Below are positions 1 to 64,000 of a stretch of 64,000 bases of DNA, piece by piece. Below the pieces are notes generated by a model, which saw only the letters and a program-made list of their open reading frames with translations, had not been told where the DNA came from and ran no database searches. Both the position numbers and the translations under genes were made by a program. The DNA lies in the IMG/VR virus record IMGVR_UViG_3300029319_000032, positions 165-64,164 of that record, one strand, 5' to 3'. Within the stretch, counting starts at the first letter, position 1, and the number at the start of each line of letters is the position of its first letter. Origin of the DNA: a virus. Its lineage: Duplodnaviria > Caudoviricetes.

Positions 1-2
1 TA

Positions 3-803
3 TGGCCTAGCTATTTTACAAAAGAAAAACTTATGGACATTAAAAGAAGGTTTACAGAAATGGGACTGGTTCATAAGTTTGCTCAAGAATATCTAAATGA
101 AGCTAGAGATTTAGAAAGTGCAAAATTTCATATTGACAGAATTAATTATTATAGAGGAAACCTAGTAGAAAGAAATGGTTTTAACTATATGATGGTAGAT
201 GAGTCTGCTATACCTGTAAATGTTTACATGGGAGTAGACTTAGCATATGAGGCAAATGCAAGAAGTGACTACCAAGTAATTATGGTTATTGCAATTGATA
301 GCGATAGAAATGTATATGTTGTTGACTACTATAGAGAACATTCTCCTTTATATGATATGCCTAAGACAATTGTTGATATGGCTAAGAAATACCACCCTGT
401 TAGAAGAGTAAATGTTGAAAAGGTTGGTGCTCAAGGATTAATAAAAGATTATGTAAACCAGCTTGTTGGTAAAGATAGAAAACTAGCACCAGGACTATCT
501 CAAGGTGTAAGACCTCCTGCTGGTATCAAAAAAGAAGATAGGTTAGAAGCATTGCTTTGCCCTATTGTCAATCGAAGAAAGATGTTTGTCAAGAAAGAAC
601 ACGCAAACTTAATAGATGAAATGTTTGAGTTTCCAAAAGGTAGAAACGATGACCTACTTGACGGACTTTGGTATGCTGTCACTACAGCAAAACCTCCTAA
701 AAGCTCTGCAATCGACGCAGATAAACTAGAAGACAAAATAACCAAAATAGAAGAAGGTAGGGCTAAAAGAGTCATAAACTGGGTTACTGGTCAAAAAATA
801 TAA
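3..803 (+). CDS. terL: Terminase large subunit, C-terminal nuclease part (copy A; 5'-truncated by window)
   Basis: Frame is open from position 3. RNase H-like motifs MGVDLA...SDYQVI and FPKGRNDDLLDGL; aligns with the C-terminal half of 44191..45756; lies upstream of the portal. Confidence 0.9.
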   Translation, partial: WPSYFTKEKLMDIKRRFTEMGLVHKFAQEYLNEARDLESAKFHIDRINYYRGNLVERNGFNYMMVDESAIPVNVYMGVDLAYEANARSDYQVIMVIAIDSDRNVYVVDYYREHSPLYDMPKTIVDMAKKYHPVRRVNVEKVGAQGLIKDYVNQLVGKDRKLAPGLSQGVRPPAGIKKEDRLEALLCPIVNRRKMFVKKEHANLIDEMFEFPKGRNDDLLDGLWYAVTTAKPPKSSAIDADKLEDKITKIEEGRAKRVINWVTGQKI

Positions 804-811
804 TTTTTTAC

Positions 812-841
812 TTGACTTTAATACATAAAATTCTTTATTTT
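812..841 (+). promoter_or_regulatory. Possible sigma70-type promoter for portal operon A
   Basis: TTGACT at 812-817 with a weak TATTTT -10 18 bp downstream, in the terL-portal gap. Confidence 0.35.
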
Positions 842-867
842 TAGACTAAAAACTAAATTGGGAGTTT

Positions 868-2871
868 ATGGCTAATTACGACGAAAACAAATCAAAGCCT
901 CAGATTTCAAAAGAATTGTTTAGACGTTGGAGAGACGCAAGAGAACAATGGGACGCTGAAGCAAGAAATGCAGTAGACTTTACTCTAGGAAATCATTATA
1001 GCACAGACGAATCAGATGCACTACAAGCAGTAGGGCAGGCTGATTTTGTAATAGATAGGGTATATGCTGCTGTTGACAAATTAAAATCATTGCTTACAGC
1101 AAGACCTGCAAGATTTTCTGTTATTGCAAGAGAAGACTCAGATAACAAACTAGCTAATGTTTGGAGAACAATACTTGAATATGTTTGGGATATATCTAAT
1201 GGAGATAGTACTTTCAAACAAGTTGTTCATGATTATGCTGTTACTGGACTGGGATATATGTATGTATATGTTGACCCTGAAGCAGATTATGGAAGAGGTG
1301 AAGTTAAGTATACGCACGTAGACCCTTTTAGAGTATATGTAGACCCAGCATCAAGAGATAGATTTTTTAACGATGCATCAGGAATGATATTGTCTACTTT
1401 TTTAACCAGGCAGCAAGTTTTAGACCTATATCCTCAAATGGAAGAATTTATTGATGATATAGAAGTTGGTGTTAATTCTTTATATGGAGAAGATTATCCA
1501 ACATCTAATTTAAAAAATAGTAATAATGTTTTAACTCCTGCTGAAGCAAAAGACTTAGATTATAATGTAAATCAAAAATATCAAATACTTGATAGATTTT
1601 ACAAAATAAAAGTTCCTTTTTATAGAATATTTAACACTTTAGATGGAAGTGAAAAAATTATAGACCCTGATACCTATAATATTATTATAGAAGATGAACA
1701 GACTATTGAAGCTGTACAAAGAGGTGCTATAGAGATAGAAGAAATTATGCAAACAAGAATTGCTCAATGCAGTAGCATTGGAGATACTTTACTTTATGAG
1801 CGTATTCTAAACACTGATATATATCCAATTGTTCCATTTACAAACATTTGGACTAATACTCCCTATCCAAAATCAGATGTGAACAAGGTTAAAGATTCAC
1901 AAAGACTTTTAAATAAGTTATTTTCTCTAACCTTGTCACACGCTCAATCTGCTGCTGGATTAAAACTTTTAATTCCAGAAGGTAGTGTTGATAGTGTTAG
2001 TCAGTTAGAAAAAGATTGGGCTAATCCAAATGCGGTTATTGAATATAATCCAGAGTTTGGTGAGCCACATTACCCACAACCAGCTCCACTTACTAGTGAG
2101 TTTTATTATTTAATTGATAGGGTAGAAAAATATATAGATTTAAATTTTGGTATACCTGAACTTTTACAAGGGTTTAAAGACCAAGCACCTGAATCTGTTA
2201 GAGGCACTATGCTTTTATCAGAAATGGGAGAATCAAGAGGTAAATCAAAGTTAAGAGATATTGAGGCAAGTTTATCAATGGTCGGTCAAGTTGTTTATAA
2301 TTTAGCAAAAGACCATTATAAGTTTGCAAAAACTTTTAGAATTGTACAACCAAATAACGATATTACTGAATTTTCAGTTAATATGAGAATGTACGATGAT
2401 AAGCGAAATGAATTGTTAACCATACAGAATGATATTCAACTTGGTCAACATGATATTCGCGTTATATCAGGTTCAACTTTGCCTAGCAACAAGGTATCTG
2501 AATACAACATGTATCTTGATGCGTATAAACTTGGACTGGTAGATGATGTCGAGGTTTTAAAGAAAACTGAAATCTTTGACAAAGAAGGTGTCCTTCAGAG
2601 AAAAGGGCGTATGGCACAAATGCAACAGTATATTACACAACTTGAAAATCAAGTGAAGAAACTAAGCGGAGACTTACAGACATCTGAACGTGAGATGGTA
2701 TCAGCCAGAAAACGTACAGAAGTTGAGAAGTTTAAATCTAACTTAAATGAGATTACTTCTTCTGCTAAAGTTAAAGAAAAAGAAAAGGTAATGCAACTGG
2801 GAAGTATTATTGACCAAATGCAAGCTTCTATGGAGGAAGAAGAAAATAACGAGCCTGGTTCAGAGTCTTAG
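868..2871 (+). CDS. Portal protein (P22-like podovirus portal), copy A
   Basis: 667 aa directly after terL; motifs VKDSQRLLNKLFS and SVRGTMLL; C-terminal coiled coil; paralogue at 46561. Confidence 0.85.
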   Translation: MANYDENKSKPQISKELFRRWRDAREQWDAEARNAVDFTLGNHYSTDESDALQAVGQADFVIDRVYAAVDKLKSLLTARPARFSVIAREDSDNKLANVWRTILEYVWDISNGDSTFKQVVHDYAVTGLGYMYVYVDPEADYGRGEVKYTHVDPFRVYVDPASRDRFFNDASGMILSTFLTRQQVLDLYPQMEEFIDDIEVGVNSLYGEDYPTSNLKNSNNVLTPAEAKDLDYNVNQKYQILDRFYKIKVPFYRIFNTLDGSEKIIDPDTYNIIIEDEQTIEAVQRGAIEIEEIMQTRIAQCSSIGDTLLYERILNTDIYPIVPFTNIWTNTPYPKSDVNKVKDSQRLLNKLFSLTLSHAQSAAGLKLLIPEGSVDSVSQLEKDWANPNAVIEYNPEFGEPHYPQPAPLTSEFYYLIDRVEKYIDLNFGIPELLQGFKDQAPESVRGTMLLSEMGESRGKSKLRDIEASLSMVGQVVYNLAKDHYKFAKTFRIVQPNNDITEFSVNMRMYDDKRNELLTIQNDIQLGQHDIRVISGSTLPSNKVSEYNMYLDAYKLGLVDDVEVLKKTEIFDKEGVLQRKGRMAQMQQYITQLENQVKKLSGDLQTSEREMVSARKRTEVEKFKSNLNEITSSAKVKEKEKVMQLGSIIDQMQASMEEEENNEPGSES

Positions 2872-2899
2872 GACTAAATCAGGGTTAGGAGAAAAAAAT

Positions 2900-3667
2900 A
2901 TGGCACAAGAACAAGAACAACAACAGGTTGAACAGCAAGACCCAATTGTCGAATCTTCAGTGGAACAAGAAGTTTCATTTCAAGAAGAGACCGTAGAAGA
3001 AGGTGTGGAAGCATCTGAATCTGTAGACTGGGAAGCAGAAGCTAAAAAGTTTCAATCAATGTATGACAAAAAGGTTGCAGAACACGAAAACTTAAAACAA
3101 GATAGTAGTGATTTACTTCAGTTAAGACAAGTCTTATCTGAAAAACCAGAATTAGTCAACGTCATTGAGAAAAGTCTTTCTGGAGAATCAGTTGAGGACA
3201 AAGGTACGGAGGGAAGTACAACCCCAGATAACTTTGACCCTTGGGACGCCTACTACAAGCCTGACTCAGAATCTTACAAATTTAGAGTAAGTCAAGAGAA
3301 AAAGCTTGTACATGAAACAGTAGATAACGAACTAGCTAAACTACAAGGTCAGATGGCGATGAATAATCTAAAAACAGAATTGGTAAGTAAGCACAACTTA
3401 GGTGCAGATGATGCTGAAAAGTTTTTACAATTTGCTACAACACCAAAAGCTAATCTTCCTATTGAAACACTTATTAAAGTGTGGAAAGAGAATGAAGGCA
3501 AAGGTGCAAAACAAAGTGAAAACTTAGAAACTGTCAGAAAAACAAAATCAATTCCTAAACCTGCTGGTGTACTTCAGGGTGGCGAACAGCCACAAAAGTC
3601 TGAAGCAGACCAAGTATGGGATAGAGTTATGAATGCTGGAAGAATCGGTAGAATAGCTAAAAACTAA
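2900..3667 (+). CDS. Capsid scaffolding protein, copy A
   Basis: Acidic, Q/E-rich helical protein between portal and MCP; SD AGGAG precedes ATG at 2900 (ORF-track start 2810 probably too early). Confidence 0.7.
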   Translation: MAQEQEQQQVEQQDPIVESSVEQEVSFQEETVEEGVEASESVDWEAEAKKFQSMYDKKVAEHENLKQDSSDLLQLRQVLSEKPELVNVIEKSLSGESVEDKGTEGSTTPDNFDPWDAYYKPDSESYKFRVSQEKKLVHETVDNELAKLQGQMAMNNLKTELVSKHNLGADDAEKFLQFATTPKANLPIETLIKVWKENEGKGAKQSENLETVRKTKSIPKPAGVLQGGEQPQKSEADQVWDRVMNAGRIGRIAKN

Positions 3668-3684
3668 CTTAGGAGTGAAATAAA

Positions 3685-5055
3685 ATGGCTTTTAATCAAG
3701 GACAATTAAAGGCATCACAAATAACCGCAGCTGCTACTAGCGCAGATTACGGACAGGCTCCAGACCAAAGAAAGCTGTATGATTTCTCTGATAGAGTTGC
3801 AGAACTTATGCCAGAGGAGTCACCTTTTTTCGTCTATCTAAGTCAAGTTGCTAAGGTAGCTACTGACGATAATATTTTCAGATATCTTGAAAATAGAACT
3901 GTCACTAACTACACTGCACGTAACTTCAGCTTAGCAGCAGCCGTAAACGGTGGAAGTGCTGTATCATCACCAAATCTATACGATTTTACAGTTGATGATG
4001 GAGCAGGTTCAGCTATTGGCTTCCTTACAAAAGGAATGGTCGTAGCTATTAAAACAGTCGATGGGACTGGCGGTTATGCACAAGCATTAGTTAGAGTTGA
4101 GTCTGCACCAAACGTACAATCAGCTAACACTACCTTCTCAGGTAGAGTTATTGAATTGTCTAATTCAAATGTATCAGGATACAATGTATTAGCTGACAAT
4201 GACGAATGTCAAATTGTTGGTACATCATTCGGAGAAGGAACAGGTTCACCTGACACTTTCTCAGATACTCTTGAAGATGACTTTGGTTATACTCAAATCT
4301 TTAAAACAGCTTGTGAGATGACAAACACAGCAATAGCTACAAGATACCGTGGCTATGCAAACGAGTTCGATAGAATTTGGGCTCAAAAATTACGTGAACA
4401 CAAAGTAGACATCGAAAGAGCTATGCTTTTCGGTCAAAAAGCTCGTGTTAACGGCGTACAATATACTGAAGGTCTAGTTGGACACATTGTTAAAAATGTT
4501 CAACCAGTAACTGACGATTCAGCATTTTCATATTCATCAGGTAACCCTTACTACAGAAGTGTAGCACAGAGTGAACTTACATATGATAGATTACTTGCTG
4601 ACTTAGAGGTTATTTTTGACCCAGCAAGAGGCGGTTCAAGTGAAAGACTTGTACTAGCTTCATTGCCAGTAATTACATTCTTCAACAAAATGGGCGACGG
4701 TGCTTTCATTGACGCTTCTGTTGGACATGCAAATGGACCATACAGAGTTAACATGAACAATGTAGCAGGTAGTTTTGGTCACCAGTTAATGGAAATCAAC
4801 ACTGTACATGGTTCTATGTTCTTAGTGAAAGAACCTCTATTCAGAGGAATTGCAAGTGGCTTCATGCTTATGGCTGATATGTCTAAATTGGCATACAGAC
4901 CATTAGTTGGTAACGGTTTAAATCGTGACACTCAAATTATGACAAACGTACAAAATGCGGATGAAGATTTGAGAAAAGACATGATTATGACTGAAGCTGG
5001 TCTTGAAATCTCATTACCTGAATGTCATGCTCTATACAACGTGGAGGGATTATAA
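3685..5055 (+). CDS. Major capsid protein (HK97 fold, SU10/DUF5309-like), copy A
   Basis: 456 aa after the scaffold; motifs PEESPFF, GYTQIFKT, EHKVDIERAMLFG and TEAGLE; strong SD. Confidence 0.85.
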   Translation: MAFNQGQLKASQITAAATSADYGQAPDQRKLYDFSDRVAELMPEESPFFVYLSQVAKVATDDNIFRYLENRTVTNYTARNFSLAAAVNGGSAVSSPNLYDFTVDDGAGSAIGFLTKGMVVAIKTVDGTGGYAQALVRVESAPNVQSANTTFSGRVIELSNSNVSGYNVLADNDECQIVGTSFGEGTGSPDTFSDTLEDDFGYTQIFKTACEMTNTAIATRYRGYANEFDRIWAQKLREHKVDIERAMLFGQKARVNGVQYTEGLVGHIVKNVQPVTDDSAFSYSSGNPYYRSVAQSELTYDRLLADLEVIFDPARGGSSERLVLASLPVITFFNKMGDGAFIDASVGHANGPYRVNMNNVAGSFGHQLMEINTVHGSMFLVKEPLFRGIASGFMLMADMSKLAYRPLVGNGLNRDTQIMTNVQNADEDLRKDMIMTEAGLEISLPECHALYNVEGL

Positions 5056-5056
5056 A

Positions 5057-5491
5057 ATGGCTAAAGGTGCATTATTAGAGAAAAACAGTGGTGCTGGTGG
5101 TTTACTGTCAAACGTAGAGCACATTACTGCTGCAAAAACAATAGTAGAATCAGACTCAGGTAAAGTTTTTATGGTTTCTTCTGAAGGAGGAGCATATACA
5201 ATTACTTTACCTACAGCTTCAACAGCACAAAACGGAGCTGTGTACAAATTTATTGTACATGAGGAAACACCTACTAATGATGTTACAATCGCTGCAGGAA
5301 GTGCAATCATTTCATTAGTAATGAAAGATGCTGGCGGAGACGCTGCTAATTCAACTGCTGGAACTCAGGTTTCTAATATTATTTTAGAAGCTGCTTCTCA
5401 AAGAGGAGACTTTGTAGAACTTCTGTTCTGGAATGGTGAGTACTACGCTAATGGATTAAGCGCAATCAATGACGGTATTACAACATCATAA
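5057..5491 (+). CDS. Putative capsid decoration/accessory protein, copy A
   Basis: Small beta-rich, Ala/Gly/Thr-rich protein starting 2 nt after the MCP stop (MAKGALLEK); paralogue at 50710. Confidence 0.5.
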   Translation: MAKGALLEKNSGAGGLLSNVEHITAAKTIVESDSGKVFMVSSEGGAYTITLPTASTAQNGAVYKFIVHEETPTNDVTIAAGSAIISLVMKDAGGDAANSTAGTQVSNIILEAASQRGDFVELLFWNGEYYANGLSAINDGITTS

Positions 5492-5498
5492 TAGTTAT

Positions 5499-5537
5499 TA
5501 GGTACTATGGAGTGGGCTAGTCCCACTCCGAAACCTA
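5499..5537 (+). other. Intergenic RNA stem-loop (copy A)
   Basis: Inner stem GGAGTGGG/CCCACTCC and outer stem TAGGT/ACCTA; an equivalent structure sits at 51193-51232. Confidence 0.6.
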
Positions 5538-5565
5538 TAAAGAATTTTAAATAATAGGAGAAAAA

Positions 5566-5763
5566 ATGGCAAATTATAATACAACTACAAAGATTATTAT
5601 TAATGACCTTAGTGTTAAATCAGACTCAACTGCTGGTTCATTAGCTAAAGAGATTAATGATTATATTCAAACTTTAGATGATAGCACTAATGCTATTGTA
5701 GATATTCAAGCAGTAAAGCTTGATGCTTCTAGAGTTGCTTACATAGTAGTAGCTAAAGGATAA
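5566..5763 (+). CDS. Small conserved virion-operon protein
   Basis: SD AGGAG; paralogue at 51261 shares IINDLSVK and AVKLDASRVAYI. Confidence 0.75.
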   Translation: MANYNTTTKIIINDLSVKSDSTAGSLAKEINDYIQTLDDSTNAIVDIQAVKLDASRVAYIVVAKG

Positions 5764-6017
5764 TGGCTAATTGTCAACACTGCGACAAGCCTAATCCAGA
5801 AGGTTACTTTAACTGTCCTTCATGCGGGCTAAGAGCAGCTCCTAGCAAATGGAATACTAATTTTGTTATAAGAGAAGGTAATCCTTTTGCAACAGCAATT
5901 AGAAAAGACCAGATTGACATTAACCATATGTCAATGGAAGATGGTATAAAAAAGATGCAAGAAAGCAAGAAAAACAGCAAACCCACACCACGTGGGAAGG
6001 GAATAAGGGTAATGTAA
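5763..6017 (+). CDS. Small zinc-ribbon protein
   Basis: CQHC...CPSCG; paralogue at 51455. Confidence 0.7.
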   Translation: MANCQHCDKPNPEGYFNCPSCGLRAAPSKWNTNFVIREGNPFATAIRKDQIDINHMSMEDGIKKMQESKKNSKPTPRGKGIRVM

Positions 6018-6061
6018 TGTACGGAAAAAAGAAGAAAAGAAAAAAAGGTAAGAGATACTAA
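6017..6061 (+). CDS. Lys-rich micro-ORF MYGKKKKRKKGKRY
   Basis: Overlapping stop/start (TAATG) on both sides; a Lys-rich ORF with YGKKKK occupies the same position in copy B (51727). Confidence 0.5.
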   Translation: MYGKKKKRKKGKRY

Positions 6062-6207
6062 TGAGAGTAAAAGCTCCCAAAGGTTATCATTTTATGAAAA
6101 AAGGCAAAGGCTATGTTTTGATGAAACATGGAGCTAAGTTTAAAAGACATAAAGGAGCTTCATTGTCTATGCCTATGAAAGTAGTAAAAACTCACGGAGG
6201 AAAGTAA
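6061..6207 (+). CDS. Small basic protein (48 aa, MRVKAPKGYHFMKK...)
   Basis: TAATG coupling at both ends; below the ORF-track cutoff. Confidence 0.6.
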   Translation: MRVKAPKGYHFMKKGKGYVLMKHGAKFKRHKGASLSMPMKVVKTHGGK

Positions 6208-6443
6208 TGCCAAGAAAAAAAGCAGTAAGAAAAAGTACTAAAAGAAAAGTAGCACCAAAAAAGAAACGAAGCACTGCTAAGAGAAAGACTACTAGAAAGA
6301 AAGGTAGTCCTACTCCTACAAACAAAGCTTTGTATGCTAGAGTAAAGGCAGCAGCAAAACGTAAGTTTGATGTATATCCTTCTGCGTATGCTAACGCTTG
6401 GCTAGTTAGAGAATATAAAAAACGTGGTGGTGGCTACAGATAA
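6207..6443 (+). CDS. Small K/R-rich protein (DUF5872-like)
   Basis: LYARVKAAAKRKFDVYPSAYANAWLVREYKKRGG, identical in copy B. Confidence 0.7.
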   Translation: MPRKKAVRKSTKRKVAPKKKRSTAKRKTTRKKGSPTPTNKALYARVKAAAKRKFDVYPSAYANAWLVREYKKRGGGYR

Positions 6444-6715
6444 TGGCATATCAAGGTGGACTTAGAAAGTGGTTTAGAGAAGACTGGGTTGATATTGGTT
6501 CTAAAAAAAAGAAAGGTAAATATCAGAAATGCGGTCGTAAGTCTGCTAAGGGTAGTAAAAGAAAATACCCTAAATGTGTTCCAGCTGCTAAAGCTAGAAC
6601 AATGAGTGCTTCACAAAAAAGAAGTGCAGTAAAAAGAAAAAGAGCAAGAGCTCAAGGAGTTGGAGGTAAACCAACTAACGTTAGAACATTTGCTAGAAGT
6701 AGAAGAAAGAAATGA
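6443..6715 (+). CDS. Small K/R-rich protein
   Basis: GLRKWFxExWVDIG...KYPKCVP; near-identical paralogue at 51946. Confidence 0.75.
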   Translation: MAYQGGLRKWFREDWVDIGSKKKKGKYQKCGRKSAKGSKRKYPKCVPAAKARTMSASQKRSAVKRKRARAQGVGGKPTNVRTFARSRRKK

Positions 6716-6861
6716 GAAGAAGACAAACATTTGGAATAAAGCAAGTTAGACATACTAACGGAAAGAAAAAAACAAGACAAGGTAATAGTGTAAACACTAA
6801 ATATGGCAACAAGAATAGTAAAAAATACTATGTTAAAAAGTATAGAGGACAAGGTAAGTAA
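6712..6861 (+). CDS. Small basic protein (49 aa, ending KKYRGQGK)
   Basis: QVRHTNGKKKTRQG...KKYRGQG conserved at 52227; coupled start and stop. Confidence 0.7.
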   Translation: MRRRQTFGIKQVRHTNGKKKTRQGNSVNTKYGNKNSKKYYVKKYRGQGK

Positions 6862-7298
6862 TGGATAATGACTTAACAGGATTATTTCGAAGGCTTTTTG
6901 GAGAAAAGAGAAAAAAAAGCATAGAGGAAATCTATGGAGATATGATGATAGGGCTTAGAAGAAGAACTAACTTAATAAAAAATAGAGACCCATATATAGG
7001 TAAAGTTTATAAAAAAAGACTTGAAAAATTATTTGACATGGTACAAGACGAGGTCGGATATGACCTACCAAACAATGATAATATTCTTTTGTCCAAAGAT
7101 GATTTAAGAATGGTAGCAAATAGAACAGGATTTCTTTCTCCTAAGAGAACACCAGAAGGAATTGAACCAAGATATGTAGATAAAACTAGAAAAATGCCTA
7201 CGTATTCAGGTATTGGGCAAACTGGTTCAATAAATGTTTTGAGCGATGAAGATATATTAGAGCTTCTTTTAAGACAACCTGAGATAAGAGGTAAGTAA
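6861..7298 (+). CDS. Hypothetical protein (copy A-specific)
   Basis: 145-aa ORF coupled to its neighbours; an unrelated ORF sits at the equivalent site in copy B. Confidence 0.6.
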   Translation: MDNDLTGLFRRLFGEKRKKSIEEIYGDMMIGLRRRTNLIKNRDPYIGKVYKKRLEKLFDMVQDEVGYDLPNNDNILLSKDDLRMVANRTGFLSPKRTPEGIEPRYVDKTRKMPTYSGIGQTGSINVLSDEDILELLLRQPEIRGK

Positions 7299-8533
7299 TG
7301 GCTGATTTTAAAACAAGAATAGATGATTTAACAGGCTTTGCAAGTACTGATGACACAGCATTAAATGACTGGTTGTCAGCTGGTGCTCGTTCTGTAATGA
7401 ATGTACTTCCTCTAAACAAACTAGAGAGAGTAGCAAGCAATGAAAACTTTACAAACAATATAGATGTAGAGGGAAAAAAGATTTTAGCGGTTGTTAGAAA
7501 AGATAACAATCACGCAAGTAAGATTTATACACCATGTAGAAAATTACCACCTTCAATGATGGGTAGAGTAAATGACACAAACTATATGGAAGCTGCGTCA
7601 GAAAGTGACCCAGCATATATTATACAAAATGATGTTTTGAATACATATCCAGGTAGTAATGCAAGCAATGATAGTAGAGTTGTATTTGTAAACTCTTCAA
7701 TAACTGTAGCACATGGAGATAGTGCAATAGCAAACTTTCCTGATGAAGCAGAAGAAGCAGTAGTTTTATATGGAGCAAGAAATGCACTAAACAGACTAAT
7801 GAACGGCATGAATGCAATTAGTGCCTTAACTGTTAGCGTAAGTGCACCTAGTGCTCCAAGTATATCAACAGTTAGCTATTCAGCTGCTACAAATGCTGAT
7901 GCTAGCGCTACTGCAGTAGGAGCTATAACTGTTGCTACTGTTGCTAAAGCAGATATATCTGGAGATGTTCCTAGCTATACTAAACCAACACAAACTTTTG
8001 ATATAGCACAGTTTGAAACATTTTTAGAAACAAACGAAGATGTAGAATTAGCACAATTACAATTAGGTAGATTAAATAACGAGTTGGCTGAATATCAAGC
8101 TGATATACAAAACGAACTTAATGAATTTAACAAAGAAAATCAAAGATATCAAGCTAATGTGCAGGCAGAAATTTCAAAACATAATTCTGATTTACAAAAA
8201 GCATTAAGACAGGCAGAAATAGATGCTGCAGATGCTAGACAAGAATCACAACAAGCAACACAAGTTGACTTGGCAAACAAAGCGGCTGACCAAGCATTAG
8301 CATTGCAAAATGCAGCACAAACTATGGCAGCAGCAATACAAAACAACGATGATATTCTTAACAAATTTTCTGCTGAAATATCAAAGTATGCTGCTCAGGT
8401 AAACGACGAAATTCAAGAATATAATTCTAATTTACAAAAAGATATAGCAAAATATAGCTGGTATGAAAAACAATATGCTGCAATAGATGCAAGATATAAA
8501 GAACAAATACAAACCCTTCAAGGAGTATTATAA
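7298..8533 (+). CDS. Virion structural protein (adaptor-like N-terminus plus coiled coil), copy A
   Basis: N-terminal ~170 aa nearly identical to 52656; C-terminal Q/A/E coiled coil; position in the structural operon. Confidence 0.5.
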   Translation: MADFKTRIDDLTGFASTDDTALNDWLSAGARSVMNVLPLNKLERVASNENFTNNIDVEGKKILAVVRKDNNHASKIYTPCRKLPPSMMGRVNDTNYMEAASESDPAYIIQNDVLNTYPGSNASNDSRVVFVNSSITVAHGDSAIANFPDEAEEAVVLYGARNALNRLMNGMNAISALTVSVSAPSAPSISTVSYSAATNADASATAVGAITVATVAKADISGDVPSYTKPTQTFDIAQFETFLETNEDVELAQLQLGRLNNELAEYQADIQNELNEFNKENQRYQANVQAEISKHNSDLQKALRQAEIDAADARQESQQATQVDLANKAADQALALQNAAQTMAAAIQNNDDILNKFSAEISKYAAQVNDEIQEYNSNLQKDIAKYSWYEKQYAAIDARYKEQIQTLQGVL

Positions 8534-8874
8534 TGGCTGCGATAGAATTTACAGCAAAAGAAATTTATAGTAGAGTACTGCAAGCAGTTCCTGGTATATC
8601 AGAGAACTATGTACTAAACTTAATTAATGAAGCATTAATTGATATGGGTAGATACACCAATCAAATAGAAAATGCAAAAACAAACTTAGTGCATGACCAA
8701 CTATGGTATGCATTAGATGACGATGAATCAATAACTGTTAACAAGTTATTTAGATGTACAATACTTAATTCAGATGGAGAATATATAAAGATTCCTAGAT
8801 TAACAAATGGAGAGATAAAACAATTCTACAGTGAAACAAGTACAGCAGCTAATACAAACTGGACGGAGATATAA
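8533..8874 (+). CDS. Putative head-tail adaptor/tail protein, copy A
   Basis: LNLINEALIDMG motif; paralogue at 54143. Confidence 0.5.
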   Translation: MAAIEFTAKEIYSRVLQAVPGISENYVLNLINEALIDMGRYTNQIENAKTNLVHDQLWYALDDDESITVNKLFRCTILNSDGEYIKIPRLTNGEIKQFYSETSTAANTNWTEI

Positions 8875-9326
8875 TGGCTTTTGTAAGTAGCACATATAAA
8901 GACCCTAGTAAAACTTTTGTATGGTGGGTAGAAGGTGATAGACTAGCTATTGCTACCACAGAAGGAGATGGAAGTACAACAGAAACAGATAAAGGTAGAC
9001 TAAAAGCAGTACAGCTTGGTTCTACTGGAGACCAGATGATTGACGGTCTTGTTGTTTCTTATTATGCAGAACCAGATAAACTTACAAGCATTACTGGTAC
9101 AATAGATATAGATAATGTTTTACAACCAGCATTAATAGATTATGTAAAATCAAAAGCTTTGATGGACGCAGCTTCTAGAGCAACAGACCCAGGTCTTGCT
9201 CAAATTAGAATGGCGTCTGCACAACAATGTATGGCTAGTTATAAAGAAGCTGTACGCAGATACGGTATGAAGAAAAACGATAAAGTCGGCGGGACTAGAG
9301 CTGTAGTTCCAGCAGATATGAGATAA
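8874..9326 (+). CDS. Putative adaptor/tail tubular protein, copy A
   Basis: YYAEP...LIDYVK motif; paralogue at 54480. Confidence 0.45.
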   Translation: MAFVSSTYKDPSKTFVWWVEGDRLAIATTEGDGSTTETDKGRLKAVQLGSTGDQMIDGLVVSYYAEPDKLTSITGTIDIDNVLQPALIDYVKSKALMDAASRATDPGLAQIRMASAQQCMASYKEAVRRYGMKKNDKVGGTRAVVPADMR

Positions 9327-9336
9327 AGGGGCAATA

Positions 9337-9633
9337 ATGGAAGTAGGAAAAGACACTAAATTTACATTATCTTTAGAGACAGGTATTAGTATCGTAGTCA
9401 CTATAGGTATGATTATTGGTATGTGGTATTCTTTACAAGCAGAAATAGAACTTGCAAAAGAACTGCCAGAACCAGAGGTTTCACGTATGGAATATGATTT
9501 AAAAGACCAAATGATTCGTGATTCAATATTAAACACAGAGGGTAAAGTAGATAAGCTTGAAGAAAAAGTAGATGATATTAAAGAAGATACTAGAGCTATC
9601 ACTGAGACTCTTATAGACATGAATAACAAATAA
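9337..9633 (+). CDS. Membrane-anchored coiled-coil protein (holin/lysis-associated candidate), copy A
   Basis: One N-terminal TM helix followed by a coiled coil; paralogue at 54940. Confidence 0.5.
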   Translation: MEVGKDTKFTLSLETGISIVVTIGMIIGMWYSLQAEIELAKELPEPEVSRMEYDLKDQMIRDSILNTEGKVDKLEEKVDDIKEDTRAITETLIDMNNK

Positions 9634-9645
9634 TGAGGTTTACAG

Positions 9646-10029
9646 ATGAACAACAGATTTATATCATACTTGGTATTAACGCTCTGCTCATCACTATCTT
9701 GGTTGCACTCACAGTCAGTCAACTTAGATAGTTTTGCACAAATACAAGCGTTAAACATACAAAAATGCGCAGTAGTACAGGTTAATGCGTCTTGGAATCA
9801 CGCAAACAGAGTTAAGGTAGAAAAACTAGCTAAACTTTGTTATGTTGGAGAGATAGACTTAAATAACAAGGCTGTTGGTGCAGTAATTCAAAAAGAATGG
9901 AATATTAAAGTTGTCCCTACTATTATCATTCTTAAAGAAGGTAAAGAGGTTATGAGATATGAACCTGGTATCAGTATGAGATTTGATGAGCAAGAAGTTT
10001 TTAATAAGATTAAGAAGGAGATTCAATAA
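9646..10029 (+). CDS. Thioredoxin-like fold protein lacking CxxC, with signal-like N-terminus, copy A
   Basis: VVQVNASWN...WNIKVVPTIIILKEGKEV resembles the Trx fold (cis-Pro VPT motif). Confidence 0.55.
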   Translation: MNNRFISYLVLTLCSSLSWLHSQSVNLDSFAQIQALNIQKCAVVQVNASWNHANRVKVEKLAKLCYVGEIDLNNKAVGAVIQKEWNIKVVPTIIILKEGKEVMRYEPGISMRFDEQEVFNKIKKEIQ

Positions 10030-10175
10030 TGCCTGGATTAAAAGGGAAAATGAAAAATATAGATGTAGCTAAACCTTTTGGTAAAATTACTGCTGCAGAT
10101 TTTGCAGCGTTGAGAGCTATGAAACAAGGTAATGGTAAAGGTAAAATGAAAAATGCCAGCTCGCAAAAAAAGTAA
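10029..10175 (+). CDS. Small basic protein (48 aa, IDVAKPFGKITAADFAALR)
   Basis: Coupled TAATG start; absent from copy B. Confidence 0.5.
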   Translation: MPGLKGKMKNIDVAKPFGKITAADFAALRAMKQGNGKGKMKNASSQKK

Positions 10176-10467
10176 AAGAAAAGCAAAGTCTATAAGAAGA
10201 ACTACAAAAGGCAAGAATGCCAATTACAGACCTACTAAAAAAGGTGCTGGAATGACTAAAAAGGGTGTTGCTGCTTACAGAAGAGCAAACCCTGGAAGTA
10301 AATTAAAAACTGCTGTTACTGGTAAAGTAAAAAAAGGTAGCAAAGCGGCTAAAAGAAGAAAGTCTTATTGTGCAAGGTCTTTAGGACAACTGAAAAGAAG
10401 TTCTGCTAAAACTAGGAATAATCCTAATTCTAGAATAAGACAAGCACGTAGAAGATGGAAATGCTAA
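10153..10467 (+). CDS. Small K/R-rich protein, copy A
   Basis: GAGMTKKGVAAYRRANPGSKLKTAV...RKSYCARS...RRWKC, identical in copy B. Confidence 0.75.
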   Translation: MPARKKSKRKAKSIRRTTKGKNANYRPTKKGAGMTKKGVAAYRRANPGSKLKTAVTGKVKKGSKAAKRRKSYCARSLGQLKRSSAKTRNNPNSRIRQARRRWKC

Positions 10468-10482
10468 TTAATAGGAGGAATC

Positions 10483-10641
10483 ATGGGACCAATATTAGGT
10501 AAAGTTCTTACAAGTTTAGGTACAGAGAAGCTTATCAAAGCTATCATTATGCACCTAGGAGATTGGCTTGTAGCTAAATCATCTAACAAATTAGATGACA
10601 AACTATGGGCAGAAGTGAAAAAAACTCTAAACAAAAAATAG
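10483..10641 (+). CDS. Small amphipathic protein (52 aa, holin-like candidate)
   Basis: Strong SD AGGAGG; KSSNKLDDKLWAEVKK corresponds to KSDNKLDDEIWAEVKK at 55953. Confidence 0.65.
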   Translation: MGPILGKVLTSLGTEKLIKAIIMHLGDWLVAKSSNKLDDKLWAEVKKTLNKK

Positions 10642-10650
10642 GAGAGATAT

Positions 10651-10680
10651 ATGAACTGCGAATGCGGATGCGGGTGCTAA
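10651..10680 (+). CDS. 9-aa Cys-rich micropeptide MNCECGCGC (copy A)
   Basis: SD AGGAG upstream; identical peptide with 4 synonymous changes at 56116. Confidence 0.65.
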   Translation: MNCECGCGC

Positions 10681-12804
10681 GTGCCTAAACAAATGTTAAC
10701 ATTAAATGACTTTAGCGGAGGACTTAATACCAAGTCCTCTCCTAGGGATATTGCGTTCAATCAAGTTCAATCAGCTAGCAATGCTGTATTGTTAAATTCT
10801 GGTGTAGTTTATACATCAGTTGCTCCTACATCTAAAGGAACAGCTAGCGATATAGAAATAAGCGATTTTGTCAACACTGCTTTTACATTTAACTCTCAAT
10901 ACGATATATCATCAGCCCCAAATCCTGGTGACGGAGGTTATAGTAGAGGAAACTTCCAGGGAAGTCCTAAGGAAGTTATAACTTTACACGAAGGTTCAAC
11001 TGGAGCGTATAATATACGTTTTCTTTCAAGGAATTTTAATACTACTGGAAATTTATCTAGAAGCACTAATAATAGTATATCTGGTATTGCAAAACCTGTT
11101 TTTTATTACATAGATGGAACTTTGTATGTATGTGATGAAAGCCATGTTGGTAAATTAGGAGATGTTGCTTTTCCAGTAAGAACTGCAATAAGGTTTGTAG
11201 ATACAAACAGATTTGGAGTTACTACATTTGCTTGGGTTCAAGGAGCAGCGGTAGGAACTACAAGCGATGCTAATGCTAATATAAACTCTGACAGTTCTTT
11301 TTCTGCTACCTTAAACGTAGATGGTGAATTTGAAATGATTTACCAAATAGAATCTAGTTCTGGAGGCGGTGGATTTGAAGCAGGAGATTATGAATGGTCT
11401 TACACTTACGTCGACTTAACTGAAGATGAAAGCTTGCCTCACGTATGGACAAGCGCACCTAGCGCTGCAAGTTTGTCTACTGGTCACTTTTTTACAGGAG
11501 TTGGTGTTAAAATAAATGTAGCTAGTGCATTTAGAGAAAAGGAAAAAGGATTTAGAATATACACTAGAAGAAAAGACAAGAACGAAAGATGGAGTTTGTT
11601 TTTAGATGTAGATTATGAAAGAGGCGTAAGAAAAAATTTATTTGATGATTACAGTTCTTGGGGTGGCTCTGGAACATACAGAAGCTCTGGGACAAAAGAG
11701 GTAACATCTTTAGTAATAGAATCTCCAGCCTTAGATACTTATGATAGTATTAATGGATATTCACACACAGAAGAAAGTATAGACATAGATGCATATAAAA
11801 GTGCTTGTGTTGCACAAAGAAGAGCTTGGGTATGCAATGTATCCAAAGAAGATAAAACTTTCGATGACAGAATTTATTATACTCCAGTAAACAGATTTAA
11901 CACTTTTCCTGATTCATACTTTCTTGATATAGGTATTAACGACGGAGACTCTTTTGTTGCAGTAGAGTCTTTAGGTAATAGAATTATTGCTTTTAAACAA
12001 TCTAAAATATATGTAATAAATGTATCTTCTTCATCAGATGCTGGTTGGTATTTAGAAGCAGAATACGATGGACATGGATGCACTAAAAAAGAAGCATTAT
12101 GTAAAACACCTTTTGGTCTTTGTTGGGCTAATGAAGAAGGAGTATTTATATTTGATGGAACATCTATACCAAAAGAATTAACAGAAAATATATCAGATGA
12201 CACTTGGTCTACTGATTTTACATCTACTATGTCTTTAGCATTTGACCAAAAATACAAACAACTATATGTAGCTGTAAATTTATTAGAAAACGGTGACAAT
12301 AAAATATATGTTTATGACTTTGCTAAACAAGCTTGGAGTATAGTAACTAGAAGCGCAGCAGATTCACCAGCACAATCTAATTTCGTTCATTTGCCTGACG
12401 GTATATATGCATATGAGTTTGAAGAAGATTCAGGAACTGGTACAGCTGAAAATATTACAGTCAAAAAATATAGTTTGCTAGACTTAGGTGGAAAGAATTT
12501 AACATTACAAACAAAAGATATAGACTTTAATGCACCTGGAAAAATTAAAAAGGTATATAAAGTTTATGTAACAGCTAGAGATGCAACAGCGGGTACGGTG
12601 TTAACAATGAAATATGCAACTGATGGAAGTACCTCTTTTGGAAACTCAGCAAATGCAACCATAAATAGCAATCAATATGAGGTAAATGCTTTTACAGTTA
12701 ATGCAGATTGTGAGTCTATAGCATTAGAATTTACTAGCGATGGTAAAGTAGAGATAAGTGATATTACAATAGAATACAGAGCAAAATATAAGAGAGCGTC
12801 ATAA
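10681..12804 (+). CDS. Tail tubular/nozzle (stabilization) protein, copy A
   Basis: 707 aa; N-terminal DFSGGLNT motif and beta-propeller-like C-terminal half typical of podovirus nozzle proteins; paralogue at 56149. Confidence 0.65.
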   Translation: MPKQMLTLNDFSGGLNTKSSPRDIAFNQVQSASNAVLLNSGVVYTSVAPTSKGTASDIEISDFVNTAFTFNSQYDISSAPNPGDGGYSRGNFQGSPKEVITLHEGSTGAYNIRFLSRNFNTTGNLSRSTNNSISGIAKPVFYYIDGTLYVCDESHVGKLGDVAFPVRTAIRFVDTNRFGVTTFAWVQGAAVGTTSDANANINSDSSFSATLNVDGEFEMIYQIESSSGGGGFEAGDYEWSYTYVDLTEDESLPHVWTSAPSAASLSTGHFFTGVGVKINVASAFREKEKGFRIYTRRKDKNERWSLFLDVDYERGVRKNLFDDYSSWGGSGTYRSSGTKEVTSLVIESPALDTYDSINGYSHTEESIDIDAYKSACVAQRRAWVCNVSKEDKTFDDRIYYTPVNRFNTFPDSYFLDIGINDGDSFVAVESLGNRIIAFKQSKIYVINVSSSSDAGWYLEAEYDGHGCTKKEALCKTPFGLCWANEEGVFIFDGTSIPKELTENISDDTWSTDFTSTMSLAFDQKYKQLYVAVNLLENGDNKIYVYDFAKQAWSIVTRSAADSPAQSNFVHLPDGIYAYEFEEDSGTGTAENITVKKYSLLDLGGKNLTLQTKDIDFNAPGKIKKVYKVYVTARDATAGTVLTMKYATDGSTSFGNSANATINSNQYEVNAFTVNADCESIALEFTSDGKVEISDITIEYRAKYKRAS

Positions 12805-15800
12805 TGCCAAAATCTGGTGAACATAAAGTCAATTATATTGACTCTTTCTTTAGACAAAGACCATCAATAAACAGCGTCAGAGAAGGAGAGACAATATCTT
12901 TTCTTGAAGACGGCAAACTAATCAAACAAGAAAAAAGAAATGGTGTAGTATACCAATCTGAGTTTGCTGAAGCAATACCTAAACTATCTACAGACGAAGT
13001 AGAAACTGGAGTTATACGTGAAATTATAGCAGGCGATGGTCTTACTGGTGGTGGGTTTGCTGGAGAGATAACTTTAAATGTAGTTGGTGGTACAGGTATT
13101 ACTGCTAATGCAAATGATATAGCTATTGATTCTACAGTAACAACTCTTACTGGCTCACAAACTCTTACAAACAAAACTTTAACTGCACCAACTTTTACAG
13201 GTACAGCACAAGGTGCAAATCTTACACTTACTGGAGATTTGACAGTAGGTGGTACTACAATTACTTTAAATTCACAAAACTTACAAGTAAAAGATAAAAA
13301 TATTGTATTAAACTATTTAGATGGAGATGCAAGTTCTACTGCAGATGGAGCAGGTATAACAATACAAGATGCTGTAAATTCTTCAACTGATGCAACAATA
13401 TTGTGGGATAATTCAAGCCCTACAAATAGTCCAGGAGAGTTTGATTTTTCTCACTCTATCAATGTTACTGGAAATATATCAGTATCAGGTACTGTAGATG
13501 GAAGAGATTTAGCTACAGATGGTTCTAAGCTTGATGGAATAGAAGCAAGTGCTACTGCAGACCAAACAGCTTCAGACATCAGAGGTTTAGGCTTTTTTGA
13601 TACATCGAACGATGGTGCTACAAGTGGACTAGATTCTGATTTATTAGACGGACAACACGGAAGTTATTATTTAGATTTTGGTAACTTTGTAATAGATGAT
13701 GATGAAATACCTATTGCAAAACTAGCTTCTGATAGTGTTAGTTATGGTGGAGTTAGTGTTACTTTAGGTTCTTCAGATGCAACACCAGCATTTGATTTAT
13801 CAGACGCTACTAGTTTGCCTATAGTAGCTGGTACATCTGGTACACTTAGTGTGGCTAGAGGTGGTACTGGTGCTACTTCTTTAACAGATAATTCAGTATT
13901 AACTGGAACAGGTACAAGTGCTATTACAGCAGAAGCTAATCTTACTTTTGATGGAAGTACTTTAAATGTTAATGGAGATATTAAAGTAGGTGTAGGAGCA
14001 GATGCACAACTAACTTCTGTTAATAATGGATTAGCAATCAGAAATCTTGTATCTAATGCTGATATGTTCTTTTATGTAAATGATGGTGGTGTTGATACTG
14101 AAGCAATGAGAATAGATGGTGCTACTGCTAATGTCGGTATAGGAACTACATCACCTGGAAATACCTTACAAGTATCAGGAAGTGGCTCAACACCTATGTC
14201 ATCTGAAAGAACTACCAATAGTGGTGGGTTTGCTATGCTTCAAGGTAAAATGGGAGATAGTGCATCAACAACAGCAGGTCATGTTTATTCTGCTTTAGTA
14301 GCAGGTATTGAAGATAATACTAATGGTGCAGAAGATGGATATTTTGCAGTAGAAGTATCTGAAGGTGGAAGTGGTAGTGAAAAATTAAGAATTAAATCTA
14401 ATGGAAATGTCGGTATAGGAGTTACAAATCCTTCAAGAAAGCTACAAGTAGCAGGTGCAATAGAGTTATCAACAGCAGACACCACAATAGATACAAATAA
14501 TTTTGCTTTAAGAAGGGGTGCAAGTGGAGAAGGATTTTTAGATGCACCTGGTAATATTCAAATGAATATTGATACAAATAATAATCAATCTGATGCTTAT
14601 TTTGCAGTATGCCGCGATGCAGGTTCAACACCATTATTTAAAGTTTTAGAATCAGGTGCAATAACATTTAATAATGCTTATACATTTCCTACTGCAGATG
14701 GTAGTACAGGACAATTTTTAAAAACAAATGGTAGTGGGAGTGTGCAATTTTCAGATGGAGATATTGATTACACAGATTTAGGTAGTGGTAGTTTAGGTCT
14801 GAACGACAATAATAAAACTTTAATATTTAATTCATCAAGTGCTTCTTGGAGTGTTGATTTTCCTGCGACTACATTATTTACAGCAAATACAAATGTAGAT
14901 AATAGAATACTTACTGCCACAGGAGCAACAAATGGTGTAGCAGTTAATGGAGAATCTAATCTTACTTTTGATGGAAGTAATTTAAAATTAGCTATTGGTA
15001 ATGCATCGCCTGATGCACATCTACACATTGGAGATAATTCAAGTAATTTTACTCTTGGCACTACATCAGGAGATAGTATTGATTTACTAAAATTAGAAAC
15101 CGATTCTACTAATGCAAATCAGTTAATATTTTCATCTGAAAGAGTATCAGATGGAAGCACTTGGACTTCTACAAGAGAAAGAATTAGAAGAAGAGTAGAT
15201 ACAAGTAATATGGGATATATCCAGTTTGGTAGTAGTTTTGATGCTACAAATGCACACATGATTTCTTTTGGAGAAGTCGGTGTTGGCGATTATATGGGTA
15301 TTACTGGAGATGGAAAAATTGGTATAGGAACTACATCACCTTCAGGAAAACTCCATGTATCAGGAGATGCATATTTTACAGGTGGAGATGTTGGTGTTAA
15401 TACTACAAATCCAAGATTACCACTTCATGTAGCAAGTACAGATGGAGACGATGACCCTGCAAGTGCTTCAGCAACTGGTGCATTTTTTGTTACCAATAGT
15501 GCAGGAAGTTATGGATTACATATGGGAGTTTCATCAGATGGAAGTGGGTGGATACAATCACAATCTGTAACAAGTGCAAATGAATATAATTTAAACTTAA
15601 ATCCTATTGGTGGTAATGTCGGTATAGGCACTTCATCACCAAGTAAAAAGCTACACATTAAAGATTCTACAAATGAAATAGTATTTATTGAAAGTTCAGA
15701 TGATAATGCAGATATTGTTGGTGCAGATACTGGTGGGAGTACAAGATTTAGAAGTGCAAGTGGGATATTTCAATTTTTCACAGGTGGAAGTGCAAGTAAT

Positions 15801-18266
15801 GCAAGTGCAAGTGGCTCTTCATTTGCCATGGAAATTGATGAAAACCAACGAGTGGGTATAGGAACTTCAGCACCTGCATATAAATTAGATGTCTTTGGAA
15901 CAACAAGAATCTATAGTGCTTCAGGAGATGCTGATTTAAGAATAGAAGGTGGTGCAAGTAATACTACTTCATTTATGATTAGAAATGGGGCTGGTAATAA
16001 TAGAGTAGATTTCTTAACTGGTGGTTCTAATGCTATGACTATTAATTCTTCTCAAAATGTCGGTATAGGAACTACATCACCAGCAACATTATTACACATA
16101 AATAAAAGTCAGTTTAATCCAACAAGCACTTCTGCATTACCAATAGGAAGATTTTCAGGTAGTTATGGTGGTGGACTTGGATTTTTTGACACAAAAGAAG
16201 CAGGTATGTATGCAATAGACAATGGAGATACTTTTAACTTTTATGTCGGTAGAACTATAGATACTGATACACCTGCAAGTAAAATTGTAATGACAATGAA
16301 GTCATCAGGTAATGTAGGAATAGGAGTTACATCACCAAGTGCTAAGTTAGATATTGATAGTACAAGTGGAACAGCATTATATGTAGATGGTGGTGTCGGT
16401 GGTGATAATATAGCAGAATTTCACAGAACAGATGGTGCTACAGCAAGTGTAAAAATCCATGCAGGAGGTGGCGACCCACAAATAACTTATAGAGATACTG
16501 ACAGAGTATTTTCTATGGGTATAGATGCTTCTGAAAATCATTTTAAAATAGCCGAACATACTGACATAGGTGCTAACGAAAGATTTCGAATTGCAGATAG
16601 TGGCAATGTTATAATGTTTAATGATGTCGGAATAGGAACTTCATCACCTGAAGGTAAAGTCCACATTTATAATGGAGATGCAAGTGTAGCACCTGATGGA
16701 GATGCTGATGAATTAGTAGTAGAAAATTCAAGTAGGTCAGGTATTAGTATTTTATCAGGAGAAGGTAGTACAGATACTGGTGCAGTAATTTTTGGTAGTG
16801 CAAATGATGCTTTTGGTGCAGGACTTCAATATAGCTATCATGGTAATTCTTTAAAACTTATGACTGCAAATACTGGTCACTCTTTAATTTTTTCAACTGA
16901 TAATAATTCTGAAGCCATGAGAATAAACTCATCAGGTAATGTCGGTATAGGAACTAACTCACCTACAGAAAAATTACAAGTAGATGGTAATATAAAAATT
17001 GAAGATGGTGGTATTTATCCTGCATTATTGTTTGATGATGTTGATACAGGTGCTTATATAGCAAATAATGCCAATGGTTTATTTATTGGTAAAACAAATA
17101 GTCCAAGCTCAGCTAATGATATAATGAAACTTGATTTGACTAATTCGAGAGTCGGTATAGGAACTACTTCACCAGGTGCTTTATTCACAGTAAGAAAAGA
17201 TGGAACACAAGCATCAAGTGTTAGCACAACATATCAAATACAAACAGTATCTAATTCTAATGGTGGTATTGCTATACAAGCAGGAGATAGTTCTCATGGA
17301 TATTTAGTATTTGGAGATAATGGCAATTATGATGCAGGTAGAATTGCCTATGGAAATAGTTCAGGTGCTATGGGATTTTGGACAGCAGATAATGAAAGAA
17401 TGAGAATTAACTCTACTGGATTAGGTATAGGAACTACATCACCACAAGGACATTTAGATATTAATACAGAATCAGCAGAAGCAACTAAAGTTGTTATTAA
17501 TGGAGAAGTCAGTCAAGATAAATTATTACTTATTAGACATCTTGAAAATAGTGAACTTTCAACAACTAATGCTTTAGGATTTATAGGTTCAGTTGTAGAC
17601 AATGTTTTAACATTAGGACATTATAATTCAAGTGGTTCAGAAGTTCAAGTATTGCATATTACAGAAGGTGCAGATGTAGGAATAGGAACTACTTCACCTA
17701 CATATAAATTAGATGTTGAAAGTTCAGATACATATATTGCACATTTTGTTTCAACTGGAACAAATGCTTTTATGCAATTAACTACAACTACTCACGGAGT
17801 AACTACCGGAGATGGTTTAATTTGGGGTATAGATAGTAATGCAGATACTTACTTTACTAATAGAGAAAATGCTTCTATGAGATTTTCTACTAATAATACT
17901 GAAGCATTTAGAATTGACAATAGCCAAGATGCACATTTTGACCAAGATGTTATAGCATTCTCTACTACACCTTCTGATATAAGACTAAAAGAAAACTTTG
18001 AAAAAATAGAAAATGGATTAGATGTAGTATCTCAATTAGAAGGACATACATTTAATTGGAAAAAAGGTGGAGAAAGATTAAGTGCAGGATTTAAAGCACA
18101 AGAAGTAGAAAAGATTTTACCGCACTTAGTAGATGAAAAGAAACTTCCACTAAGAGCAGATGACGATAAAGAATACAAGATTTTACGATATGAGGAAATG
18201 ATACCTTATTTAGTAGAAGCAATTAAACAACTAAAAACAGAAATAGAGGAATTGAAAAATGGCTAA
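12804..18266 (+). CDS. Long tail fibre with repeated GNVGIGTTSP modules and C-terminal peptidase S74 intramolecular chaperone, copy A
   Basis: About 13 VGIGTxSP repeats; SDIRLKEN...GFKAQEVEKILP...LVEAIKQL chaperone signature. Confidence 0.85.
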   Translation: MPKSGEHKVNYIDSFFRQRPSINSVREGETISFLEDGKLIKQEKRNGVVYQSEFAEAIPKLSTDEVETGVIREIIAGDGLTGGGFAGEITLNVVGGTGITANANDIAIDSTVTTLTGSQTLTNKTLTAPTFTGTAQGANLTLTGDLTVGGTTITLNSQNLQVKDKNIVLNYLDGDASSTADGAGITIQDAVNSSTDATILWDNSSPTNSPGEFDFSHSINVTGNISVSGTVDGRDLATDGSKLDGIEASATADQTASDIRGLGFFDTSNDGATSGLDSDLLDGQHGSYYLDFGNFVIDDDEIPIAKLASDSVSYGGVSVTLGSSDATPAFDLSDATSLPIVAGTSGTLSVARGGTGATSLTDNSVLTGTGTSAITAEANLTFDGSTLNVNGDIKVGVGADAQLTSVNNGLAIRNLVSNADMFFYVNDGGVDTEAMRIDGATANVGIGTTSPGNTLQVSGSGSTPMSSERTTNSGGFAMLQGKMGDSASTTAGHVYSALVAGIEDNTNGAEDGYFAVEVSEGGSGSEKLRIKSNGNVGIGVTNPSRKLQVAGAIELSTADTTIDTNNFALRRGASGEGFLDAPGNIQMNIDTNNNQSDAYFAVCRDAGSTPLFKVLESGAITFNNAYTFPTADGSTGQFLKTNGSGSVQFSDGDIDYTDLGSGSLGLNDNNKTLIFNSSSASWSVDFPATTLFTANTNVDNRILTATGATNGVAVNGESNLTFDGSNLKLAIGNASPDAHLHIGDNSSNFTLGTTSGDSIDLLKLETDSTNANQLIFSSERVSDGSTWTSTRERIRRRVDTSNMGYIQFGSSFDATNAHMISFGEVGVGDYMGITGDGKIGIGTTSPSGKLHVSGDAYFTGGDVGVNTTNPRLPLHVASTDGDDDPASASATGAFFVTNSAGSYGLHMGVSSDGSGWIQSQSVTSANEYNLNLNPIGGNVGIGTSSPSKKLHIKDSTNEIVFIESSDDNADIVGADTGGSTRFRSASGIFQFFTGGSASNASASGSSFAMEIDENQRVGIGTSAPAYKLDVFGTTRIYSASGDADLRIEGGASNTTSFMIRNGAGNNRVDFLTGGSNAMTINSSQNVGIGTTSPATLLHINKSQFNPTSTSALPIGRFSGSYGGGLGFFDTKEAGMYAIDNGDTFNFYVGRTIDTDTPASKIVMTMKSSGNVGIGVTSPSAKLDIDSTSGTALYVDGGVGGDNIAEFHRTDGATASVKIHAGGGDPQITYRDTDRVFSMGIDASENHFKIAEHTDIGANERFRIADSGNVIMFNDVGIGTSSPEGKVHIYNGDASVAPDGDADELVVENSSRSGISILSGEGSTDTGAVIFGSANDAFGAGLQYSYHGNSLKLMTANTGHSLIFSTDNNSEAMRINSSGNVGIGTNSPTEKLQVDGNIKIEDGGIYPALLFDDVDTGAYIANNANGLFIGKTNSPSSANDIMKLDLTNSRVGIGTTSPGALFTVRKDGTQASSVSTTYQIQTVSNSNGGIAIQAGDSSHGYLVFGDNGNYDAGRIAYGNSSGAMGFWTADNERMRINSTGLGIGTTSPQGHLDINTESAEATKVVINGEVSQDKLLLIRHLENSELSTTNALGFIGSVVDNVLTLGHYNSSGSEVQVLHITEGADVGIGTTSPTYKLDVESSDTYIAHFVSTGTNAFMQLTTTTHGVTTGDGLIWGIDSNADTYFTNRENASMRFSTNNTEAFRIDNSQDAHFDQDVIAFSTTPSDIRLKENFEKIENGLDVVSQLEGHTFNWKKGGERLSAGFKAQEVEKILPHLVDEKKLPLRADDDKEYKILRYEEMIPYLVEAIKQLKTEIEELKNG

Positions 18267-18510
18267 AGTAATCGCAGAAAAAGTACAAGAACAAGTACAA
18301 GTTGATTCACCTAAAATGGTTGAAATCAAGCATATAAGAACAATGCAAGATGCTTCAGGTAATGATGTAGAAGTAGTAGATTATACTGATGTAAAATCAG
18401 TAGATGAAGCTATAGCAGATTGTGAAGCATACAAAGCTAATTTACAAGCACAACTTACTGAATGTGAAGCAGAATTAGCAGACTATATAGCAATTAGAGA
18501 CGCTGAATAA
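18259..18510 (+). CDS. Small tail-fibre-associated protein
   Basis: SD GAGG; follows the fibre gene; acidic coiled coil. Confidence 0.55.
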   Translation: MAKVIAEKVQEQVQVDSPKMVEIKHIRTMQDASGNDVEVVDYTDVKSVDEAIADCEAYKANLQAQLTECEAELADYIAIRDAE

Positions 18511-18851
18511 TGGCAGGTCCAGCAGTAGGAACAAGTAATGTAGGTATAAGAGCAATAGGTAGTGCTCTTGGAGAAGCTACTAATGTAAATGAAACTTCTA
18601 ATTTAAGTTTAGCAAGTTTATGTGGTGGTACAGACGGAAGTATTACAAACACATTTCCAAGTAATGATGACAGTGGTCCTGCAGATACATTTAATAGATT
18701 AGGTGGTACAAATAATCCTATACAAAGCACGCAGATAGATAATCCAGATGCAACTTTATTAAACAATATAGGTAGTGCACCATATCACATGAGTCACACT
18801 TTTGGTGGGCAACACGCTGACCTTGGTGGTGGTGGTGGACCAGGTAGATAA
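18510..18851 (+). CDS. Small Gly/Thr-rich virion protein
   Basis: Coupled to the previous ORF; structural-type composition. Confidence 0.5.
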   Translation: MAGPAVGTSNVGIRAIGSALGEATNVNETSNLSLASLCGGTDGSITNTFPSNDDSGPADTFNRLGGTNNPIQSTQIDNPDATLLNNIGSAPYHMSHTFGGQHADLGGGGGPGR

Positions 18852-18911
18852 TTAAAATAATAGTAGAAATGGAGAATAACTTTTTAATAAATTAGTTAGG
18901 ATATATATATT

Positions 18912-20045
18912 ATGGCAAACGGATTTTCACAATATCAACAATCACAATTAGGGGTTTCTGCTGCTAAAGCTAGAGCTATATCTGAACGTAGTCAAGCTCA
19001 GTTTCGTACTGAACTTACTGCTGTACAGGAAAAAGAAGCTTTAGAAAGAGCAGCAGACCAGCTTGAAAAAATAGCAAAAGAAGCAGAAAGAAATGCACGT
19101 AGACGTGGAAGAAGAGCTTCTTTTGGTAGATTCTTAGGTTCTACTGTAGGTTTTGTACTTGGTGGACCAGCTGGTAAAGCAGCGTTAGGTACAGCATTAG
19201 GTGGACTAGCAGGTACAGCAGCAGCAGGTGGATTTAAAAAATATGATGTAGATGTTCCTGACAGTTTAGTTCCTGGTGGTATCTTTTACGGCAGAGAAAG
19301 GGAAGCGTTTAAACAGCGTGCAGAAGACCTTGAAGAAGCAATGAAAGATTTAACAAAAGCACAAAGAGATGCTATAGGTAAGAATTTGCTTACAGACTAT
19401 CTTACAGGTAGAGGTCTTGGTAAATTAGGTAAAGAACTAGAACCATTGATTGAAGCAAAAGCTATAGACAACGTAGATTATTTAAAAAATGTTTTCAGAA
19501 AGTCTTTAGATTTAGATTATACAGATGATGTAAAAAATATATTATTAGAAACTCAAGGATTTAAAATAGACCCTAAAACAAAACAAGCTCTTGATACTTT
19601 ACAACCTAGGTTAAGTACAGATATTATGGATTTTGATTTTTCTAGACTTGGACCAGATATAACACCACAAGTAAGTAGCAATGTGTTGGCAGAATCTTTA
19701 TTTGGTGCACCTAATGTTAGTGGTCCTAATGTTAGTGGTCCTGATATACAAACTGCAGCTTTACCAAAACCTATAGCTCCAACAGGTACGTTAAGAGGTC
19801 TAGTAGAAGGAACTTCTCCTACTGGGGTTTCTATTGAAGACAAAAGATTTCTTGATTTTCTAGATACAGATAAGCTAATTAAAAATCTTGCAACAGGACA
19901 ATTAACAGAAGAATATCCTGATAGCATACCAGAACTTTTAGACGATGATATAATAAAACTTTTAGACGATGATATAATGAAATCAAGAAATAAGAAAAAC
20001 ACTCTGTTTCAGTATATGGTAGGACCAATGGGAGGAATGAGATAA
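18912..20045 (+). CDS. Putative internal virion/ejection protein
   Basis: Coiled coil plus Gly/Ala-rich hydrophobic segment (GSTVGFVLGGPAG...GGLAG) typical of podovirus ejection proteins. Confidence 0.55.
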   Translation: MANGFSQYQQSQLGVSAAKARAISERSQAQFRTELTAVQEKEALERAADQLEKIAKEAERNARRRGRRASFGRFLGSTVGFVLGGPAGKAALGTALGGLAGTAAAGGFKKYDVDVPDSLVPGGIFYGREREAFKQRAEDLEEAMKDLTKAQRDAIGKNLLTDYLTGRGLGKLGKELEPLIEAKAIDNVDYLKNVFRKSLDLDYTDDVKNILLETQGFKIDPKTKQALDTLQPRLSTDIMDFDFSRLGPDITPQVSSNVLAESLFGAPNVSGPNVSGPDIQTAALPKPIAPTGTLRGLVEGTSPTGVSIEDKRFLDFLDTDKLIKNLATGQLTEEYPDSIPELLDDDIIKLLDDDIMKSRNKKNTLFQYMVGPMGGMR

Positions 20046-20683
20046 TGCCACATAGACCAGGACACGGAGGTGGAATGTTTGATTATGGTCAGTTTGACCA
20101 ACCAAGTGCGTATGAGCAGTTTGAGATGCCAGAGTTTGGTACATACGACCAACCAGCAGCTCCAGCAGCTCCAGTTGATACAAGCAATATGAGCCAACAA
20201 ATGAAATTTCTATATGAAACATTTCAACCGTTTGGTGTAAGCCCAGAACAATTAGGTCAATATGAGCAATTTGTAACAACAATACCAGAAGAATTATATC
20301 AGCTTACAGACCCAAGTGCTGATATTTACCAACAGTTTAGACAAGAAAGACAGCAAAGACTTTCTGACCAATTAGGAGAAACATACACAGGTCTACAATC
20401 TAGCTTGTTTACTGGTCAAAGACAAGCAAGAGGGATGCAAGGTAGAAGAGGATTTGTAACAGGTAGAGATTTTATGGGTGAGATTAGTGAGGCAGCAGCC
20501 ACAAGAGGTCAGAGAGCTGCTTCTGCTTTTGGTAGAGGATTGTATGATATTGAAGAAGATATTGTAGAAAGAGTAGGAGCAGAAAGAAGATATGTAGCAG
20601 GTCTTGAAGCACAAAGAAGAATTGATGCATTAAGACTTGCAGAATTGGCTGGATTGTTTAATGAAGAAGGGAGAACAGTTTAA
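20045..20683 (+). CDS. Putative internal virion/ejection protein
   Basis: Q/R-rich helical protein within the ejection-gene block. Confidence 0.45.
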   Translation: MPHRPGHGGGMFDYGQFDQPSAYEQFEMPEFGTYDQPAAPAAPVDTSNMSQQMKFLYETFQPFGVSPEQLGQYEQFVTTIPEELYQLTDPSADIYQQFRQERQQRLSDQLGETYTGLQSSLFTGQRQARGMQGRRGFVTGRDFMGEISEAAATRGQRAASAFGRGLYDIEEDIVERVGAERRYVAGLEAQRRIDALRLAELAGLFNEEGRTV

Positions 20684-21696
20684 TGGCTAGAAGTTACGTA
20701 GATAGTATTTTAGATGCAGCAGCAATGGCATCAAGACAAGATACTCTTGGTGATATGTTAAATCAAATACCTGGATTACTTGTACAGCAACAGCAAGCTA
20801 GGCAAGAAAGAGAAGACAGGTTAGATAGACAAGCAAAAGAAGATGCATTCAGAGAAAGACAATTTACCTCTACTGAAAATGCTAGAAAATCACAGAATGA
20901 ATTAGCTTTAGGTGGAGCTTTTGCTGGAATAGCAGACCTTGATGAAAGGTTGTCAGCTTTTGAAAACTATGAACCAACTACAGAAGATGGTGTTGCCTAT
21001 AAAAAAGCTAATATAGAGGCTATAAAAACAGGTAAGTCAACTCAATCAGCCTTTAACTTAAAAATTAAAAATTATCAAGATGGTGCTGGTCAAAGAACTT
21101 CTAAAGAAAATTTAGCTTTACTAAGAGAACTTGAAATAGAAGCTTCAGGAAGTGCAAATTTAAAAAAATACGTACCTAGCATTCAAAACAAAATTAAATT
21201 TCAAACAGGGTTAGGCTCACAAGAGTTTATCTCTAACATATCAGATACAATAATATTTGATGAATCTGTATCTGCAGAAGAGCAAAAGAAGTATAAAGAT
21301 ATGCTAAAATCTGCAACATCTGTAGAGCAAGCTAAAATAGTTTTAGATATGATACCTACAAAAGACAATAAAAAAACATATACAATAGAAGACGTAAATC
21401 TTGCTATGAAATATACAAACGAAGCTATAGAACTTGCTGTTCCTGGTGCAGAACAATTTTCTAGAATCATTATGGGCAGAACAGCTGAATTATTAGGAGT
21501 AGATGCACCAGATGTTATAACACAACAAGGTCAAATAGTAGATGTAGATGGACAAGATTATATGGTATTTGGTTCATCAGGAAACTACGAATATCAAATG
21601 TTAGATGATTTTGGTAATGTGACTGGCGAAAGAATGACCTTGACTGACGAACAATACAATAAAATATCTGGAAAGCCAGCAATTTACGGAGGTTAA
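20683..21696 (+). CDS. Putative internal virion/ejection protein
   Basis: Helical with a Q-rich N-terminus; precedes the very large ORF. Confidence 0.45.
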   Translation: MARSYVDSILDAAAMASRQDTLGDMLNQIPGLLVQQQQARQEREDRLDRQAKEDAFRERQFTSTENARKSQNELALGGAFAGIADLDERLSAFENYEPTTEDGVAYKKANIEAIKTGKSTQSAFNLKIKNYQDGAGQRTSKENLALLRELEIEASGSANLKKYVPSIQNKIKFQTGLGSQEFISNISDTIIFDESVSAEEQKKYKDMLKSATSVEQAKIVLDMIPTKDNKKTYTIEDVNLAMKYTNEAIELAVPGAEQFSRIIMGRTAELLGVDAPDVITQQGQIVDVDGQDYMVFGSSGNYEYQMLDDFGNVTGERMTLTDEQYNKISGKPAIYGG

Positions 21697-21699
21697 TTA

Positions 21700-24600
21700 A
21701 TGCCTAACGGTAATGACCAAACAATAGACTGGTCTAAAGCTACTTTTAAAACAGAAGAACAATCTGATACAACACAGCTTGATTGGTCTAAAGCTCAATT
21801 TAAATCACCAGAACAGCCACAATTAAGAGAATCTGTAAGTGTATTTGAAGCTTTTGCTGATGGATTTACTGAAGATATGTCTTTTGGTTATGTAGATATG
21901 AAAGATGATGCTGATGTCTATGCTACAAAAGCAGGTGGTTATGCAAAACTTGCTGGTATAACTGCTTCTATGTTGTTGCAATCAGCAGCTTTAAGTGCTG
22001 TAACATTCGGTATAGGTGGTGTCACTTTATTCTCAGCTAAATCAGCAAACTTAGCAAAAGCAGCAAAAAACTACAATGATGCTAAAAAAGCTTATCAAGC
22101 AGGTAAGCTGTCTAAAGCTAGTATGATAAAAAAACAAGCAAGTGCTTTAGAAAAAGGTGGAGTAGGAATACCCAATTCTAAGCTTTTAGGTCTTGGTAAT
22201 GCAGTTAAATCAAATACAACACAAAAAATGTATTTAGATAAATTTATGAGGCTTGCTGCAGACGACGTAAATAAAGCAAGAAAGATGGTTTTGACTACGG
22301 AAATGGCAAGAGAGGGTATAATTAATGCAGCTATAGGTCAAAAATTTATAAATGAAGATACTCTAGGAAGAGAAGTAACCATAAAAGATAGATTGGCTTT
22401 TGGTACACAAGATTTGCTAGCAGGTGGCTTGTTTGGTGCAGGTAGAGCATATTCATTTTCAAAAAATTTATTTCCTAAGATTGGTACACTAGGCTCAGAA
22501 AAGACTCCAGATTTTGTAAATAGAGGTTCTTTATATTTTGCATCAGGGTTTACTACAGCTTTACCACAACACGAAGGACAAGAAAACGGTTCTTTCATAG
22601 ACAGAATGACTGTAGGTGCAGTTTCAGCTGCAATGGGTTCTTTAATGAGAGGTGGTGTTGTAAGTGAAGCAGTAGATGATGTACAAAGAGGACTAAGAAG
22701 AATAGGAGTACAAGACGAAAAAATTATATCTGAAGTTACTGATATGTCTATACGTATAGCAGTAAATAGAGGAGTCAAACAAGTTAATGATGACTTCCAG
22801 GGTATGGTACTAAAAAATATAGACAATGATAAAGATGTTGTTATACAAAGAGTAAAGTCTGAAGGCGAAGGGAATAAACAAAAAGTATATGTTGATTATG
22901 ATGTGGTAGACTCTGCAGATAATAACAAAATATTACAACGAAAAGAAAATGTAGATGCAGGTGAGTTTTTTAAAAGCCACAAAAGACAAGACTATAAAGA
23001 AATAGAAGCAATTAAAAATAACTTTAAATCTGCAGATGATGACAGTCAATTTTCTTTTTTTAAAAACGAAAAAGAACTTAAAAACTTTTTAAACACACAA
23101 AAGTACGGAATACTAACTGCTGACGGTCCAGCATACACCAATTTTAGAGGTTTAGGTGGAGAAGGTAAACCTAGTGAACTTATGTTTAGTGATGGTAATG
23201 ACTTTCTCATTAGGGAATTATTAAGAAGAGGATATAAAAGAGATGATATTTTAGCAGTTAGAGGTAATTGGAATGGAGGAGGAGAAAACAGTTTTATTGT
23301 TAAAAATCTTAAGAAATCAGATGCTATAGATTTGATGAAGATATTTGGTCAAAGTGAAGTAGCTATGAATGACGGATATATAAAGCTTTTAAGAAATGCT
23401 GATGGAAGTATGGAAGCTATAACAGCTAAAAATAAATTTAAAACACAAGTTGGAAAAACAGCTAGATTTAAAAAAGACGGTAAAACAGAGCATGAATTTT
23501 TTAGTACTGTTGAACTACAGAACGGAAGAGAAACATCTTTTAGAAATAACTATGAAATGACAAAAGGAGAGTTTGATTATACAGGAAAAGGTATTCGTGG
23601 ATTGTCATCTAAGTTTATATCAGGAGAAGTTAATTCAGCATTAGACAGCTCATTAGATAAATTCTTTAAAACATATAGAACAACTGCTGCAAGAAAAGAT
23701 AAAATATTTCAAATTAAAAACATGGAAATAGAGAAAGGTTTAGCAGACTCTGATGACCCATTTAAAAACTTAGGAGCTAAATCTCTGAAAGAACAACTGT
23801 TTGGTGTAGACAGCATGAAGAAGATGTCTAGTAAGCAATTAGATACTTATGCAAATCTTTTATCTGGTAAAGAAGACTTCTTTGGTAAAAAATTTAGAAA
23901 AGGTGACTATAACGCATTAGGTGATATACCAGAAGTCTTAGGTAAAAATGAATATTTATTAAATAATGTAGCACTTCCTATTATTACAAAATATAGAAAC
24001 TTTGCTAAAACTTTAAATAATCCATTGTTAAAAAAATTAGCAGACAATCTAGAAGACTATACTATTACTAAAAATACTCTAGAAGGTGATTATCAACTTA
24101 TGAGAGATAGGCAAAAAGACAAGTATGCTCAACTTGGTCTTACTAAAAAAGAAATAGAAGAGATTGATACTGATTTAGGATTGTATATAGAGAAAAGAGA
24201 AGACTTAGCATCCTTAAGAAAAAATTACAAAAATAGAGCACACATGAAAAAAGCTATAAATTATGCAGTTGGAGAGCACAAAAAGTACTCAACAAATATA
24301 GTGAAGTACTTAAAAAGATTAGGAGTAGAAGAGTTTTACTATGATAAAAAAACAAGAACGATGAAAAGAAGACCAATATCAGTAGTAGAAAACTTTGTAA
24401 GTAGACAGATTACAGAAGAAGCAGCAGAGTTTTTTGCAAGAACATCTGACGATTCTAGAGATTTTATTGTGAAAGAAATTATTAAAAGAGACGCTAGGTT
24501 TAAAGGTAAAGGCGAATTTGCTTCTCTTCCAAAAAGCGAACAAGAAAAAATTGCAGATGAACTTTTCAGTATTGCTCAACCAAACAACGCTAAATACGGT

Positions 24601-26589
24601 ATTTATGGTCAACAGTTTGCACGTACTGCAGATTTACCTCCGTTTTTTTATTTAGATAAGAAAGGCAGAGTAATAAAAGATGTAGATAATTTTAATTACG
24701 TCAAAGGTGATAAAATAAATGATATAGAGATAGGTGAAGTTGTAAAAGTATATGATATGAACTATGCTGCAAATATGGATAGGTACGCATCCAGAGTTTC
24801 TAACTTAGCTGCATTTTCTAAATATTTTGGAAACAGGGGTATTTTTGATTTTGACAATACAAAGAATGTAAGAGAATTTAATAAGATGTTTGAAGAGCGT
24901 TTAAACGGCATACTAAAACAAGTGAAAAACAAAGAAGATAGAAGAAAATTAGAAGAAATGATTAACTCTGATTTTAAAGTAATACTAGGTGGTGACAATG
25001 TAGACGAAGCAGTTGCTCAATGGTATTCTTCCATGACATCTTGGACAGCAGCTACTGGTTTAAGTAGTCCTAGGTCTGCTATTAAGAATGCACTTCTTGG
25101 TAATGTTCAGCTTGTAAGCACATTTGGATTAACTCCTGTATTGAGAACATATTTTAATTTTGCATTTGATGCTAATGCTTGGAAAAATTCTTTTGGAACA
25201 GCTCAAAGTATTAATGCATTACAAGTATCTGAAAAAGCACTAGAAACTGTTATACAAAAACAAGGTCTATCTGGTAAAATACAAAGAGGTCTTACCACAG
25301 GAATGAGAATAGCAGAGCAAACTAATAGAAGAGTTTCTGTTGTTACAGGAATGAAGGCAGCAGAAGATGCATTAAAAGTATTAAGAGGTGAGAGTCCAGG
25401 CTTCTTTAACAAAATGACAAAAACAGAAGCACAAAGATTGTTAAGAAACACTTTGAACTTAGATGGTATAAACGAAGCTATTAAAACAGGTTCATTCAGC
25501 AAACAACAACAAAGAAAAATTTTATTTATGTCTCACTCTACTACACAAGGTTTAGCTGACCCAGTATTTATGCCAAGATGGATGAGTCAGCCTTATGTAA
25601 AACCATTAACACTGTTTTACCGTATTGCATATCGTGTAACAGAGAATGTATATAAAAATGCTTATGTTCCAGCATTACGTGGAGATGTAGCTCCTATGAT
25701 GAGATATGTTGCAGCTACTGTTGGTGCTGGTGCTGCACTACAAACTCTTTATTATAAAGCATTCAATACAGAGCCAGAAAAGTTTAGAGATGCAGGTGAT
25801 AAGTTTTGGTCTTATTTTGTTGATGGAGAAGGTTTAGGGATTTTTTCTACATTAGGTCAATTAAATAGGGATTTTTCACAAGCATATACACCAGCCGTGA
25901 TTCAGTTTGGTACAGGTTTATATGGAGCTGTATCTAAAGTTACAAAAGGAGCTTTCTTATCTGATACTGATGGAGAAAGAAATGCATTGATAAAACAGGG
26001 AACAAGAGACCTTGTAACATCTGTTCCTTTAGTTAATGATATAGTAAAGTCCATTGAGAACAATAGCGAGCAGTTTACTATTCCTGGAATCATACAGCCT
26101 AAAAAAGCATATCAAGAAGTATTAAACATTAGAACTCAAGTAAGAAGCTATGACAATGATGTTAGAGAGTTAAGTGGTTTTAATAAAGACTTTTCACAAT
26201 CAGAAGAACAAAGTTTAATGTATAGACAATTACAAGCTAATGTGTATGCAAATAGACCTATGGATAAGAAAGTAAAAGATTTCTATGCTACCGTAGCATA
26301 TCTGCAACATCAGTATGAAATCAACAACCCTGGAGTTTACACAAAACAACAAGCTTACAACAAAGCATACAAAAGAGCAGAAAGATATATTGATTATTAC
26401 TCACAACCTGTGAAGTCAAGATTGACTACAAGCGATAAAGATAAAGTTATATCACTTTATGATGACTTTGTAAGAAGATTAAATGATGAAGATAAAGCAA
26501 GTTTAAAAGAACTTGAGAAGATTCACAGAAAAAACTCTATTCAGTATCGCAGAGAGGTCAGACGCTACAAAAATAAGTATCGCCCTTAA
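21700..26589 (+). CDS. Large internal virion (ejection) protein with DUF3293-like internal domain
   Basis: 1629 aa; last gene of the late operon; N-terminal DWSKA-FK repeat; internal GILTA...ENSFIV...FGQ motif. Confidence 0.55.
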   Translation: MPNGNDQTIDWSKATFKTEEQSDTTQLDWSKAQFKSPEQPQLRESVSVFEAFADGFTEDMSFGYVDMKDDADVYATKAGGYAKLAGITASMLLQSAALSAVTFGIGGVTLFSAKSANLAKAAKNYNDAKKAYQAGKLSKASMIKKQASALEKGGVGIPNSKLLGLGNAVKSNTTQKMYLDKFMRLAADDVNKARKMVLTTEMAREGIINAAIGQKFINEDTLGREVTIKDRLAFGTQDLLAGGLFGAGRAYSFSKNLFPKIGTLGSEKTPDFVNRGSLYFASGFTTALPQHEGQENGSFIDRMTVGAVSAAMGSLMRGGVVSEAVDDVQRGLRRIGVQDEKIISEVTDMSIRIAVNRGVKQVNDDFQGMVLKNIDNDKDVVIQRVKSEGEGNKQKVYVDYDVVDSADNNKILQRKENVDAGEFFKSHKRQDYKEIEAIKNNFKSADDDSQFSFFKNEKELKNFLNTQKYGILTADGPAYTNFRGLGGEGKPSELMFSDGNDFLIRELLRRGYKRDDILAVRGNWNGGGENSFIVKNLKKSDAIDLMKIFGQSEVAMNDGYIKLLRNADGSMEAITAKNKFKTQVGKTARFKKDGKTEHEFFSTVELQNGRETSFRNNYEMTKGEFDYTGKGIRGLSSKFISGEVNSALDSSLDKFFKTYRTTAARKDKIFQIKNMEIEKGLADSDDPFKNLGAKSLKEQLFGVDSMKKMSSKQLDTYANLLSGKEDFFGKKFRKGDYNALGDIPEVLGKNEYLLNNVALPIITKYRNFAKTLNNPLLKKLADNLEDYTITKNTLEGDYQLMRDRQKDKYAQLGLTKKEIEEIDTDLGLYIEKREDLASLRKNYKNRAHMKKAINYAVGEHKKYSTNIVKYLKRLGVEEFYYDKKTRTMKRRPISVVENFVSRQITEEAAEFFARTSDDSRDFIVKEIIKRDARFKGKGEFASLPKSEQEKIADELFSIAQPNNAKYGIYGQQFARTADLPPFFYLDKKGRVIKDVDNFNYVKGDKINDIEIGEVVKVYDMNYAANMDRYASRVSNLAAFSKYFGNRGIFDFDNTKNVREFNKMFEERLNGILKQVKNKEDRRKLEEMINSDFKVILGGDNVDEAVAQWYSSMTSWTAATGLSSPRSAIKNALLGNVQLVSTFGLTPVLRTYFNFAFDANAWKNSFGTAQSINALQVSEKALETVIQKQGLSGKIQRGLTTGMRIAEQTNRRVSVVTGMKAAEDALKVLRGESPGFFNKMTKTEAQRLLRNTLNLDGINEAIKTGSFSKQQQRKILFMSHSTTQGLADPVFMPRWMSQPYVKPLTLFYRIAYRVTENVYKNAYVPALRGDVAPMMRYVAATVGAGAALQTLYYKAFNTEPEKFRDAGDKFWSYFVDGEGLGIFSTLGQLNRDFSQAYTPAVIQFGTGLYGAVSKVTKGAFLSDTDGERNALIKQGTRDLVTSVPLVNDIVKSIENNSEQFTIPGIIQPKKAYQEVLNIRTQVRSYDNDVRELSGFNKDFSQSEEQSLMYRQLQANVYANRPMDKKVKDFYATVAYLQHQYEINNPGVYTKQQAYNKAYKRAERYIDYYSQPVKSRLTTSDKDKVISLYDDFVRRLNDEDKASLKELEKIHRKNSIQYRREVRRYKNKYRP

Positions 26590-26706
26590 AAAAAGCTTGC
26601 GAGAATGCCCCTAGAAGCTCGTAAAATAAATTCTTTGATATAACTATCGCCTAAATATTGAACGTTTTGTGAGGGTATCATTAAATGCCTAATTCTGATT
26701 TTATAC

Positions 26707-26734
26707 AAAAAACCCCTCAAAAAGAGGGGCTTTT
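26707..26734. terminator. Bidirectional intrinsic terminator between the convergent late and replication operons
   Basis: CCCCTC-AAAAA-GAGGGG stem flanked by an A-run and a T-run. Confidence 0.75.
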
Positions 26735-26755
26735 CGTTGGTTTTAGTGTATTCTT

Positions 26756-27181
26756 TTAGCCCATATAGTCTTCTACTAATGAAATTACTTTCATTTTTTT
26801 GTCCAAAGGTGTAGAATCAGGACCAGTATCAAATCGTTTTGTATTTACACCAGTTTGGGGTGAATAGTTATTATCCTTGATTCTTAGATGTTTATATTTT
26901 TTTAGAAACTGTTTATAGAATTTTAATTCAACAGCATCTGATTCGTGTTTTTTAGGGTCAAACATTTCATCGCTACGATATACAAAGTATTCTAATTCTC
27001 TAAATATATCTTCAGGTGTTCTAAAATACACCTCAGGATTATCATGCCACTTTGGGTTTTCACCCCAAGAACCATCTTCAAATTGAACAAGTCCACTGTT
27101 AGCATTTCCAAATAAATACAAAACACCACACGCTTCTTCAAACATTTCTTTCATTATTTTTATATTTTCTTTATTTTTCAT
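26756..27181 (-). CDS. Hypothetical protein with its own early-type promoter
   Basis: SD GGAGG before ATG at 27181; TTGACA at 27247-27242. Confidence 0.65.
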   Translation of the reverse strand: MKNKENIKIMKEMFEEACGVLYLFGNANSGLVQFEDGSWGENPKWHDNPEVYFRTPEDIFRELEYFVYRSDEMFDPKKHESDAVELKFYKQFLKKYKHLRIKDNNYSPQTGVNTKRFDTGPDSTPLDKKMKVISLVEDYMG

Positions 27182-27278
27182 ATCAACCTCCTGGGTTTTA
27201 GTGTGAATATTACATACAACGTTATGAATCTCTAAAACAAATGTCAAGAAATTTCTTTAAGTGTTGATATTGTTGGAC

Positions 27279-28628
27279 TTAATCGGAGTAGAGCTCGTTT
27301 AAACGGTCTCTAAATTTTTGCTTTGCTTGTTCAGGTGTGTCTAGTATTGATGCACTATCACCGTGATAACCCACATCAAACTTACAAGTTGTTCCATACC
27401 TGTTTTTGGCTATAATAATCTGTTGCCCAAACTCTCCATGTTCAGCTTGCTCATATTCATATACATATGGATAATAGTTAAAGATTACGATTTCTGCATC
27501 TTGCTCAAGATTACCAGACTCAGCAAGGTCGCTGAGCCTTGGAATCTTATCTACACGATGCTCTATGTTACGATTTAGTTGAGAGACTAATATAACAGAA
27601 CAATCAAGTTCTTTTGCAAGCCATTTATATCTTCTTGTCACTTCGGCGATACGATGTCTGACATCTCTATTATCACGCTGTGAAAATTCAATAAAACCTA
27701 TGTGGTCATCAATGATTACATCAGGTCTTATCTTTTTGGCTTCTTGAATGCCTTCATCTAGACCTCTTAAATTATCAAATAAATGAAGCGATTTGTAATA
27801 CTTTTTTATAAAATCTAAACCTTTTTCTATTTCTTCTCTATGTTCTGATGCATTGTTACGCATTTGTTTGTTTGGTACGGTAGTATGCATTGCTAAAAAC
27901 TTTTTAACAATCTCTACTCTTGGCATTTCTCTACTAATAAACATAACCTTTTTACCATCAAGTATCATATTTTTGGTCACATTAAGAGCTAAAGTACTTT
28001 TACCATTTCCAGGTCTACCAGCAATAATAGATATTTCACCTTTGGTCATACCAACAATAGCTTTATCAATAGAAGCAATACCAGTTTGTACTAAATTCTT
28101 TTTTGCAAAGATAGATTGTATCAGCTCATCATCAAGTCCTTCCATAGACTGATGCTCCATTTTAATCATATCATTGAACTTCTCTGATATTTTACCTAAA
28201 TAATCAATGTCTGATGACACATCTTTATATGATGTATCTTTTTCTATTCTGTCTTTGAAACCTACAATGCGTTTCCATAGTTGTCTTCTTACAAACAAGT
28301 CATAAATTGTTTTACAGTGTGTTTTAAATGTTGCTTCTGTTATGATGTCATTTTGTAGACCAGAAACATAGTAGGCAAGCTTATGACCTTTTTCTCCTAG
28401 AAAGTTTGATACCGTAGCTACATCTATATCTTTGTTTGATTCGTGTAAATAATACATAGCTCCCCAAATATGCTGGTGGTCATCCATGTAAAACACTTTG
28501 CTGGTAGTAATAAAGCTTAACGCTTCTTGCATTTTTTCTGGGTTTCTAAGTACACAACCTAAAACTTGTTTTTCAGATACGCCACTATACATCTTTGACA
28601 CATCTATATTTTTATCAAAAGCATCCAT
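27279..28628 (-). CDS. dnaB: DnaB-like replicative helicase
   Basis: Walker A GRPGNGKS, SQLNR, DLAESGNLEQDA, AKNRYG, and an N-terminal DnaB-like domain. Confidence 0.92.
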   Translation of the reverse strand: MDAFDKNIDVSKMYSGVSEKQVLGCVLRNPEKMQEALSFITTSKVFYMDDHQHIWGAMYYLHESNKDIDVATVSNFLGEKGHKLAYYVSGLQNDIITEATFKTHCKTIYDLFVRRQLWKRIVGFKDRIEKDTSYKDVSSDIDYLGKISEKFNDMIKMEHQSMEGLDDELIQSIFAKKNLVQTGIASIDKAIVGMTKGEISIIAGRPGNGKSTLALNVTKNMILDGKKVMFISREMPRVEIVKKFLAMHTTVPNKQMRNNASEHREEIEKGLDFIKKYYKSLHLFDNLRGLDEGIQEAKKIRPDVIIDDHIGFIEFSQRDNRDVRHRIAEVTRRYKWLAKELDCSVILVSQLNRNIEHRVDKIPRLSDLAESGNLEQDAEIVIFNYYPYVYEYEQAEHGEFGQQIIIAKNRYGTTCKFDVGYHGDSASILDTPEQAKQKFRDRLNELYSD

Positions 28629-28979
28629 CTAATCCTCCTTTAAATCTGGTGGTAAGCTATCTAATCTCTTACGCTCTATCATTAATTTGTTCTCATACTT
28701 CTTATTCTCATTCCTTAATATACCTATAAAATAATATACATCATAGCCTTTTCCAGCTAAATCTTTGCGTTCCCAAATAGTAATACAATGTTTGATTACT
28801 TCGTCGTCAATGTCTTGACAAGCTTTAAGTAAAGTATAGGTAGTTAGGTCATCTAACGCTGATATGAAGAGGTCGTTTAAACGCTCTAATGTATTATCAT
28901 CTACATTCTTTTGTAGCCTTGCTATCATCTTTGGATAGTTTTTCAAGGCATTGGACCAGCCACAAGCTGGACATCTCAT
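28629..28979 (-). CDS. Possible replication accessory/helicase-loading protein
   Basis: CPACG zinc knuckle and YYFIGILRN (DnaD-domain-like); immediately upstream of the helicase. Confidence 0.35.
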   Translation of the reverse strand: MRCPACGWSNALKNYPKMIARLQKNVDDNTLERLNDLFISALDDLTTYTLLKACQDIDDEVIKHCITIWERKDLAGKGYDVYYFIGILRNENKKYENKLMIERKRLDSLPPDLKED

Positions 28980-29395
28980 TTACGCTCCTTACAAGGAAGT
29001 TCTTCTGGGCATTCACGTTTATCTAAAGGAACACGCTTACCTAAGAACTCCCTCATAGGAACTTTCCCTTTTGGCAATGTATAGTACCTCCAAGGTCTTT
29101 CGCATCGTGGACAACGATAAGGCTGGAACTTTGACTTATTGCTGTAAGATACTTCATTCTTCTTACGCTTCTCTGATTCAATGTATTCATCATCAAACCA
29201 CTCATCATCAAAGTAATGCTCTAAGGTCTCTTTAGAGTATAGAGACTCATAGATATATAACCAGACTTTTTCTGCGAATTTTTTAATCATCGCAAACTTC
29301 ACAATTAGGATTAACTTGTGAAAGTTGCATATCTTTTTGTTTCTGTTCTTTGTCCATTGCTTCAATAATCTTTTTAGCAATGTCCATAAGAACAT
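28976..29395 (-). CDS. Hypothetical protein with CPRC zinc motif (start uncertain)
   Basis: ORF track; CPRC motif. Confidence 0.45.
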   Translation of the reverse strand: MFLWTLLKRLLKQWTKNRNKKICNFHKLILIVKFAMIKKFAEKVWLYIYESLYSKETLEHYFDDEWFDDEYIESEKRKKNEVSYSNKSKFQPYRCPRCERPWRYYTLPKGKVPMREFLGKRVPLDKRECPEELPCKERK

Positions 29396-29415
29396 TGATT
29401 TCGTTTGTGCTTAAA

Positions 29416-29619
29416 TCAATTTTCATAGCTATACTCTGCTACTACTTTACCCTGAGGTGTTGATATATGATTAGTTTTAATAGGATGTCCTTCATTACGT
29501 AAATCCCATATTCTAGCACTTAAACGAAAACAACCAAACTTTTCTAGGGCTGATATTGGTGTAATACGCTCACCATTTTTTAAAGCCACTAGAATCATAT
29601 CATTCTGTGTTTTGTTCAT
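29416..29619 (-). CDS. Helix-turn-helix DNA-binding protein (HTH_39-like)
   Basis: ITPISALEKFGCFRLSARIWDLRNEGHPI pattern. Confidence 0.7.
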   Translation of the reverse strand: MNKTQNDMILVALKNGERITPISALEKFGCFRLSARIWDLRNEGHPIKTNHISTPQGKVVAEYSYEN

Positions 29620-29896
29620 CTTCTGTTTTCTCCTTATCACCATCTAGTTCTGTAAGAACATTGTTAATGTAGTTGTTAGCCAAAAACCTTTTTTCATTAA
29701 GTTGTTGTTCTAACATTTGTGTTTCTTGAGCTATTTGATTAGCTCTAACGTAAGCCATTTGTCCTTCATTACTTAAGTCGCTCAAGTAGAACTTAATTTC
29801 TTCTCCATCACGACTAATGACTTGCTCACGCTCTTGTGGTTCTTGTATAGCATCTAATTCTTGTTTTGCCATATCAAGCTCGTTTACTTTTCCCAT
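29600..29896 (-). CDS. Hypothetical coiled-coil protein
   Basis: SD GGAGG; in operon. Confidence 0.6.
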   Translation of the reverse strand: MGKVNELDMAKQELDAIQEPQEREQVISRDGEEIKFYLSDLSNEGQMAYVRANQIAQETQMLEQQLNEKRFLANNYINNVLTELDGDKEKTEDEQNTE

Positions 29897-29898
29897 TG

Positions 29899-30171
29899 TT
29901 ATTCCTCCATGTTTAAATCGGCAAAATTTGCTCCATTATAACACTCAGAGCATATACCTGTTTTTTCTTCTTCTATGAATGAGTTTCCGAAGGGAAGGGC
30001 TGTACAGCAAGAGCTTTGCCAATCCCTGTCATCACACATTTCACACTTGTCAATAGAGATAGTAGGGCTATCTCCTTTCTTGCTATTTCCACAATAAGAA
30101 CATTGAATTTCAGGAACATACATTCCGTACTTATCACTTTTTTCTTTTTGCACAAATTCTAAATAGCTCAT
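29899..30171 (-). CDS. Cys-rich zinc-finger protein
   Basis: CSYC, CEMC, SCC and CSEC motifs. Confidence 0.6.
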   Translation of the reverse strand: MSYLEFVQKEKSDKYGMYVPEIQCSYCGNSKKGDSPTISIDKCEMCDDRDWQSSCCTALPFGNSFIEEEKTGICSECYNGANFADLNMEE

Positions 30172-30500
30172 TCTTCTTTATCTTTAAATTGTTTAATCAT
30201 CGCAATTAAACTTAAGTAATAATCCTGAGACATAATAGCTAAATCTTCACCTCTGTCTTCACCTACAAATTGTACGTGTATTTCTTTTGTTGGTTTTAAG
30301 TGTTTAGCTAATACTTTTCTTTTCTTACATTGAACATAGATATTATCTTCAATAACCATATCTACTTCTTGAGCTAGACCTCTTGACCTACCATCACTAC
30401 CCCAAGTTCTTTCTGCTTTTAAATCAAATCCTTGTGCTTTTTCAACACACCTTCTTTCGTAATACGTTCCTCTTAATTTATTTTTCGCTGGCATTGTCAA
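30168..30500 (-). CDS. PD-(D/E)XK Holliday-junction-resolvase-like nuclease
   Basis: GTYYER...VDMVI...VQCK pattern. Confidence 0.6.
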   Translation of the reverse strand: MTMPAKNKLRGTYYERRCVEKAQGFDLKAERTWGSDGRSRGLAQEVDMVIEDNIYVQCKKRKVLAKHLKPTKEIHVQFVGEDRGEDLAIMSQDYYLSLIAMIKQFKDKEE

Positions 30501-30738
30501 ACCTTCCTTTCCAGTATTGCATCATCCACAGTTTATCTTTCTTATTATGTCTAATATCCATTCCAGCAAATATCCACCAAGCTCCATACTTTGTTCTAAA
30601 TTCTTCTGCTGTCTCTTTTCTCCATTTGTCGTTTTGAACTACTAGACTTTTTCTTTGTTGTAAATGCTTTGGCACATTTTTTTCTTTTCGTTGTTTCCAA
30701 GCTAATTCTCTTTTGTTTAAATCCATCAAACTCCCCAA
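30478..30738 (-). CDS. Hypothetical protein
   Basis: ORF track; overlaps neighbours in operon fashion. Confidence 0.5.
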   Translation of the reverse strand: MGSLMDLNKRELAWKQRKEKNVPKHLQQRKSLVVQNDKWRKETAEEFRTKYGAWWIFAGMDIRHNKKDKLWMMQYWKGRFDNASEK

Positions 30739-30878
30739 TCGCTTATGTCGTGCTCATCTTCAGATAATCTAATTATCTCATTGTGTCTTCTCTCTTCGTC
30801 ATCAATACGTTTGCGTAGCCATAAATATCCTTTGTAAAAAAAATATAATGTTGTTGCTACTACAATAAAATCAATCAT
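30726..30878 (-). CDS. Small membrane protein (50 aa, MIDFIVVATTLYFFY...)
   Basis: SD AAGGAG; N-terminal hydrophobic helix; below the ORF-track cutoff. Confidence 0.5.
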   Translation of the reverse strand: MIDFIVVATTLYFFYKGYLWLRKRIDDEERRHNEIIRLSEDEHDISDWGV

Positions 30879-30967
30879 GTTTACTCCTTTCAAGTGATGC
30901 GTGGGAATCTAGTATGAGATGTAGTAGATGAGCTAAGAGGTATAAGACCCCCACGCTAAGTTATTAA

Positions 30968-31489
30968 TTAAAACGGCAAATCATCATCCTCCATCACTGC
31001 TTCTTTGCCTCTTGCTTCTGCTTTTAACACCATTTTAACTCTAGGTGTTTTCATATCGTTTCCTTCTCTTCCTACCCACTCTTCTATAATTACTTCCACA
31101 TCAAATAGAAAGCGTTTAAACGACTCTAAGTCAAGCTCTGGTAATATTAGTTTATCATCCTTTTTTTGAACCATATCCATCATATCACAAAGAGCGTGAT
31201 AACCAGCATTACTTCCCATATCACTTTGTAGTTGTGGGTATTTTGCTGGGTCAGGTTTCTTAAATCTAAAAAACCCTTTGTGTTTAACATCCTTACCTTC
31301 AATATCAAACACTGGTTCATAGATGTCAGCTAAAAACTTACCACTAACTACTATGTCTTTCTTTACATTAAGGTCTTTAACCAAAACCTTCTCATATTTA
31401 CCTGGCTTAACAGAACTACCACCACCCTGTGATTTTGGTTCGTACCAAGCATCTTGTCCAAGTATATTATCTAAATCAGTATTATCCAT
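30968..31489 (-). CDS. Single-stranded DNA-binding protein (putative)
   Basis: Acidic C-terminal tail DDDLPF; follows the SSAP gene. Confidence 0.6.
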   Translation of the reverse strand: MDNTDLDNILGQDAWYEPKSQGGGSSVKPGKYEKVLVKDLNVKKDIVVSGKFLADIYEPVFDIEGKDVKHKGFFRFKKPDPAKYPQLQSDMGSNAGYHALCDMMDMVQKKDDKLILPELDLESFKRFLFDVEVIIEEWVGREGNDMKTPRVKMVLKAEARGKEAVMEDDDLPF

Positions 31490-32096
31490 TTTTTACCTCC
31501 TTCTTAGGTTTCTTCTTTTGTAGCTGTTCTACATAGCCATCAAAATTATTTGTGTTTAGTTTTTTACTTCTTATTGCTACTTCAATGCTTTCAACAAAAG
31601 CTTTGTCTCTACCTTCTAACAATGTCATCAAGTAATCATATTGCTCTTTTGATATTTCTTGTGGTTTGTCATCTTCTGGCAAATCTTCGCCCCTATAAAT
31701 ATAAAGACCAAGACCAAATAAAGCAAAACATTTTACCAAACATCTTTTGATAGAGTTGTTAATCTGTGTTGCTGTTGGTTCTTTGATAGCTTTATTATAG
31801 TTATCCATAACAGCATGAACTTCTGTTCTTGTAACACCTTCAATAGTTACAGATACTTTAACAAAACATCCACTATCTGTTATCATATATGGAGCTTTAT
31901 GCCATCCATCCCAATCATTTTTGCTTACAGGTATATCAAATTCGTGAGTTTCCCAGGTAGCATCTGGGTATACAGACAGAACATATTGAACTGCATCACT
32001 CCAAGATAGATAGTCATAATTACCTTTCTTCTCTTTAAACTCATTTACATTTATTTTATTAAGTGTTTCAAACACTGATAGTTTTTTCGTTGCCAT
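31482..32096 (-). CDS. Sak3/DUF1071-like single-strand annealing protein
   Basis: YLSWSDA...INNSIKRCLVKCFALFGLGLYIY-GEDLP signature. Confidence 0.8.
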   Translation of the reverse strand: MATKKLSVFETLNKINVNEFKEKKGNYDYLSWSDAVQYVLSVYPDATWETHEFDIPVSKNDWDGWHKAPYMITDSGCFVKVSVTIEGVTRTEVHAVMDNYNKAIKEPTATQINNSIKRCLVKCFALFGLGLYIYRGEDLPEDDKPQEISKEQYDYLMTLLEGRDKAFVESIEVAIRSKKLNTNNFDGYVEQLQKKKPKKEVKNG

Positions 32097-32307
32097 CGTA
32101 TTCCTCCTCATATAGTTCTATAAATTTATCTACACTCACCCAGCTATCTGAATTACCTTCGTGTACCATTGGTATTCCAGCTGTATCTGGTCTCATCGTA
32201 AAGTCTCCGTAATTATTGCTATTCGCCCAATCCATTAACATAAGGGCAAAGTCCTCTGACCTCACAATATTTTTCACATTTTTTTCCGTTCCAAGTTTCT
32301 TCATCAT
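32068..32307 (-). CDS. Hypothetical protein
   Basis: SD GGAGG; in operon. Confidence 0.5.
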   Translation of the reverse strand: MMKKLGTEKNVKNIVRSEDFALMLMDWANSNNYGDFTMRPDTAGIPMVHEGNSDSWVSVDKFIELYEEEYDGNEKTISV

Positions 32308-33097
32308 TACACCTCCTCGGTATTGTGTTAGTATTTAGATGTTCTAAAAGTGCATCTCTCTTGCTTGTAAAATACGAAACAATCTCTTTATTGTCAACCA
32401 TTGGTATGTTAACAAAATAAATATTTTTATCTACCCCTCTGGCAATAGCTGAATGTGTACCAGCATCTCTGACATTCATTTGTAGTTTCATTGCTTTAAC
32501 TTTATATCCCTTTTTCTCTAATAAATATCTATACATATTTACTTGATACAACCAGTCTCCAAAGTCTGCCTTGCTCTCATCTCTCTGGAACACTTTAACC
32601 TGTTTAAACGTTCCCTTCCTACCCCAAGCTCCTGACTTCTTGTATCGTTCACCTGATGGGTCTGGCATCATAACGTGCGTCATTCCTAATACTTTAGATG
32701 CTTTGAAACTACCTGTGTTTTTATAATCAATAAGGGTTTCTGTATCTTTATCATAAAAGTCTAAAATACCTGTAATATCTAATCCTTCTAGTTTTTCTTC
32801 TTGTATTGCATTGTCATCAAGCTCTTGGCTTTCTAAGTGCAAGTGATGTATAGTTCCCATAACAGCAAATGCCATATCTTGTGGGTCTACATAATATTCT
32901 TCAGTTCTTTTTAGATAAGCCTCACAGGTTCCAGATAATAGCTCTGTTGTGCTTGGAGGTCTGTCGTTTGGTCTCTGGTCTGACATCATCTTTAATGTGG
33001 CTACACTCATACAACGCTCTGACATACGACATTCTTTTAGACATCGTTTAAACGTAATTTGTTCTCCATCTGGACAAATAAATCCTACTGCACTCAT
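32219..33097 (-). CDS. PD-(D/E)XK (Cas4-like) exonuclease
   Basis: GTIHH, GILD...IDYKNT, QVNMY and C-terminal CxxYCxxxxxC; partner of the SSAP. Confidence 0.75.
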   Translation of the reverse strand: MSAVGFICPDGEQITFKRCLKECRMSERCMSVATLKMMSDQRPNDRPPSTTELLSGTCEAYLKRTEEYYVDPQDMAFAVMGTIHHLHLESQELDDNAIQEEKLEGLDITGILDFYDKDTETLIDYKNTGSFKASKVLGMTHVMMPDPSGERYKKSGAWGRKGTFKQVKVFQRDESKADFGDWLYQVNMYRYLLEKKGYKVKAMKLQMNVRDAGTHSAIARGVDKNIYFVNIPMVDNKEIVSYFTSKRDALLEHLNTNTIPRRCNDEETWNGKKCEKYCEVRGLCPYVNGLGE

Positions 33098-33257
33098 AAA
33101 AACTCCTTTTTTAAATTTTTCTGGAGTAGGTCGCCAGACCAATGTATTTGCAAAATTTAATTAACAAAGGTGAACAGGGTTAAAACCTGCAACACTCCTT
33201 TTAAGTGCTATTAAATTTTTATCTACAATATCTACTCCAGACTGAAAATCTATGTAT

Positions 33258-33350
33258 AAAAAATAAAAGAGGCAAGAAATAAATCTTGCCCCTTTCCACA
33301 CACACTAAGGAGTTCAATGAAAACATCATTGAAGTTGTCGAATTGACAAC
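33258..33350 (-). ncRNA. Predicted ~93-nt small RNA with an anti-Shine-Dalgarno seed
   Basis: Promoter upstream, two perfect hairpins, unpaired CUCCUUAGUGUGUGUGG, then an intrinsic terminator (GGCAAGA/UCUUGCC plus U-tract). Confidence 0.65.
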
Positions 33351-33355
33351 GCTTT

Positions 33356-33384
33356 AGTTTAACACCATTACTCTATGGTGTCAA
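33356..33384 (-). promoter_or_regulatory. Strong sigma70-type promoter (TTGACA-17-TAAACT, extended -10 TG)
   Basis: Direct match on the minus strand; no minus-strand ORF follows before the terminator. Confidence 0.75.
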
Positions 33385-33389
33385 ATCAA

Positions 33390-33596
33390 TTATAAATTAT
33401 TTTTTAGATTAATTAGTCTATGACCTTTACTCATATCAAACTCTATATCATAGTCTTGCATCAGTCTCACTATCGCATCTTTTTCGTTTTTAGCTACATA
33501 GTGATAGGTAAATGAGTTTTGCTTTTTTGGTATAAAGAATACAAAACTTGCAAGTTTCCCACTATCAATCTTCTTATATGTTTCAATATCTAGCAT
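33390..33596 (-). CDS. Hypothetical early protein
   Basis: SD GAGG; TTGACC upstream at ~33662. Confidence 0.55.
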   Translation of the reverse strand: MLDIETYKKIDSGKLASFVFFIPKKQNSFTYHYVAKNEKDAIVRLMQDYDIEFDMSKGHRLINLKNNL

Positions 33597-33686
33597 CGTT
33601 AAATCCTCATATTGTTATAGTTATAGTCTCTCGTTAATAATATACATTAGTTTTATGGTCAAAGTCTACTATTATTTTGATGCCGT

Positions 33687-33932
33687 TTAAACGCTCTTTG
33701 CGTTATAGATTTTTTGAATTTCTAACAGCTGTTCAGTGAATGCTTTTATAGTATATGGTATATCAATATATACTTTTTTAAATCCTTTGTCATCTGTTTC
33801 CATTACATAAAACAGCTCTTGCTTTACAATCGGTATTGCATTGCTATCTAGATGGTCTTGTAGTTTTTTTACTTTACCTTCAACAGCATCATTATAGTTT
33901 TTGTTTTGTAGTTCTATATTTTTTTCTTTCAT
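33687..33932 (-). CDS. Hypothetical early protein
   Basis: SD GGAGG; stop codon lies inside a GTTTAAAC palindrome. Confidence 0.6.
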   Translation of the reverse strand: MKEKNIELQNKNYNDAVEGKVKKLQDHLDSNAIPIVKQELFYVMETDDKGFKKVYIDIPYTIKAFTEQLLEIQKIYNAKSV

Positions 33933-34195
33933 TCTGCTACCTCCTGTTCAAAAAGATTACCTTGTTGATGGTCGTAAATTGCATCCCAGCTTTCCCAAGT
34001 GTCTTTTACCTCTTTCTCCACGAACTCAATCTCTTTTAACTCTTTGATAGTCTTACATTCTTCAATCTTATTTACATTTTGCCACATTTCCCTTAAGACC
34101 ATATCATCTCCAACTTCAATCATATTTAAATAGTCATTGAAAAATTCATACTTAGCATTTCTTTTTAATTGTTCTATTAGTTTTATTTTTTTCAT
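33929..34195 (-). CDS. Hypothetical early protein
   Basis: SD GGAGG. Confidence 0.6.
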   Translation of the reverse strand: MKKIKLIEQLKRNAKYEFFNDYLNMIEVGDDMVLREMWQNVNKIEECKTIKELKEIEFVEKEVKDTWESWDAIYDHQQGNLFEQEVAE

Positions 34196-34358
34196 TTTCT
34201 TTTCCTCCTAATAGCTGATTGATTGTCATTTAATTCAATAAATTCATATCCAATTTGTTTAAGTTTTTCTATGTATTTTAATTTAACTTTTGGAAAAAAA
34301 TTACCAAATCTTTTTATTGTTTTGTGGTACGCCAGTGCTTTTTTTGAATTGTCTTCTT

Positions 34359-34607
34359 TCATTCTCTTAGTCCTTTCATTTCATCCCAAGTTTGTATATA
34401 CGAACAATAGCTACAAGCTTTCTTACCTCGTTTAAACGCTGTCTTCGTCATAGTGTTAATTCTGTCTATCAAGGTTATTGCTAACTCTTTACGACCTCTG
34501 ATGATGTCTGCTGTACCATCAGTGATTAAATCTATCTCAGTTTCTGATACAAGCTCTTCATCTAAAAAATCTCTTATTGTATTTAAAATCTCTTTATTCG
34601 TCATCAT
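34359..34607 (-). CDS. Hypothetical early protein
   Basis: SD GGAGG; CSYC motif. Confidence 0.55.
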   Translation of the reverse strand: MMTNKEILNTIRDFLDEELVSETEIDLITDGTADIIRGRKELAITLIDRINTMTKTAFKRGKKACSYCSYIQTWDEMKGLRE

Positions 34608-34950
34608 CTACCTCCTCTTTTGTGGTATCGTTTAAACTACTTATCATATCTATCAAATTGTTTTTCATATTGATGAAAGTATCTGGGTCTTTAAAATCAA
34701 TAGATAAACCTCTTTCTTGAACACTACGCAATCTTGCTGGAACGACTTCAGTATCATTACAAAAATTACAGCATCTTCCGTTTGCCAGTGGCTCAGCATT
34801 GTGTCCATTTGTCCATATTGCTACGCCATTTTTGTACAACACATCAAGGGCATCTCCACAAAGCACGCAGAATTTTTTTGCTTTGCCTACAACTTTTTCG
34901 TTCCACTCTCCGTATCCAGTACGGCTATAAAATTTTATCTTATCGCTCAT
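34594..34950 (-). CDS. Hypothetical zinc-binding early protein
   Basis: CVLC...GHNAEP...GRCCNFCN; own promoter TTGACA-18-TAAACT at ~35032. Confidence 0.65.
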   Translation of the reverse strand: MSDKIKFYSRTGYGEWNEKVVGKAKKFCVLCGDALDVLYKNGVAIWTNGHNAEPLANGRCCNFCNDTEVVPARLRSVQERGLSIDFKDPDTFINMKNNLIDMISSLNDTTKEEVDDDE

Positions 34951-35028
34951 TTCAAACTCCTCTGTTAGTTTTAGTGTTTAGCTAGCTTGCTAGCTCTTTG
35001 TTAGTTTAGCTAGTATGTTAGCAACTTG

Positions 35029-35328
35029 TCAAGCATTTTCTCTTAATTTGCTAATTCTATAATCAAACTCTTCTTCTGTTTCGTTTAAACGCTCTAAGTG
35101 TTTATGGTCATCATAGATTTCTCTAGATAGTTTTCTAACTCTACCTTCTCTGTTATCCTCAGTTCTAAAAACAAACCAGCGTTTAACTTCAGTGGTCTGC
35201 CAAGCCATAGCAATAGCCTCATTTATATCTTCATCAGATAAAAATCCCCTTATTTCAATCTCATATTCACAAGTCCATAATCTAGTTTCTTTTATTTTGT
35301 GTGTTTTGCTCATCATCTCCTCCTTCAT
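35029..35328 (-). CDS. Hypothetical early protein
   Basis: ORF track; SD present (true start probably ~35313). Confidence 0.55.
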   Translation of the reverse strand: MKEEMMSKTHKIKETRLWTCEYEIEIRGFLSDEDINEAIAMAWQTTEVKRWFVFRTEDNREGRVRKLSREIYDDHKHLERLNETEEEFDYRISKLRENA

Positions 35329-35491
35329 CTTTAAATATTACAATGGTTGGTATTACATTCAGTACTTGTTTTTTTGCTTTCTTCAGCAATAAATCACCAG
35401 CACTCATAGTGTGTTCAAATGCCCAGTTAGTGTGTCCATACTTATCTCTGCACATCTCATCAATATAATCAGTAATAAATTTAAATTTCAT
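35282..35491 (-). CDS. Hypothetical early protein
   Basis: SD GGAGG. Confidence 0.55.
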   Translation of the reverse strand: MKFKFITDYIDEMCRDKYGHTNWAFEHTMSAGDLLLKKAKKQVLNVIPTIVIFKDEGGDDEQNTQNKRN

Positions 35492-35979
35492 ACTTCCTCC
35501 TTTGTTATGTTATATAAAAATGTTGGTGGTACAAATACCTCTTGTTCCTGTTCCCAATAAACTAAAAAGTCAAGAGCGTTTAAACGACCTGTGTAAACTA
35601 CTGGTTGTTTGTCTTTCTTGACCTTTGCAAACCTAGTTGCAAACCAATAAGCTCTGTTCTTATCCAGTGTCCAGCTAAAGCCGTGTTCATACTCTCCAAG
35701 AGTACCTCTGTATAAGAGTATCTCATCGTGTTCCATCAGTATATCTTCGTATGTTTCATACTCTTTTGTGTTCATACTAAATCCTATATCATCGTAGTGA
35801 TAAGTTAGTATGTCCTGTAAATCTTTGTTCGTCATCATCGTGTGAACATTATCAATAGCTGTGTAGTCTTGTCTGAAATACTGCCAAAACTTTGATGGGG
35901 CTATCTTGTTCTTAGCTAGGTCTTGAACCATCATAGCTATGCCACCCTGTTGGTAGTAGTTGTTTATTATGTCTTCCAT
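35488..35979 (-). CDS. Hypothetical early protein (LYRG...SWT...A-WFA...E-EV motif, ADP-ribosyltransferase-like pattern)
   Basis: An R...S...ExE arrangement is visible; own promoter and SD GGAGG. Confidence 0.45.
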   Translation of the reverse strand: MEDIINNYYQQGGIAMMVQDLAKNKIAPSKFWQYFRQDYTAIDNVHTMMTNKDLQDILTYHYDDIGFSMNTKEYETYEDILMEHDEILLYRGTLGEYEHGFSWTLDKNRAYWFATRFAKVKKDKQPVVYTGRLNALDFLVYWEQEQEVFVPPTFLYNITKEEV

Positions 35980-36069
35980 ATACCCTCCGTGTGTGTTAGT
36001 GAGTTGCTTGACATTAGCCAATCCTACAACCAATGTCAAGCTATTTATTTGACCTCGTTTAAACGATGC

Positions 36070-36381
36070 CTACAACCATATTGAACATTGATTAGTTTGT
36101 AGCTTGAAGATTTTTCTCCAAGCTCTAATCATTAAGTTCCCTACAATCGTTATTACACTTATCCAAGTAAAGAATAACAAGATGCTTTCCAGAAATATAT
36201 GTCCAGCATTTGTTAAGTATGTGTAGTCGTGATGACTTAATAACAGCACTAAAAATACACATACCATTTGAGAGTAGATAAATACGTTCATCAACACTCT
36301 GTTTGTATTTGTTAAAGTTTTACTTAAATCGTTTCTTAATTCCATTGAGTTTTTGCTCATACCTGTTGTTTTATTATTCAT
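36070..36381 (-). CDS. Early membrane protein (2 TM)
   Basis: SD GGAGG before ATG at 36381; two hydrophobic segments. Confidence 0.55.
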   Translation of the reverse strand: MNNKTTGMSKNSMELRNDLSKTLTNTNRVLMNVFIYSQMVCVFLVLLLSHHDYTYLTNAGHIFLESILLFFTWISVITIVGNLMIRAWRKIFKLQTNQCSIWL

Positions 36382-36394
36382 ATTGCCTCCTTTG

Positions 36395-37306
36395 TTAAGC
36401 ACTAATATATCCACTTCTTGACCAGTTCCAATGTTCTCTATCTTGAACAATGTCTAGGTAAGCTGTCTGAAAGCTCTTTGCTTTTTCATTAACGTAGTAA
36501 GATGGGTCGTATCTATGACCTCTGCTGTCTTTACGCTCTTTCTCATAAGCTTGATAGCTGTCAATCAAGTTGCCTAACATACCAGCAAATCTTGACTGCT
36601 CATCATAAGAGCCCTGTCCTATTACATTGATGCAAAGCTGTCTAGCTTTTCTAAACTTCTTCTTGATAATCACTGGGTCGTTTAAACGGCTCTTGTACAT
36701 TGCTGATAATTTTGCCCAGAACTCTTCTTTGATTTGCTTATCGTCTTTCCACTTCAGATTATTTTCTAGGTGTTGTCTTCTCTCGCTTGCTTTGTCTTGA
36801 GCTGTCATATACGGCATATCTTCTTTCAAAGATAAGTGTAAGTATTTGACCACTAATCCATTTCTATTTATTGCTTTTTTAAGACCAGTAATACTTTGTA
36901 AGCCTCTGATGTTTCTACCAAAAGTATGTGTAGAATAAGAGTAAGAACTTTTACCACATATAGTAGCTGTGTATTCTCTGCCTCCGTGTGCTCCTCTATG
37001 TCTAAGCCAATCCTCTCTATACCACAATGGTTTACCATCTTTAAGTACTAATACAACATCATCTTTGTTAATAGAGATGGTCTCATACCAGTTATGACTA
37101 CGACCTCGTAGCTGTCTCCACTCTGCATCCTCTTGAGCAATAACAAACACGATACCTTCTTTTGATATGGTGTCGTTTAAACGGAGCTCATTGTCTTGCA
37201 ATTTGTTCCAATCTATTCCTAGTTTTGCTCCAAGATTTTTAAACCTTCTTAACTGGCGATTAGCATTCCAATGGCTCAGTTTTAAGTTGTTAATTGTTTT
37301 ATTCAT
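36395..37306 (-). CDS. Hypothetical early protein (303 aa)
   Basis: Promoter TTGACA-17-TAGTAT and SD GGAGG upstream. Confidence 0.75.
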   Translation of the reverse strand: MNKTINNLKLSHWNANRQLRRFKNLGAKLGIDWNKLQDNELRLNDTISKEGIVFVIAQEDAEWRQLRGRSHNWYETISINKDDVVLVLKDGKPLWYREDWLRHRGAHGGREYTATICGKSSYSYSTHTFGRNIRGLQSITGLKKAINRNGLVVKYLHLSLKEDMPYMTAQDKASERRQHLENNLKWKDDKQIKEEFWAKLSAMYKSRLNDPVIIKKKFRKARQLCINVIGQGSYDEQSRFAGMLGNLIDSYQAYEKERKDSRGHRYDPSYYVNEKAKSFQTAYLDIVQDREHWNWSRSGYISA

Positions 37307-37333
37307 AATACCTCCTAGTTTATGTGTTAGCTA

Positions 37334-37362
37334 ATACTATTAAATTCTAAAACAAGTGTCAA
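37334..37362 (-). promoter_or_regulatory. Early sigma70-type promoter
   Basis: TTGACA-17-TAGTAT; spacer motif shared with promoters at ~27247, ~36039 and ~38652. Confidence 0.65.
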
Positions 37363-37380
37363 GATTTTTTTTGACCTCGT

Positions 37381-37599
37381 TTAAACGCTCTCTCCCATTT
37401 GTTTCAGTTGTTTGTTTATTCCATCCAACATTATTTCTGCTTGTGTGTTTTCAGTTTCTAATTTAGCATACTCTTGACTTTCTTCATCATAATATCTTCC
37501 ATCAAAATCCTCAAACTCTGTTTCCATTATTCTCTTGTTGCATTGTATCGTAGTCTCGCAACTCTTTTTTATGCTCATTACTATTGTTTTGTAGTCCAT
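37381..37599 (-). CDS. Hypothetical early protein
   Basis: SD GGAGG; ends within a GTTTAAAC palindrome. Confidence 0.6.
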   Translation of the reverse strand: MDYKTIVMSIKKSCETTIQCNKRIMETEFEDFDGRYYDEESQEYAKLETENTQAEIMLDGINKQLKQMGESV

Positions 37600-37627
37600 A
37601 TTATCCTCCTCTCGTTTAAACGCTCTC

Positions 37628-38173
37628 TTACAACAGCTTAGTGCCTACTCCAAATTTATCTTCTACTAACTCATTGATTTTTTTGACTAAATCTCTGTCA
37701 AACAGATAGGCATTACCAACTAATGGTCTGGTAATAGTGTTGTAGTCTCTGAAAAATAAGTCAGCCTCATCCATTAGTTTTATTGTACTACCTATAACAT
37801 CACTCATACTATCAAACTCTCCATTATTAGCGTAAAATCCAATAACATAATATCCTTCCATATCCTTATTAAATCCTCGCTTTTTGTCGTGAGCCCACTG
37901 CCAGCTGTCTGGCTCTTTTACCAAGTGAAATCCAGCTGTTAGCTCTCTGTCATAAAAAGGTATTTGTTTTACTTTGTTTTCTTCACCAGTAATAGCATCG
38001 TAGTTTGCTAAGTCTGGGCTATAAGCAAATAAATGTTGATTAGCCCAAGGGTGCCCTGGAGGTAAAGCTACATAACCACAGCCCCATCCATTTTTATTTG
38101 TTTCTTGTTTTCTAATAGTCCAGTAGTAAGTTGTACCATCTGCTTTTGTTTCTTTTATCCATCTTTCTTTCAT
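37628..38173 (-). CDS. Hypothetical early protein (GWGCGYVALPPGHPW motif)
   Basis: SD GGAGG; motif type common in phage early proteins. Confidence 0.65.
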   Translation of the reverse strand: MKERWIKETKADGTTYYWTIRKQETNKNGWGCGYVALPPGHPWANQHLFAYSPDLANYDAITGEENKVKQIPFYDRELTAGFHLVKEPDSWQWAHDKKRGFNKDMEGYYVIGFYANNGEFDSMSDVIGSTIKLMDEADLFFRDYNTITRPLVGNAYLFDRDLVKKINELVEDKFGVGTKLL

Positions 38174-38194
38174 ATTGTCCTCCTTAGAGCTCGT

Positions 38195-38590
38195 TTAAAC
38201 GCTCTGTGTTTTATTTTTCTTTGTTCCGTTTTCTTTTCTACCAAACATCCAAGCTTTACTAAAATTGTTCAAGCTGTCCAGTGTCTCTGGGTCTGTTGGT
38301 AAAAAAGACATAAGAAATCTTTTTTGTTCTGCTGTTTGACCCCAAGCATCAACATTATTTATAACTGGTCGCATTGGGTTGCTCTCATCTCTTCCAGCAT
38401 CAGAGTAAAGCATATTTAAAGCCATCTCTGCATCTTCAGTTGTCATATTCAAAGTTATATTTCTTTTTGTAAGATGACAAAATATAGTTAAAGTTTTCTT
38501 TTCGTTTAACTCTTTGATAGCCTCTCTAGTGCTTTGTGCTCTTCCGTTGTAGTCTCTCAAAGCTTTTGTAAATCTTTTAGTTATTTTCAT
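38195..38590 (-). CDS. Hypothetical early protein
   Basis: SD GGAGG before ATG at 38590; ends within a GTTTAAAC palindrome. Confidence 0.65.
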   Translation of the reverse strand: MKITKRFTKALRDYNGRAQSTREAIKELNEKKTLTIFCHLTKRNITLNMTTEDAEMALNMLYSDAGRDESNPMRPVINNVDAWGQTAEQKRFLMSFLPTDPETLDSLNNFSKAWMFGRKENGTKKNKTQSV

Positions 38591-38888
38591 ACTGCCTCCT
38601 TTGTGTGTTTTGCAATATGTAGGAAATTTGCAAATTCTAAAGCCAATGTCAAGCAAAAAAATAAAAATATTTTAAAAAAGTTTTCATAGTATAAAAAAGC
38701 TCAGATGTCAAGAACTTTTTTTTTCTGGGTGATTTTGCTCCTCTATAAACGCCAGAGAATAGCCCTAGAACGCAATAAAATAAAAAAAAGGTCTTATGGT
38801 ATGCAAAAAATGTTTTGTCGTCTGAAACTTTGTTCAAATATTCCAGAATTTAGAGCTATAAAAAACACGCTGTTTAAACGCTGTTAAG

Positions 38889-38995
38889 TTATCCACAACT
38901 TATCCACATCATACTTATCCACAAGTTATCCACAAAGTTATTAACAAGTTATCCACATAAAAGTTATCCACATTTTATCCACAATTTGTGGAAAA
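38889..38995. repeat. DnaA-box array (7 perfect TTATCCACA plus 2 degenerate boxes)
   Basis: Perfect boxes start at 38889, 38900, 38915, 38926, 38949, 38964 and 38975; TTATTAACA at 38938; inverted TGTGGAAAA at 38987. Confidence 0.9.
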
Positions 38996-39032
38996 CTTCT
39001 AGACGCTGTTTAAACGCTCTGAAAAAAAGGGC

Positions 39033-39067
39033 AAAAAAAAAGGGCTATTTCTAGCCCTCTTTTTTTA
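39033..39067. terminator. Bidirectional intrinsic terminator flanking the DnaA-box array
   Basis: AGGGCTA-TTTC-TAGCCCT flanked by an A-run and a T-run. Confidence 0.75.
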
Positions 39068-39079
39068 GTTGGTCTTGTT

Positions 39080-39556
39080 TTAGAATGTAAAGCCAGCAAC
39101 ATCTTCTGGCATTACCCAACCGCAAGCTGTGTAAATAGATTTCATATTTTGAAAATCTTTTACGATGCTCTGGCTGGTGTGCTTGCCTCCGCCTATGACA
39201 TATTTTTTATCTGGGTCAATTTCTACAAGCTCTGTTGGTGTAGAAATATATGCTTTACCTTTAATCTGTCTTACTCTACAAGTTAAGCCGTAAGTTTCGA
39301 ACAAGCCGTTTAAACGCTCTCTTGTTGTTCGTGTGTTATAACCAGCTAAAGAGAACCAAAGCCCCTTGCTGATTTTATTGAATTGAGCTATCCAATTATT
39401 ATGAAGATACATATCTGATTGTACAGCGTTCTTCTCCATTTTTGAGCCGTTTAATACTGGCATCTCAATAGTTCTCACTTCTACTCTGGTATTATCCATT
39501 TTCATTGGCTTTTGATTTAAAAAAGCCGTTGCTGTTTTTAGTGTTATTTGTCTCAT
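39080..39556 (-). CDS. Hypothetical early protein (LHNNWIA...TRTTRERLN motif)
   Basis: SD GGAGG; coupled to the upstream ORF. Confidence 0.7.
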   Translation of the reverse strand: MRQITLKTATAFLNQKPMKMDNTRVEVRTIEMPVLNGSKMEKNAVQSDMYLHNNWIAQFNKISKGLWFSLAGYNTRTTRERLNGLFETYGLTCRVRQIKGKAYISTPTELVEIDPDKKYVIGGGKHTSQSIVKDFQNMKSIYTACGWVMPEDVAGFTF

Positions 39557-39777
39557 TATTTCACCTCCTGTGCTGTTTGTAATTCCTCTTCTAAATCCCA
39601 GAGCTTTAATAAGTCTGGGCTAATGCCAGCCTCTACTTCTAAAGGCTGTCCAATGGCTAAATCTCCGTTAATACAAATGTCTCTTTGCTCTTCTATTTTC
39701 CATTTTAAATTTTCTATATCTACTTTAATAATTCCTCTTCTGATATAGTCTAATTTTACTTGTCTTGAATAGGTCAT
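39556..39777 (-). CDS. Hypothetical early protein
   Basis: SD GGAGG; coupled. Confidence 0.6.
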   Translation of the reverse strand: MTYSRQVKLDYIRRGIIKVDIENLKWKIEEQRDICINGDLAIGQPLEVEAGISPDLLKLWDLEEELQTAQEVK

Positions 39778-39923
39778 TATTTCGCCTCCTGTCTTCTAGC
39801 TTTCGCTCTGTTTAAACGCTGTTTAATCTTCTTAGCGTCTCTGTTCTCTCTGGCTTGTCTGCCTTGCTCTGCTTGAGCCTCTAAGCCCTTGATTTGTCTC
39901 AAATTTAAGCCTGTATAATTCAT
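39777..39923 (-). CDS. Small basic early protein (48 aa, MNYTGLNLRQIKG...)
   Basis: SD GAGGAGG; TAATG coupling to the next gene; directly downstream of the hammerhead. Confidence 0.6.
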   Translation of the reverse strand: MNYTGLNLRQIKGLEAQAEQGRQARENRDAKKIKQRLNRAKARRQEAK

Positions 39924-39953
39924 AATACCTCCTCAGTATGTTTGTTAATTTAA

Positions 39954-40020
39954 GCCTAAGACTAGAGACGCCGTTTAAACGACGCCCCCAGTTTCGCCCT
40001 TGTGGGCTCGTCAGTTAGGC
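39954..40020 (-). ncRNA. Hammerhead ribozyme (type I)
   Basis: Minus strand reads GCCUAA-CUGACGA-GCCC(ACAA)GGGC-GAAA-stem III-GUC^UUAGGC: full catalytic core with three paired stems. Confidence 0.9.
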
Positions 40021-40857
40021 ATCCTCCCATTTTAGCTCTTCTGTGATGTTGCCGATGGTGTCGTCAAGGTTTTGCTTGCCGTTCACCTTCTCGTTATCAT
40101 TCACTAAACTAAAAAATTTGTCGATGCTAATAATAGCCTTTCCGTATTTTTTGCCTAGTTGAATATGATACTCTCCTTCACCACAGCATAAACAAGTTCT
40201 GCTTGTCATCTGCTCTATTCTCAAACGATTTGTATTAAATCCGTGGTCGCAATCGTTCTCTGTGCCGTGGCATACAACTTTTAAATTTCTATTCGTATCA
40301 CGGCGTAAGCCCTCAAGGTTTACCTGTCTAAGCGGAAATTTTCCGATAGTCTTAATGATGCCGTTTAAACGACGTTTAAGCTCTTCGCCAGCGTATGTAC
40401 TGGTTAGCTTGCCTTCAAGTCCGATGGTTCTCGCCATCTTGTCGAACGCTCCGCCTTTTCTGTGTCCGCTTTTGTTGTCGTCAATAGCGTGAATTAATTC
40501 GTGAGCTAGTGTGTCCAGAACCTCGACGCTGTTATCTTTTCCAGTCGTTGCGATGTTCATCTGAATAATATTCACAACTTCAGCTTTTGGGCTTGGGTTG
40601 TCTGCTGTTCCTCTGGTGTAAGCCGTTGGGTAGCATCTGCCTAGCGTCGTATGTCCGTGGGTCTTATTCGCTGTCTTCATCTCTGAAACATTGATACGGA
40701 TATTTTTCGGAACTTTAAAGCCGTGCGGTCTAAATACTTTGTCGCTTAGCTCTTGCGTCGCTTTTTCGAACCATTGCGTAACTGCTACGTCGTGGTTCAC
40801 TACTTTAAAGCCTCTAATCTTTTTTGCGTTTGGGGTCGCCACCGCTTGTTTATTCAT
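40015..40857 (-). CDS. SprT-like zinc metalloprotease domain protein
   Basis: TLAHELIHA...GH; C-terminal Cys cluster; first gene of the early operon. Confidence 0.65.
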   Translation of the reverse strand: MNKQAVATPNAKKIRGFKVVNHDVAVTQWFEKATQELSDKVFRPHGFKVPKNIRINVSEMKTANKTHGHTTLGRCYPTAYTRGTADNPSPKAEVVNIIQMNIATTGKDNSVEVLDTLAHELIHAIDDNKSGHRKGGAFDKMARTIGLEGKLTSTYAGEELKRRLNGIIKTIGKFPLRQVNLEGLRRDTNRNLKVVCHGTENDCDHGFNTNRLRIEQMTSRTCLCCGEGEYHIQLGKKYGKAIISIDKFFSLVNDNEKVNGKQNLDDTIGNITEELKWEDA

Positions 40858-40920
40858 TTTATTTCCTTTGTTTATGTGTGTTAAAATCATAAGACAATAT
40901 AACATATTTTACACTTTGTG

Positions 40921-41530
40921 CAAATATTTTTTTTTGTCGTCATAAAATCGGCTCAAATCTGGGGCTCTGGCTTAGGCTGTTTAAACCATCCAAGCTTTAA
41001 ATCTGGGGCTGGTAATATAGGTATTTAGGGTATGTTTAAACGCTGTCTATATATATGGGATGGGTCTGGCTTGGGTCTAGATATAGGAACTATATATAAT
41101 TTCAGGCGTATGAAAATGGTCTGTAATATAATAATAATCTGGCGTTTGTCAAGTGATGCTAGCTCTCCGTCGACAAACAAGTTTCTGAAAAGTTGGCTAG
41201 AAAAGAAATAAAAAATAATGCTTGACTTTGTCATATTCTTGTAAGTCTAACAATATCAAGACTTAATAGCAATCTCAACGAACTTCTAGAAATCCTAACT
41301 AGAAAAAGACTGGGGGGGCGATTTAAAAAAAAGAACCTCACAAATACTTGGGCTATTTTTTTAGTTTGTGTTGTGTCTGGAAGTGTTGATATTGCTAGAG
41401 TTACAGGAACGGCTAACTATATAACTATACTAGCTAGTAGGTTTGTATAGTTATCCTAACTAAAGTTAACAAAAAAAACGGCAGATGTCAAGTACAAAGT
41501 AAGCAAGGGTGTAAAAAATATTATAATTTT
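40921..41530. other. Non-coding divergent switch region (candidate genome end/packaging and promoter region)
   Basis: No credible ORF; transcription direction flips; several TTGAC motifs, AAATCTGGGGCT twice, and a G7 run. Confidence 0.45.
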
Positions 41531-41569
41531 TTTCTTGACTTTTTCCAATCTATAGGTTTAAGCTTTAAT

Positions 41570-41713
41570 ATGTTCAAAGAACCAAATGGAGCAGGTAAGG
41601 GCGATAAACCAAGACCTACATCTATATCTAGAAAACAATACGAAGAACGCTGGGATAAAATCTTTAGAAAGGATAAAAAGAATGCCAATAAAAAAACCAA
41701 AAAAACCAACTAA
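41570..41713 (+). CDS. Small protein (47 aa, GKGDKPRP...YEERWDKIF), probably leaderless
   Basis: TTGACT-18-TAAGCT ends 5 nt before the ATG; no SD. Confidence 0.55.
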   Translation: MFKEPNGAGKGDKPRPTSISRKQYEERWDKIFRKDKKNANKKTKKTN

Positions 41714-41903
41714 AAAAGATATTCTATATCATTTAGCCCTCATTAGACAGGATATATTTAGACTACATGAAAAAACAATGTTAATAGAATCAGTCATTAA
41801 TAAATATATTAAAATGAAAAAAGATACAGATAAATTTAATAAATTTTTACAAGACGAAATAAAGGGAGCTAAAGTTGAAAAAACTAAAGAAGATAAAAAA
41901 TAA
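41682..41903 (+). CDS. Hypothetical protein
   Basis: Part of ORF 41586..41903; likely start MPIKK. Confidence 0.55.
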   Translation: MPIKKPKKPTKKDILYHLALIRQDIFRLHEKTMLIESVINKYIKMKKDTDKFNKFLQDEIKGAKVEKTKEDKK

Positions 41904-42216
41904 AACAATGAAGCTACCTATTAACGGTCACGAGTATACGATTCGTTTTATATCTGGTGCTAAAGTAGACCTAGGTTCAAATGAATCAGAAATACTAGGT
42001 GCTATTTCTATGCGTAACTGTGAAATAGTACTAGAACACGAAATGAAAGACAGTAAACTATTAGAAGTATTAATACATGAAGTATTACATGGTATTACAC
42101 ACGGAACTAGTTTAGACATGACTGAAACACAAGTACAAGTATTAGCAAATAGTTTGTACCAACTTGGTTTTGGTGAATATTTATGGAAAAAAGCAGGAGG
42201 AAAATATGATTCCTAA
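41875..42216 (+). CDS. Small HEXXH metallopeptidase-like protein
   Basis: VLIHEVLHG motif. Confidence 0.6.
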   Translation: MKKLKKIKNKTMKLPINGHEYTIRFISGAKVDLGSNESEILGAISMRNCEIVLEHEMKDSKLLEVLIHEVLHGITHGTSLDMTETQVQVLANSLYQLGFGEYLWKKAGGKYDS

Positions 42217-42535
42217 TTACGATGCAATTATTAAAAAAGCAAAAGCACTGTGTGATGATAAGAATACAGACTATGCACAAATAAAAGAACCATTTTCTAA
42301 CTTTGAAATGGTAGAAGCACTGAAGATTTGTGATGCACCGACTGGCATTCTTGTTCGTATCTCTGATAAAATAGCTAGAATCTCTAATCTCTTGAAGAGA
42401 AATGGAGAAAGAGCTATAGATGAAGAAAAGGTAGAAGACACAATGCTTGATTTGATAAATTATAGTATAATATTATTGAGTTATACTATGTACAGTAAAC
42501 AATATGACTCAGAAAACGGAGAACAGAATGATTAA
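42206..42535 (+). CDS. DUF1599/nucleotide-modification-associated (all-alpha NTP-pyrophosphatase-like) protein
   Basis: KNTDY...GILVRISDKIARI...EDTMLDLINY pattern. Confidence 0.65.
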   Translation: MIPNYDAIIKKAKALCDDKNTDYAQIKEPFSNFEMVEALKICDAPTGILVRISDKIARISNLLKRNGERAIDEEKVEDTMLDLINYSIILLSYTMYSKQYDSENGEQND

Positions 42536-43271
42536 TCCAGGTAAAATATTAGAACACAATACAAAAAAAGCTAAAGTAAACCTACATTGTCTTACAGATA
42601 TACACGTAGGGAGTAAAGTCTTTGACAGAAGTCTGTTTTTAAAAGCAGTACAGATGATAGATGAAGACCCAAATGCACTTTGGTTCGGTAATGGTGATAT
42701 GTTAGAGTTTATTCCACCTAATTATCACATACCAGAAGGCGACCAGTTGTTTGATAACAACGAACAATACGCTCAATTTGTTAAAATGATACGACCTATC
42801 ATGGATAAGTGTGTATTTTTACGTGGAGGTAATCATGATACGCTACGTTCTGTTAGATTAGCAGGAATTGACATAATTCGTGTGCTATGTGACGACCTTG
42901 AAGTACCATATTATCCATTTCCAGGGTATGCAGTGATTAATTACAAGCATAATCGCTTCACATTTGCAAGTGGACATGGAAAAAGTGGTGCAAAAAACGG
43001 AGATTTGGAGCTAACAAGGCTTAGAAACATATTTCCTGACGCTGATATGTATTATTTGGGGCATAACCACCAATTATACGCAAAACCAATAGATTCTTTT
43101 GAAATTATGCAAGATAGCGAAGAAGTAAAAAGACAATGGTTCGTGCGTGGGGGTTCTTTTATAGGATATGCTGAATATGCACGCTATGCTATGTTTGAAC
43201 CACAAACAAAAGGATGGGTAGAAGTGCGTTTAAGTGATAAAGACCCAGAATACATCGTACACCGTAAATGA
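42528..43271 (+). CDS. Calcineurin-like metallophosphoesterase
   Basis: DIHVG, GNGD, GNHD and GHNH metal-binding motifs. Confidence 0.8.
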   Translation: MINPGKILEHNTKKAKVNLHCLTDIHVGSKVFDRSLFLKAVQMIDEDPNALWFGNGDMLEFIPPNYHIPEGDQLFDNNEQYAQFVKMIRPIMDKCVFLRGGNHDTLRSVRLAGIDIIRVLCDDLEVPYYPFPGYAVINYKHNRFTFASGHGKSGAKNGDLELTRLRNIFPDADMYYLGHNHQLYAKPIDSFEIMQDSEEVKRQWFVRGGSFIGYAEYARYAMFEPQTKGWVEVRLSDKDPEYIVHRK

Positions 43272-44062
43272 AGAAAAGAACTATAAAAGGTCAGGAGCAC
43301 ATTGTTTATGACAATATCAACGAGCTCAGGCAGGCTATGCCATTACAAGACGTACTAGAAGAGTGGAGGAATGCTCCAGTAGGTTCATGGACTTTAACAG
43401 ATGATGGGCAGGTTTGTGAGGTGTTAGAACGTGGGGTAATCAACAACGAACGATATGTACGCACAGCGATTGGAATGTTTAACTGTGCTCCTACCATAAA
43501 AATGGAAGGCGAGATGCGTGAAAGCATATACAAGTTTAGTGGAAAGAACTCTAATACTGTATTTAAAGAACGTGTCAAGCCAACAAAGCAAGAATTTTTA
43601 TTTGCTAGATATGTTGCTAAAGGCGATGGGATAATAGAGTCGTTTAAACGAGCTTATCCTAAAGCAAAGTCTGAGCAATATATCAAAGAGCAAAGTAGTA
43701 TGTTGTTAAAAACAGAAAGGATACAAACCTTGATTGATAAAGAAATACAGAAAATACTAGATAAGACAGAGATAACGCCAGAATATCTACTATTAAAGAC
43801 AAAAGAGATTGTAGATAATGTTGAAGCAAGAGATAGCGATAAGATTTCGTCGCTAAAGATGCTAATGGAAATATCTGGGTTACTAGGTAAGAAAGAACAA
43901 AAAACTGAATCTATCGCATTGTTTAAGGGTTTTAGCCCTGAACAACTAGCAGCATTGGAAGGGAAAGATGTCAAACAAATCGCAAGCCAAGAAAGAGAAA
44001 TACCTCAACTGCCAGATGTGCGAGAGGAAAGTGAAGATACAGAAGTCGCCGATAACGTATAG
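43268..44062 (+). CDS. terS: Terminase small subunit (putative)
   Basis: KQEFLFARYV...FKRAYP...SSMLLK HTH-like pattern; upstream of terL. Confidence 0.6.
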   Translation: MKKRTIKGQEHIVYDNINELRQAMPLQDVLEEWRNAPVGSWTLTDDGQVCEVLERGVINNERYVRTAIGMFNCAPTIKMEGEMRESIYKFSGKNSNTVFKERVKPTKQEFLFARYVAKGDGIIESFKRAYPKAKSEQYIKEQSSMLLKTERIQTLIDKEIQKILDKTEITPEYLLLKTKEIVDNVEARDSDKISSLKMLMEISGLLGKKEQKTESIALFKGFSPEQLAALEGKDVKQIASQEREIPQLPDVREESEDTEVADNV

Positions 44063-44204
44063 TGACTTTTTGTTAAATACTATCATGAATATCCCTATGG
44101 ATAAGTACATTACTGTTGATTGTGCGTGTCTTTGTATGTATGACGAAGATATGGACTTGATAGGGTTTAGTAAGGAATTTATAGAAAATAATGGAAAAGC
44201 TTAG
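43968..44204 (+). CDS. Hypothetical Cys-containing protein
   Basis: CQMC and CAC; fills the terS-terL gap. Confidence 0.4.
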   Translation: MSNKSQAKKEKYLNCQMCERKVKIQKSPITYSDFLLNTIMNIPMDKYITVDCACLCMYDEDMDLIGFSKEFIENNGKA

Positions 44205-45756
44205 TTTATCTGATAAGGAGGTGCTGTTACATAAAGCATCTAAAGATTTAATACTGTTTGGTAAGTTGTTTTTACCAAATGATTTTTTACATAAATCAGC
44301 TTCCCCTCCTTTTCACTACGACCTTGGTAAAAAATTAATTAGTACAAAACCTGGAGCACGTATTTGTAATGTGCTTCCAAGAGGTTTTGGAAAATCAGTA
44401 TTAATGAAAGCAGCAATCATGCACAAGCTGTGTTTTACACCAGAAGACCAATCTATGTTTATGGCTTGGGTAGCTGAAGAACAAGGTCAGTCTATTGACC
44501 ACGTCAAGTACATACGTTCCCATTTAGAAACAAATCAAGCTATTAGATATTACTTTGGTAATCTATGTGGGGGTGACATAGGCAAGAGATGGACAGAAAA
44601 AGACTTAATTACTACAAAAGGGCATCGTATTATAGCAAAAGGTACTTCACAGCGTCTTAGAGGTCGTGCTGAGGTAGATACACGTTATACAGGTATTATA
44701 CTAGATGACTTTGAGTCAGAGTTAAATACAAAGACTGCTATACGTAGAGATGAGATTAAACAATGGATTGTATCTACAGTATATCCATCGCTAGAAGAAA
44801 GTCCTGGTAAAGAAGGATGGATATGGTTATCTGGTACGATTGTACACTATGATGCATTCTTACAAAACATTGTAGATGGATGGAAAGAATCAGAAAAGAC
44901 AAAAAAGTCTTATCCGTGGGATGTAACCTTCATTCGTGCTATAGAAGATGGTAAAGCAGCATGGGAAGAACAATTTCCATTGTCTAAGTTAAATCAAAAA
45001 AGAAAAGAATACATAGAGGCAGGTAAAGTAGATAAGTTTGCTCAAGAGTATCTAAACGATGCTAGAGATGCTGCGTCTGCGTCATTTAAGATGGATAATA
45101 TACATTATCACAATTATGAGTTTCATACAGATGGACAGTTTACTTATTTAAGAGATGACAAAGAAATGATACCTATTTACACATACATGGGTGTTGACTT
45201 AGCACATACAGCATCTAATACCTCTGACTATCAAGTAATTGTAGTAATGGGTATGGATGCAGACAAAAACAGATATGTTATAGATTACTATCACGATAAG
45301 ATACCAGCATTTGATATGCCAGAAGAAATATTAAAGATGGCTAAGAAATACTCACCAATACGTAGATGTGCTGTAGAAACAGTAGGTGCACAAGAAATGG
45401 TGCGTGATATGCTAGAACGTATGGCACGTAAAGAAAAAAGATTATTACCTGGTATTAACAAAGGAGTAAGACCTCCACATGGTATTAAAAAAGAAGACAG
45501 GTTAGAAATGTCTTTGGGTAGTATTATCAATAGCAAGAAACTATACATTAAAAAAGAACATTCAGAACTAATAGATGAAATCTTTGAGTTTCCTAAAGGA
45601 AAACATGATGACTTGCTAGATGGATTGTATTATGCAGACTTTTTTGCTAAAGCACCTAGAAGTAGAGTAATACAAAATGATGAGTATGAAAGACCAGATG
45701 ATTTTCCAACACAAGCACGTACAAAAATAAATTGGATGACAGGATTAAAAATATGA
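44191..45756 (+). CDS. terL: Terminase large subunit (copy B)
   Basis: Walker A PRGFGKS, Walker B IILDDFE, GTIVH, MGVDLA, HDDLLDGL. Confidence 0.92.
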   Translation: MEKLSLSDKEVLLHKASKDLILFGKLFLPNDFLHKSASPPFHYDLGKKLISTKPGARICNVLPRGFGKSVLMKAAIMHKLCFTPEDQSMFMAWVAEEQGQSIDHVKYIRSHLETNQAIRYYFGNLCGGDIGKRWTEKDLITTKGHRIIAKGTSQRLRGRAEVDTRYTGIILDDFESELNTKTAIRRDEIKQWIVSTVYPSLEESPGKEGWIWLSGTIVHYDAFLQNIVDGWKESEKTKKSYPWDVTFIRAIEDGKAAWEEQFPLSKLNQKRKEYIEAGKVDKFAQEYLNDARDAASASFKMDNIHYHNYEFHTDGQFTYLRDDKEMIPIYTYMGVDLAHTASNTSDYQVIVVMGMDADKNRYVIDYYHDKIPAFDMPEEILKMAKKYSPIRRCAVETVGAQEMVRDMLERMARKEKRLLPGINKGVRPPHGIKKEDRLEMSLGSIINSKKLYIKKEHSELIDEIFEFPKGKHDDLLDGLYYADFFAKAPRSRVIQNDEYERPDDFPTQARTKINWMTGLKI

Positions 45757-46325
45757 GAAATCGCCTAAAAGGCTGTTTTAAATTAAACAGGGTTATGGTA
45801 TCTGATTATACATTAGAACAATACATTGACTACTTAAAAAGGGTAGAAGGTTACGCAAATAAAGTAGGGGAAAAGTTTTATCCGTACGACTCACCTGAAG
45901 GTGGGTTAAAAACTATTGGGTACGGCTACAAGCTAAAAACGCTTGAAGAACAAAATACTTATGAGAAAACAGGTATGAGCGAAAGAGAGGTAGAAGACCT
46001 CTTGTTGCATGAAGCACAACTATCTGTTGTAAAAGCTAAAAACTTCTGTGTAAGCAGAAATAGAAAATGGTCTGATGTGGATGATAGGCTGAAATATGCC
46101 TTAGCTGATTACTGTTTTAACTTAGGGGGGCTAAAAAAGTTCCCAACTACTGCAAAATTTTTAATGCATAACAATGTAGATGGTGCATTGGAAGACGACC
46201 CAGGAAGACCTGGGTTCAAGCAGTATGAAAGAGTATTTAGAGACCCAGAGGGCAAAAGAAGAAGGTTAGGTAGAAACAAAGAGTTCTACAAAGAATTTTT
46301 ACAACCGTATACGGAGCAGGCATGA
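45753..46325 (+). CDS. T4-type (GH24) lysozyme
   Basis: EG...YPYDSPEGGLKTIGYG and DYCFNLG; start codon uncertain. Confidence 0.75.
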   Translation: MRNRLKGCFKLNRVMVSDYTLEQYIDYLKRVEGYANKVGEKFYPYDSPEGGLKTIGYGYKLKTLEEQNTYEKTGMSEREVEDLLLHEAQLSVVKAKNFCVSRNRKWSDVDDRLKYALADYCFNLGGLKKFPTTAKFLMHNNVDGALEDDPGRPGFKQYERVFRDPEGKRRRLGRNKEFYKEFLQPYTEQA

Positions 46326-46561
46326 AAATAGATACACAAGGTTTAGGAAGAAGACTTTACAACTTTGGCAAAAAGACCAAAGATAAGACAAAAGGATTTA
46401 TGAAAAGATTTACTGTTGAAGCAGAAAATTTAAGAAGAGCAGAATATAATGCTCAAAGAGATGCAGGGAAAGTAGATTATTTACCAACTAGAGGTCTAAT
46501 GAAAGAGCAAAAAGCTATTAAGAAAGATAGAAAACGCAGACAACAAATGAAGGTAAGATAA
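46322..46561 (+). CDS. Small basic hypothetical protein
   Basis: Coupled to the lysozyme and portal genes. Confidence 0.5.
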   Translation: MKIDTQGLGRRLYNFGKKTKDKTKGFMKRFTVEAENLRRAEYNAQRDAGKVDYLPTRGLMKEQKAIKKDRKRRQQMKVR

Positions 46562-48561
46562 TGTCACGAATCAAAGAAGACGATAAAGCAAGAGAAAATA
46601 GAGAAATTTTTCAACGTTATGCAGAAGCTAGAAGAGACTGGGATGTTGAAGCTAGAGACGCAATAGATTTTACACTAGGGAATCATTATACAGAGCAAGA
46701 GTCAGAAGTATTACAATCTGTAGGTCAAGCAGATTTTACTATTGACAGAATCTATGCTGCTATAGATAAGCTAAAATCTCTAATGACATCAAGACCTGTA
46801 AAGTTTGGTGTTACTGCTAGAGAAGATTCAGATACGAAATTAGCTAATGTTTGGAGAACGTTATTAGAATATATCTATGATATATCAGATGGGCAGCATC
46901 ACTTCAAACAAGCTGTACACGATTATGCAACTGCTGGTATTGGTTATTTCTATGCATACGTAGAACCAGAAGCAGATTATGGTAGAGGAGAAGTCATGTT
47001 TACTCATGTCAATCCATTTAGAGTGTACGTAGACCCTGCTTCTAGAGACAGGTATTTTAAAGATGCTGCAAACATTTTAATGTCTACTATCTTAACTAAA
47101 GAGCAATTATTAGACTTATACCCAGATGTAGAAGAGTTTCTACCAAACATTGAAACACATAATATGTCTGACTATTATGATGATTACCCTGACTCGCAGC
47201 AGAAAAACTCACAGAATGTATTTACACCTGCTGAAGTAGAAGATAAAGATTATGAAAGTACAATAGCACAACGTTATCGTATTATTGAACGTTTCAGTAA
47301 AGTAAGAGTGCCTTACTACAGAGTAGCTGACCAACAAAACAATACTGAAACAATTATGAGTGCAGAAGCATTTCAAATATTTATGGCTGAAAATGAAGCT
47401 CAGTTTAATAACAATACTTATGCTTTTGTAGAAATACCACAAACAAGAATTAAAGTTACAGCATCATTAGGACAAGTCCTTCTATATGAAACTATATTGG
47501 ACACTGATACTTATCCTATCGTTCCTATACCAAATATATGGACTAATACACCATATCCTAAATCAGATGTGAATAAAGTTAAAGATATGCAGAGACTACT
47601 TAATAAATTATTCTCTCTTGCATTATCTCATGCTCAAACTTCTGCTGGTCTAAAACTATTAGTACCACAAGGAAGTGTGGAAAGTATTTCACAACTTGAG
47701 AAAGATTGGGCTAATCCTAATGCTGTAATAGAATATGACCCAAGTTATGGAGAACCACATTTTCCTTCTCCACAACCTTTAACAAGTCAGTTCTATGCTC
47801 TTATTAATCAAGTAGAGCGTTATATTGACTTAAACTTCGGAGTTCCTGAGCTATTACAGGGGTTCAAAGAAGGTGCACCTCAAAGTGTACGTGGCACAAT
47901 GCTACTAGCACAAATGGGAGAAGGTCGTGGTGCTTCTAAGTTGCGTGACATTGAAATGGCATTGCAACAGCTTGGGAAAGTATTATATCAAATGTCTAAA
48001 GAACATTACACATTTGAAAAGAAATTTAGAATCGTACAACCAAACAATGATATTACACAGTTTGCTATTAACAATAGATTGTATGATGATAAAACAAAAG
48101 AATTGGTCAAAATAGAAAATGATATTACTTCAGGACAGTTTGATGTTCGTGTTGTTTCAGGTTCAACAATGCCTAATAACAAACACGCTGAATATCAAAT
48201 GTATCTAGAAGCATATCAGTTAGGATTGATTGATAGAACCGAAGCGTTAAAGAAAACAGAAATCTTTGACAAAGAAGGTGTCTTGCAACGTACTGGCGAA
48301 GTACAAAGAATGCAAGGTATTATTAGTCAATTACAAGACCAGATAAAACTTCTATCTGGAGATTTACAAACTGCCCAGAGAGAGTCTATGTCTGACAGAA
48401 AACGTGTTGAGGTACAGAAATTTAAATCTGAACTTAATAAAGTGGTTACTGGAGCAAAGGCTCAACAGAAAGTAAATACAGAGAGAACCAAACGTCAACA
48501 AGAACAACAGGTGCAGGCTGGAATAAATTCATTACTGTCAGAAGATATTGGTGAACAATAA
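46561..48561 (+). CDS. Portal protein, copy B
   Basis: Colinear paralogue of 868..2871. Confidence 0.85.
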   Translation: MSRIKEDDKARENREIFQRYAEARRDWDVEARDAIDFTLGNHYTEQESEVLQSVGQADFTIDRIYAAIDKLKSLMTSRPVKFGVTAREDSDTKLANVWRTLLEYIYDISDGQHHFKQAVHDYATAGIGYFYAYVEPEADYGRGEVMFTHVNPFRVYVDPASRDRYFKDAANILMSTILTKEQLLDLYPDVEEFLPNIETHNMSDYYDDYPDSQQKNSQNVFTPAEVEDKDYESTIAQRYRIIERFSKVRVPYYRVADQQNNTETIMSAEAFQIFMAENEAQFNNNTYAFVEIPQTRIKVTASLGQVLLYETILDTDTYPIVPIPNIWTNTPYPKSDVNKVKDMQRLLNKLFSLALSHAQTSAGLKLLVPQGSVESISQLEKDWANPNAVIEYDPSYGEPHFPSPQPLTSQFYALINQVERYIDLNFGVPELLQGFKEGAPQSVRGTMLLAQMGEGRGASKLRDIEMALQQLGKVLYQMSKEHYTFEKKFRIVQPNNDITQFAINNRLYDDKTKELVKIENDITSGQFDVRVVSGSTMPNNKHAEYQMYLEAYQLGLIDRTEALKKTEIFDKEGVLQRTGEVQRMQGIISQLQDQIKLLSGDLQTAQRESMSDRKRVEVQKFKSELNKVVTGAKAQQKVNTERTKRQQEQQVQAGINSLLSEDIGEQ

Positions 48562-48584
48562 CAGCACATCGGAAGGAAAATAAA

Positions 48585-49319
48585 ATGAGTGACGAAATGA
48601 TAAATGAAAATGAAACTTTAGAAGGTTCTGAAACTTCTGAAAATAATGACTTAAGTGAGCCAGAGGTTCAACAGGATTTGAGTTCTGACGTACCACAAGA
48701 AGATGAGGCACGTAAATTCCAGTCTATGTATGATAAAGCTCAGGCTGAGTTAGACAAAGTAAAACCAGTAGCAAAGCTATTTCAGGATAATCCTGAGCTG
48801 GTAGACGTTGTTAGAAACCACTTAACAGGGGGTAAAGGACAGGACAAAGAGCAAATACAAATAAATGAAGAGGAATTTAATCCTTGGGATGCGTATACAA
48901 ATCCAAATAGTAAATCGTATCAATTAAGACAACAAGAGATTGATGATGCTGTTAGCTCAAGAATGAGAGACTATATGGGTCGCTTAGAAGCACAGCGTCA
49001 AGTGGACACTCTTAAATTAAGAGCACAAACTGAATACAAGATGTCTGAAGCTGATGCAAACGACTTTGTAGATTTTGTTACAAAACCTAAAGAACAACTT
49101 CCTCTAGAGACACTGTTTAACGTATGGAATACAAATAAAAACGGTTTACCACAAGTAAATGAAAATATTGAAAGCGTAAAGCGAACACAACAAAAACCTA
49201 AGTCAGCTGGTTTAGTTCAAGGTGGAGAACCTCCTAAAACATCTGATGAAGATAATATGTGGTCCAATATTATGAAAGCTGGTAATACACGCTCTATACG
49301 TGGCAGTATTAAAAAATAA
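48585..49319 (+). CDS. Capsid scaffolding protein, copy B
   Basis: KFQSMYDK, PWDAY and QGGE shared with copy A. Confidence 0.7.
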   Translation: MSDEMINENETLEGSETSENNDLSEPEVQQDLSSDVPQEDEARKFQSMYDKAQAELDKVKPVAKLFQDNPELVDVVRNHLTGGKGQDKEQIQINEEEFNPWDAYTNPNSKSYQLRQQEIDDAVSSRMRDYMGRLEAQRQVDTLKLRAQTEYKMSEADANDFVDFVTKPKEQLPLETLFNVWNTNKNGLPQVNENIESVKRTQQKPKSAGLVQGGEPPKTSDEDNMWSNIMKAGNTRSIRGSIKK

Positions 49320-49337
49320 ACGTAAAGGGGAATTAAA

Positions 49338-50708
49338 ATGGCAATAACAAGTGGACAACTTAAAGCAAGTAATTTGACTGCTTCCACTACAGCTACTGGT
49401 GCTTCTGGCACTGGTGTTGCTCCTGACCAAAGAAGACTGTTTAACTTCAGCGACAGAATCGCTGAATTAGCACCTGAAGAATCACCATTCTTCGTGTACT
49501 TATCAAAAACAGCTAAACTTCCTACTGACGATTCTTTGTTCCGTTATCTTGAAGATAGGTCAAAGATTAGTTATACAAGTAGAAACTTCTTTATTGATGG
49601 AGCTGTAGGCACTGTAGTTGCAGGTACAAATTACACAGTAACTGTAGATGATAATGCATCATCACCAGCATCTATTGACTTTTTAGTCAAAGGTATGGTA
49701 ATCGCAGTTAGAACTCGTGGTGGAGATGACACACAGGGTTATGGAAATGCAATATTAAGAGTAGAGAGTGCACCAACAGATAATGGAGCAGACACTACAT
49801 TCTTAGCAAAATGTATTTCAGTATCAGGTGTTTCTGGTTCAGACTCAATCGAAGATGGTGACCCATGTCAAATCATTGGTTCAGCATACGCAGAAGGTTC
49901 TGGTTCACCAGACGTATTCTCAGAAGGCATCGATGATGGATTTGGATATACTCAAATCTTCAAAACTGCAGCTGAGGTTACAAACACTGCATACGCAACT
50001 CAACTTCGTGGATATTCCAACGAATTTGAAAGAGTGCTAGCTATGAAAATGAGAGAGCACAAAATTGATATTGAAAGAGCTATGCTTTTCAACCAAAAGG
50101 CTAGAATTGATGGCATTCAATATTCAGAAGGTCTAGTAGGACATATTATTAAAAACAGCACATTCGTAGCTGGAGATGCAGCTTTAACTTATGAACAAGG
50201 TAAAGCATACGCAAAAACCTATGACGAAGCTGAATTAACTTATGACTCACTATTAGGTGACTTTGAAGTACTATTTGACCCAGCAAGAGGTGGAAGTAAC
50301 GAAAGATTAGCATTAGCTTCTCTTCCTGTAATTTCTTACTTCAATAAAATGGGTGATGGTGCGTTTGTTGATAAATCAACTGAATCAACACAATATCAGA
50401 TTAATATGGATGAATTAGGTGGAGCGTTTGGTCACCAGTTAATGGAGATTAACACTGTACACGGTTCTGTTTACTTAGTAAAAGAGCCACTATTCAGAGG
50501 TCATTCATCTGGTTTAATGTTGATGGCTGATATGAGCAAACTATACTACAGACCATTAGTTGGTAATGGAGTTAACAGAGATACTCAAGTTATGACAAAT
50601 GTACAAGGTGCAGATGAAGACTTGAGAAAAGACATGATTCTTACTGAAGCAGGTCTTGAGGTATGTTTACCAGAATCTCATTACTTAATCAACTTGGAAG
50701 GAGTATAA
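49338..50708 (+). CDS. Major capsid protein, copy B
   Basis: 456 aa; diverged paralogue of 3685..5055. Confidence 0.85.
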   Translation: MAITSGQLKASNLTASTTATGASGTGVAPDQRRLFNFSDRIAELAPEESPFFVYLSKTAKLPTDDSLFRYLEDRSKISYTSRNFFIDGAVGTVVAGTNYTVTVDDNASSPASIDFLVKGMVIAVRTRGGDDTQGYGNAILRVESAPTDNGADTTFLAKCISVSGVSGSDSIEDGDPCQIIGSAYAEGSGSPDVFSEGIDDGFGYTQIFKTAAEVTNTAYATQLRGYSNEFERVLAMKMREHKIDIERAMLFNQKARIDGIQYSEGLVGHIIKNSTFVAGDAALTYEQGKAYAKTYDEAELTYDSLLGDFEVLFDPARGGSNERLALASLPVISYFNKMGDGAFVDKSTESTQYQINMDELGGAFGHQLMEINTVHGSVYLVKEPLFRGHSSGLMLMADMSKLYYRPLVGNGVNRDTQVMTNVQGADEDLRKDMILTEAGLEVCLPESHYLINLEGV

Positions 50709-50709
50709 G

Positions 50710-51183
50710 ATGGCTAAAGCAAGAGTACTAGAACAAAATAGTGCTGCTTTTAATAAACAAGTAGTACAATTAGTGAAAATTGACAACAGTGTTTCACCAA
50801 GAGCTTTAACTGCTGACATGAGTGGTGCGTTAGTAGTTATGGGAGCAACTGGTGGTGCAGTTGATGTTAATTTACCAGCAGCAGCTGATAATGAAGGAGT
50901 ATATTACGAATTTATTAATAACGCTGCTCTTGATGGAAAAATTACTGTTCAAGCTAAAGATGGAACTGATTTCTTTGTTGGAAGTATTTCTGACATTGAA
51001 ACAGCTACACCATCTAATGTTGCATTTAACGGCACATCACACGATGAGCTTGAATTTGCATCAGGTGCTGCCATTGGACACGTTTATATGAAATGTGTTT
51101 CTGATGGTAATAACTGGATAGTAGAAGGGCGTGCTCACGACGTAAGTGACATTGCTGCTAATACTTCATCAAGCAATACCTAA
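50710..51183 (+). CDS. Putative capsid decoration/accessory protein, copy B
   Basis: Follows the MCP; distant similarity to 5057. Confidence 0.5.
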   Translation: MAKARVLEQNSAAFNKQVVQLVKIDNSVSPRALTADMSGALVVMGATGGAVDVNLPAAADNEGVYYEFINNAALDGKITVQAKDGTDFFVGSISDIETATPSNVAFNGTSHDELEFASGAAIGHVYMKCVSDGNNWIVEGRAHDVSDIAANTSSSNT

Positions 51184-51192
51184 TAACAGTTA

Positions 51193-51232
51193 AGCTACTG
51201 GGGAGGGCGTTTAAACGCTCTCCCAAACAGCT
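51193..51232 (+). other. Intergenic RNA stem-loop (copy B)
   Basis: Stem GGGAGGGCGTT/AACGCTCTCCC with outer AGCT/AGCT. Confidence 0.6.
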
Positions 51233-51260
51233 AAAAAATTTTAAATAATAGGAGAATAAC

Positions 51261-51455
51261 ATGGCAGTATATAACGCAAATGTAAAAGTAATTATTAATG
51301 ATTTAAGTGTGAAAGCAGATGATGCATCTGGTTCATTAGCAAATGATATTAAAGAATTTGTTAATACTTTAGACAGCACAAACAATGAAATTATTTCAAC
51401 AGAGGCAGTAAAATTAGATGCTTCTAGAGTTGCATATATAATTCTTTATAAATAA
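51261..51455 (+). CDS. Small conserved virion-operon protein, copy B
   Basis: Paralogue of 5566. Confidence 0.75.
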   Translation: MAVYNANVKVIINDLSVKADDASGSLANDIKEFVNTLDSTNNEIISTEAVKLDASRVAYIILYK

Positions 51456-51706
51456 TGTGTAAGTGTCAGCATTGTAATGCACCAAACCCAGAGGGTATGT
51501 TTAACTGTCCTTCTTGTGGTAAACGTGCACATCCACCTAAGTGGAGCACGCAATTCGTTATGAGAGATACTCCTATGGCTACAGCTATTAGAAAAGACCA
51601 AATAGATTTTGGTTCTAAAAGTATGGGAGACCATATAGAGCAAACTAAAAAGAAAAATGCAAAGTTAAGAGAAAAGAAGATGAACTCACTGATTAAGTGG
51701 GATTAA
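51455..51706 (+). CDS. Small zinc-ribbon protein, copy B
   Basis: CQHC...CPSCG. Confidence 0.7.
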   Translation: MCKCQHCNAPNPEGMFNCPSCGKRAHPPKWSTQFVMRDTPMATAIRKDQIDFGSKSMGDHIEQTKKKNAKLREKKMNSLIKWD

Positions 51707-51726
51707 ATTATAGGGAGAAAAAAACT

Positions 51727-51810
51727 ATGCCTTATCATGCAGGAAAAAAAATGAAGAAGAAAGTTTATGGCAAGAAAAAGAAAGTCAGTAAAAAGAAAAA
51801 AAAGAAGTAG
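51727..51810 (+). CDS. Lys-rich micro-ORF MPYHAGKKMKKKVYGKKKKVSKKKKKK
   Basis: SD GGGAG; positional counterpart of 6017. Confidence 0.5.
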   Translation: MPYHAGKKMKKKVYGKKKKVSKKKKKK

Positions 51811-51946
51811 TAAGCCTACACCAAAAAACAAGGCACTATATGCTAGAGTTAAAGCAGCAGCTAAGCGTAAGTTTGATGTTTACCCATCAGCTTATGCTAA
51901 TGCTTGGCTTGTTAGAGAATATAAAAAACGTGGTGGTAGATATTAA
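51767..51946 (+). CDS. Small K/R-rich protein (DUF5872-like), copy B
   Basis: Paralogue of 6207; below the ORF-track cutoff. Confidence 0.7.
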   Translation: MARKRKSVKRKKRSSKPTPKNKALYARVKAAAKRKFDVYPSAYANAWLVREYKKRGGRY

Positions 51947-52227
51947 TGGCTTACAGAGGTGGACTTAGGAAGTGGTTCAGTGAGAACTGGGTAGACATAG
52001 GTTCTAAGAAAAAAGGTGGAGGCTACAAGAAATGTGGTCGTAAATCTGCCAAAGGTAGTAAAAGAAAATATCCTAAGTGTGTACCAGCTGCAAAAGCAGC
52101 AAGAATGACTGCTGCAGAGAAAAGAAGTGCTGTAAGAAGAAAGAGAGCAAAAAAGCAAGGAGTAGGGGGAAAGCCTACAAATGTGCGTACATTTGCTAGA
52201 AAAAGAAATAGTAGAAAGAGAAAGTAA
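51946..52227 (+). CDS. Small K/R-rich protein, copy B
   Basis: Paralogue of 6443. Confidence 0.75.
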   Translation: MAYRGGLRKWFSENWVDIGSKKKGGGYKKCGRKSAKGSKRKYPKCVPAAKAARMTAAEKRSAVRRKRAKKQGVGGKPTNVRTFARKRNSRKRK

Positions 52228-52367
52228 TGCCTAGACCAAGTTTTGGAACACAAGTCAGACATACAAATGGCAAGAAGAAGACAAGACAAGGTCAAAGCGT
52301 GAATACAAAGTTTGGAAATAAAATGAGTAAAAAGCATTATAAGAAAAAATATAGAGGACAAGGATGA
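52227..52367 (+). CDS. Small basic protein ending KKYRGQG, copy B
   Basis: Paralogue of 6712. Confidence 0.7.
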   Translation: MPRPSFGTQVRHTNGKKKTRQGQSVNTKFGNKMSKKHYKKKYRGQG

Positions 52368-52663
52368 ATAAAGATAAAAAAAATCCATGGAACTATAATT
52401 TTTTAGGTCGTAAAGAACAGCCTTTGTCAGCTCATATGGCAGAGTCTGGTCCTATTGATGAAAAATCTATAGGTAGATATGCTAAAAAACAAGTAAGGCT
52501 TTTTAAACAAAAAAGAAAAGATTTTAATAAACAGATGCAAGAAAACAAAAGAAAAGCTGAAGAATACAACTTTCAAAAAAAAATGCAACGTCTTGAAAAA
52601 GAAAGAAAAAGAGTAAACGAAGAAATTAATAAATTAAATAACAGTAGAGTGATAGATGGCTAA
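52364..52663 (+). CDS. Hypothetical coiled-coil protein (copy B-specific)
   Basis: Occupies the position of 6861 in copy A. Confidence 0.55.
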   Translation: MNKDKKNPWNYNFLGRKEQPLSAHMAESGPIDEKSIGRYAKKQVRLFKQKRKDFNKQMQENKRKAEEYNFQKKMQRLEKERKRVNEEINKLNNSRVIDG

Positions 52664-54143
52664 TTTTGCAACAAGAATAAAAGATTTAACTGGATTTGAT
52701 GCTGACACTTCAGCAAAACAAGCTAGTGTTAATGACTGGCTGTCAGCTGGTGCTCGTTCTGTAATAAATGTACTTCCTTTAAATAAGCTTGAAAGAGTAG
52801 CAAGTAATGAAAACTTTACAAACAATATAGACGTAGAGGGAAAAAAGATTTTATCAGTTGTTAGAAAAGACAACAATCATACAAGTAAAATTTATACACC
52901 ATGTAGAAAACTACCACCTTCAATGATGGGAAGAGTAAATGATACAAACTATATGGAAGCTGCTTCAGAAAGTGACCCAGCATATATTATACAAAATGAT
53001 GTTTTAAATACATATCCAGGTAGTAATGCAAGCAATGATAGTAGAGTTGTATTTGTAAACTCTTCAATAACTGTAGCATACGGAGATAGCGTAATAGCAA
53101 ACTTTCCTGATGAAGCAGAAGAAGCAGTAGTTTTATATGGAGCAAGAAATGCTCTAAATAGATTAATGAATGACATGAATGCAATTAGTGCATTAAGTAT
53201 AAGTTCAAGTGCACCTAGCACTCCAGATGCACCTAGTATTTCATATAGTGATGCATCTGTTGGTAGCTCTGTTAGCTCAGCTCAAGATGCAGTAGCAACA
53301 GCACAAGATTCTATAGCAGCAGCACAGGACTCTATAGCAGCTGCACAAGATGGATATACTGGAGAAACATCAGTATCTGCAGGTAGTGCTAGTGGAAGTA
53401 CTGATTCTGCTTACAGTAAAGTTACACCAACAACATCAAATAGTGGTTCTTTGACTACTTTAACAGCAGGTACTAAAGGTACAGCAGATGACCAAATAGA
53501 TTCAGATAAATTCTTTGATGTTGCAGCTGATTTAATTGAAACAGATGAAGATGTTGAATTAGCTACTGCTCAAATAGCAAAAATTAATTCTTACGTAAAT
53601 GCTTTTAAAACAGAAGTAGAAAATGAAAAAGCAGCTATGACAGCGACCATTAAAGACGCTGAGCTTGCAACACAAGCTAGCATTGCATCTGCTAGAGAAA
53701 CCACTAGAGCAAATACTGCAATAGCATCAAGTAAAACTACTGCAGGCACTGCTAAGATGCAAGCCTCTACTAGTGCAGCTACTGCTAAAATGCAAGCATC
53801 AACATCTGCTGCTACTGCTAAAATGCAAGCTTCTACTAGTGCAGCAGTACAGAAAATGCAAACATCTACAGGTGCAGCTATAGAGTTAATGAGACAGGCT
53901 ACAAGTGTTAGCGTTCAAAATGAAGCAAGAACTTTAGAAGCTGCAATACAAGATTATGTTCAAGAAATTTCAAGATTTCAAACAGATATAGGAAAATTTT
54001 CTGCTAATGTAAATAAAGAAGTACAGCAATATAATTCTAACTTACAAAAAGATATTGCTAAATATGGCTGGTATGAAAAACAATATGCTATGATAGATGC
54101 AAGATATAAAGAGCAGATACAAACATTACAAGGAGCAATATAA
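52656..54143 (+). CDS. Virion structural protein with internal tandem repeats, copy B
   Basis: Paralogue of 7298; AQDSIAA and TAKMQASTSAA repeats. Confidence 0.5.
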   Translation: MANFATRIKDLTGFDADTSAKQASVNDWLSAGARSVINVLPLNKLERVASNENFTNNIDVEGKKILSVVRKDNNHTSKIYTPCRKLPPSMMGRVNDTNYMEAASESDPAYIIQNDVLNTYPGSNASNDSRVVFVNSSITVAYGDSVIANFPDEAEEAVVLYGARNALNRLMNDMNAISALSISSSAPSTPDAPSISYSDASVGSSVSSAQDAVATAQDSIAAAQDSIAAAQDGYTGETSVSAGSASGSTDSAYSKVTPTTSNSGSLTTLTAGTKGTADDQIDSDKFFDVAADLIETDEDVELATAQIAKINSYVNAFKTEVENEKAAMTATIKDAELATQASIASARETTRANTAIASSKTTAGTAKMQASTSAATAKMQASTSAATAKMQASTSAAVQKMQTSTGAAIELMRQATSVSVQNEARTLEAAIQDYVQEISRFQTDIGKFSANVNKEVQQYNSNLQKDIAKYGWYEKQYAMIDARYKEQIQTLQGAI

Positions 54144-54478
54144 TGGCTGCAATAGAATTTACAGGTAAAGAGATATACAGTAGAGTGTTACAGGCAGTGC
54201 CTGATGCATCAGAAAACTATATATTAAATTTAATTAATGAAGCATTAATTGATATGGGTCAGTTTTTGCAAAAAGTAGAATATGCTAAAGCTGATTTAGC
54301 ACATAATCAGTTATGGTATAATTTAGACGATGATAGAGCAATTACTGTGAATAAAGTATTTAGATGTGCAATTATAAATGACGCTGGTGAATATATACAA
54401 ATTCCTAGATTAACAAATCAGGAAATAAAACAGTTTTATAGCGAAGCATCAGCTAATACAACATGGACAGAGGTATAA
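54143..54478 (+). CDS. Putative head-tail adaptor/tail protein, copy B
   Basis: Paralogue of 8533. Confidence 0.5.
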   Translation: MAAIEFTGKEIYSRVLQAVPDASENYILNLINEALIDMGQFLQKVEYAKADLAHNQLWYNLDDDRAITVNKVFRCAIINDAGEYIQIPRLTNQEIKQFYSEASANTTWTEV

Positions 54479-54479
54479 T

Positions 54480-54929
54480 ATGGCAGCAGTAAGCAGTACA
54501 TACAAAGACCCATCAACATCATTCGTATGGTGGATTGAAGGCGATAGAATAGCCATAGCTACTGAAATAGGTGACGGTGGTACATCAGAGACTGCTGAAA
54601 CTAAACTAAAACCAGTACAGCTAGGCTCAGGTAATACTATAACAGATGGTATGGTAATATCTTATTATGCTGAACCAACAAAGTTATCATCTATTACAGG
54701 TACACTAGATATAGACAATACATTACAGCCTTTGTTGATTGATTATGTAAAAGGTAAAGCTCTTATGGATGCAGCAGCTAGAGAAAATAATCCAGCTATA
54801 GCACAGATTAGAATGGCATCAGCACAACAATGTCTAGTTAATTATAAAGAAGGGCTAAGAAAATTTGGTATGAAGAAGAATGATAAAACAGGTGGCACAA
54901 GAGGTATTGTTCCAGCTGATATGAGATAA
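54480..54929 (+). CDS. Putative adaptor/tail tubular protein, copy B
   Basis: Paralogue of 8874. Confidence 0.45.
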   Translation: MAAVSSTYKDPSTSFVWWIEGDRIAIATEIGDGGTSETAETKLKPVQLGSGNTITDGMVISYYAEPTKLSSITGTLDIDNTLQPLLIDYVKGKALMDAAARENNPAIAQIRMASAQQCLVNYKEGLRKFGMKKNDKTGGTRGIVPADMR

Positions 54930-54939
54930 AGGGGATAAA

Positions 54940-55236
54940 ATGGAGATAGGTAAAGACAGCAAATTTACATTTAGTATTGAGACACTTATCAGTATTGGTG
55001 TTACAATATTTATGATTGTTGGTTTATGGTTTAATTTACAAGCTGAAATTGAAGAAGCTAAAGAATTACCAGAACCACCAGTTAGTAGAACAGAATACGA
55101 TTTAAAAGACCAAATGATTCGTAATAGCATTATGAATACTGAAGAAAAAGTAGAAAAATTAGAAGAAAAAGTAGATGACATTAAAGAAGATACAAGAAGT
55201 ATCAATAAAACTCTACTTGATATGAATAATAACTAA
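54940..55236 (+). CDS. Membrane-anchored coiled-coil protein, copy B
   Basis: Paralogue of 9337. Confidence 0.5.
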   Translation: MEIGKDSKFTFSIETLISIGVTIFMIVGLWFNLQAEIEEAKELPEPPVSRTEYDLKDQMIRNSIMNTEEKVEKLEEKVDDIKEDTRSINKTLLDMNNN

Positions 55237-55248
55237 TGAGGTTTACAG

Positions 55249-55635
55249 ATGAACAACAGATTTATATCATACTTGGTATTAACGCTCTTCTCATCGCTAT
55301 CTTGGCTGCACTCACAATCAGTCAAATTAGATAGCTTCCAAGACGTACAATTACTGAACGTACAAAATTGCTCAGTAGTACAAGTAAATGCTTCTTGGAA
55401 TTACGGCAATAGAGTAAAAGTAGAGCAGTTAAGCAATTTATGTTATGTAGCAGAAATAGACATAGAAGATAAAGTAATTGGAGCTACAATAGTAAAAGAG
55501 TGGGATATTAGTATAGTGCCTACTATTATTGTTTTAGAGAACGGTAAAGAGGTTAAAAGATTTGAACCAGGTATTAGTATGAAGTTTGATGAAAGAACCA
55601 TTATGGAAGAAATAAGAAAAGAAGTAAGAAATTAA
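55249..55635 (+). CDS. Thioredoxin-like fold protein lacking CxxC, copy B
   Basis: Paralogue of 9646. Confidence 0.55.
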   Translation: MNNRFISYLVLTLFSSLSWLHSQSVKLDSFQDVQLLNVQNCSVVQVNASWNYGNRVKVEQLSNLCYVAEIDIEDKVIGATIVKEWDISIVPTIIVLENGKEVKRFEPGISMKFDERTIMEEIRKEVRN

Positions 55636-55937
55636 TGCCTAGAAAAAGAAAAACAAAAGCTATAAGAAGAACTACTAAAGGTAAGAACGCTAATTACAGA
55701 CCTACAAAGAAAGGTGCTGGAATGACAAAGAAGGGCGTAGCTGCTTACAGAAGAGCTAACCCTGGTAGTAAATTAAAGACTGCTGTTACTGGTAAAGTTA
55801 AAAAAGGCAGTAAAGCAGCTAAAAGAAGAAAGTCTTATTGTGCAAGGTCGTTAGGACAACTGAAAAGAAGTTCTGCAAAAACTAGAAACAATCCAAATTC
55901 TAGAATTAGACAAGCACGTAGAAGATGGAAATGTTAA
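55635..55937 (+). CDS. Small K/R-rich protein, copy B
   Basis: Paralogue of 10153. Confidence 0.75.
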   Translation: MPRKRKTKAIRRTTKGKNANYRPTKKGAGMTKKGVAAYRRANPGSKLKTAVTGKVKKGSKAAKRRKSYCARSLGQLKRSSAKTRNNPNSRIRQARRRWKC

Positions 55938-55952
55938 AGAATAGGAGATAAC

Positions 55953-56105
55953 ATGAACGTAGTAATCAGTAAATTATTAACAGGTTTATTAAGTGAAAAA
56001 ATCTTAAAAGCTGTGTTATTAAAACTTGGTGATTATTTCATCAAGAAGTCAGACAATAAATTAGATGATGAAATCTGGGCTGAAGTTAAAAAAGCCCTAA
56101 AATAA
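55953..56105 (+). CDS. Small amphipathic protein, copy B
   Basis: Paralogue of 10483; SD AGGAG. Confidence 0.65.
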   Translation: MNVVISKLLTGLLSEKILKAVLLKLGDYFIKKSDNKLDDEIWAEVKKALK

Positions 56106-56115
56106 GGAGAAGGAC

Positions 56116-56145
56116 ATGAACTGTGAATGTGGATGTGGGTGTTAA
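56116..56145 (+). CDS. 9-aa Cys-rich micropeptide MNCECGCGC (copy B)
   Basis: SD AAGGAG; same peptide as 10651. Confidence 0.65.
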   Translation: MNCECGCGC

Positions 56146-56148
56146 TAG

Positions 56149-58617
56149 ATGCCTAGAAGGTCATTACAATTAAATGATTTTAGTGGAGGACTTAATACTA
56201 AGTCCTCTCCTAGGGATATTGCACCCAATCAGGTCCAGAAAGCAGACAATGTTTTCTTATCAAATCCAGGTCTTATAGAGGCGACTTCAGATGCTTCTAG
56301 TAAAAGCTCTGCAGAAACAATGACCCATACTCAGCAGGGTAATGGAGCATTTATATTTAACTTACAATTTGATGTAGATTCAAGTGAGACTACAGAACAG
56401 CCAACTCAAATAATAGCTTATCCTATAGATAAGGGTGCTGGTAATACTACTATACAATTTTTTAGAAGAGACTTTGATACTACAGGTAATTTTACTTTAG
56501 CAGATGAATCTGGAGACGCAGAAATAGATATGCAAGTAACTGGAGCTGTACAGCCAGTATATTATTTTGTAGATGGCGTACTTCATGTATCTGATAAACT
56601 TGCAGTAGATTCAAGTATTACAGCAGAGCCTAGAAGAATGCCTTATGTAAAAGAATCTAGATTTGGTACAGACGTAACAGGATTTTTAGACACTACTATG
56701 AAAGTAGAAAGAAGCACCACTCAGTTTGAAGCAATAACAAAAGGTACAAGTTTTACTGACCCAGGCATTGGTGAGTTTAGCGTAAAGCTACAGACAGACC
56801 CTACATTAGATTCTCAGTCATTTTTTGATGTTATTGAAGATGGTGATACAGATAACTTTCTTGCAGTTACACCGAACCCAAATGAAACAAATCCAGACCC
56901 TACTGCTGATATAAAATTAACAGATAAATTAATTCATTTAAAACTAACAGATGCAAATAATATGTCTTCTGTTACTTTAAATTATGGAGGAAGTAGTGGT
57001 ATAGCTACTGGAGGCATAGCAAATCTTGTAGGAGAAATTATACATATTAACGGTGAAGCTATGAGAGTAAGAAGTACAAACACTATGAACGGTTCATCAA
57101 CTTTAGATGTACTACAACTTCTTGTAGACAGAGATGTATTTGGAACTGGTGCTTTAGAACACGCTACTGGAGCAAAAGTTCAAACAACGTTAACAACAAG
57201 TATTAGTGTTACTGGTGGTGGTTGGGAAGCTGGTTCTTATGAGTTTTGTCATACAGTAATTGATTTACAAGATAATGAAACACTACCACAAGCTCCACAA
57301 TCAACTTTGTTTCCTATAACATCAGGTGCATATTTTACCAATGTAGGATTTAGAATAAAAGATACTAGTTTTAGTGATAGAAAAAATGAAAAAGGCGTAA
57401 GAATTTATACAAGAAAAAAAGACGGTAATGGCAGATGGATTTTGTTTTTAGATGTAGATTATCAAAGAGGAGTAAGAACTAATTTATTTGAAGACTATAC
57501 TGAGCTTTCAGTAGCTGATACAGACTTTATGCAAGTAGTAGATATAGATGTAGTTAACCCTTCATTAGATACTTATGAAAGTATAAATGGTTACTCTCAA
57601 GATGAAGAGAGTATAGATTTTGGTACAAAAGGTGGCTTCAAAGCAGCTACAGTATGTGCTAGAAGAGCATGGGTAGCCAATGTAAGAAAAGATGACAAAG
57701 TATACGATGACAGAGTTTACTATAGTCCAGTAAATAGATTTGCTACATTCCCAGACAGTTATTACTTAGATATTGGAATTAGTGACGGTGATTCATTTAC
57801 AGCATTACATAGTTTAGGAAACAGATTGTTAGCATTTAAACAGAAGAAGCTGTACGTAATTAATGTATCTTCTACATCTGATGCTGGATGGTTTTTAGAA
57901 GCTGAATATGATGGTATGGGATGTAGACAACAAGAATCAGTATGTAAAACACCATTTGGAGTTTGTTGGGTTAATGATGATGGAGTATATATATTTGATG
58001 GCTCTTCAAGTCCAAAAGAATTAACTGCAAACTTAGATGATGCTACATGGAGAAATAACCAGACTACAAAAAACCCAGCCATTGGTTACAATAATAAATA
58101 TAAACAACTTAATGTAGTACAAGATGCTGCAGCAGATACAGATGTTTTTGTTTTTGATTTTGCAAGACAAGGATGGAGTATAACAAAATCTATAGGTACT
58201 TCTGGTATATCTAATTTTCTACCATCGTTTGATGGGTTATATTTTTTAGAATATGGAAGTAGCAATACTAAAACTGTAAAATTACTAACAGGGGATGTAG
58301 GAACAAAAGCAATAGATTTGAGAACTAAAGATATAGACTTTGGTAACCCTGGATTAGTTAAAAAAGTAAAAAGAGTTTTTGTTACTGCAAGAGGAAATGG
58401 AACAAACCTTACATTAGGATATGCTAATGACGGAGAGTCAAGCTATAATGATTTATCTGCTCAGGCTTTGGGAACAGAGTATGCTACAAAAGAATTTACT
58501 ATTGCTGCAAACGATAGAGATTGTGAATCTATGTCTTTTAAACTTACAGCAGATGGAGCTGTAGACATAAATGACATTAACATAGATTACAGACAAACTA
58601 ACAAGAGACCTTCATAA
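56149..58617 (+). CDS. Tail tubular/nozzle protein, copy B
   Basis: Paralogue of 10681, ~115 aa longer owing to an internal insertion. Confidence 0.65.
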   Translation: MPRRSLQLNDFSGGLNTKSSPRDIAPNQVQKADNVFLSNPGLIEATSDASSKSSAETMTHTQQGNGAFIFNLQFDVDSSETTEQPTQIIAYPIDKGAGNTTIQFFRRDFDTTGNFTLADESGDAEIDMQVTGAVQPVYYFVDGVLHVSDKLAVDSSITAEPRRMPYVKESRFGTDVTGFLDTTMKVERSTTQFEAITKGTSFTDPGIGEFSVKLQTDPTLDSQSFFDVIEDGDTDNFLAVTPNPNETNPDPTADIKLTDKLIHLKLTDANNMSSVTLNYGGSSGIATGGIANLVGEIIHINGEAMRVRSTNTMNGSSTLDVLQLLVDRDVFGTGALEHATGAKVQTTLTTSISVTGGGWEAGSYEFCHTVIDLQDNETLPQAPQSTLFPITSGAYFTNVGFRIKDTSFSDRKNEKGVRIYTRKKDGNGRWILFLDVDYQRGVRTNLFEDYTELSVADTDFMQVVDIDVVNPSLDTYESINGYSQDEESIDFGTKGGFKAATVCARRAWVANVRKDDKVYDDRVYYSPVNRFATFPDSYYLDIGISDGDSFTALHSLGNRLLAFKQKKLYVINVSSTSDAGWFLEAEYDGMGCRQQESVCKTPFGVCWVNDDGVYIFDGSSSPKELTANLDDATWRNNQTTKNPAIGYNNKYKQLNVVQDAAADTDVFVFDFARQGWSITKSIGTSGISNFLPSFDGLYFLEYGSSNTKTVKLLTGDVGTKAIDLRTKDIDFGNPGLVKKVKRVFVTARGNGTNLTLGYANDGESSYNDLSAQALGTEYATKEFTIAANDRDCESMSFKLTADGAVDINDINIDYRQTNKRPS

Positions 58618-61600
58618 TGCCAAAATCTGGTGAACATAGAGTTAATCAAATTGACTCATTCTTTAGAGTCAGACCATCTGCTCAAAATATCAGAGAGGGT
58701 GAACATATATCATTTATTGAAGACGGTAAACTTATTAAGCAAGAGAAGAGAAATGGTGTAGTATATGAGCAGGTTTATGTTGAGCAAAACACATCAGAAA
58801 AACAGAGTTCAGCAGCAGCTACTGGAGATGTTACTAATTTAATTGTTCAAGGTTCTTCTTCTGGAGAAGCAGACATAACAGGTATTACTGCTGGAACTGG
58901 TTTAACTGGTGGAGGTGCTAGTGGTAATATAACATTAAATGTAGTTGGTGGTACAGGTATTACTGCTAATGCAAATGATATAGCTATTGATTCTACAGTA
59001 GTAACTCTTACTGGAACACAAACTCTAACCAACAAAACTTTAACTGCACCAACTTTTACAGGTACAGCACAAGGAGCAAGTCTTACACTAACTGGTGATT
59101 TAACTGTACAAGGTGATACTACAACTTTAAATACAGCTACTTTACAAGTAGAAGATAAAAACATTGTATTAAATTATCATGCTTCAAGCGACACTTCAGG
59201 TTCTGCAGAGGGTGCAGGTATTACAATACAAGATGCTGTAGATGCTTCAACTGATGCAACTATTTTATGGGACCAAAACCCAGGAGAGTTTGACTTTTCA
59301 CACGCTATAAATGTTACTGGGAATATATCAGTATCAGGTACTGTAGATGGAAGAGATATAGCTACAGACGGTTCTAAACTAGATGGCATAGAAGCATTAG
59401 CTGATATAACAGATACTGCTAATGTAACAGCTGCTGGTGCTCTTATGGACAGTGAGCTTACAAGCATTGCAGATGTAAAAGCATTAGACCAGTCTGTAAT
59501 TAGTGGAGCATCACCAACATTCAGTACATCAAATATGACTGATGCTTCAAATAAAAGATTTATGAGCGATGCTCAAGAAACTGTATTAAATAACACAAGT
59601 GGAACAAATACAGGAGATGAATCAGATGCAAGTGCATCAGTAAAAGGTATTGTAGAGTTAGCAACTACTGCCGAAACAACAACAGGTACAGATACTACAA
59701 GAGCAGTTACGCCTGATGGGTTGAAAGATGGTTATCAAGGTTCAACAAATGTTACCACATTAGGAACAATTTCTACAGGAACTTGGAATGGTACAGCGAT
59801 TGCATCTGCTTACTTAGATGCAGATACAGCACATTTATCAGGTACTCAAACATTTACTGGAGCTAAAACATTTAATAGTCTTACAAGCTTTACGATGGAT
59901 GGTAATACTATTTCAGGTATTGACGACTCAAGCGAATTTACTAACAACGATTCTCATATTATGACTTCTGCTGCAGTAGAGGATAAAATTTTAAGTTATG
60001 GATATATAACACAAGTAGGTATAGATGAAATCTTAGCAGCTGATATAATAGATAGTACTGAAGCATTTAGTGATAGTGACGATTTATTAATGACAGCAAA
60101 AGCTATTAACGACAGAATTGAATCATTTGGTTATGGTACTGGTACTATGAGTAGTTGGACTTTAGAAGGAGATAGTGGAAGTACAACAGTAACCAATGCA
60201 AATACTGTAGATATTGCAGGTGGTACAGGAATAACTACTGCTGCAAGTTTAGATGCAGGTAGGGATACAGTAACTATTAATTTTAGTGCAGGTATTGATG
60301 ATTTATCAGATGTTACAATTAATTCTGGAACATTGGCTAATGGACAAATATTAGAATATAGTACAGCAGAATCTGCGTTTGTTAATGCTACAAATCAAGC
60401 AATCACAATGTCAGGTAGTACTACAAATGGTGTACTAACAAGAAACACAAGCACACAAGCAACAGTAGAATCTAATCTTACTTTTGATGGAAGCACATTA
60501 ACAATTAATAATCCTAATGCTGGTGTAGCTGCTTTAGATTTTGAAGATACATCAGATTTAGCAATCTTTGTACCTGCAGCACAAACTTCAAATTATTATC
60601 AACCTTTAATTGGGGTTGGAGAAAATTCTACTACTTTTACAGCAGCTATTAGTTCTTATGATGCTGGTGGTAGTGCAGCACAAGGATTAGCTTTTCATAC
60701 TGGAAATACGAATGCAATAACTGAAGCAATGAGAATTGATAGTTCTCAAAATGTTGGTATAGGAACTACCTCACCTGATTATGAACTCCACGTTGCTGGT
60801 AGCATAAAAGCAGATACAAGCTTATTAATAGGAAGTAATTCAAACTTTTTAACAACACAATTAAAAGTTGGAGACGGCACAAGAGATATTAGACTTAATG
60901 CAAACCATAGTTCTAATGCAGTAGTAGGAACAGTGGGTTCACACGACTTTAATATAATGACTGCAAATACTTTTAGAATGACAATAGATGATTCAGGGAG
61001 TGTCGGTATAGGAAATACTTCACCTGATGCTACTTTTCATGTTGGAGATAATTCAAGTTCATTTACTCTTGGTACTACATCAGGAGATAGTATTGATTTA
61101 CTAAAATTAGAAACCGATTCTACTAATGCAAATCAGTTAATATTTTCATCTGAAAGAGTATCAGATGGAAGCACTTGGACTTCTACAAGAGAAAGAATTA
61201 GAAGAAGAGTAGATACAAGTAATATGGGATATATCCAATTTGGTAGTAGTTTTGATAATACAAATGCACACATGATTTCTTTTGGAGAAGTCGGTGTTGG
61301 CGATTATATGGGTATTACTGGAGATGGAAAAATTGGTATAGGAACTACCTCACCAAGCCAAAAGCTCCATGTTAATGGAAATATTAGAACAGATTCGGCT
61401 TATTATGTAGATGGTAATATTGTTATTAATACAGATGGTAATTTTGAAGTCCATGATACAAGAAGTGATACACCTTCAACAGATTTAGGATTAAAGGGTG
61501 TAAGATTTGATTTTAAAAACAATAGTGCAGATGGATTATCTGATGGTGGTAGTTATCATGGTGTGATGACATTTCAACAATGGAATGATACATCAGGTGG

Positions 61601-64000
61601 TCATATCCATGCTTTAGGATTTACAGATAATGGTAATGTTCATCACAGAAATGCAAGTATTGGTGGAACTTTTGGTAATTGGAAAAGATTAATACAAGAA
61701 AATGAAAGTGGAGATGTTGTATTAGATGCAACTTCTAAACTCTACTTAGATGGTGGTACTCATACTTATATACACGAACAAGCAGATGACATATTAGAAA
61801 TTGTTGTTGGTGGAGAAATTCAATTAAAATTAACTGAAGCAGGAAATGGTGTAGAAATACCAGTAGATTCACACCCATTAAAAATAGGTGCAGGTTCTGA
61901 CTTACAACTAAATCACAATGGTACAGATTCATTTGTAGAAAACTATACTGGACAATTAAACATTATCAATAATACAGATGATGGAGATATTGTATTTAAA
62001 TCAGATAATGGTAGTGGTGGATTAACCAATTATATTCAATTAGATGGTAGTGAAGTAGAAACAGTATTTAATCAAAAAATTAAAGTAGAAGATAGCAAGA
62101 AATTAGCTATAGGTAGTGGTAGAGATTTTAGTATTGAACACGATGGTAGTCATAATTATATGAAATTAAATAATGGTAATCTTTATTTTAGAGACCAATC
62201 CAATAATAACATATTTCAAATTTATAGAGAAGGTGGTGGAATACAACTATCTGAAGGTGATTTAAAAATACCAGCAACTTCTAAATTTTACTTAGATGGT
62301 GGTGGCAATAGTTACATACAAGAAGAATCAGCAGACAATCTTATCTTTAGAGCAGCTGGTGGTAATTATTTAAGAATTACTGGTAGTAATATTGTATTGA
62401 ATGACCCTGGAGCAAGTTATGATGTTAGAATTGAGGGAGATACAGATAGCAATTTATTCTTTACAGATGGTAGTGCAGATAGGGTTGGAATTGGAACGAA
62501 CTCTCCAGCAACAAAGTTAGACATTAGAGCAAGTGGAGCTAATGGATTAGTATTAAATAACGATACTTCCGATTCTGCAAATAGTGCAAGATTGTTTTTT
62601 GAAGGAACTTCTACAAGTACAATATTTCAAGAGGGTAGTGATTTAAGTTTTAGAGTTAATGCTACTACTGGAAGTTCAAGTGGTACTGAAAGAGTAGTAA
62701 TTAGAGAAGCTGGTTTGTTTGTTCCTAACGCATCATTAGGTGTAGGTACTGGTCCAAATAGTAATAATGGAAGAATTACAGCAAGTTCACATATTAGAGC
62801 AAACAATGGTACTGGTGGCTGTTCATTAACAGCAAATGATGGTGGTGGTAATGCAAGTATTACATTTAATCACGAGTCGCAAGTACCTGAACAAGATGGA
62901 AATTCAGCAAGAATTCATGTAAATACAGATTCTTCTTCTGATTGTCATATAGAGTTTGAAGTAGCAAGTGGTGTTACTGATGGAAGTTCTGTATCAACAA
63001 CTGATGTTTGCCAAATGAGAAATGGAAGTATTGATATCCAGCAAAAACTAAGACACTTAGGAGATACTAATACTCTTATGGAATTTGGAACTGATACAAT
63101 TAGTTTTGATACTGGTGGTACAGAAGCATTAAGAATTAATAGTTCTCAAAATGTCGGTATAGGAAATACATCACCTTCAAGACCTTTACAAATAGGCACT
63201 ACAACTACAAATGGAGAAGCCATCAAACTTGATGGAAATGCAAGTTATGGTGCAACTATTTACTATTCAAGAGGTGGTAGTTATAATTGGCTTGCAGGTG
63301 TAGGTGGTGCAAGTTCAGGTTCATCAAATATTCCATCATCTTACTGGGGTATAGAAGATGTTAGTCAAAGTAATGCAGTAAGATTAGCTATTGCTCACAC
63401 TACTGGTAGAATTGGTATTAATACAAATCCTGGTGCTTTTCTTGATATAACAAAAGATAACAATAATTCAGGAAATCAATTTAGAGTAGGAGATACAGAA
63501 GGTGGTAGTGCAGCAGTGAGAACATACTCTACTTCTGATGGTACAGGACTAATTATAAATCATTATTATGCTGTTGGTGGTAGCCCTTATATGAGATATA
63601 CAGATTTTGTATCATCAATGGGAGATTCTGCAGCAACTTCAATGAGGTTTTTTACTAAGCCTGCATCAGCAAATCCTGCTGAAGCATTAAGAATAGACAA
63701 TACACAAGATGCACATTTTGACCAAGATGTCATAGCATTTTCTACTACACCATCAGATATAAGATTAAAAGAAAACTTTGAAAAAATAGAAAATGGATTA
63801 GATATAGTATCTCAATTAGAAGGACATACATTTAATTGGAAAAAAGGTGGAGAAAGATTAAGTGCAGGATTTAAAGCACAAGAAGTAGAAAAGATTTTAC
63901 CACACTTAGTAGATGAAAAGAAACTTCCACTAAGAGCAGATGACGATAAAGAATACAAGATTTTACGATATGAGGAAATGATACCTTATTTAGTAGAAGC
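58617..64000 (+). CDS. Long tail fibre with S74 chaperone, copy B (3'-truncated by window; absent from ORF track)
   Basis: Starts MPKSGEHRVNQIDSFF like 12804; VGIGT repeats; ends in SDIRLKENFEKIENG...YEEMIPYLVE. Frame continuity not checked codon by codon. Confidence 0.8.
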   Translation, partial: MPKSGEHRVNQIDSFFRVRPSAQNIREGEHISFIEDGKLIKQEKRNGVVYEQVYVEQNTSEKQSSAAATGDVTNLIVQGSSSGEADITGITAGTGLTGGGASGNITLNVVGGTGITANANDIAIDSTVVTLTGTQTLTNKTLTAPTFTGTAQGASLTLTGDLTVQGDTTTLNTATLQVEDKNIVLNYHASSDTSGSAEGAGITIQDAVDASTDATILWDQNPGEFDFSHAINVTGNISVSGTVDGRDIATDGSKLDGIEALADITDTANVTAAGALMDSELTSIADVKALDQSVISGASPTFSTSNMTDASNKRFMSDAQETVLNNTSGTNTGDESDASASVKGIVELATTAETTTGTDTTRAVTPDGLKDGYQGSTNVTTLGTISTGTWNGTAIASAYLDADTAHLSGTQTFTGAKTFNSLTSFTMDGNTISGIDDSSEFTNNDSHIMTSAAVEDKILSYGYITQVGIDEILAADIIDSTEAFSDSDDLLMTAKAINDRIESFGYGTGTMSSWTLEGDSGSTTVTNANTVDIAGGTGITTAASLDAGRDTVTINFSAGIDDLSDVTINSGTLANGQILEYSTAESAFVNATNQAITMSGSTTNGVLTRNTSTQATVESNLTFDGSTLTINNPNAGVAALDFEDTSDLAIFVPAAQTSNYYQPLIGVGENSTTFTAAISSYDAGGSAAQGLAFHTGNTNAITEAMRIDSSQNVGIGTTSPDYELHVAGSIKADTSLLIGSNSNFLTTQLKVGDGTRDIRLNANHSSNAVVGTVGSHDFNIMTANTFRMTIDDSGSVGIGNTSPDATFHVGDNSSSFTLGTTSGDSIDLLKLETDSTNANQLIFSSERVSDGSTWTSTRERIRRRVDTSNMGYIQFGSSFDNTNAHMISFGEVGVGDYMGITGDGKIGIGTTSPSQKLHVNGNIRTDSAYYVDGNIVINTDGNFEVHDTRSDTPSTDLGLKGVRFDFKNNSADGLSDGGSYHGVMTFQQWNDTSGGHIHALGFTDNGNVHHRNASIGGTFGNWKRLIQENESGDVVLDATSKLYLDGGTHTYIHEQADDILEIVVGGEIQLKLTEAGNGVEIPVDSHPLKIGAGSDLQLNHNGTDSFVENYTGQLNIINNTDDGDIVFKSDNGSGGLTNYIQLDGSEVETVFNQKIKVEDSKKLAIGSGRDFSIEHDGSHNYMKLNNGNLYFRDQSNNNIFQIYREGGGIQLSEGDLKIPATSKFYLDGGGNSYIQEESADNLIFRAAGGNYLRITGSNIVLNDPGASYDVRIEGDTDSNLFFTDGSADRVGIGTNSPATKLDIRASGANGLVLNNDTSDSANSARLFFEGTSTSTIFQEGSDLSFRVNATTGSSSGTERVVIREAGLFVPNASLGVGTGPNSNNGRITASSHIRANNGTGGCSLTANDGGGNASITFNHESQVPEQDGNSARIHVNTDSSSDCHIEFEVASGVTDGSSVSTTDVCQMRNGSIDIQQKLRHLGDTNTLMEFGTDTISFDTGGTEALRINSSQNVGIGNTSPSRPLQIGTTTTNGEAIKLDGNASYGATIYYSRGGSYNWLAGVGGASSGSSNIPSSYWGIEDVSQSNAVRLAIAHTTGRIGINTNPGAFLDITKDNNNSGNQFRVGDTEGGSAAVRTYSTSDGTGLIINHYYAVGGSPYMRYTDFVSSMGDSAATSMRFFTKPASANPAEALRIDNTQDAHFDQDVIAFSTTPSDIRLKENFEKIENGLDIVSQLEGHTFNWKKGGERLSAGFKAQEVEKILPHLVDEKKLPLRADDDKEYKILRYEEMIPYLVE

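Follow-up and report, generated by a model that had tools for sequence, protein, structure and literature searches.

Evidence for purifying selection on a nine-codon, four-cysteine micro-ORF of uncultured marine podoviruses

The signal sensed by known leader peptides, be it a ligand, an antibiotic or an amino acid, is tied to the gene they regulate, and the bar minigenes carried by phage lambda, with 2–3 codons, are toxic. Free peptides of nine residues are usually short-lived in cells. The shortest metallothioneins have about 25 residues, and phytochelatins are synthesized enzymatically, with gamma-linkages. Reading frames of the length dealt with here are discarded by gene callers. Minigenes of 3–8 codons are reported to sequester tRNA in the form of peptidyl-tRNA (PMC2490762). 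The polycysteine short ORFs of mycobacteria, or 'Cys ribulon', are cysteine-responsive attenuators, reported to be leaderless, to be located before cysteine-metabolism genes and to influence through their translation the next gene, the ribosome binding site (RBS) of which is masked by a stable RNA duplex until stalled ribosomes open it (bioRxiv 10.1101/834739).

We have found a different arrangement in a phage micro-ORF that encodes MNCECGCGC and is present twice in a record of the IMG/VR virus database. Its start is not leaderless: it has an AGGAG Shine-Dalgarno (SD) motif, no promoter or terminator signal above chance was detected at the locus and contigs from RNA libraries run through it. 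The downstream gene is not one of cysteine or sulfur metabolism; a nozzle, a small membrane protein or an unknown protein of the structural module is encoded there instead. As for a duplex that could sequester the RBS, the locus has a 6-bp hairpin of −4 kcal/mol that is found in one clade. Single-sequence folds were inconsistent (z-scores from −1.8 to +0.9 versus shuffles), with no conserved RNA structure among them, and no Rfam family matched at E ≤ 1.

Two related phage genomes and their micro-ORF locus

The window, i.e., the whole stretch of 64,000 nucleotides that was analyzed, covers nearly all of a virus record of 64,164 bases. A DNA comparison of its positions 1–18,500 with 45,200–64,000 showed that both parts are collinear and 68–97% identical. 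Since the identity of these ends is partial, the record combines two distinct but related genomes of 45 kb each, placed head to tail and amounting together to some 1.4 genome lengths. The two micro-ORFs, which a preliminary description of this DNA had called copies A and B, are therefore orthologues of two phages and not paralogues. Both ORFs exist as described, but a duplication inside one genome does not hold, as they are the same locus in two collinear genomes. The main features, in window positions and all on the forward strand, are the following:

10153–10467, forward: basic protein of 104 aa (DUF6321; Pfam PF19846, E 1e-11), two genes upstream of the micro-ORF
10483–10641, forward: helical protein of 52 aa, phrog_402 family (E 4e-9), the usual upstream neighbour
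10640–10644, forward: SD motif AGGAG of copy A, overlapping the TAG stop of the upstream gene
10651–10680, forward: micro-ORF copy A, MNCECGCGC (ATG AAC TGC GAA TGC GGA TGC GGG TGC TAA)
10672–10686, forward: 6-bp hairpin GGGUGC/UAA/GUGCCU (−4.2 kcal/mol), in which the last codons of the ORF pair with the nozzle start
10681–12804, forward: predicted tail nozzle protein of 707 aa (AF2 and Foldseek), its GTG start abutting the micro-ORF stop
55953–56105, forward: phrog_402-like protein of 50 aa, second genome
56105–56109, forward: SD motif AGGAG of copy B
56116–56145, forward: micro-ORF copy B, MNCECGCGC (ATG AAC TGT GAA TGT GGA TGT GGG TGT TAA, then TAG)
56149–58617, forward: predicted nozzle protein of 822 aa, second genome, about 47–50% identical to the copy-A nozzle (50% over 637 columns)

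Reading the sequence placed both 30-nt ORFs where they had been reported, and their four differences, one at the third base of each Cys codon, are all synonymous, as had been said. The SD motif reported for each copy was also found, with AGGAG ending 6 nt ahead of the ATG in both of them, and the ATG is located 9–10 nt past the end of the preceding gene. In copy A the TAA stop is followed directly by the GTG of the nozzle at 10681, and in copy B TAA TAG is followed by the ATG of the nozzle at 56149. These junctions, together with the AlphaFold/Foldseek nozzle match described below, bear out the claim that both micro-ORFs are directly ahead of a nozzle gene. The flanks have diverged, again as described: the upstream proteins of 52 and 50 aa are 54% identical, and the DNA at 10171–10803 is 78% identical to that at 55641–56271. 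A degenerate pattern of the core occurs twice in the window versus not once in 100 shuffles. A control pattern (SD plus M-x-C-x-C-x-C-x-C-stop, the second codon beginning with a letter other than A) gave 0 matches in all IMG/VR contigs.

A read-through or fusion with the neighbours was considered and rejected: in copy A the micro-ORF is in frame with both the upstream gene and the nozzle, which is not so in copy B and in others, and copy B ends in two consecutive stops. The 120 called nozzle homologues also lack both a Cys-rich extension at the N-terminus and any C.C.C motif.

The nozzle protein itself has no sequence-level match in Pfam, PHROGs or PDB. Its AlphaFold model, obtained from an alignment of 35 homologues (mean pLDDT 83.3, pTM 0.79), matched with Foldseek the portal-tail of cyanophage A4 (9k09_U, 6e-16) and SU10 (7z4b, 5e-15), and also P22 gp10 (8eap, 4e-13) and T7 gp12 (7boy, 3e-10). 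The top hits were all nozzle chains from portal-tail complexes, with E-values of 6e-16 to 1e-10 and a probability of 1.0. These structural matches support the prediction that the downstream gene codes for a podovirus tail nozzle of the T7 gp12 / SU10 / P22 gp10 type. A P22-like portal, an SU10-type major capsid protein and a long fibre with an S74 chaperone domain are also encoded in the window, and a tRNA gene scan found no tRNA gene in it, tRNA-Cys included. The phage group is an uncultured marine podovirus lineage with a P22-like portal, an SU10-like capsid and a 45-kb genome.

The G+C content of the phage is 33–37%. The sole DNA in common with cultured phages is the DUF6321 gene, which has 73–80% nucleotide identity to Pelagibacter phages over query positions 66–369 only, and the synteny around this gene is not common to cultured pelagiphages. 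Among 50,697 phage records, the nozzle protein had zero tblastn matches and a 65-nt query across the micro-ORF gave chance-level matches only (E = 6). We infer a putative SAR11-type marine bacterium as the host because of the G+C content and of the DUF6321 gene shared with Pelagibacter phages. SAR11 are the most abundant bacteria of the ocean. An origin of the micro-ORF as a host gene or from a prophage was also considered and discarded: its single match among the genomes of 185,579 bacterial and archaeal species was the same phage locus, in a 17-kb contig binned into an Ilumatobacteraceae metagenome-assembled genome (MAG).

Spread and conservation of the micro-ORF

A pattern search of viral databases had been suggested as a check. 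We ran it and found the ORF ahead of nozzle-type genes, with matches to the DNA pattern of the exact peptide with a TAA stop in 66 IMG/VR contigs. Nine nucleotide haplotypes appear in this set, differing solely at the Cys wobble sites and at GGG/GGA, and wherever the flank suffices the micro-ORF is located between a phrog_402-like gene of 50–52 aa and a nozzle-type gene. Among the loci fetched from IMG/VR, metagenomes and MAGs we counted 175 sightings of the family (not a contig count; loci from separate searches overlap), which correspond to 74 unique contexts of ±60 nt, with 26 versions at the nucleotide level and 8 at the peptide level. In 71 of these 74 unique contexts an SD-like motif is present no more than 16 nt upstream, and the spacing from AGGAG to ATG is 6–9 nt across the family. 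The consensus is M-[N/S]-C-E-C-[G/Q]-C-G-(G/W)-C followed by 0–2 residues, i.e., 9–11 residues in total. Over the eight peptide versions the four Cys and the E are unchanged, the only changes at the other positions are N to S and first G to Q (once each), and G or W has been inserted ahead of the last Cys in two lineages. Synonymous AAC/AAT and GGG/GGA/GGT codons are also found, the stops used are TAA, TAG or TGA, and in some versions the C-terminus is extended by C, G, GQ, V, VR or I. The micro-ORF is unnamed in all the annotated records and source-supplied protein names that we saw.

The matches listed for the CECGCGC core include copies with a TAG stop, MNCECGCGCVR overlapping the GTG start of a gene for a protein of 411–416 aa, MNCECGCGCC and MNCECGCGCG, whose stop overlaps, in TAATG, the start of the gene for a 95-aa membrane protein, MNCECGCGCGQ located 12 nt and a separate SD before a nozzle, and MSCECGCGCV with a TGA stop. 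CECGCGC motifs inside long ORFs, among the same matches, belong to unrelated Cys-rich or repeat proteins and were set aside. Depending on the lineage, the micro-ORF is followed by a nozzle, by the gene for the 411–416-aa protein, by that for the 95-aa membrane protein or, at a distance of 12 nt, by a nozzle that has an SD of its own. Nozzles of other ORF-bearing lineages are only 29–31% identical to those of the window, and the nozzle N-termini downstream of the micro-ORF are of several diverged types. The phrog_402-like gene is a more constant partner than any downstream gene, and its domain ends 8–13 nt before the micro-ORF in all context classes but one (from the C-terminal sequences seen). 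In relatives, the micro-ORF is found inside a cluster of small membrane and lysis genes that includes a GTA_holin_3TM holin (phrog_3427, 5e-26; PF11351), the phrog_402-like protein and the 95-aa membrane protein.

In order to sample loci blindly to their ORF content, we used a search pattern fixed on the two flanking genes only, with 56–86 free bases between them. The 63 flank-anchored loci from IMG/VR coded for MNCECGCGC (59), MNCECGCGGC (3) and MNCECQCGWCI (1), and the 42 from metagenomes for MNCECGCGC (39) and MNCECGCGGC (3). Actually, the four-Cys ORF was intact in 63/63 and 42/42 loci of these two collections, which overlap and are phylogenetically shallow, with one clade dominant. Site variation was counted over 53 unique regions of 330 nt with the nine-codon form, leaving out seven indel variants and excluding from the flanking genes the sites fixed by the search pattern. 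Codon positions 1 and 2 varied at 0/16 sites of the micro-ORF versus 52/106 of the flanking genes (Fisher p = 6.8e-5), the third position varied at 4/8 versus 42/53 (Fisher p = 0.09), and inside the micro-ORF 0/16 at positions 1 and 2 compares with 4/8 at position 3 (p = 0.007), all p-values being indicative only, as the sites share one phylogeny and are not independent. Diversity at the four Cys wobble sites was 0.41–0.50. The in-frame insertions add a GGC or a TGG codon, and every indel is a multiple of three.

The counts of sites and of intact loci strongly support the purifying selection that the preliminary description had proposed. We also searched for the relatives that would speak against it, in which the DNA motif is kept in spite of a frameshift, a loss of the start or nonsynonymous drift, and no such relative was found among the loci sampled. 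Because of the three-base periodicity, the in-frame insertions, the stop that moves only nearby and the retained ATG and SD, we consider that selection acts on the translated frame. The micro-ORF is, on this sequence evidence, highly likely to be a real, selected coding ORF, presumably translated, and selection very probably bears on the encoded residues, above all on the four Cys, rather than on the bare nucleotide sequence.

Sampling through the neighbouring proteins gave a wider view. The upstream protein led to 80 loci, of which 24 had MNCECGCGC, 4 MNCECGCGGC and 2 MNCECGCGCVR, and the other 50 had a different context, with a paralogous small gene directly before a gene of an unknown family, whose start codon is TTG (ATG at a single locus). 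A distant nozzle led to 22 usable loci; the ORF was located up to 2.5 kb upstream in 9/9 of one clade and was absent in 13/13 of its sister clade (46% nozzle identity), where the phrog_402-like gene directly abuts the next gene. The ORF is dispensable in this sense, being absent in 13 of the 22. The best match to the core among the 104 sources found through neighbours had 0 mismatches in 36, 1 mismatch in 4 (the form with the additional Gly) and at least 4 mismatches in 64, and decayed remnants, with 2–3 core mismatches, were found in none of these 104.

We have examined the surroundings of the ORF at the nucleotide level too. There are 13 versions of the 12 nt ahead of the ATG, and the spacers on either side vary freely. 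Contigs from RNA libraries (3 runs of 3 studies), which may contain DNA, span the upstream gene, the ORF and the nozzle start, and the sole change that they show within the ORF is synonymous (10665 C>T). In the hairpin at the nozzle start, a switch from C-G to U-A tracks GTG versus ATG as the nozzle start in the main clade only, with 3 unique exceptions, and the hairpin is absent in the lineages with GGA.

Within the main clade the wobble sites of the codons other than Cys (AAC, GAA, GGA, GGG) are invariant. These invariant wobbles and the rare GGG hint, without reaching significance, at a constraint at the nucleotide level, e.g., a weak SD for the next gene. Such an added constraint was rejected as not significant, as 15 of the 32 invariant-residue codons in the flanks also had zero wobble diversity.

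A cysteine of the nozzle, Cys677, was examined as a candidate for coevolution with the micro-ORF and discarded, since it tracks the nozzle phylogeny and not the presence of the ORF. It is present in 32 rows of the alignment (ORF-bearing lineages with Cys there) and replaced by Lys in 3 ORF-less rows, and the locus L195 has the ORF with no Cys at this position.

Possible roles of the micro-ORF

The explanation that we propose starts from the AGGAG located 6–9 nt upstream, which would direct the translation of a peptide of 9–11 residues. The ORF would be part of a late polycistronic block in which small lysis and membrane genes are followed by the nozzle and the fibres, and, with its stop abutting or overlapping the next start, ribosomes would probably reinitiate on the next gene. 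The product would be a free, thiol-rich peptide made late in infection and acting through metal binding or through its thiols, and the likeliest candidate role for it is that of a gene-encoded minimal ligand similar to metallothioneins or phytochelatins. As far as the step in which the peptide is the functional product, we give this explanation as a whole, built on sequence features, an even chance of being correct. The chances that the peptide itself matters, and not the act of translating it, appear to us about equally balanced. That its function is specifically metal or thiol chemistry is a more tentative and somewhat doubtful proposal, composition alone being behind the metallothionein idea. 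A product that acts on its own appears to us more likely than a leader serving the nozzle in particular, although we do not consider the matter settled, because the next gene changes by lineage and the phrog_402-like partner is more constant.

Of the two roles offered in the preliminary description, a metal-binding peptide and a leader that senses cysteine or metal, either may apply. The differing next genes, one of them with its own SD, disfavour a nozzle-dedicated leader. A pure sensor of Cys codons is disfavoured by the largely conserved residues other than Cys.

Cysteine is scarce in this phage, with 107 of the 13,581 residues of the phage ORFs (0.79%) and only 4 of the 4,571 residues in the tail genes at 12804–26589, and minor codons are used in the ORF: TGC (28 of the 107 Cys codons), AAC and GGG (47 of the 985 Gly codons). 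These figures bear on an alternative in which what matters is the translation of four Cys codons ahead of the next gene and not the peptide. The micro-ORF would then be a translational gate or coupler, and low charged tRNA-Cys, e.g., in SAR11-type hosts limited in reduced sulfur, would stall ribosomes at the junction and alter the synthesis of the downstream late protein. The minor TGC and GGG codons and the constancy of the four Cys in all 8 peptide versions agree with it, and so does the junction itself: in most classes the stop is 0–3 nt from the next start or overlaps it (TAAGTG, TAAATG, TAA TAG ATG, TAATG), in one class the GTG of the next gene is inside the micro-ORF, and the abutting next gene has no AGGAG of its own. 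However, tight packing of stops and starts is general throughout this gene block, the downstream gene varies and one lineage keeps the ORF in spite of a distance of 12 nt and a nozzle with its own SD. The hairpin of the main clade, with its C-G to U-A change, would link the last codons of the ORF to the nozzle start, but it is weak (−4 kcal/mol), has the 3 exceptions mentioned and is missing in the GGA lineages, and the folds are no more stable than shuffles. Besides, N, E and G are also nearly invariant, and the downstream tail proteins are nearly free of Cys, leaving a Cys gate without an obvious logic. The mycobacterial polycysteine ORFs provide a precedent, although they are reported to be leaderless and to precede cysteine-metabolism genes, neither of which applies to the phage ORF (bioRxiv 10.1101/834739). 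We consider this alternative unlikely. The scarcity of Cys in late structural proteins (the same 4/4,571 in the tail genes) would fit a tRNA-Cys sink, i.e., a strongly translated minigene in which early drop-off of peptidyl-tRNA ties up tRNA-Cys and depresses host translation while the nearly Cys-free late proteins continue to be made. The bar minigenes of lambda would be a precedent from a phage. The very short ORF with its strong SD and Cys at 4 of its 9 codons agrees with such a sink, and minigenes of 3–8 codons that are reported to sequester tRNA as peptidyl-tRNA are another precedent (PMC2490762). Nonetheless, 9–11 codons are at or beyond the length of efficient drop-off, the conservation of E and G is left without explanation and Cys is present in other phage genes of the window, which make a sink very improbable.

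Two further alternatives dispense with the peptide and with its translation. The sequence can be parsed as four TGYGNN hexamers, and a (TGY-GRR) hexamer repeat could be a site in RNA or DNA, e.g., a weak SD, a standby site or a protein-binding site, the ORF being incidental. The wobbles of GAA and of the first GGA never vary, with the exception of one GGA to CAA change, and the purine-rich GGA/GGG is 5–12 nt ahead of the next start. Against such a non-coding element, the variation is strictly three-periodic and all the indels are multiples of three, the ATG is kept, with SD-like motifs in 71/74 contexts and a stop 0–2 codons past the last Cys, and zero covarying structure and zero Rfam matches were found. 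The free variation of the spacers on either side, with 13 forms of the 12-nt stretch that precedes the ATG, is also against it, and we regard it as highly improbable. Finally, the ORF could be a neutral passenger, a short sequence kept merely through the close kinship of the genomes sampled. There are indeed many near-duplicate loci, the 175 sightings being only 74 unique contexts. However, the flanking genes vary at half of their positions 1 and 2 and the micro-ORF at none, and it is unchanged across lineages with nozzles that are about 30% identical, so that neutral persistence is barely conceivable.

Coming back to a peptide with a function of its own, the sister clade provided a hint. All 12 of its ORF-less loci with enough upstream sequence code, just before the holin gene, for a membrane mini-protein of 36–49 aa with a W-C...C-x-C tail, i.e., with three Cys, and this mini-protein was absent from every ORF-bearing locus fetched. 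The ORF and the mini-protein are complementary even among close relatives, as L195 has the ORF and not the mini-gene and yet its nozzle is nested in the clade of the mini-gene bearers (support 81/95 and 80/91). The pattern hints that the mini-protein may functionally replace the micro-ORF. Both are about 700 nt apart, and one recombination could swap the two.

No other coding element of its neighbourhood is as strongly conserved as the micro-ORF, and the marine phage group that has it is widespread. If the peptide is made, this would be a rare case in which selection on a nine-residue product can be demonstrated from metagenomes alone, and to our knowledge the peptide would be among the shortest conserved phage-encoded products. 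The boldest reading, which we consider quite improbable, is that this would be the smallest conserved phage gene described so far, coding for a four-thiol nonapeptide that is made together with the late genes of abundant marine podoviruses, probably infecting SAR11, and serves either as a metal or redox ligand or as a gauge of tRNA-Cys and sulfur. If true, the ligand would be needed for lysis or for tail maturation, and the gauge would tie the completion of a virion nearly free of Cys to the sulfur status of a host unable to assimilate sulfate. The membrane-anchored mini-protein of the sister clade would then suggest interchangeable forms of a thiol function. The system is in any case tractable for studying micropeptide chemistry, coupling and a possible link between late phage expression and the sulfur or metal status of the putative host.

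Comparison with known systems

A search of literature text, supplementary files aside, found no paper with the strings CECGCGC or MNCECGCGC. A precursor of the RiPP type, with a leader and a core, does not correspond to what was found: nine residues are too few for a leader, and among the neighbouring genes scanned there were no RiPP-type modifying enzyme families. The likeness to metallothioneins is one of composition, C-x-C-x-C-x-C in the main form and C-x-C-x-C-x-x-C in the forms with an additional G or W. The small Gly, Glu and Asn spacers also resemble those of metallothioneins and of the (Glu-Cys)n-Gly phytochelatins, and, as in these, the main form is free of His and of aromatic residues. 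Unlike metallothioneins, the phage peptide has 9–11 residues and four thiols, below the known length range of the family.

In the same way, the micro-ORF resembles toxic minigenes in being a tiny SD-driven ORF whose translation could tie up a specific tRNA, but the bar minigenes have 2–3 codons and the phage ORF has 9–11, with conservation at the level of residues. It shares with leader peptides and coupled upstream cistrons a strong SD, few codons and a stop beside the next start. Unlike known leaders, it has no apparent ligand linked to a regulated gene, and the downstream gene changes between lineages.

Like the mycobacterial polycysteine short ORFs, as reported, the phage ORF is unannotated, very short, rich in Cys codons and an upstream cistron of a polycistronic unit. 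Unlike them, it has an SD, is internal to a late operon and precedes a nozzle or small membrane proteins, its Cys are alternating and not consecutive, its other residues are conserved and it has no conserved duplex (bioRxiv 10.1101/834739). Conserved Cys-rich short ORFs of bacteria and phages were thus known already; what is new here is the unusual size, the phage setting and the evidence at the level of populations.

Two genomes in a single record

We have compared the two ends of the window and found that positions 1-18500 and 45200-64000 are collinear, with 68-97% identity and an offset of about 45.4 kb. The record thus comprises about 1.4 genome lengths, with two different collinear phage genomes joined head to tail, and is probably a chimeric concatemer assembly from co-occurring strains. 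The locus or its small gene is also found twice in other IMG/VR contigs of 69-90 kb, e.g., those from which the loci L016 and L114/L139 derive.

Cysteine elements and cysteine content

The sister clade, which is devoid of the micro-ORF, carries a cysteine-containing element of its own:
L235-L245 and L248 (e.g., L237:1062-1172 and L243:1498-1647), membrane mini-protein of 36-49 aa whose tail reads W-C...C-x-C, encoded immediately ahead of the holin gene

This mini-protein was not found in any of the fetched loci bearing the micro-ORF, including the closely related L195, so that, across the fetched loci, the distributions of the two Cys elements complement each other. Within the window, the tail and fibre proteins (12804-26589) contain almost no cysteine (one residue in the 1820-aa fibre and none in a 1629-aa protein); some early minus-strand genes encode Cys-rich products, e.g., a 90-aa ORF with 8 Cys at 29899-30171.

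Gene neighbourhoods in related loci

Different arrangements were detected around the small gene and the micro-ORF among the homologous loci:
L088-L147 (50 of the 80 loci found via the upstream protein), paralogue of the phrog_402-like small gene and the gene that follows it
L152:2724-5164 and L173, tandem paralogues, each about 370-430 aa, protein start MSDKKTTMLDLAGSPSF
L224 (JALQUZ010000027.1), contig of 17.4 kb binned into an Ilumatobacteraceae MAG

The L088-L147 paralogue is 85-96% identical to the phrog_402-like protein of the window, and the gene directly after it, which has no counterpart in the window, uses a TTG start codon (ATG in one locus) and encodes a protein beginning with LKLKKRGIVIPDQHYPLE, a start that may be metallophosphoesterase-like. 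Between micro-ORF and nozzle, the MNCECGCGCVR lineages have an insertion of one or two of the MSDKKTTMLDLAGSPSF-type genes, for which the family search gave no match. The L224 contig carries the same phage locus, with the small gene, a micro-ORF with an additional in-frame ATG and a MPKKEYKILGFHG-type nozzle; either it is a phage contig placed in the wrong bin or it hints at the host.

Genes upstream of the locus

Of the genes upstream of the small gene in the window, two are noted:
9646-10029, protein of 127 aa whose N-terminus resembles a signal peptide or lipobox
10153-10467, DUF6321 basic protein gene, 70-80% nucleotide identity to cultured phages

The 127-aa protein had no match in Pfam or PHROG; its 'VVQVNASWN' stretch, judged by eye, may be thioredoxin-like and lacks the catalytic cysteines. 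Of this region, only the DUF6321 gene also occurs in cultured pelagiphages and a Methylophilales phage. The synteny around it differs between the window and those cultured phages, so that the gene appears to be small and mobile.

What the first reader, a model, noticed from the sequence alone, without database searches (positions are those of the whole stretch)
27297..41041. Highly iterated palindrome CGTTTAAACG concentrated in the early/replication half
Seen: GTTTAAAC starts at 27297, 28875, 31114, 32602, 33046, 33685, 34430, 34630, 35083, 35578, 36057, 36680, 37175, 37379, 37614, 38193, 38872, 39008, 39308, 39810, 39973, 40363, 40979 and 41034. I found only 4 elsewhere (19307, 24899, 43642, 51209) and none in 1-19 kb. 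Most are CGTTTAAACG, often followed by CTC. A rough base-composition estimate gives under 1 expected copy in this 14 kb. Copies occur in ORFs in different frames (RLN, FKR, V-stop), so selection acts on the DNA. Phages normally avoid palindromes, so enrichment suggests binding sites for a host or phage protein in the first-transcribed DNA (protection, tethering, decoy, or transcription activation). Two copies lie 17-18 bp upstream of an early -35 box in the shared context TTGACCTCGTTTAAACG.
Basis: partly seen in the sequence, partly recalled or inferred. Interest (0 to 1): 0.8.

Follow-up and report, generated by a model that had tools for sequence, protein, structure and literature searches.

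The report
Selected GTTTAAAC word array, phage early genes
An uncultured phage keeps two dozen exact copies of the eight-letter palindrome GTTTAAAC in its early genes, even choosing codons to make them, and they look like docking sites for a phage protein, possibly a DNA-dependent protease encoded by the first early gene.

Summary
GTTTAAAC occurs 28 times in the window and 24 times in the minus-strand early/replication block, where 0.5-2.2 copies are expected. The excess survives a codon-aware null.

Selection acts on the DNA:
- All 9 early R-L-N tripeptides are spelled CGTTTAAAC.
- 135 of 139 homologous sites in 11 related contigs are exact, although their flanks have diverged.
- One-mismatch variants are not enriched.
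- Flanks show dyad preferences without arm covariation, which fits a dimer reading duplex DNA rather than a hairpin.

A sister clade with the same replication module has no array. It has a different exact word, GAGCAC.

The word also forms arrays in many unrelated uncultured phages (GC 0.34-0.54). The gene that tracks them best is a SprT/Spartan-like zinc protease with a zinc-ribbon tail. Here it is the first early gene, and it is predicted to form a homodimer. Two actinophage isolates with this gene carry the one-letter variant GTGTAAAC; in the one counted, 18 of 22 copies lie at gene starts.

Earlier agents of this scan reported the same word, and the SprT link, on other DNA. I found no paper describing it.

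The parts
26756..41234 (-). Early/replication gene block that holds 24 of the 28 sites
   Evidence: Negative GC and AT skew over 26-41 kb. Contains DnaB helicase (27279-28628), Sak annealing protein (31482-32111) and a PD-(D/E)XK exonuclease (32219-33142).
40015..40857 (-). SprT/Spartan-like zinc metalloprotease with a C-terminal Cys zinc ribbon; first early gene; candidate reader of the word
   Evidence: PF10263 at E 3.5e-5, 24.0 bits, against a cut-off of 25.6. HExxH motif and conserved Cys residues. Best fold match is 6mdx, titled 'Mechanism of protease dependent DPC repair', prob 0.98, E 2.4e-3. Homodimer score 0.81 against 0.00 for the best control. Co-occurs with arrays.
41125..41152 (-). 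Best sigma-70-like promoter match of the block (TTGACA-16-TATATT), upstream of the SprT-like gene
   Evidence: 11 of 12 positions. This is a consensus match only; the scan as a whole found no more matches than shuffles did.
41034..41041 (.). Site in the leader upstream of the SprT-like gene
40979..40986 (.). Site in the leader upstream of the SprT-like gene
40363..40370 (.). Site inside the SprT-like gene, read as R-L-N
39973..39980 (.). Intergenic site 34 nt after the SprT-like stop codon; kept at 33-34 nt in all 7 clade members
39810..39817 (.). Site in a conserved 48-aa basic ORF (39777-39923), read as R-L-N
39308..39315 (.). Site in the Kyano_Gp96-like gene (39080-39556), read as R-L-N
39008..39015 (.). 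Intergenic site on one side of the DnaA-box cluster (context AGCGTTTAAACAGCGT)
38872..38879 (.). Intergenic site on the other side of the DnaA-box cluster (same context)
38193..38200 (.). Site that supplies the TAA stop of 38195-38656; 20 nt before the next start codon
37614..37621 (.). Intergenic site 15 nt before a start codon
37379..37386 (.). Site that supplies the TAA stop of 37381-37599; 17 nt upstream of a TTGACA (37362)
37175..37182 (.). Site in the 303-aa gene, read as R-L-N
36680..36687 (.). Site in the 303-aa gene, read as R-L-N
36057..36064 (.). Intergenic site 17 nt upstream of a TTGACA and 18 nt before a listed start codon
35578..35585 (.). Site in the 183-aa gene, read as R-L-N
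35083..35090 (.). Site in the 99-aa gene, read as R-L-N
34630..34637 (.). Site near the 3' end of the 118-aa gene, 23 nt before the next start codon
34430..34437 (.). Site in the 82-aa gene, F-K frame
33685..33692 (.). Site that supplies the TAA stop of 33687-33932
33046..33053 (.). Site in the exonuclease gene (F-K-R). The sister clade has F-E-H, spelled with GAGCAC, at the same codons
32602..32609 (.). Site in the exonuclease gene
31114..31121 (.). Site in the 173-aa gene
28875..28882 (.). Site in the 116-aa gene, read as R-L-N
27297..27304 (.). Site 18 nt before the dnaB stop codon, read as R-L-N. The sister clade has GAGCAC/GTGCTC at the same alignment columns
19307..19314 (.). Isolated site in a late gene
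24899..24906 (.). Isolated site in the 1629-aa late gene
43642..43649 (.). Isolated site in the terminase-small-like gene
51209..51216 (.). Isolated site in the loop of a GC-rich inverted repeat, in the second (diverged) copy of the late region

Best explanation
GTTTAAAC is a DNA address word. Each copy is a docking site on double-stranded phage DNA for a sequence-specific, two-fold symmetric phage protein, and selection keeps every copy exact.

The most likely reader is the product of the first early gene (40857-40015). This is a SprT/Spartan-like zinc metalloprotease with a C-terminal zinc ribbon, and it is predicted to form a homodimer.

Proposed mechanism, inferred: the protein is made first, binds the roughly 24 sites that lie mostly at or near gene junctions of the early block, and acts there on DNA-bound proteins. 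As a DNA-dependent protease it would clear or process them, or it would otherwise modulate early expression.

Shown here: the word is real, selected at the DNA level, exact, conserved, dyad-flanked, lineage-specific, and statistically associated with this gene.

Inferred: that a protein binds the word, that this protein is the SprT-like one, and what it does there.
For: Enrichment: 24 observed against 0.5-2.2 expected. Inside genes, 14 against 0.65 under synonymous-codon shuffles.

DNA-level choice of spelling:
- 9 of 9 early R-L-N tripeptides are CGTTTAAAC, against 1 of 3 in late genes.
- 4 of 5 early x-F-K-[LPHQR] contexts carry the word.

Purifying selection: 135 of 139 homologous site pairs in L001-L011 are exact, with +-30 nt flanks at 50-100% identity.

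All-or-none word: one-mismatch variants occur 9 times against 12.8 expected.

Dyad flanks in 61 non-redundant contexts:
- A at -5 in 50, C at -1 in 54, G at +8 in 45, T at +12 in 38.
- No complementarity between arms beyond chance, for example 12 Watson-Crick pairs against 13.5 expected at -2/+9.
- This fits a dimer on duplex DNA, not a hairpin.

Lineage behaviour:
- The close clade keeps the array (16-30 sites per 37-43 kb, against 0-1 for the reversed word as control).
- Five sister-clade genomes (99-100% complete) have 0-2 sites and no SprT-like gene (0 of 5). They carry GAGCAC instead.

The word forms arrays in unrelated phages, with 4-40 sites per contig against 1-5 in controls.

SprT-like homologues:
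- 10 of 27 array contigs against 1 of 23 control contigs (Fisher p 0.0055).
- 7 of 10 larger contigs by blastp.
- 7 of 7 members of the window's clade.
- 0 of 5 terminase-related isolates, which also have only 0-3 sites.

Host independence: array phages include genomes with GATC absent and genomes with GATC in excess.

Homodimer model: score 0.81, best of 3 controls 0.00. The mark was reached by 20 of 30 proteins solved as pairs and 1 of 23 solved as single chains. Runs agree in at least 83% of contacts and the partner's pLDDT is at least 77. My own alignment was used, so those counts hold only roughly.

One-letter variant in isolates with an annotated SprT-like protease:
- Microbacterium phage Zeta1847: GTGTAAAC 22 times against 0.09 expected.
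- Arthrobacter phage Tweety19: 10 times in its last 10.9 kb against 0.02 expected.
Against: - No binding was measured.
- The association is not universal. G020 (94% complete, 12 sites), G023 and G010 show no SprT-like gene, and 17 of 27 array contigs, mostly small fragments, gave no hit.
- The array phages share terminase and other genes. The number of independent events behind the correlation is therefore small, and linkage within a mobile early module could explain it.
- Five SprT-carrying actinophage isolates have 0 exact GTTTAAAC. The family as a whole is not tied to this exact word.
- In two of those isolates a phage sigma-factor gene lies two genes upstream of the SprT-like gene and could be the real partner of the variant word there. 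No sigma domain was found in the window, though.
- The variant word GTGTAAAC is not a palindrome, which sits awkwardly with a symmetric dimer.
- Sites flank the SprT-like gene in all 7 clade members, but not more than site density predicts in distant array phages (9 of 19 with a site in the 400 nt upstream).
- The Pfam score of the window's protein is just below the curated cut-off.
Confidence: 0.4

Rival explanations
1. The sites are an operator or 'stoperator'-type array read by another, unidentified phage regulator (or a host one). It shuts down, insulates or times early transcription. The SprT-like gene is only a linked passenger of the same early module.
For: - The same evidence for a dimer-bound duplex site applies.
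- Sites are biased to gene junctions: 11 of 24 lie within 100 nt upstream of the next start codon, against 5.6 at random, p 0.011.
- Two sites lie 17 nt upstream of a TTGACA, and two bracket the DnaA-box cluster.
- Sister clades use different words, as Cluster A phages do with stoperators (PMC6550527, passages read).
- Most early proteins have no known family.
Against: - No repressor, integrase or other HTH specific to the clade was found. The one HTH found is conserved in the clade that lacks the word.
- Sites do not overlap the promoter-like matches.
- 8 sites lie deep inside genes.
- A host factor is unlikely, given arrays in phages of GC 0.34-0.54 with opposite GATC regimes.
Confidence: 0.25
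2. The word acts in RNA as a gene-junction signal for translation control or processing, like the start-associated sequences of actinophages.
For: - Three sites supply a TAA stop, and four lie 15-23 nt before a start codon.
- In unrelated array phages the word often sits just before the ribosome binding site, or between it and the ATG.
- In Zeta1847, 18 of 22 copies of the variant word lie within 35 nt of an annotated start codon, p 3e-14.
Against: - The palindrome and the mirrored flank preferences, without covariation, have no reason to exist in single-stranded RNA.
- 8 of 24 sites lie deep in genes, and 4 lie in non-coding leader or origin DNA.
- The variant word in Zeta1847 occurs in both orientations, 16 and 6, although all genes are on one strand.
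- The RNA libraries I could lay held only assembled contigs of relatives, so nothing can be said about RNA ends.
Confidence: 0.1
3. The word is mainly a recombination linker that lets early gene cassettes be swapped (PeSL-like modular shuffling).
For: - 6 of 54 homology breakpoints against six relatives fall within 8 nt of a site centre, against 1.4 expected, p 0.003.
- The 72-aa gene 37381-37599 is replaced in L006 exactly between two sites.
- The phage encodes a Sak annealing protein and an exonuclease.
Against: - Breakpoints are just as enriched at start codons (10 of 54 against 2.1) and stop codons (11 of 54 against 1.9).
- One indel is joined in the ribosome-binding-site repeat, not in the site.
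- Linker use does not explain exact conservation of sites inside conserved genes, or the dyad flanks.
- The sites have no stem-loop, and only 2 of 24 are associated with a promoter.
Confidence: 0.07
4. The excess comes from a mutational or repair drive, or from a methylation system (HIP1-like, very-short-patch-repair-like). Alternatively, the word is a Chi-like self marker against a host nuclease.
For: - It is an exact 8-bp palindrome present in all reading frames, as HIP1 is.
- The few variant sites are mostly transitions at the outer G/C: ATTTAAAC twice.
- The sister-clade word GAGCAC is asymmetric, genome-wide and strand-biased in late genes, as a Chi-like word would be.
Against: - The excess is confined to one block of the genome.
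- No methyltransferase of PF01555, PF00145 or PF02086 is found in the window's genome.
- One-transition neighbours are not depleted.
- Flank preferences are dyad-symmetric.
- A palindrome cannot give the orientation that Chi-type words need.
Confidence: 0.06

Closest known systems
Stoperators and operators of Cluster A mycobacteriophages (L5/Bxb1-type repressor; PMC6550527, passages read)
   Same: Dozens of copies of one short word are dispersed through a phage genome. Most are not in promoters and many lie at gene junctions. The word is conserved, and it differs between related clades together with its reader.
   Different: Stoperators are 13-bp asymmetric sites in one orientation relative to transcription. 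They are read by the immunity repressor of temperate phages and spread over both genome arms. Here the word is an exact 8-bp palindrome largely confined to the early block (24 of 28 copies). No repressor or integrase was found, and the best-correlated gene is a protease-like one.
HIP1 (GCGATCGC), the highly iterated palindrome of cyanobacteria (PMC6604393, search listing and abstract start only; the rest recalled)
   Same: An exact 8-bp palindrome, strongly over-represented, present in all reading frames, of unknown function.
   Different: HIP1 is genome-wide in cells and contains a methylated CGATCG. Here the word is block-limited in a phage, no methyltransferase was found, and the word tracks a phage gene rather than a host.
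PeSL cassettes of T4-type phages (PMC2839356, abstract read)
   Same: Repeated elements in the hyperplastic early region, with some cassette swaps joined at them.
   Different: PeSLs are a sigma-70 promoter plus a terminator stem-loop. Here there is no stem-loop, only 2 of 24 sites lie next to a TTGACA, and junctions are no more frequent at sites than at other gene borders.
Start-associated sequences, and the short inverted repeats upstream of start codons, in actinophages (Clusters K, O, EF, EG; PMC7302621, passages read)
   Same: Cluster-specific short words near start codons with unknown function. The variant word GTGTAAAC in Zeta1847 behaves this way (18 of 22 at gene starts).
   Different: Those motifs are 13-18 bp, intergenic, and specific to one cluster. 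GTTTAAAC is 8 bp, also lies inside genes, and recurs across unrelated phage lineages.
SprT/Spartan DNA-dependent metalloproteases (PF10263; PDB 6mdx)
   Same: The candidate reader has the HExxH core, a zinc-binding tail and the fold. That these enzymes need DNA for activity is recalled, not taken from a call.
   Different: Sequence-specific docking on an address word is not, to my knowledge, described for this family. A homodimer is predicted here.

Membership tests
Stoperator array (Cluster A mycobacteriophages) | Many dispersed copies of one conserved short site, mostly outside promoters | tested here: met
   24 sites in 14 kb, none overlapping a promoter-like match.
Stoperator array (Cluster A mycobacteriophages) | Asymmetric 13-bp site in one orientation relative to transcription | tested here: not met
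   The core is an exact 8-bp palindrome. Only the weak flanks are asymmetric: AGAGC on the transcribed strand at 9 of 24 sites, against 1 of 24 on the other strand (my count).
Stoperator array (Cluster A mycobacteriophages) | Read by the immunity repressor of a temperate phage | tested here: not met
   No repressor or integrase among the ORFs scanned. Not every small ORF was scanned.
HIP1-type highly iterated palindrome | Exact 8-bp palindrome in all reading frames, far above expectation | tested here: met
HIP1-type highly iterated palindrome | Genome-wide distribution, and a cognate methyltransferase acting on the core | tested here: not met
   24 of 28 copies lie in one block. No PF01555, PF00145 or PF02086 in the genome.
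PeSL (promoter-early stem-loop) cassettes | Sigma-70 promoter joined to a terminator stem-loop | tested here: not met
   No arm covariation. 2 of 24 sites lie next to a TTGACA.
PeSL (promoter-early stem-loop) cassettes | Rearrangements between relatives joined at the element | tested here: inconclusive
   6 of 54 breakpoints fall at sites against 1.4 expected. Start codons (10 of 54) and stop codons (11 of 54) are equally enriched.
Start-associated sequences (SAS) | Motif at the ribosome-binding-site position, immediately upstream of start codons | tested here: not met
   Only 4 of 24 sites lie 15-23 nt before a start codon, and 8 lie deep in genes.
SprT-like metalloprotease (PF10263), for the candidate reader | HExxH zinc site and a match to the family profile | tested here: inconclusive
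   HExxH plus a third His are invariant in 19 aligned homologues. The Pfam score is 24.0 bits against a cut-off of 25.6. 7 of the 18 homologues carry a precomputed PF10263.
SprT-like metalloprotease (PF10263), for the candidate reader | Spartan-type fold with a zinc-binding subdomain | tested here: inconclusive
   Model pLDDT 71.6. Best PDB match is 6mdx_A at prob 0.98, E 2.4e-3, TM 0.25/0.36, which is weak.
SprT-like metalloprotease (PF10263), for the candidate reader | DNA-dependent protease activity; binding to the word | not testable with these tools
   Needs biochemistry.
Type II restriction-modification target (PmeI-type site) | Site avoided by the phage or protected by a cognate methylase | tested here: not met
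   The site is enriched, not avoided, and no methylase was found.

The most novel reading that the evidence does not exclude
A 'protein plus address' system of phages. A Spartan-like, DNA-dependent zinc protease docks as a dimer on an 8-bp address word that the phage seeds through its own first-expressed DNA. There it clears or processes proteins bound to that DNA, such as host silencers, defence factors or stalled complexes. Word and reader move together between phage lineages and drift together (GTTTAAAC, GTGTAAAC).
Probability: 0.22. Interest if true: 0.85.

Novelty: new variant of a known kind. Interest (0 to 1): 0.72.

Why it matters
If the reading holds, phages write a short address into their own DNA, at the cost of changing protein sequences, so that one of their first proteins can find that DNA. 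This would be selection on a DNA word across whole gene blocks.

It would also give SprT-like proteases a function. They are common in phage genomes (146 isolate records) and have no known role there.

The idea can be tested directly. Cultured, harmless soil actinophages (Zeta1847, Tweety19) carry both the gene and a one-letter variant of the word.

Word arrays could also serve as markers of early regions, and of lineage-specific regulators, in uncultured phage genomes.

Tried and rejected
- **Close relatives among isolates.** None found by DNA. By protein, terminase and DnaB hits are all below 60% identity and the listed ones are at most 30%.
- **Prophage relatives or host.** A scan of genome contigs with the exonuclease alignment found nothing. 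The host is not identified.
- **Rfam.** Only two sub-threshold chance-like hits in the block.
- **Hairpin reading.** No arm covariation.
- **Promoter reading.** No fixed -10 downstream of the sites. No sigma-70 domain r2 in 5 genomes. One sub-threshold r4 hit, in G011 only.
- **Methylation reading.** No methyltransferase of three Pfam families in the window's genome. G008 alone has one.
- **KorA-operator likeness of an L036 word.** These proved to be local direct-repeat iterons, not a palindrome array.
- **DnaA-box cluster in the sister clade.** No cluster comparable to the window's; L030 has three boxes.
- **PDB sequence searches of four unknown early proteins.** Nothing below E 0.5.
- **Kyano_Gp96-like gene as reader.** 5 of 27 array contigs against 0 of 23 controls, but the five appear to be one lineage (GC about 0.5).
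- **Autoregulation of the SprT-like gene.** Sites flank it in 7 of 7 clade members, but only 9 of 19 genomes overall have a site in the 400 nt upstream, about what site density predicts.
- **RNA evidence.** Seven RNA-library runs hold 5-10% of the sampled words. The four I laid held only assembled contigs of relatives (mostly 90-95% alike), and no begin or end places were listed. This shows nothing about transcripts or habitat.
- **Programmed -1 frameshifting on U_UUA_AAC.** Considered and dropped, because 7 sites are intergenic and 3 are stop codons.
- **Supplementary files.** Those of PMC7302621 (motif figures) could not be seen and may list further actinophage motifs.

Full report
**1. The observation**

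24 lie between 27297 and 41041. Dinucleotide shuffles of the window give 2.18 copies (largest 7 in 100).

The 24 sites fall in a block of negative GC and AT skew, that is, genes on the minus strand. The block encodes a DnaB helicase, a Sak annealing protein, a PD-(D/E)XK exonuclease and many small unknown proteins. This is an early/replication block lying between two plus-strand late blocks.

Markov models of order 0-4 fitted to the block predict 0.47-2.21 copies. Orders 5-6 predict 8-14, but only because nearly all 7-mers of the word occur inside the word (24 of 26 each).

A codon-aware null keeps each protein and each gene's codon usage. It gives 0.65 copies inside genes (largest 3 in 1000 shuffles) against 14 observed.

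The genome otherwise avoids palindromes strongly (GATC 0 against 118 expected). GTTTAAAC is its only enriched 8-bp palindrome.

**2. Selection is on the DNA**

- All 9 R-L-N tripeptides of the early proteins are spelled CGTTTAAAC, one of 72 possible spellings. In late genes it is 1 of 3.
- Three sites supply a TAA stop codon, seven are intergenic, and the others use two reading frames.
- In eleven related viral contigs (exonuclease 86-97% identical), 135 of 139 homologous site pairs are exact. The 30 nt on either side are 50-100% identical.
- One-mismatch variants are not enriched: 9 observed against 12.8 expected. The word is all-or-none.

**3. Anatomy of a site**

From 201 sites I kept 61 non-redundant contexts. 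On the transcribed strand these read A(-5) S R G C(-1) GTTTAAAC G(+8) N N S T(+12).

The mirrored positions are C/G at -1/+8 (54 and 45 of 61) and A/T at -5/+12 (50 and 38 of 61). They give an 18-bp dyad. The arms do not covary beyond what the column frequencies predict. This is what a two-fold symmetric protein on duplex DNA would produce, and it argues against a hairpin.

The better-kept upstream half is purine-rich and follows the coding strand. This could simply reflect coding-strand composition.

**4. Where the sites are**

- Sites are biased towards gene junctions: 11 of 24 lie within 100 nt upstream of the next start codon, against 5.6 at random, p 0.011. Eight lie deep in genes.
- Two sit 17 nt upstream of a TTGACA.
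- Two bracket a cluster of DnaA boxes.
- Two lie in the leader of the first early gene, and one lies 34 nt after its stop codon.
- Homology breakpoints against six relatives are enriched at sites (6 of 54 against 1.4). They are equally enriched at start codons (10 of 54) and stop codons (11 of 54). Cassette swapping at the word is therefore real in single cases but not specific to it.

**5. Relatives**

The close clade keeps the array in the same block: 16-30 sites per 37-43 kb, against 0-1 for the reversed word as control.

A sister clade shares the replication module (DnaB 65-67%, exonuclease 66-69% identical). It has 0-2 GTTTAAAC per complete genome. Instead, the exact asymmetric hexamer GAGCAC/GTGCTC is about ten-fold enriched through the whole genome.

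At 3 of the 5 window sites inside shared genes, a sister-clade genome has its own word within two codons. One example is F-K-R against F-E-H in the exonuclease. I estimate about 0.8 such coincidences by chance. This is suggestive, and it could also reflect permissive protein segments.

**6. The word elsewhere**

I scanned the viral collection for a 14-mer of the site consensus. Of the 113 loci returned, 31 had at least 4 sites at 0.6 per kb or more, and 27 of these lie outside the window's clade. Their GC ranges from 0.33 to 0.54. Their whole contigs hold 4-40 sites, against 1-5 in 23 control contigs from the same scan.

In these phages the word often sits just before, or within, the translation initiation region. 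Only the 8-mer is common to all; flank preferences differ between lineages. Some of these genomes lack GATC entirely and others have it in excess, so they are probably subject to different host restriction regimes. That points to a phage-encoded reader.

**7. A candidate reader**

I ran tblastn with all window ORFs against the array loci. Only two proteins recurred outside the clade: the SprT-like protein (40015-40905) and a Kyano_Gp96-like protein.

| Set searched for a SprT-like homologue | Found |
|---|---|
| Array contigs | 10 of 27 |
| Control contigs | 1 of 23 (Fisher p 0.0055) |
| Larger contigs, by blastp | 7 of 10 |
| Members of the window's clade | 7 of 7 |
| Sister-clade genomes | 0 of 5 |
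| Terminase-related isolates, which also lack arrays | 0 of 5 |

The proteins share HExxH, a third histidine and a C-terminal Cys zinc ribbon. The model's best solved match is 6mdx, an entry titled 'Mechanism of protease dependent DPC repair', and the match is weak.

A homodimer is predicted with score 0.81 against 0.00 for the best of 3 controls. Runs agree in at least 83% of contacts and pLDDT is at least 77. In the tool's calibration, 20 of 30 true pairs and 1 of 23 single chains reached the mark, and my own alignment was used. The model supports pairing. It does not show it.

**8. Tests against the SprT reading**

- Five actinophage isolates with annotated SprT-like proteases have no GTTTAAAC at all.
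- An unbiased k-mer scan of two of them put the one-letter variant GTGTAAAC at the top. It occurs 22 times against 0.09 expected in Zeta1847, and 10 times against 0.02 expected in the last 10.9 kb of Tweety19.
- In Zeta1847, 18 of 22 copies lie within 35 nt of an annotated start codon (p 3e-14). They occur in both orientations (16 and 6).
- In both isolates a phage sigma-factor gene lies two genes upstream of the SprT-like gene and is an alternative partner there. No sigma domain is found in the window or in four array contigs, apart from one sub-threshold hit.
- Three larger array contigs lack a detectable SprT-like gene.
- The array phages are mutually related (shared terminase), so the number of independent events is small.

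**9. Verdict**

The finding is real and is not explained by composition, codon usage or protein motifs.

- The best-supported mechanism is an array of docking sites for a dimeric, sequence-specific phage protein on early DNA.
- The SprT-like protease is the best, but unproven, candidate reader.
- What the protein does at the sites is inference.
- The rivals are: another regulator, an RNA-level signal, a recombination linker, and a repair drive or self-marker. They are ranked in the report with their tests.

**10. What is known**

Arrays of short words with lineage-specific sequence are known in phages. Examples are stoperators (PMC6550527, passages read), PeSLs (PMC2839356, abstract read), and SAS and short inverted repeats in actinophages (PMC7302621, passages read). 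HIP1 is a cellular 8-bp analogue.

Four full-text searches listed no paper on over-representation of GTTTAAAC or GTGTAAAC in phages. The passages I read in PMC7302621 mention no link to SprT-like genes.

Earlier agents of this scan reported the same word and the same gene link on other genomes. I reached the link before reading those notes. They are not independent evidence.

Noticed in passing
window 1-18300 and 45700-64000: The record holds about 1.4 genome lengths. Portal, capsid and tail genes at 1-18 kb recur at an offset of 45.4-46.0 kb as a diverged copy, not an identical one. This looks like two related strains joined head to tail in assembly, or a concatemer-like chimera. The genome unit is about 45.7 kb.
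   Followed up: partly
window 38880-39000 (minus strand): A dense cluster of about nine DnaA boxes (TGTGGATAA) in a non-coding stretch. It lies between a terminator-like hairpin (39067-39032) and two TTGACA promoters, and is bracketed by two GTTTAAAC sites with an identical 17-bp context. It is probably a replication origin or a DnaA-titrating element.
   Followed up: partly
L021-L034, L042 (sister clade): The exact asymmetric hexamer GAGCAC/GTGCTC (extended A-R-GTGCTC-R-A) is about ten-fold enriched through whole genomes. Both orientations occur in early genes, and mostly GTGCTC on the coding strand of late genes. GAGCTC and GTGCAC are not enriched. Its reader is unknown and no SprT-like gene is present.
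   Followed up: partly
window 1-45800: Extreme avoidance of short palindromes: GATC 0 against 118 expected, GGCC 1/41, CCGG 1/16, CGCG 2/11, CATG 58/160, TCGA 20/65, GAATTC 0/11.6, AGATCT 0/27.7. This implies unmodified DNA and hosts rich in restriction systems.
   Followed up: no
window 40950-41110 and genome-wide: Direct repeats of the type CCAG(A/C)(G)CCCCAGATTT(A/G)A in the leader of the first early gene. GACCCA is enriched on the coding strand (32 against 6). A 12-mer TGTCGGTATAGG occurs 8-9 times.
   Followed up: no
L036: 3490-3590, 4462-4490, 8496-8520: A more distant relative has three local clusters of direct-repeat iterons AGCTAAACGG. They share the TAAACG half of the window's word.
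   Followed up: partly
L184 (Microbacterium phage Zeta1847), L185 (Arthrobacter phage Tweety19): The cultured actinophages carry GTGTAAAC 22 and 10 times against fewer than 0.1 expected, almost always at gene starts. [quoted passage not shown] In Tweety19, two copies lie in the gap just upstream of the SprT-like gene.
   Followed up: partly
window 42164-42535 (+): A 123-aa protein matches DUF1599, 'nucleotide modification associated domain 1' (E 3.7e-5, just under the cut-off). Next to it lie a metallophosphatase-like exonuclease and a second, very weak SprT-like match (41875-42216).
   Followed up: no
window 39777-39923 (-): A 48-aa, very basic helical ORF is 88-94% identical across the clade, inside the best-conserved DNA island of the variable early region. 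It contains one site and is preceded by another. It is a possible small DNA-binding protein.
   Followed up: no
window 51190-51235: The isolated site at 51209 forms the loop of a GC-rich inverted repeat (GGGGAGGGC ... GCTCTCCC) after a late gene. The first, diverged copy of this region has no site.
   Followed up: no

Follow-up and report, generated by a model that had tools for sequence, protein, structure and literature searches.

Between the gene for a 68-aa protein and that for a PD-(D/E)XK-type exonuclease, an uncultured marine phage carries a short stretch that looks like a small-RNA gene, which raises the question of whether it encodes such an RNA and, if so, which messages that RNA would act on. 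The initial annotation of the window (the whole 64,000-nt stretch of DNA analysed here) had proposed a single trans-acting RNA that shuts off translation of many early genes of the phage. In lytic phages, the timing of gene expression is generally attributed to proteins: sigma and anti-sigma factors, proteins that modify RNA polymerase, and repressors of translation such as T4 RegA. A conserved small RNA mirroring the phage's own early leaders would, if true, add an RNA layer to this control. To our knowledge, the few precedents are all from temperate phages (c4, P4 CI). A literature search returned no anti-leader RNA described for a lytic phage; the supplementary tables of phage transcriptome papers could list comparable RNAs.

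Anatomy and fold of the RNA gene

The features of the putative small RNA, all on the minus strand, lie where the initial annotation had placed them (Table 1): a near-consensus promoter, two hairpins, an open 17-nt stretch and a strong terminator were each recovered from the coordinates, a promoter scan and the fold. The promoter scored 10/12 with an extended TG, its –35 box TTGACA occupying 33384-33379, the TG 33364-33363 and the –10 box TAAACT 33361-33356. The spacer is formed by a palindrome, ACACC-N10-GGTGT (33381-33362), the centre of which is hypervariable among relatives; palindromes of the type ACAC-N8-14-GTGT show no enrichment elsewhere in the window (8 found, 5.35 expected). The ends of the RNA were placed 6-7 nt past the –10 box and within the U run.

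Folding of a 95-nt RNA gave an MFE of –34.0 kcal/mol, compared with –15.98 ± 2.93 kcal/mol for shuffled sequences (z = –6.15; 0/200 shuffles as stable), and over the folding runs the small RNA gave –33.8 to –34 kcal/mol with z between –6.2 and –7.2. The unpaired seed is composed of an anti-Shine-Dalgarno (anti-SD)-like CUCCUU followed by a GU-repeat tail. GU repeats pair promiscuously, which is a caution for tail matches in general. The terminator would also stop transcripts arriving from the upstream 68-aa gene.

Table 1. Features of the RNA locus and predicted target leaders (coordinates are those of the window)
Feature	Position	Strand	Remarks
Small-RNA promoter	33356..33384	(-)	TTGACA, 17-nt spacer, TG-n-TAAACT
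Predicted ~93-nt small RNA	33258..33350	(-)	Hairpin 1, hairpin 2, unpaired seed, terminator
Hairpin 1	33334..33350	(-)	GUUGUC / GACAAC, by folding
Hairpin 2	33313..33333	(-)	UUCAAUGA / UCAUUGAA, by folding
Unpaired seed	33296..33312	(-)	CUCCUUAGUGUGUGUGG; open in MFE and centroid structures
Intrinsic terminator	33258..33296	(-)	Stem 33296-33265, 13 bp (5 G-C), 6-nt loop, then U run
Structured 5'UTR between terminator and exonuclease gene	33118..33240	(-)	Conserved; closing helix 33240-33232 with 33129-33121 around two hairpins
PD-(D/E)XK-type exonuclease gene	32219..33097	(-)	First gene after the RNA; PHROG 2139, E 1.1e-17
68-aa protein gene	33390..33596	(-)	Ends 6 nt before the RNA promoter; same position in all lineages examined
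Predicted target, leader and SD of gene starting at 38590	38595..38613	(-)	–18.8 kcal/mol; site 38596-38608 pairs 12/13
Predicted target, leader and SD of 48-aa gene starting at 39923	39928..39945	(-)	–22.5 kcal/mol; 39929-39941 pairs 13/13, two G-U
Predicted target, leader and SD of 163-aa gene starting at 35979	35981..35997	(-)	–19.0 kcal/mol; site 35985-35996, 12 bp with a 3-nt bulge or 11/12 ungapped
Predicted target, leader and SD of 303-aa gene starting at 37306	37311..37327	(-)	–17.7 kcal/mol
Weaker predicted target, leader of SprT-like gene (Pfam match below cut-off) if the start is 40857	40863..40881	(-)	–16.0 kcal/mol
Weaker predicted target, leader of 141-aa gene starting at 27181	27187..27210	(-)	–15.8 kcal/mol; last gene of the minus-strand block
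Strongest predicted site in the window, start region of 50-aa gene 30878	30882..30905	(-)	Duplex –23.6, cofold –18.1 kcal/mol; replication block, not early

Conservation of the RNA gene

The RNA gene is conserved in about 30 relatives. An exact 28-nt search of IMG/VR found nothing, and a degenerate terminator pattern gave 20 matches in that collection, of which 9 carry the RNA and 11 are the same terminator hairpin in unrelated contexts; another 21 metagenome stretches were matched. The resulting family comprises 20 distinct variants from marine viral and metagenome contigs, and promoter, both hairpins, open seed and terminator are retained in all 20. Covariance model R1 describes 20 family members with E-values of 1e-13 to 1e-25. 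In the model alignment 91.7% of cells pair, compared with 47-58% with slid partners, and six pairs have changes on both sides, compared with 2.5 in shuffles.

The six variants that were folded all share the succession of hairpin, hairpin, open stretch and terminator (z –5.7 to –8.1). An antiterminator pairing of CUCCUU with the 5' arm of the terminator was considered and rejected; it is absent from all folds and is broken by a G-to-A change in most relatives. In hairpin 2, three pairs are changed on both sides and the loop length differs by 2-3 nt among relatives, and hairpin 1 has different sequences in related lineages with the same pairing mode (stems of 6, 7 and 8 bp). Both MAFFT and the covariance model mis-register hairpin 1 of one of the two main lineages (lineage B), for which single-sequence folds were used.

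Variability within the other lineage (lineage A) was counted over 13 distinct 440-nt fragments. No column varies in the stems (0/28) or in the seed (0/17; together 0/45). Elsewhere, variable columns amount to 4/10 in the loops, 8/8 in the spacer centre (the spacer flanks are kept), 29/122 in the neighbouring gene and 9/17 directly past the terminator. The terminator itself has two variable columns among 31, both of which preserve pairing (G-U to A-U). The CUCCUU core is common to all four seed types, and the tail is lineage-specific. No ORF is present on the minus strand over the RNA except a 46-aa frame (33161-33301) that begins inside the terminator. By its anatomy and conservation, the element behaves as a conserved non-coding RNA gene read on the minus strand.

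Rfam gave 0 matches over the whole window at gathering scores. A permissive Rfam search of 33050-33420 gave 16 sub-threshold matches, all far under their cut-offs; the best on the region was DapZ, with 25.1 bits against a gathering score of 56. The region 33100-33700 had no blastn match in INPHARED, and the relatives detected by tblastn with the terminase and DnaB did not exceed 30% identity.

Distant relatives (L012-L014) have a longer structured RNA with a promoter, a terminator and the exonuclease at the same place. No evident CUCCUU or anti-SD stretch and no leader motif were found in L012-L014, which suggests that the conserved role may be tied to the position and not to the seed.

Pairing with leaders in the window

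The three pairings originally quoted, for the genes starting at 38590, 39923 and 35979, were exact when recomputed from the coordinates, and the partial matches proposed for 37306, 27181 and 40857 are real, with the energies listed in Table 1. Complementarity of 12-15 bp that includes the SD is predicted at five leaders, and extended pairing is confined to four to six leaders. The site at gene 30878 has predicted energies of –19.9 to –24.4 kcal/mol in 7/7 lineage-A loci and is weaker in two lineage-B loci. A repeated promoter-leader cassette precedes four of the targets (promoters 38653-38636, 37363-37346, 36040-36023 and 27248-27231, for genes 38590, 37306, 35979 and 27181, respectively). Since these four lie behind one duplicated cassette, their matches represent essentially one event and are not independent.

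Five of the 30 start regions of the minus-strand block pair at –17.5 kcal/mol or better. Permutation of the GU tail (n = 210) gave a mean of 2.45 start regions at this level, five being reached in 6% of permutations, and shuffled leaders gave a mean of 2.69, with 10% reaching five. The energy sum of the top five was beaten by 0.5% of tail permutations and by 0.7% of shuffled leaders. Within the window alone, the pairing signal is thus only moderate relative to chance.

Among 234 GGAG sites away from starts, no more than 4 reach –17.5 kcal/mol, compared with the 5/30 minus-block starts. Early start regions do not differ from replication start regions in pairing (Mann-Whitney p = 0.22). The GU tail adds more energy at early than at late start regions (–5.7 versus –3.25 kcal/mol, p = 0.007), and the early-versus-late difference in pairing is partly due to stronger SDs. 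CACAC leaders precede only 2 of the 18 called early start regions in the window; the motif also precedes 40857, which was missed by the caller, and 27181, in the replication block. Gene calls were made with a home-made SD-based caller, and at least one start was mis-called (40857, for which the start given in the initial annotation was used). The proposal that many early genes are shut off is therefore too broad, given the 2/18 count and the single cassette behind four targets. Nor does the pairing single out early genes, since early starts have no advantage over replication starts and the best site belongs to the replication-block gene 30878.

Joint change of seed and leaders between two lineages

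The seed tail is not the same in lineages A and B, and three orthologous promoter-proximal genes have leaders that differ along with it. For these three genes the cognate 14-nt seed pairs better in 6/6 comparisons. The lineage-B orthologue of 39923 pairs more poorly with seed A, and the orthologous leaders of 35979 and 37306 are changed in lineage B along with the seed. An internal gene has an identical leader in both lineages and no extended pairing. CACAC leaders number 2-5 per lineage-A locus (15 or more leaders each), compared with 0-1 in lineage B, and CAAGGAG leaders account for 9/24 and 2/8 in lineage B, compared with 0-1 in lineage A. This contrast matches seeds ending in ...UUAGUGUG and ...UUGUUAG.

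Seeds were also ranked against 300 random tails. Seed A falls in the top 0-4.7% in 10/10 A loci and seed B1 in the top 1.7-2.7% in 4/5 B loci, whereas swapped seeds (A on B loci, B on A loci) have ordinary ranks; seed B2 is not distinctive on its own loci (percentiles 0.12-0.16). Covariation of seed and leaders in related genomes, which the initial annotation had named as a check on the proposal, is thus observed, in the form of one A-versus-B contrast. This contrast counts as one evolutionary split: the loci of a lineage share ancestry and include duplicate contigs (L026 and L065 give identical figures). The natural seed-leader versions A and B1 constitute ready-made compensatory pairs.

Transcript data and host

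Contigs from four RNA libraries were compared with positions 26500-41500 and include relatives of the block at 90-99% identity; such contigs carry no strand, end or level information, and DNA carry-over is possible. Near the RNA, one contig covers 33929-33218 and stops there, and the first position of another is 33289; neither gives a strand or true ends. The listed contig pieces do not bridge 33218-33100, a gap that is uninformative as the data are contigs only.

The initial annotation had also considered maintenance of a quiescent state. No integrase, repressor or other lysogeny domain was found among the 10 phage proteins scanned. In genomes of 185,579 species the RNA pattern had 0 matches and the exonuclease protein 24 pattern matches, none of which was confirmed, and there was no host or prophage lead. 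Neither the 10 proteins nor the search for relatives in bacterial genomes gave any support for a quiescent state, although negative searches of this kind do not prove absence.

For the 68-aa protein encoded upstream, an alignment comprises 8 homologues (33-93% identity), and its AlphaFold2 model has a pLDDT of 85.5. It has no Pfam or PHROG match, Foldseek found nothing in the PDB at E <= 0.001, and its Atlas neighbours are all unnamed, with scores of 0.85 or below. One idea is that it could serve as an RNA chaperone or as a regulator of the palindromic promoter.

Alternative explanations

Past the RNA, the gene order is the structured 5'UTR followed by exonuclease-Sak-DnaB, and the whole element might be a terminated leader or attenuator of this operon. 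We consider this possible, if on balance doubtful. The 33384 promoter would then serve the operon, the hairpins and terminator would set the level of read-through, CUCCUU would act in cis on the exonuclease SD (via a long-range helix) or bind a protein, and the short RNA would be a by-product. A search for promoters scoring 9/12 or better between 33258 and 33097 found none in the window or in L023, and one weak 9/12 site in L020. The 5'UTR has 27 predicted pairs, 3 of them changed on both sides, and in L012 its closing helix is swapped for another complementary pair; it has no Rfam match. As a conserved and covarying structure that lacks a conserved promoter of its own, it has to be reached by transcription that passes the terminator. 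A 9-bp complementarity links the exonuclease SD region (33108-33100) to GAACUCCUU of the RNA (like the L012 swap, read from the sequence), and the duplex of the exonuclease leader with the 18-nt seed reaches only –10.1 kcal/mol. Also in favour of attenuation are the distant relatives in which promoter, structured RNA, terminator and exonuclease are all present but the seed is not the same, and the many 5'UTR-derived short RNAs of Pseudomonas phages, as given in the available part of the report (PMC10914365). Set against it are the absence of an alternative antiterminator fold (MFE and centroid structures coincide, with the terminator formed, in 6/6 variants) and of any matched Rfam sensing domain. 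A cis role leaves unexplained the invariance of the GU tail (0/17) and the joint change of the tail and distant leaders between lineages, and in L006 and L003 the exonuclease SD has been replaced after an insertion of ~250 nt with the seed unchanged. Attenuation is compatible with silencing of early leaders by the released RNA rather than exclusive of it.

The three other readings are less probable still. As a general anti-SD mimic, the RNA would, if abundant, titrate the strong SDs of host and early phage messages and shift translation to late messages with weaker SDs, with no specific targets; this is quite improbable. CUCCUU is indeed the sole part of the open stretch present in all four seed types, and SD pairing is stronger in the minus-strand block (core-only energies of –8.2 and –9.1 versus –6.3 kcal/mol for late genes). 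Pairing over 6-7 nt is weak, however (core-only, about –7 to –8 kcal/mol), and such a mimic would explain neither the invariance of the tail within lineages nor its match to cognate leaders. The put RNA of phage HK022 mediates processive antitermination in cis, and by analogy the two hairpins could make polymerase resist the terminator that follows. They are conserved and covarying, lie directly past the start with the terminator ~20 nt on, and have essential genes behind them. On the other hand, they are simple stems with variable loops and without conserved internal loops, no Rfam family matched (the presence of put in that library is unconfirmed), and the invariant open stretch and the leader match are left unexplained; we regard a put-like role as very improbable. 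We think as little of a plus-strand or DNA-level unit, that is, a mini-ORF behind an SD or an inverted fossil leader cassette without RNA function. A leader-SD-ATG arrangement does occur in every lineage, the ATG being kept 4-7 nt past AAGGAGT. The mini-ORF, which in the window would encode MKTSLKLSN and which the initial annotation had weighed as the expressed unit, is nevertheless not conserved: loop indels shift its frame, and relatives have 7 different peptides of 3-10 aa. The only nearby promoter-like match is a 9/12 site ~290 nt upstream of the mini-ORF, whereas the promoter and U run, both conserved, read in the minus-strand direction, and a fossil cassette would not stay invariant while its flanks vary.

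Proposed mechanism

The account that we favour, with moderate confidence, is that a ~93-nt phage RNA pairs with the leaders and SDs of the phage's own early cassettes and damps their translation. Judged from the sequences, the RNA probably turns down a few early messages whose leaders its seed mirrors. A strong host-type promoter would drive the RNA, and an efficient intrinsic terminator would end both it and the preceding operon. The two 5' hairpins may stabilise the RNA while leaving the 17-nt stretch, with its CUCCUU anti-SD mimic and lineage-specific tail, open for pairing over 12-15 bp with the SD and short upstream leader of the first genes of several transcription units. The predicted targets are 39923, 38590, 37306 and 35979, with 40857 and 27181 as weaker ones. 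Once paired, a message would be closed to ribosomes and probably also more prone to decay, and downstream genes would be affected too, since each target is the first gene of its operon. Transcripts that escape termination would form the structured leader of the exonuclease-Sak-DnaB message, so one promoter could both damp translation of the early cassettes and feed the replication genes. We infer that the RNA is made and that it pairs in the cell; repression as the effect, and its timing, are put forward on the same footing.

A bolder extension, which we rate as unlikely, is that, in a lytic marine phage, one promoter with two outputs acts as an early-to-replication switch made of RNA alone. 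The terminated anti-leader RNA would silence the early cassettes and the read-through product would be the replication message, and early genes of closely related phages that superinfect the cell would be silenced by the RNA as well. Because seed and leaders are matched within co-circulating lineages, it would act on kin and not on the other lineage. If both the switch and the silencing of kin were true, they would define RNA-based exclusion groups comparable to P1/P7 heteroimmunity, without lysogeny. If several such candidates hold up, 'anti-leader' RNAs could be a general phage device.

Comparison with known systems

Among known systems, the c4 RNA of phages P1 and P7 is the nearest analogue. 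c4 sits upstream of its target within the same operon, a position occupied here by the exonuclease gene. It is a small structured phage RNA of the immI region whose exposed sequences pair around the ribosome-binding site (RBS) of the phage's own message and block translation, and matched differences between RNA and target sequences in the two related phages underlie their heteroimmunity, according to the part of the source available (PMC12197685). The small RNA described here likewise exposes sequence complementary to the RBS region of the phage's own messages, as predicted for five leaders, and shows matched RNA and target differences between lineages A and B, in a single contrast in which the B2 seed is not distinctive. 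The two RNAs differ in that no sequence or structure match to c4 was found, the region having no Rfam match. The target of c4 is a single antirepressor operon in a temperate phage, whereas four to six dispersed leaders are predicted as targets here. The seed lies in a linker and not in loops. As for the immunity system of a temperate phage, no integrase or repressor domain was found in the 10 proteins scanned, and no relatives were found in the genomes of 185,579 species.

A similar arrangement of leaders, though not a similar motif, is known from Cluster K mycobacteriophages, in which a short tag with an SD core (SAS/ESAS) is repeated just before the start codons of non-structural genes only. 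In the available text, the authors leave open whether a phage RNA or protein binds the tag, and several genomes have just one copy that points the other way (PMC3203893). In the present phage, this lone inverted copy would be the seed of the RNA. Unlike the 13-bp SAS consensus as given in that text, the leaders contain a CA-rich run followed by GGAG(G), a different motif in a different host. The tag is also looser, found at fewer genes and travels with a repeated promoter, and no RNA gene is described for SAS in the same text.

Listeria riboswitch-derived sRNAs are short RNAs that arise by termination in 5'UTRs and also act in trans. Twenty-nine 5'UTR-derived ncRNA candidates have been listed in six virulent Pseudomonas phages (PMC10914365, available part). 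The order of promoter, structured leader, terminator and operon is shared with such RNAs, and the terminated product can be a regulator. The present RNA differs in having no evident ligand-binding domain or alternative fold, and the Pseudomonas candidates, in the part of that report available, are without assigned targets.

The CI RNA of satellite phage P4, the immunity factor of the lysogen, is cut from an operon leader and pairs with sites that recur in the early transcripts of P4 itself. The analogy with the present element would be that of a small RNA from an operon leader directed against repeated sites in its own early transcripts. The outcomes would differ, as CI causes premature termination of transcription rather than a block of ribosome entry, and it is the latter that we propose for the RNA described here.

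Genomic setting and anatomy of the predicted small RNA

The window covers nearly all of a single 64.2-kb contig (G+C 33-38%). Its late-gene module is present in two diverged copies (1-18300 and 52700-64000, spaced by ~45.7 kb, 76-97% identical in patches) and related contigs are 25-46 kb long, so the contig may exceed one genome unit in length or may join two strains. In the minus-strand block, the early genes lie upstream of the small RNA, and the replication part downstream of it encodes an exonuclease, a Sak-type annealing protein and a DnaB-type helicase. At least nine minus-strand genes (~33600-39990) have the palindrome CGTTTAAACG directly 5' of their promoter or start region, and repeated GTGGATAA units precede an ORF whose start is at 38837 (~38840-38950, minus strand).

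Coordinates of the small RNA and surrounding features in the window
Feature	Position	Strand	Remark
Structural genes	1-26589	plus	
Block containing the small RNA	41234 down to 26756	minus	
Second, diverged late-gene set	from 41586	plus	
~20 small genes upstream of the small RNA	41234-33390	minus	mostly without any family
68-aa protein gene	33390-33596	minus	gene end lies 6 nt upstream of the small-RNA -35 box
Small-RNA promoter	TTGACA 33384-33379, 17-nt spacer, TG-n-TAAACT ending 33356	minus	score 10/12
Two small-RNA hairpins	33350-33334 and 33333-33313	minus	
Unpaired seed CUCCUUAGUGUGUGUGG	33312-33296	minus	
Terminator	33296-33258	minus	13-bp stem and U run
Conserved structured stretch	33240-33118	minus	between small-RNA terminator and exonuclease gene
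PD-(D/E)XK exonuclease gene	33097-32219	minus	downstream of small RNA
Promoter cassette CTTGACAYTTGNTTTAGA	27231-27248, 36023-36040, 37346-37363, 38636-38653	minus	followed by -10 box and short CA-rich leader

The promoter, hairpins, unpaired seed and terminator named in the initial annotation are all present, and the three seed-leader pairings it quoted were exact on recomputation. The predicted RNA has a minimum free energy of -34.0 kcal/mol, compared to -15.98 ± 2.93 kcal/mol for shuffles (z -6.15; 0/200 as good). Because the 68-aa gene stops so close to the -35 box, the small-RNA terminator would also close its operon, with the RNA sequence forming the 3' end of that operon. This gene adjoins the RNA promoter upstream in every lineage, including distant ones (protein identity 33-93%); its product gave a confident AlphaFold2 model (pLDDT 85.5) and no match in family and fold searches. 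The promoter spacer contains the palindrome ACACC-N10-GGTGT (33362-33381), with arms kept in relatives and a centre varying at all eight columns; it looks like an operator, and the rest of the window shows no enrichment of the motif.

Conservation as an RNA gene

No Rfam family matched the small RNA and no INPHARED record was similar to its region; relatives were drawn from IMG/VR and marine metagenomes. Fifteen related loci were reached via the exonuclease, 9 of 20 terminator-pattern matches carried the small RNA, and a seed-plus-terminator pattern matched 21 metagenome stretches. Including the window, there are 20 distinct promoter-to-terminator sequences with four seed types: A, that of the window (13 sequences); A', whose GU run lacks two bases (3); B1, CUCCUUGUUAGAG (1); and B2, CUCCUUGUAGAAG (3). 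All six folded representatives form hairpin, hairpin, open stretch and terminator (z -5.7 to -8.1), and the sequences of both hairpins differ among A, A' and B. In a covariance-model alignment, which favours the model and places hairpin 1 of lineage B in the wrong register, paired cells amounted to 91.7% versus 47-58% with partners slid, and both-sided changes occurred at six pairs versus 2.5 in shuffles.

Across 13 distinct 440-nt lineage-A fragments, variable columns numbered 0/28 in the stems, 0/17 in the open seed, 4/10 in the loops, 8/8 in the promoter-spacer centre, 29/122 in neighbouring coding sequence and 9/17 just after the terminator. Since the unpaired seed is invariant while its flanks vary, this pattern points to a putative sequence-specific partner. 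Relatives of the minus-strand block are present in four aquatic RNA libraries, as assembled contigs that carry no strand, end or level information. The terminator hairpin GGCRAGATTWATTTCTTGCC also occurs in a different context in nine IMG/VR phage contigs (L031, L034, L036, L038, L039, L043, L046, L049 and L050), preceded there by the common motif TACTGGCAAAC-AAGGGAA, which suggests a terminator module common to a phage group or host.

Predicted pairing of the seed with leaders

Within the window, the seed, whose GU repeats are promiscuous, matches leaders moderately above chance. With an 18-nt seed, 5 of the 30 start regions called in the minus block reached -17.5 kcal/mol, versus means of 2.45 for 210 permutations of the GU tail (6% reach five) and 2.69 for shuffled leaders (10% reach five); non-start GGAG sites did so at 2/40 in the minus block and 2/194 in the late blocks. 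The top-five energy sum was matched by only 0.5% of tail permutations, 0.7% of leader shuffles and none of 300 random 10-nt tails. When intramolecular structure was included by cofolding, mean gains were -10.4 kcal/mol for early (n = 18), -9.6 for replication (n = 12) and -6.8 for late leaders (n = 47) (early versus late p = 1e-4, in part because SDs are stronger in the minus block; early versus replication p = 0.22), the tail alone contributing -5.7, -4.9 and -3.25, respectively (early versus late p = 0.007). Early leaders do score better than generic GGAG leaders, as proposed, but by a small margin. The strongest seed site in the window belongs to gene 30878 in the replication block (-23.6 kcal/mol).

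The initial annotation envisaged many early genes as targets. The targets do head operons, the CA-run leaders being the short leaders of promoter-proximal first genes, but 'many' is too broad, because CACAC leaders are few and the cassette leaders share one origin. Of the 18 early start regions called, only 2 contain CACAC; the home-made gene caller used missed the start at 40857. Cassette CTTGACAYTTGNTTTAGA precedes genes 38590, 37306, 35979 and 27181 (four minus-strand matches with 0-3 mismatches; six matches overall versus 1.19 expected by chance). The leader signature of these four genes is thus a single inherited module, and their matches do not count as four independent events.

The best evidence that seeds and leaders may be matched is the contrast between lineages, a single evolutionary split in which loci within a lineage are kin and some are the same contig twice: lineage-A loci with at least 15 leaders have 2-5 CACAC and 0-1 CAAGGAG leaders, and lineage B has 1/24 and 0/8 CACAC and 9/24 and 2/8 CAAGGAG leaders. 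These motifs fit the seed continuation, ...CUCCUU-AGUGUG in A and ...CUCCUU-GUUAG in B. Seeds were ranked against 300 random 7-nt tails by averaging the four best leaders at each locus, dropping 4 of 19 loci with fewer than eight leaders. Seed A fell in the top 0-4.7% at 10/10 A loci (B1 there 5-25%, B2 23-81%), and B1 in the top 1.7-2.7% at 4/5 B loci (seed A there 8-46%); at its own loci, B2 ranked only at 12-16%. Three first genes with orthologues in both lineages (163 aa, 303/319 aa and 48 aa) were compared, and the cognate 14-nt seed paired better than that of the other lineage in 6/6 comparisons; an internal gene with an identical leader in both lineages showed only core-level pairing.

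Alternative explanations

We judge it somewhat more probable than its alternatives combined that the small RNA is a base-pairing anti-leader RNA repressing a handful of promoter-proximal early messages. The initial proposal of one trans-acting RNA that shuts off early genes by pairing at the RBS was thus right in what it observed and partly supported in its interpretation. A purely cis-acting terminated leader (attenuator) of the replication operon is unlikely, at perhaps one chance in four. The window and L023, a related locus, have no promoter-like site between terminator and exonuclease start, so the structured leader must be transcribed through the small-RNA terminator, and the small RNA would also be the terminated 5' part of that leader. 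In L020 one weak promoter-like site precedes the exonuclease, with a start that would fall inside the structure. The attenuator reading is live because in the distant loci L012-L014 a promoter, a structured RNA and a terminator still precede the exonuclease although no CUCCUU stretch is evident, but it leaves both the invariant seed tail and the lineage contrast unexplained, and no alternative fold was found in the window RNA or the representatives. Attenuation and a role in trans are mutually compatible. The remaining probability, smaller still, is shared by a general anti-SD mimic, an antiterminator RNA and a plus-strand or DNA-level element; the plus-strand mini-ORF, whose expression was initially named as a refuting outcome, lacks conservation, its peptide existing in seven versions of 3-10 aa because loop indels move the reading frame.

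The structured 5'UTR itself has a closing helix (33240-33232 with 33129-33121) around two hairpins, and in L012 this helix is swapped for a different complementary pair. It has no Rfam match; as a leader of the replication operon it could bind a protein or have a sensing function. Two relatives (L006:2743-3000 and L003:158-307) carry an extra ~150-260 nt between it and the exonuclease start, flanked by the inverted repeat ATAGGCGTAT ... ATACGCCTAT; the same sequence appears in loose ends at 33108-33152 in one RNA-library run.

Comparison with known systems

In the literature searched, supplementary tables lying outside the search, no such RNA is described for a lytic phage. The c4 RNA of P1/P7 serves as working analogue: this small structured RNA is phage-encoded and pairs around the RBS of a message of its own phage, and in related phages RNA and target differ in matched fashion (PMC12197685). 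Predicted RBS pairing within the phage and matched lineage differences are the points of likeness. Unlike c4, the small RNA matches no Rfam model, no lysogeny genes were found among 10 proteins scanned, and no relatives were found in the bacterial genomes searched. In arrangement, the system also resembles the start-associated sequences of Cluster K mycobacteriophages, which tag start regions and in several genomes include one inverted copy, and for which the authors leave open a phage RNA or protein as binding partner (PMC3203893); the likeness lies in the tagged start regions accompanied by a single inverted copy.
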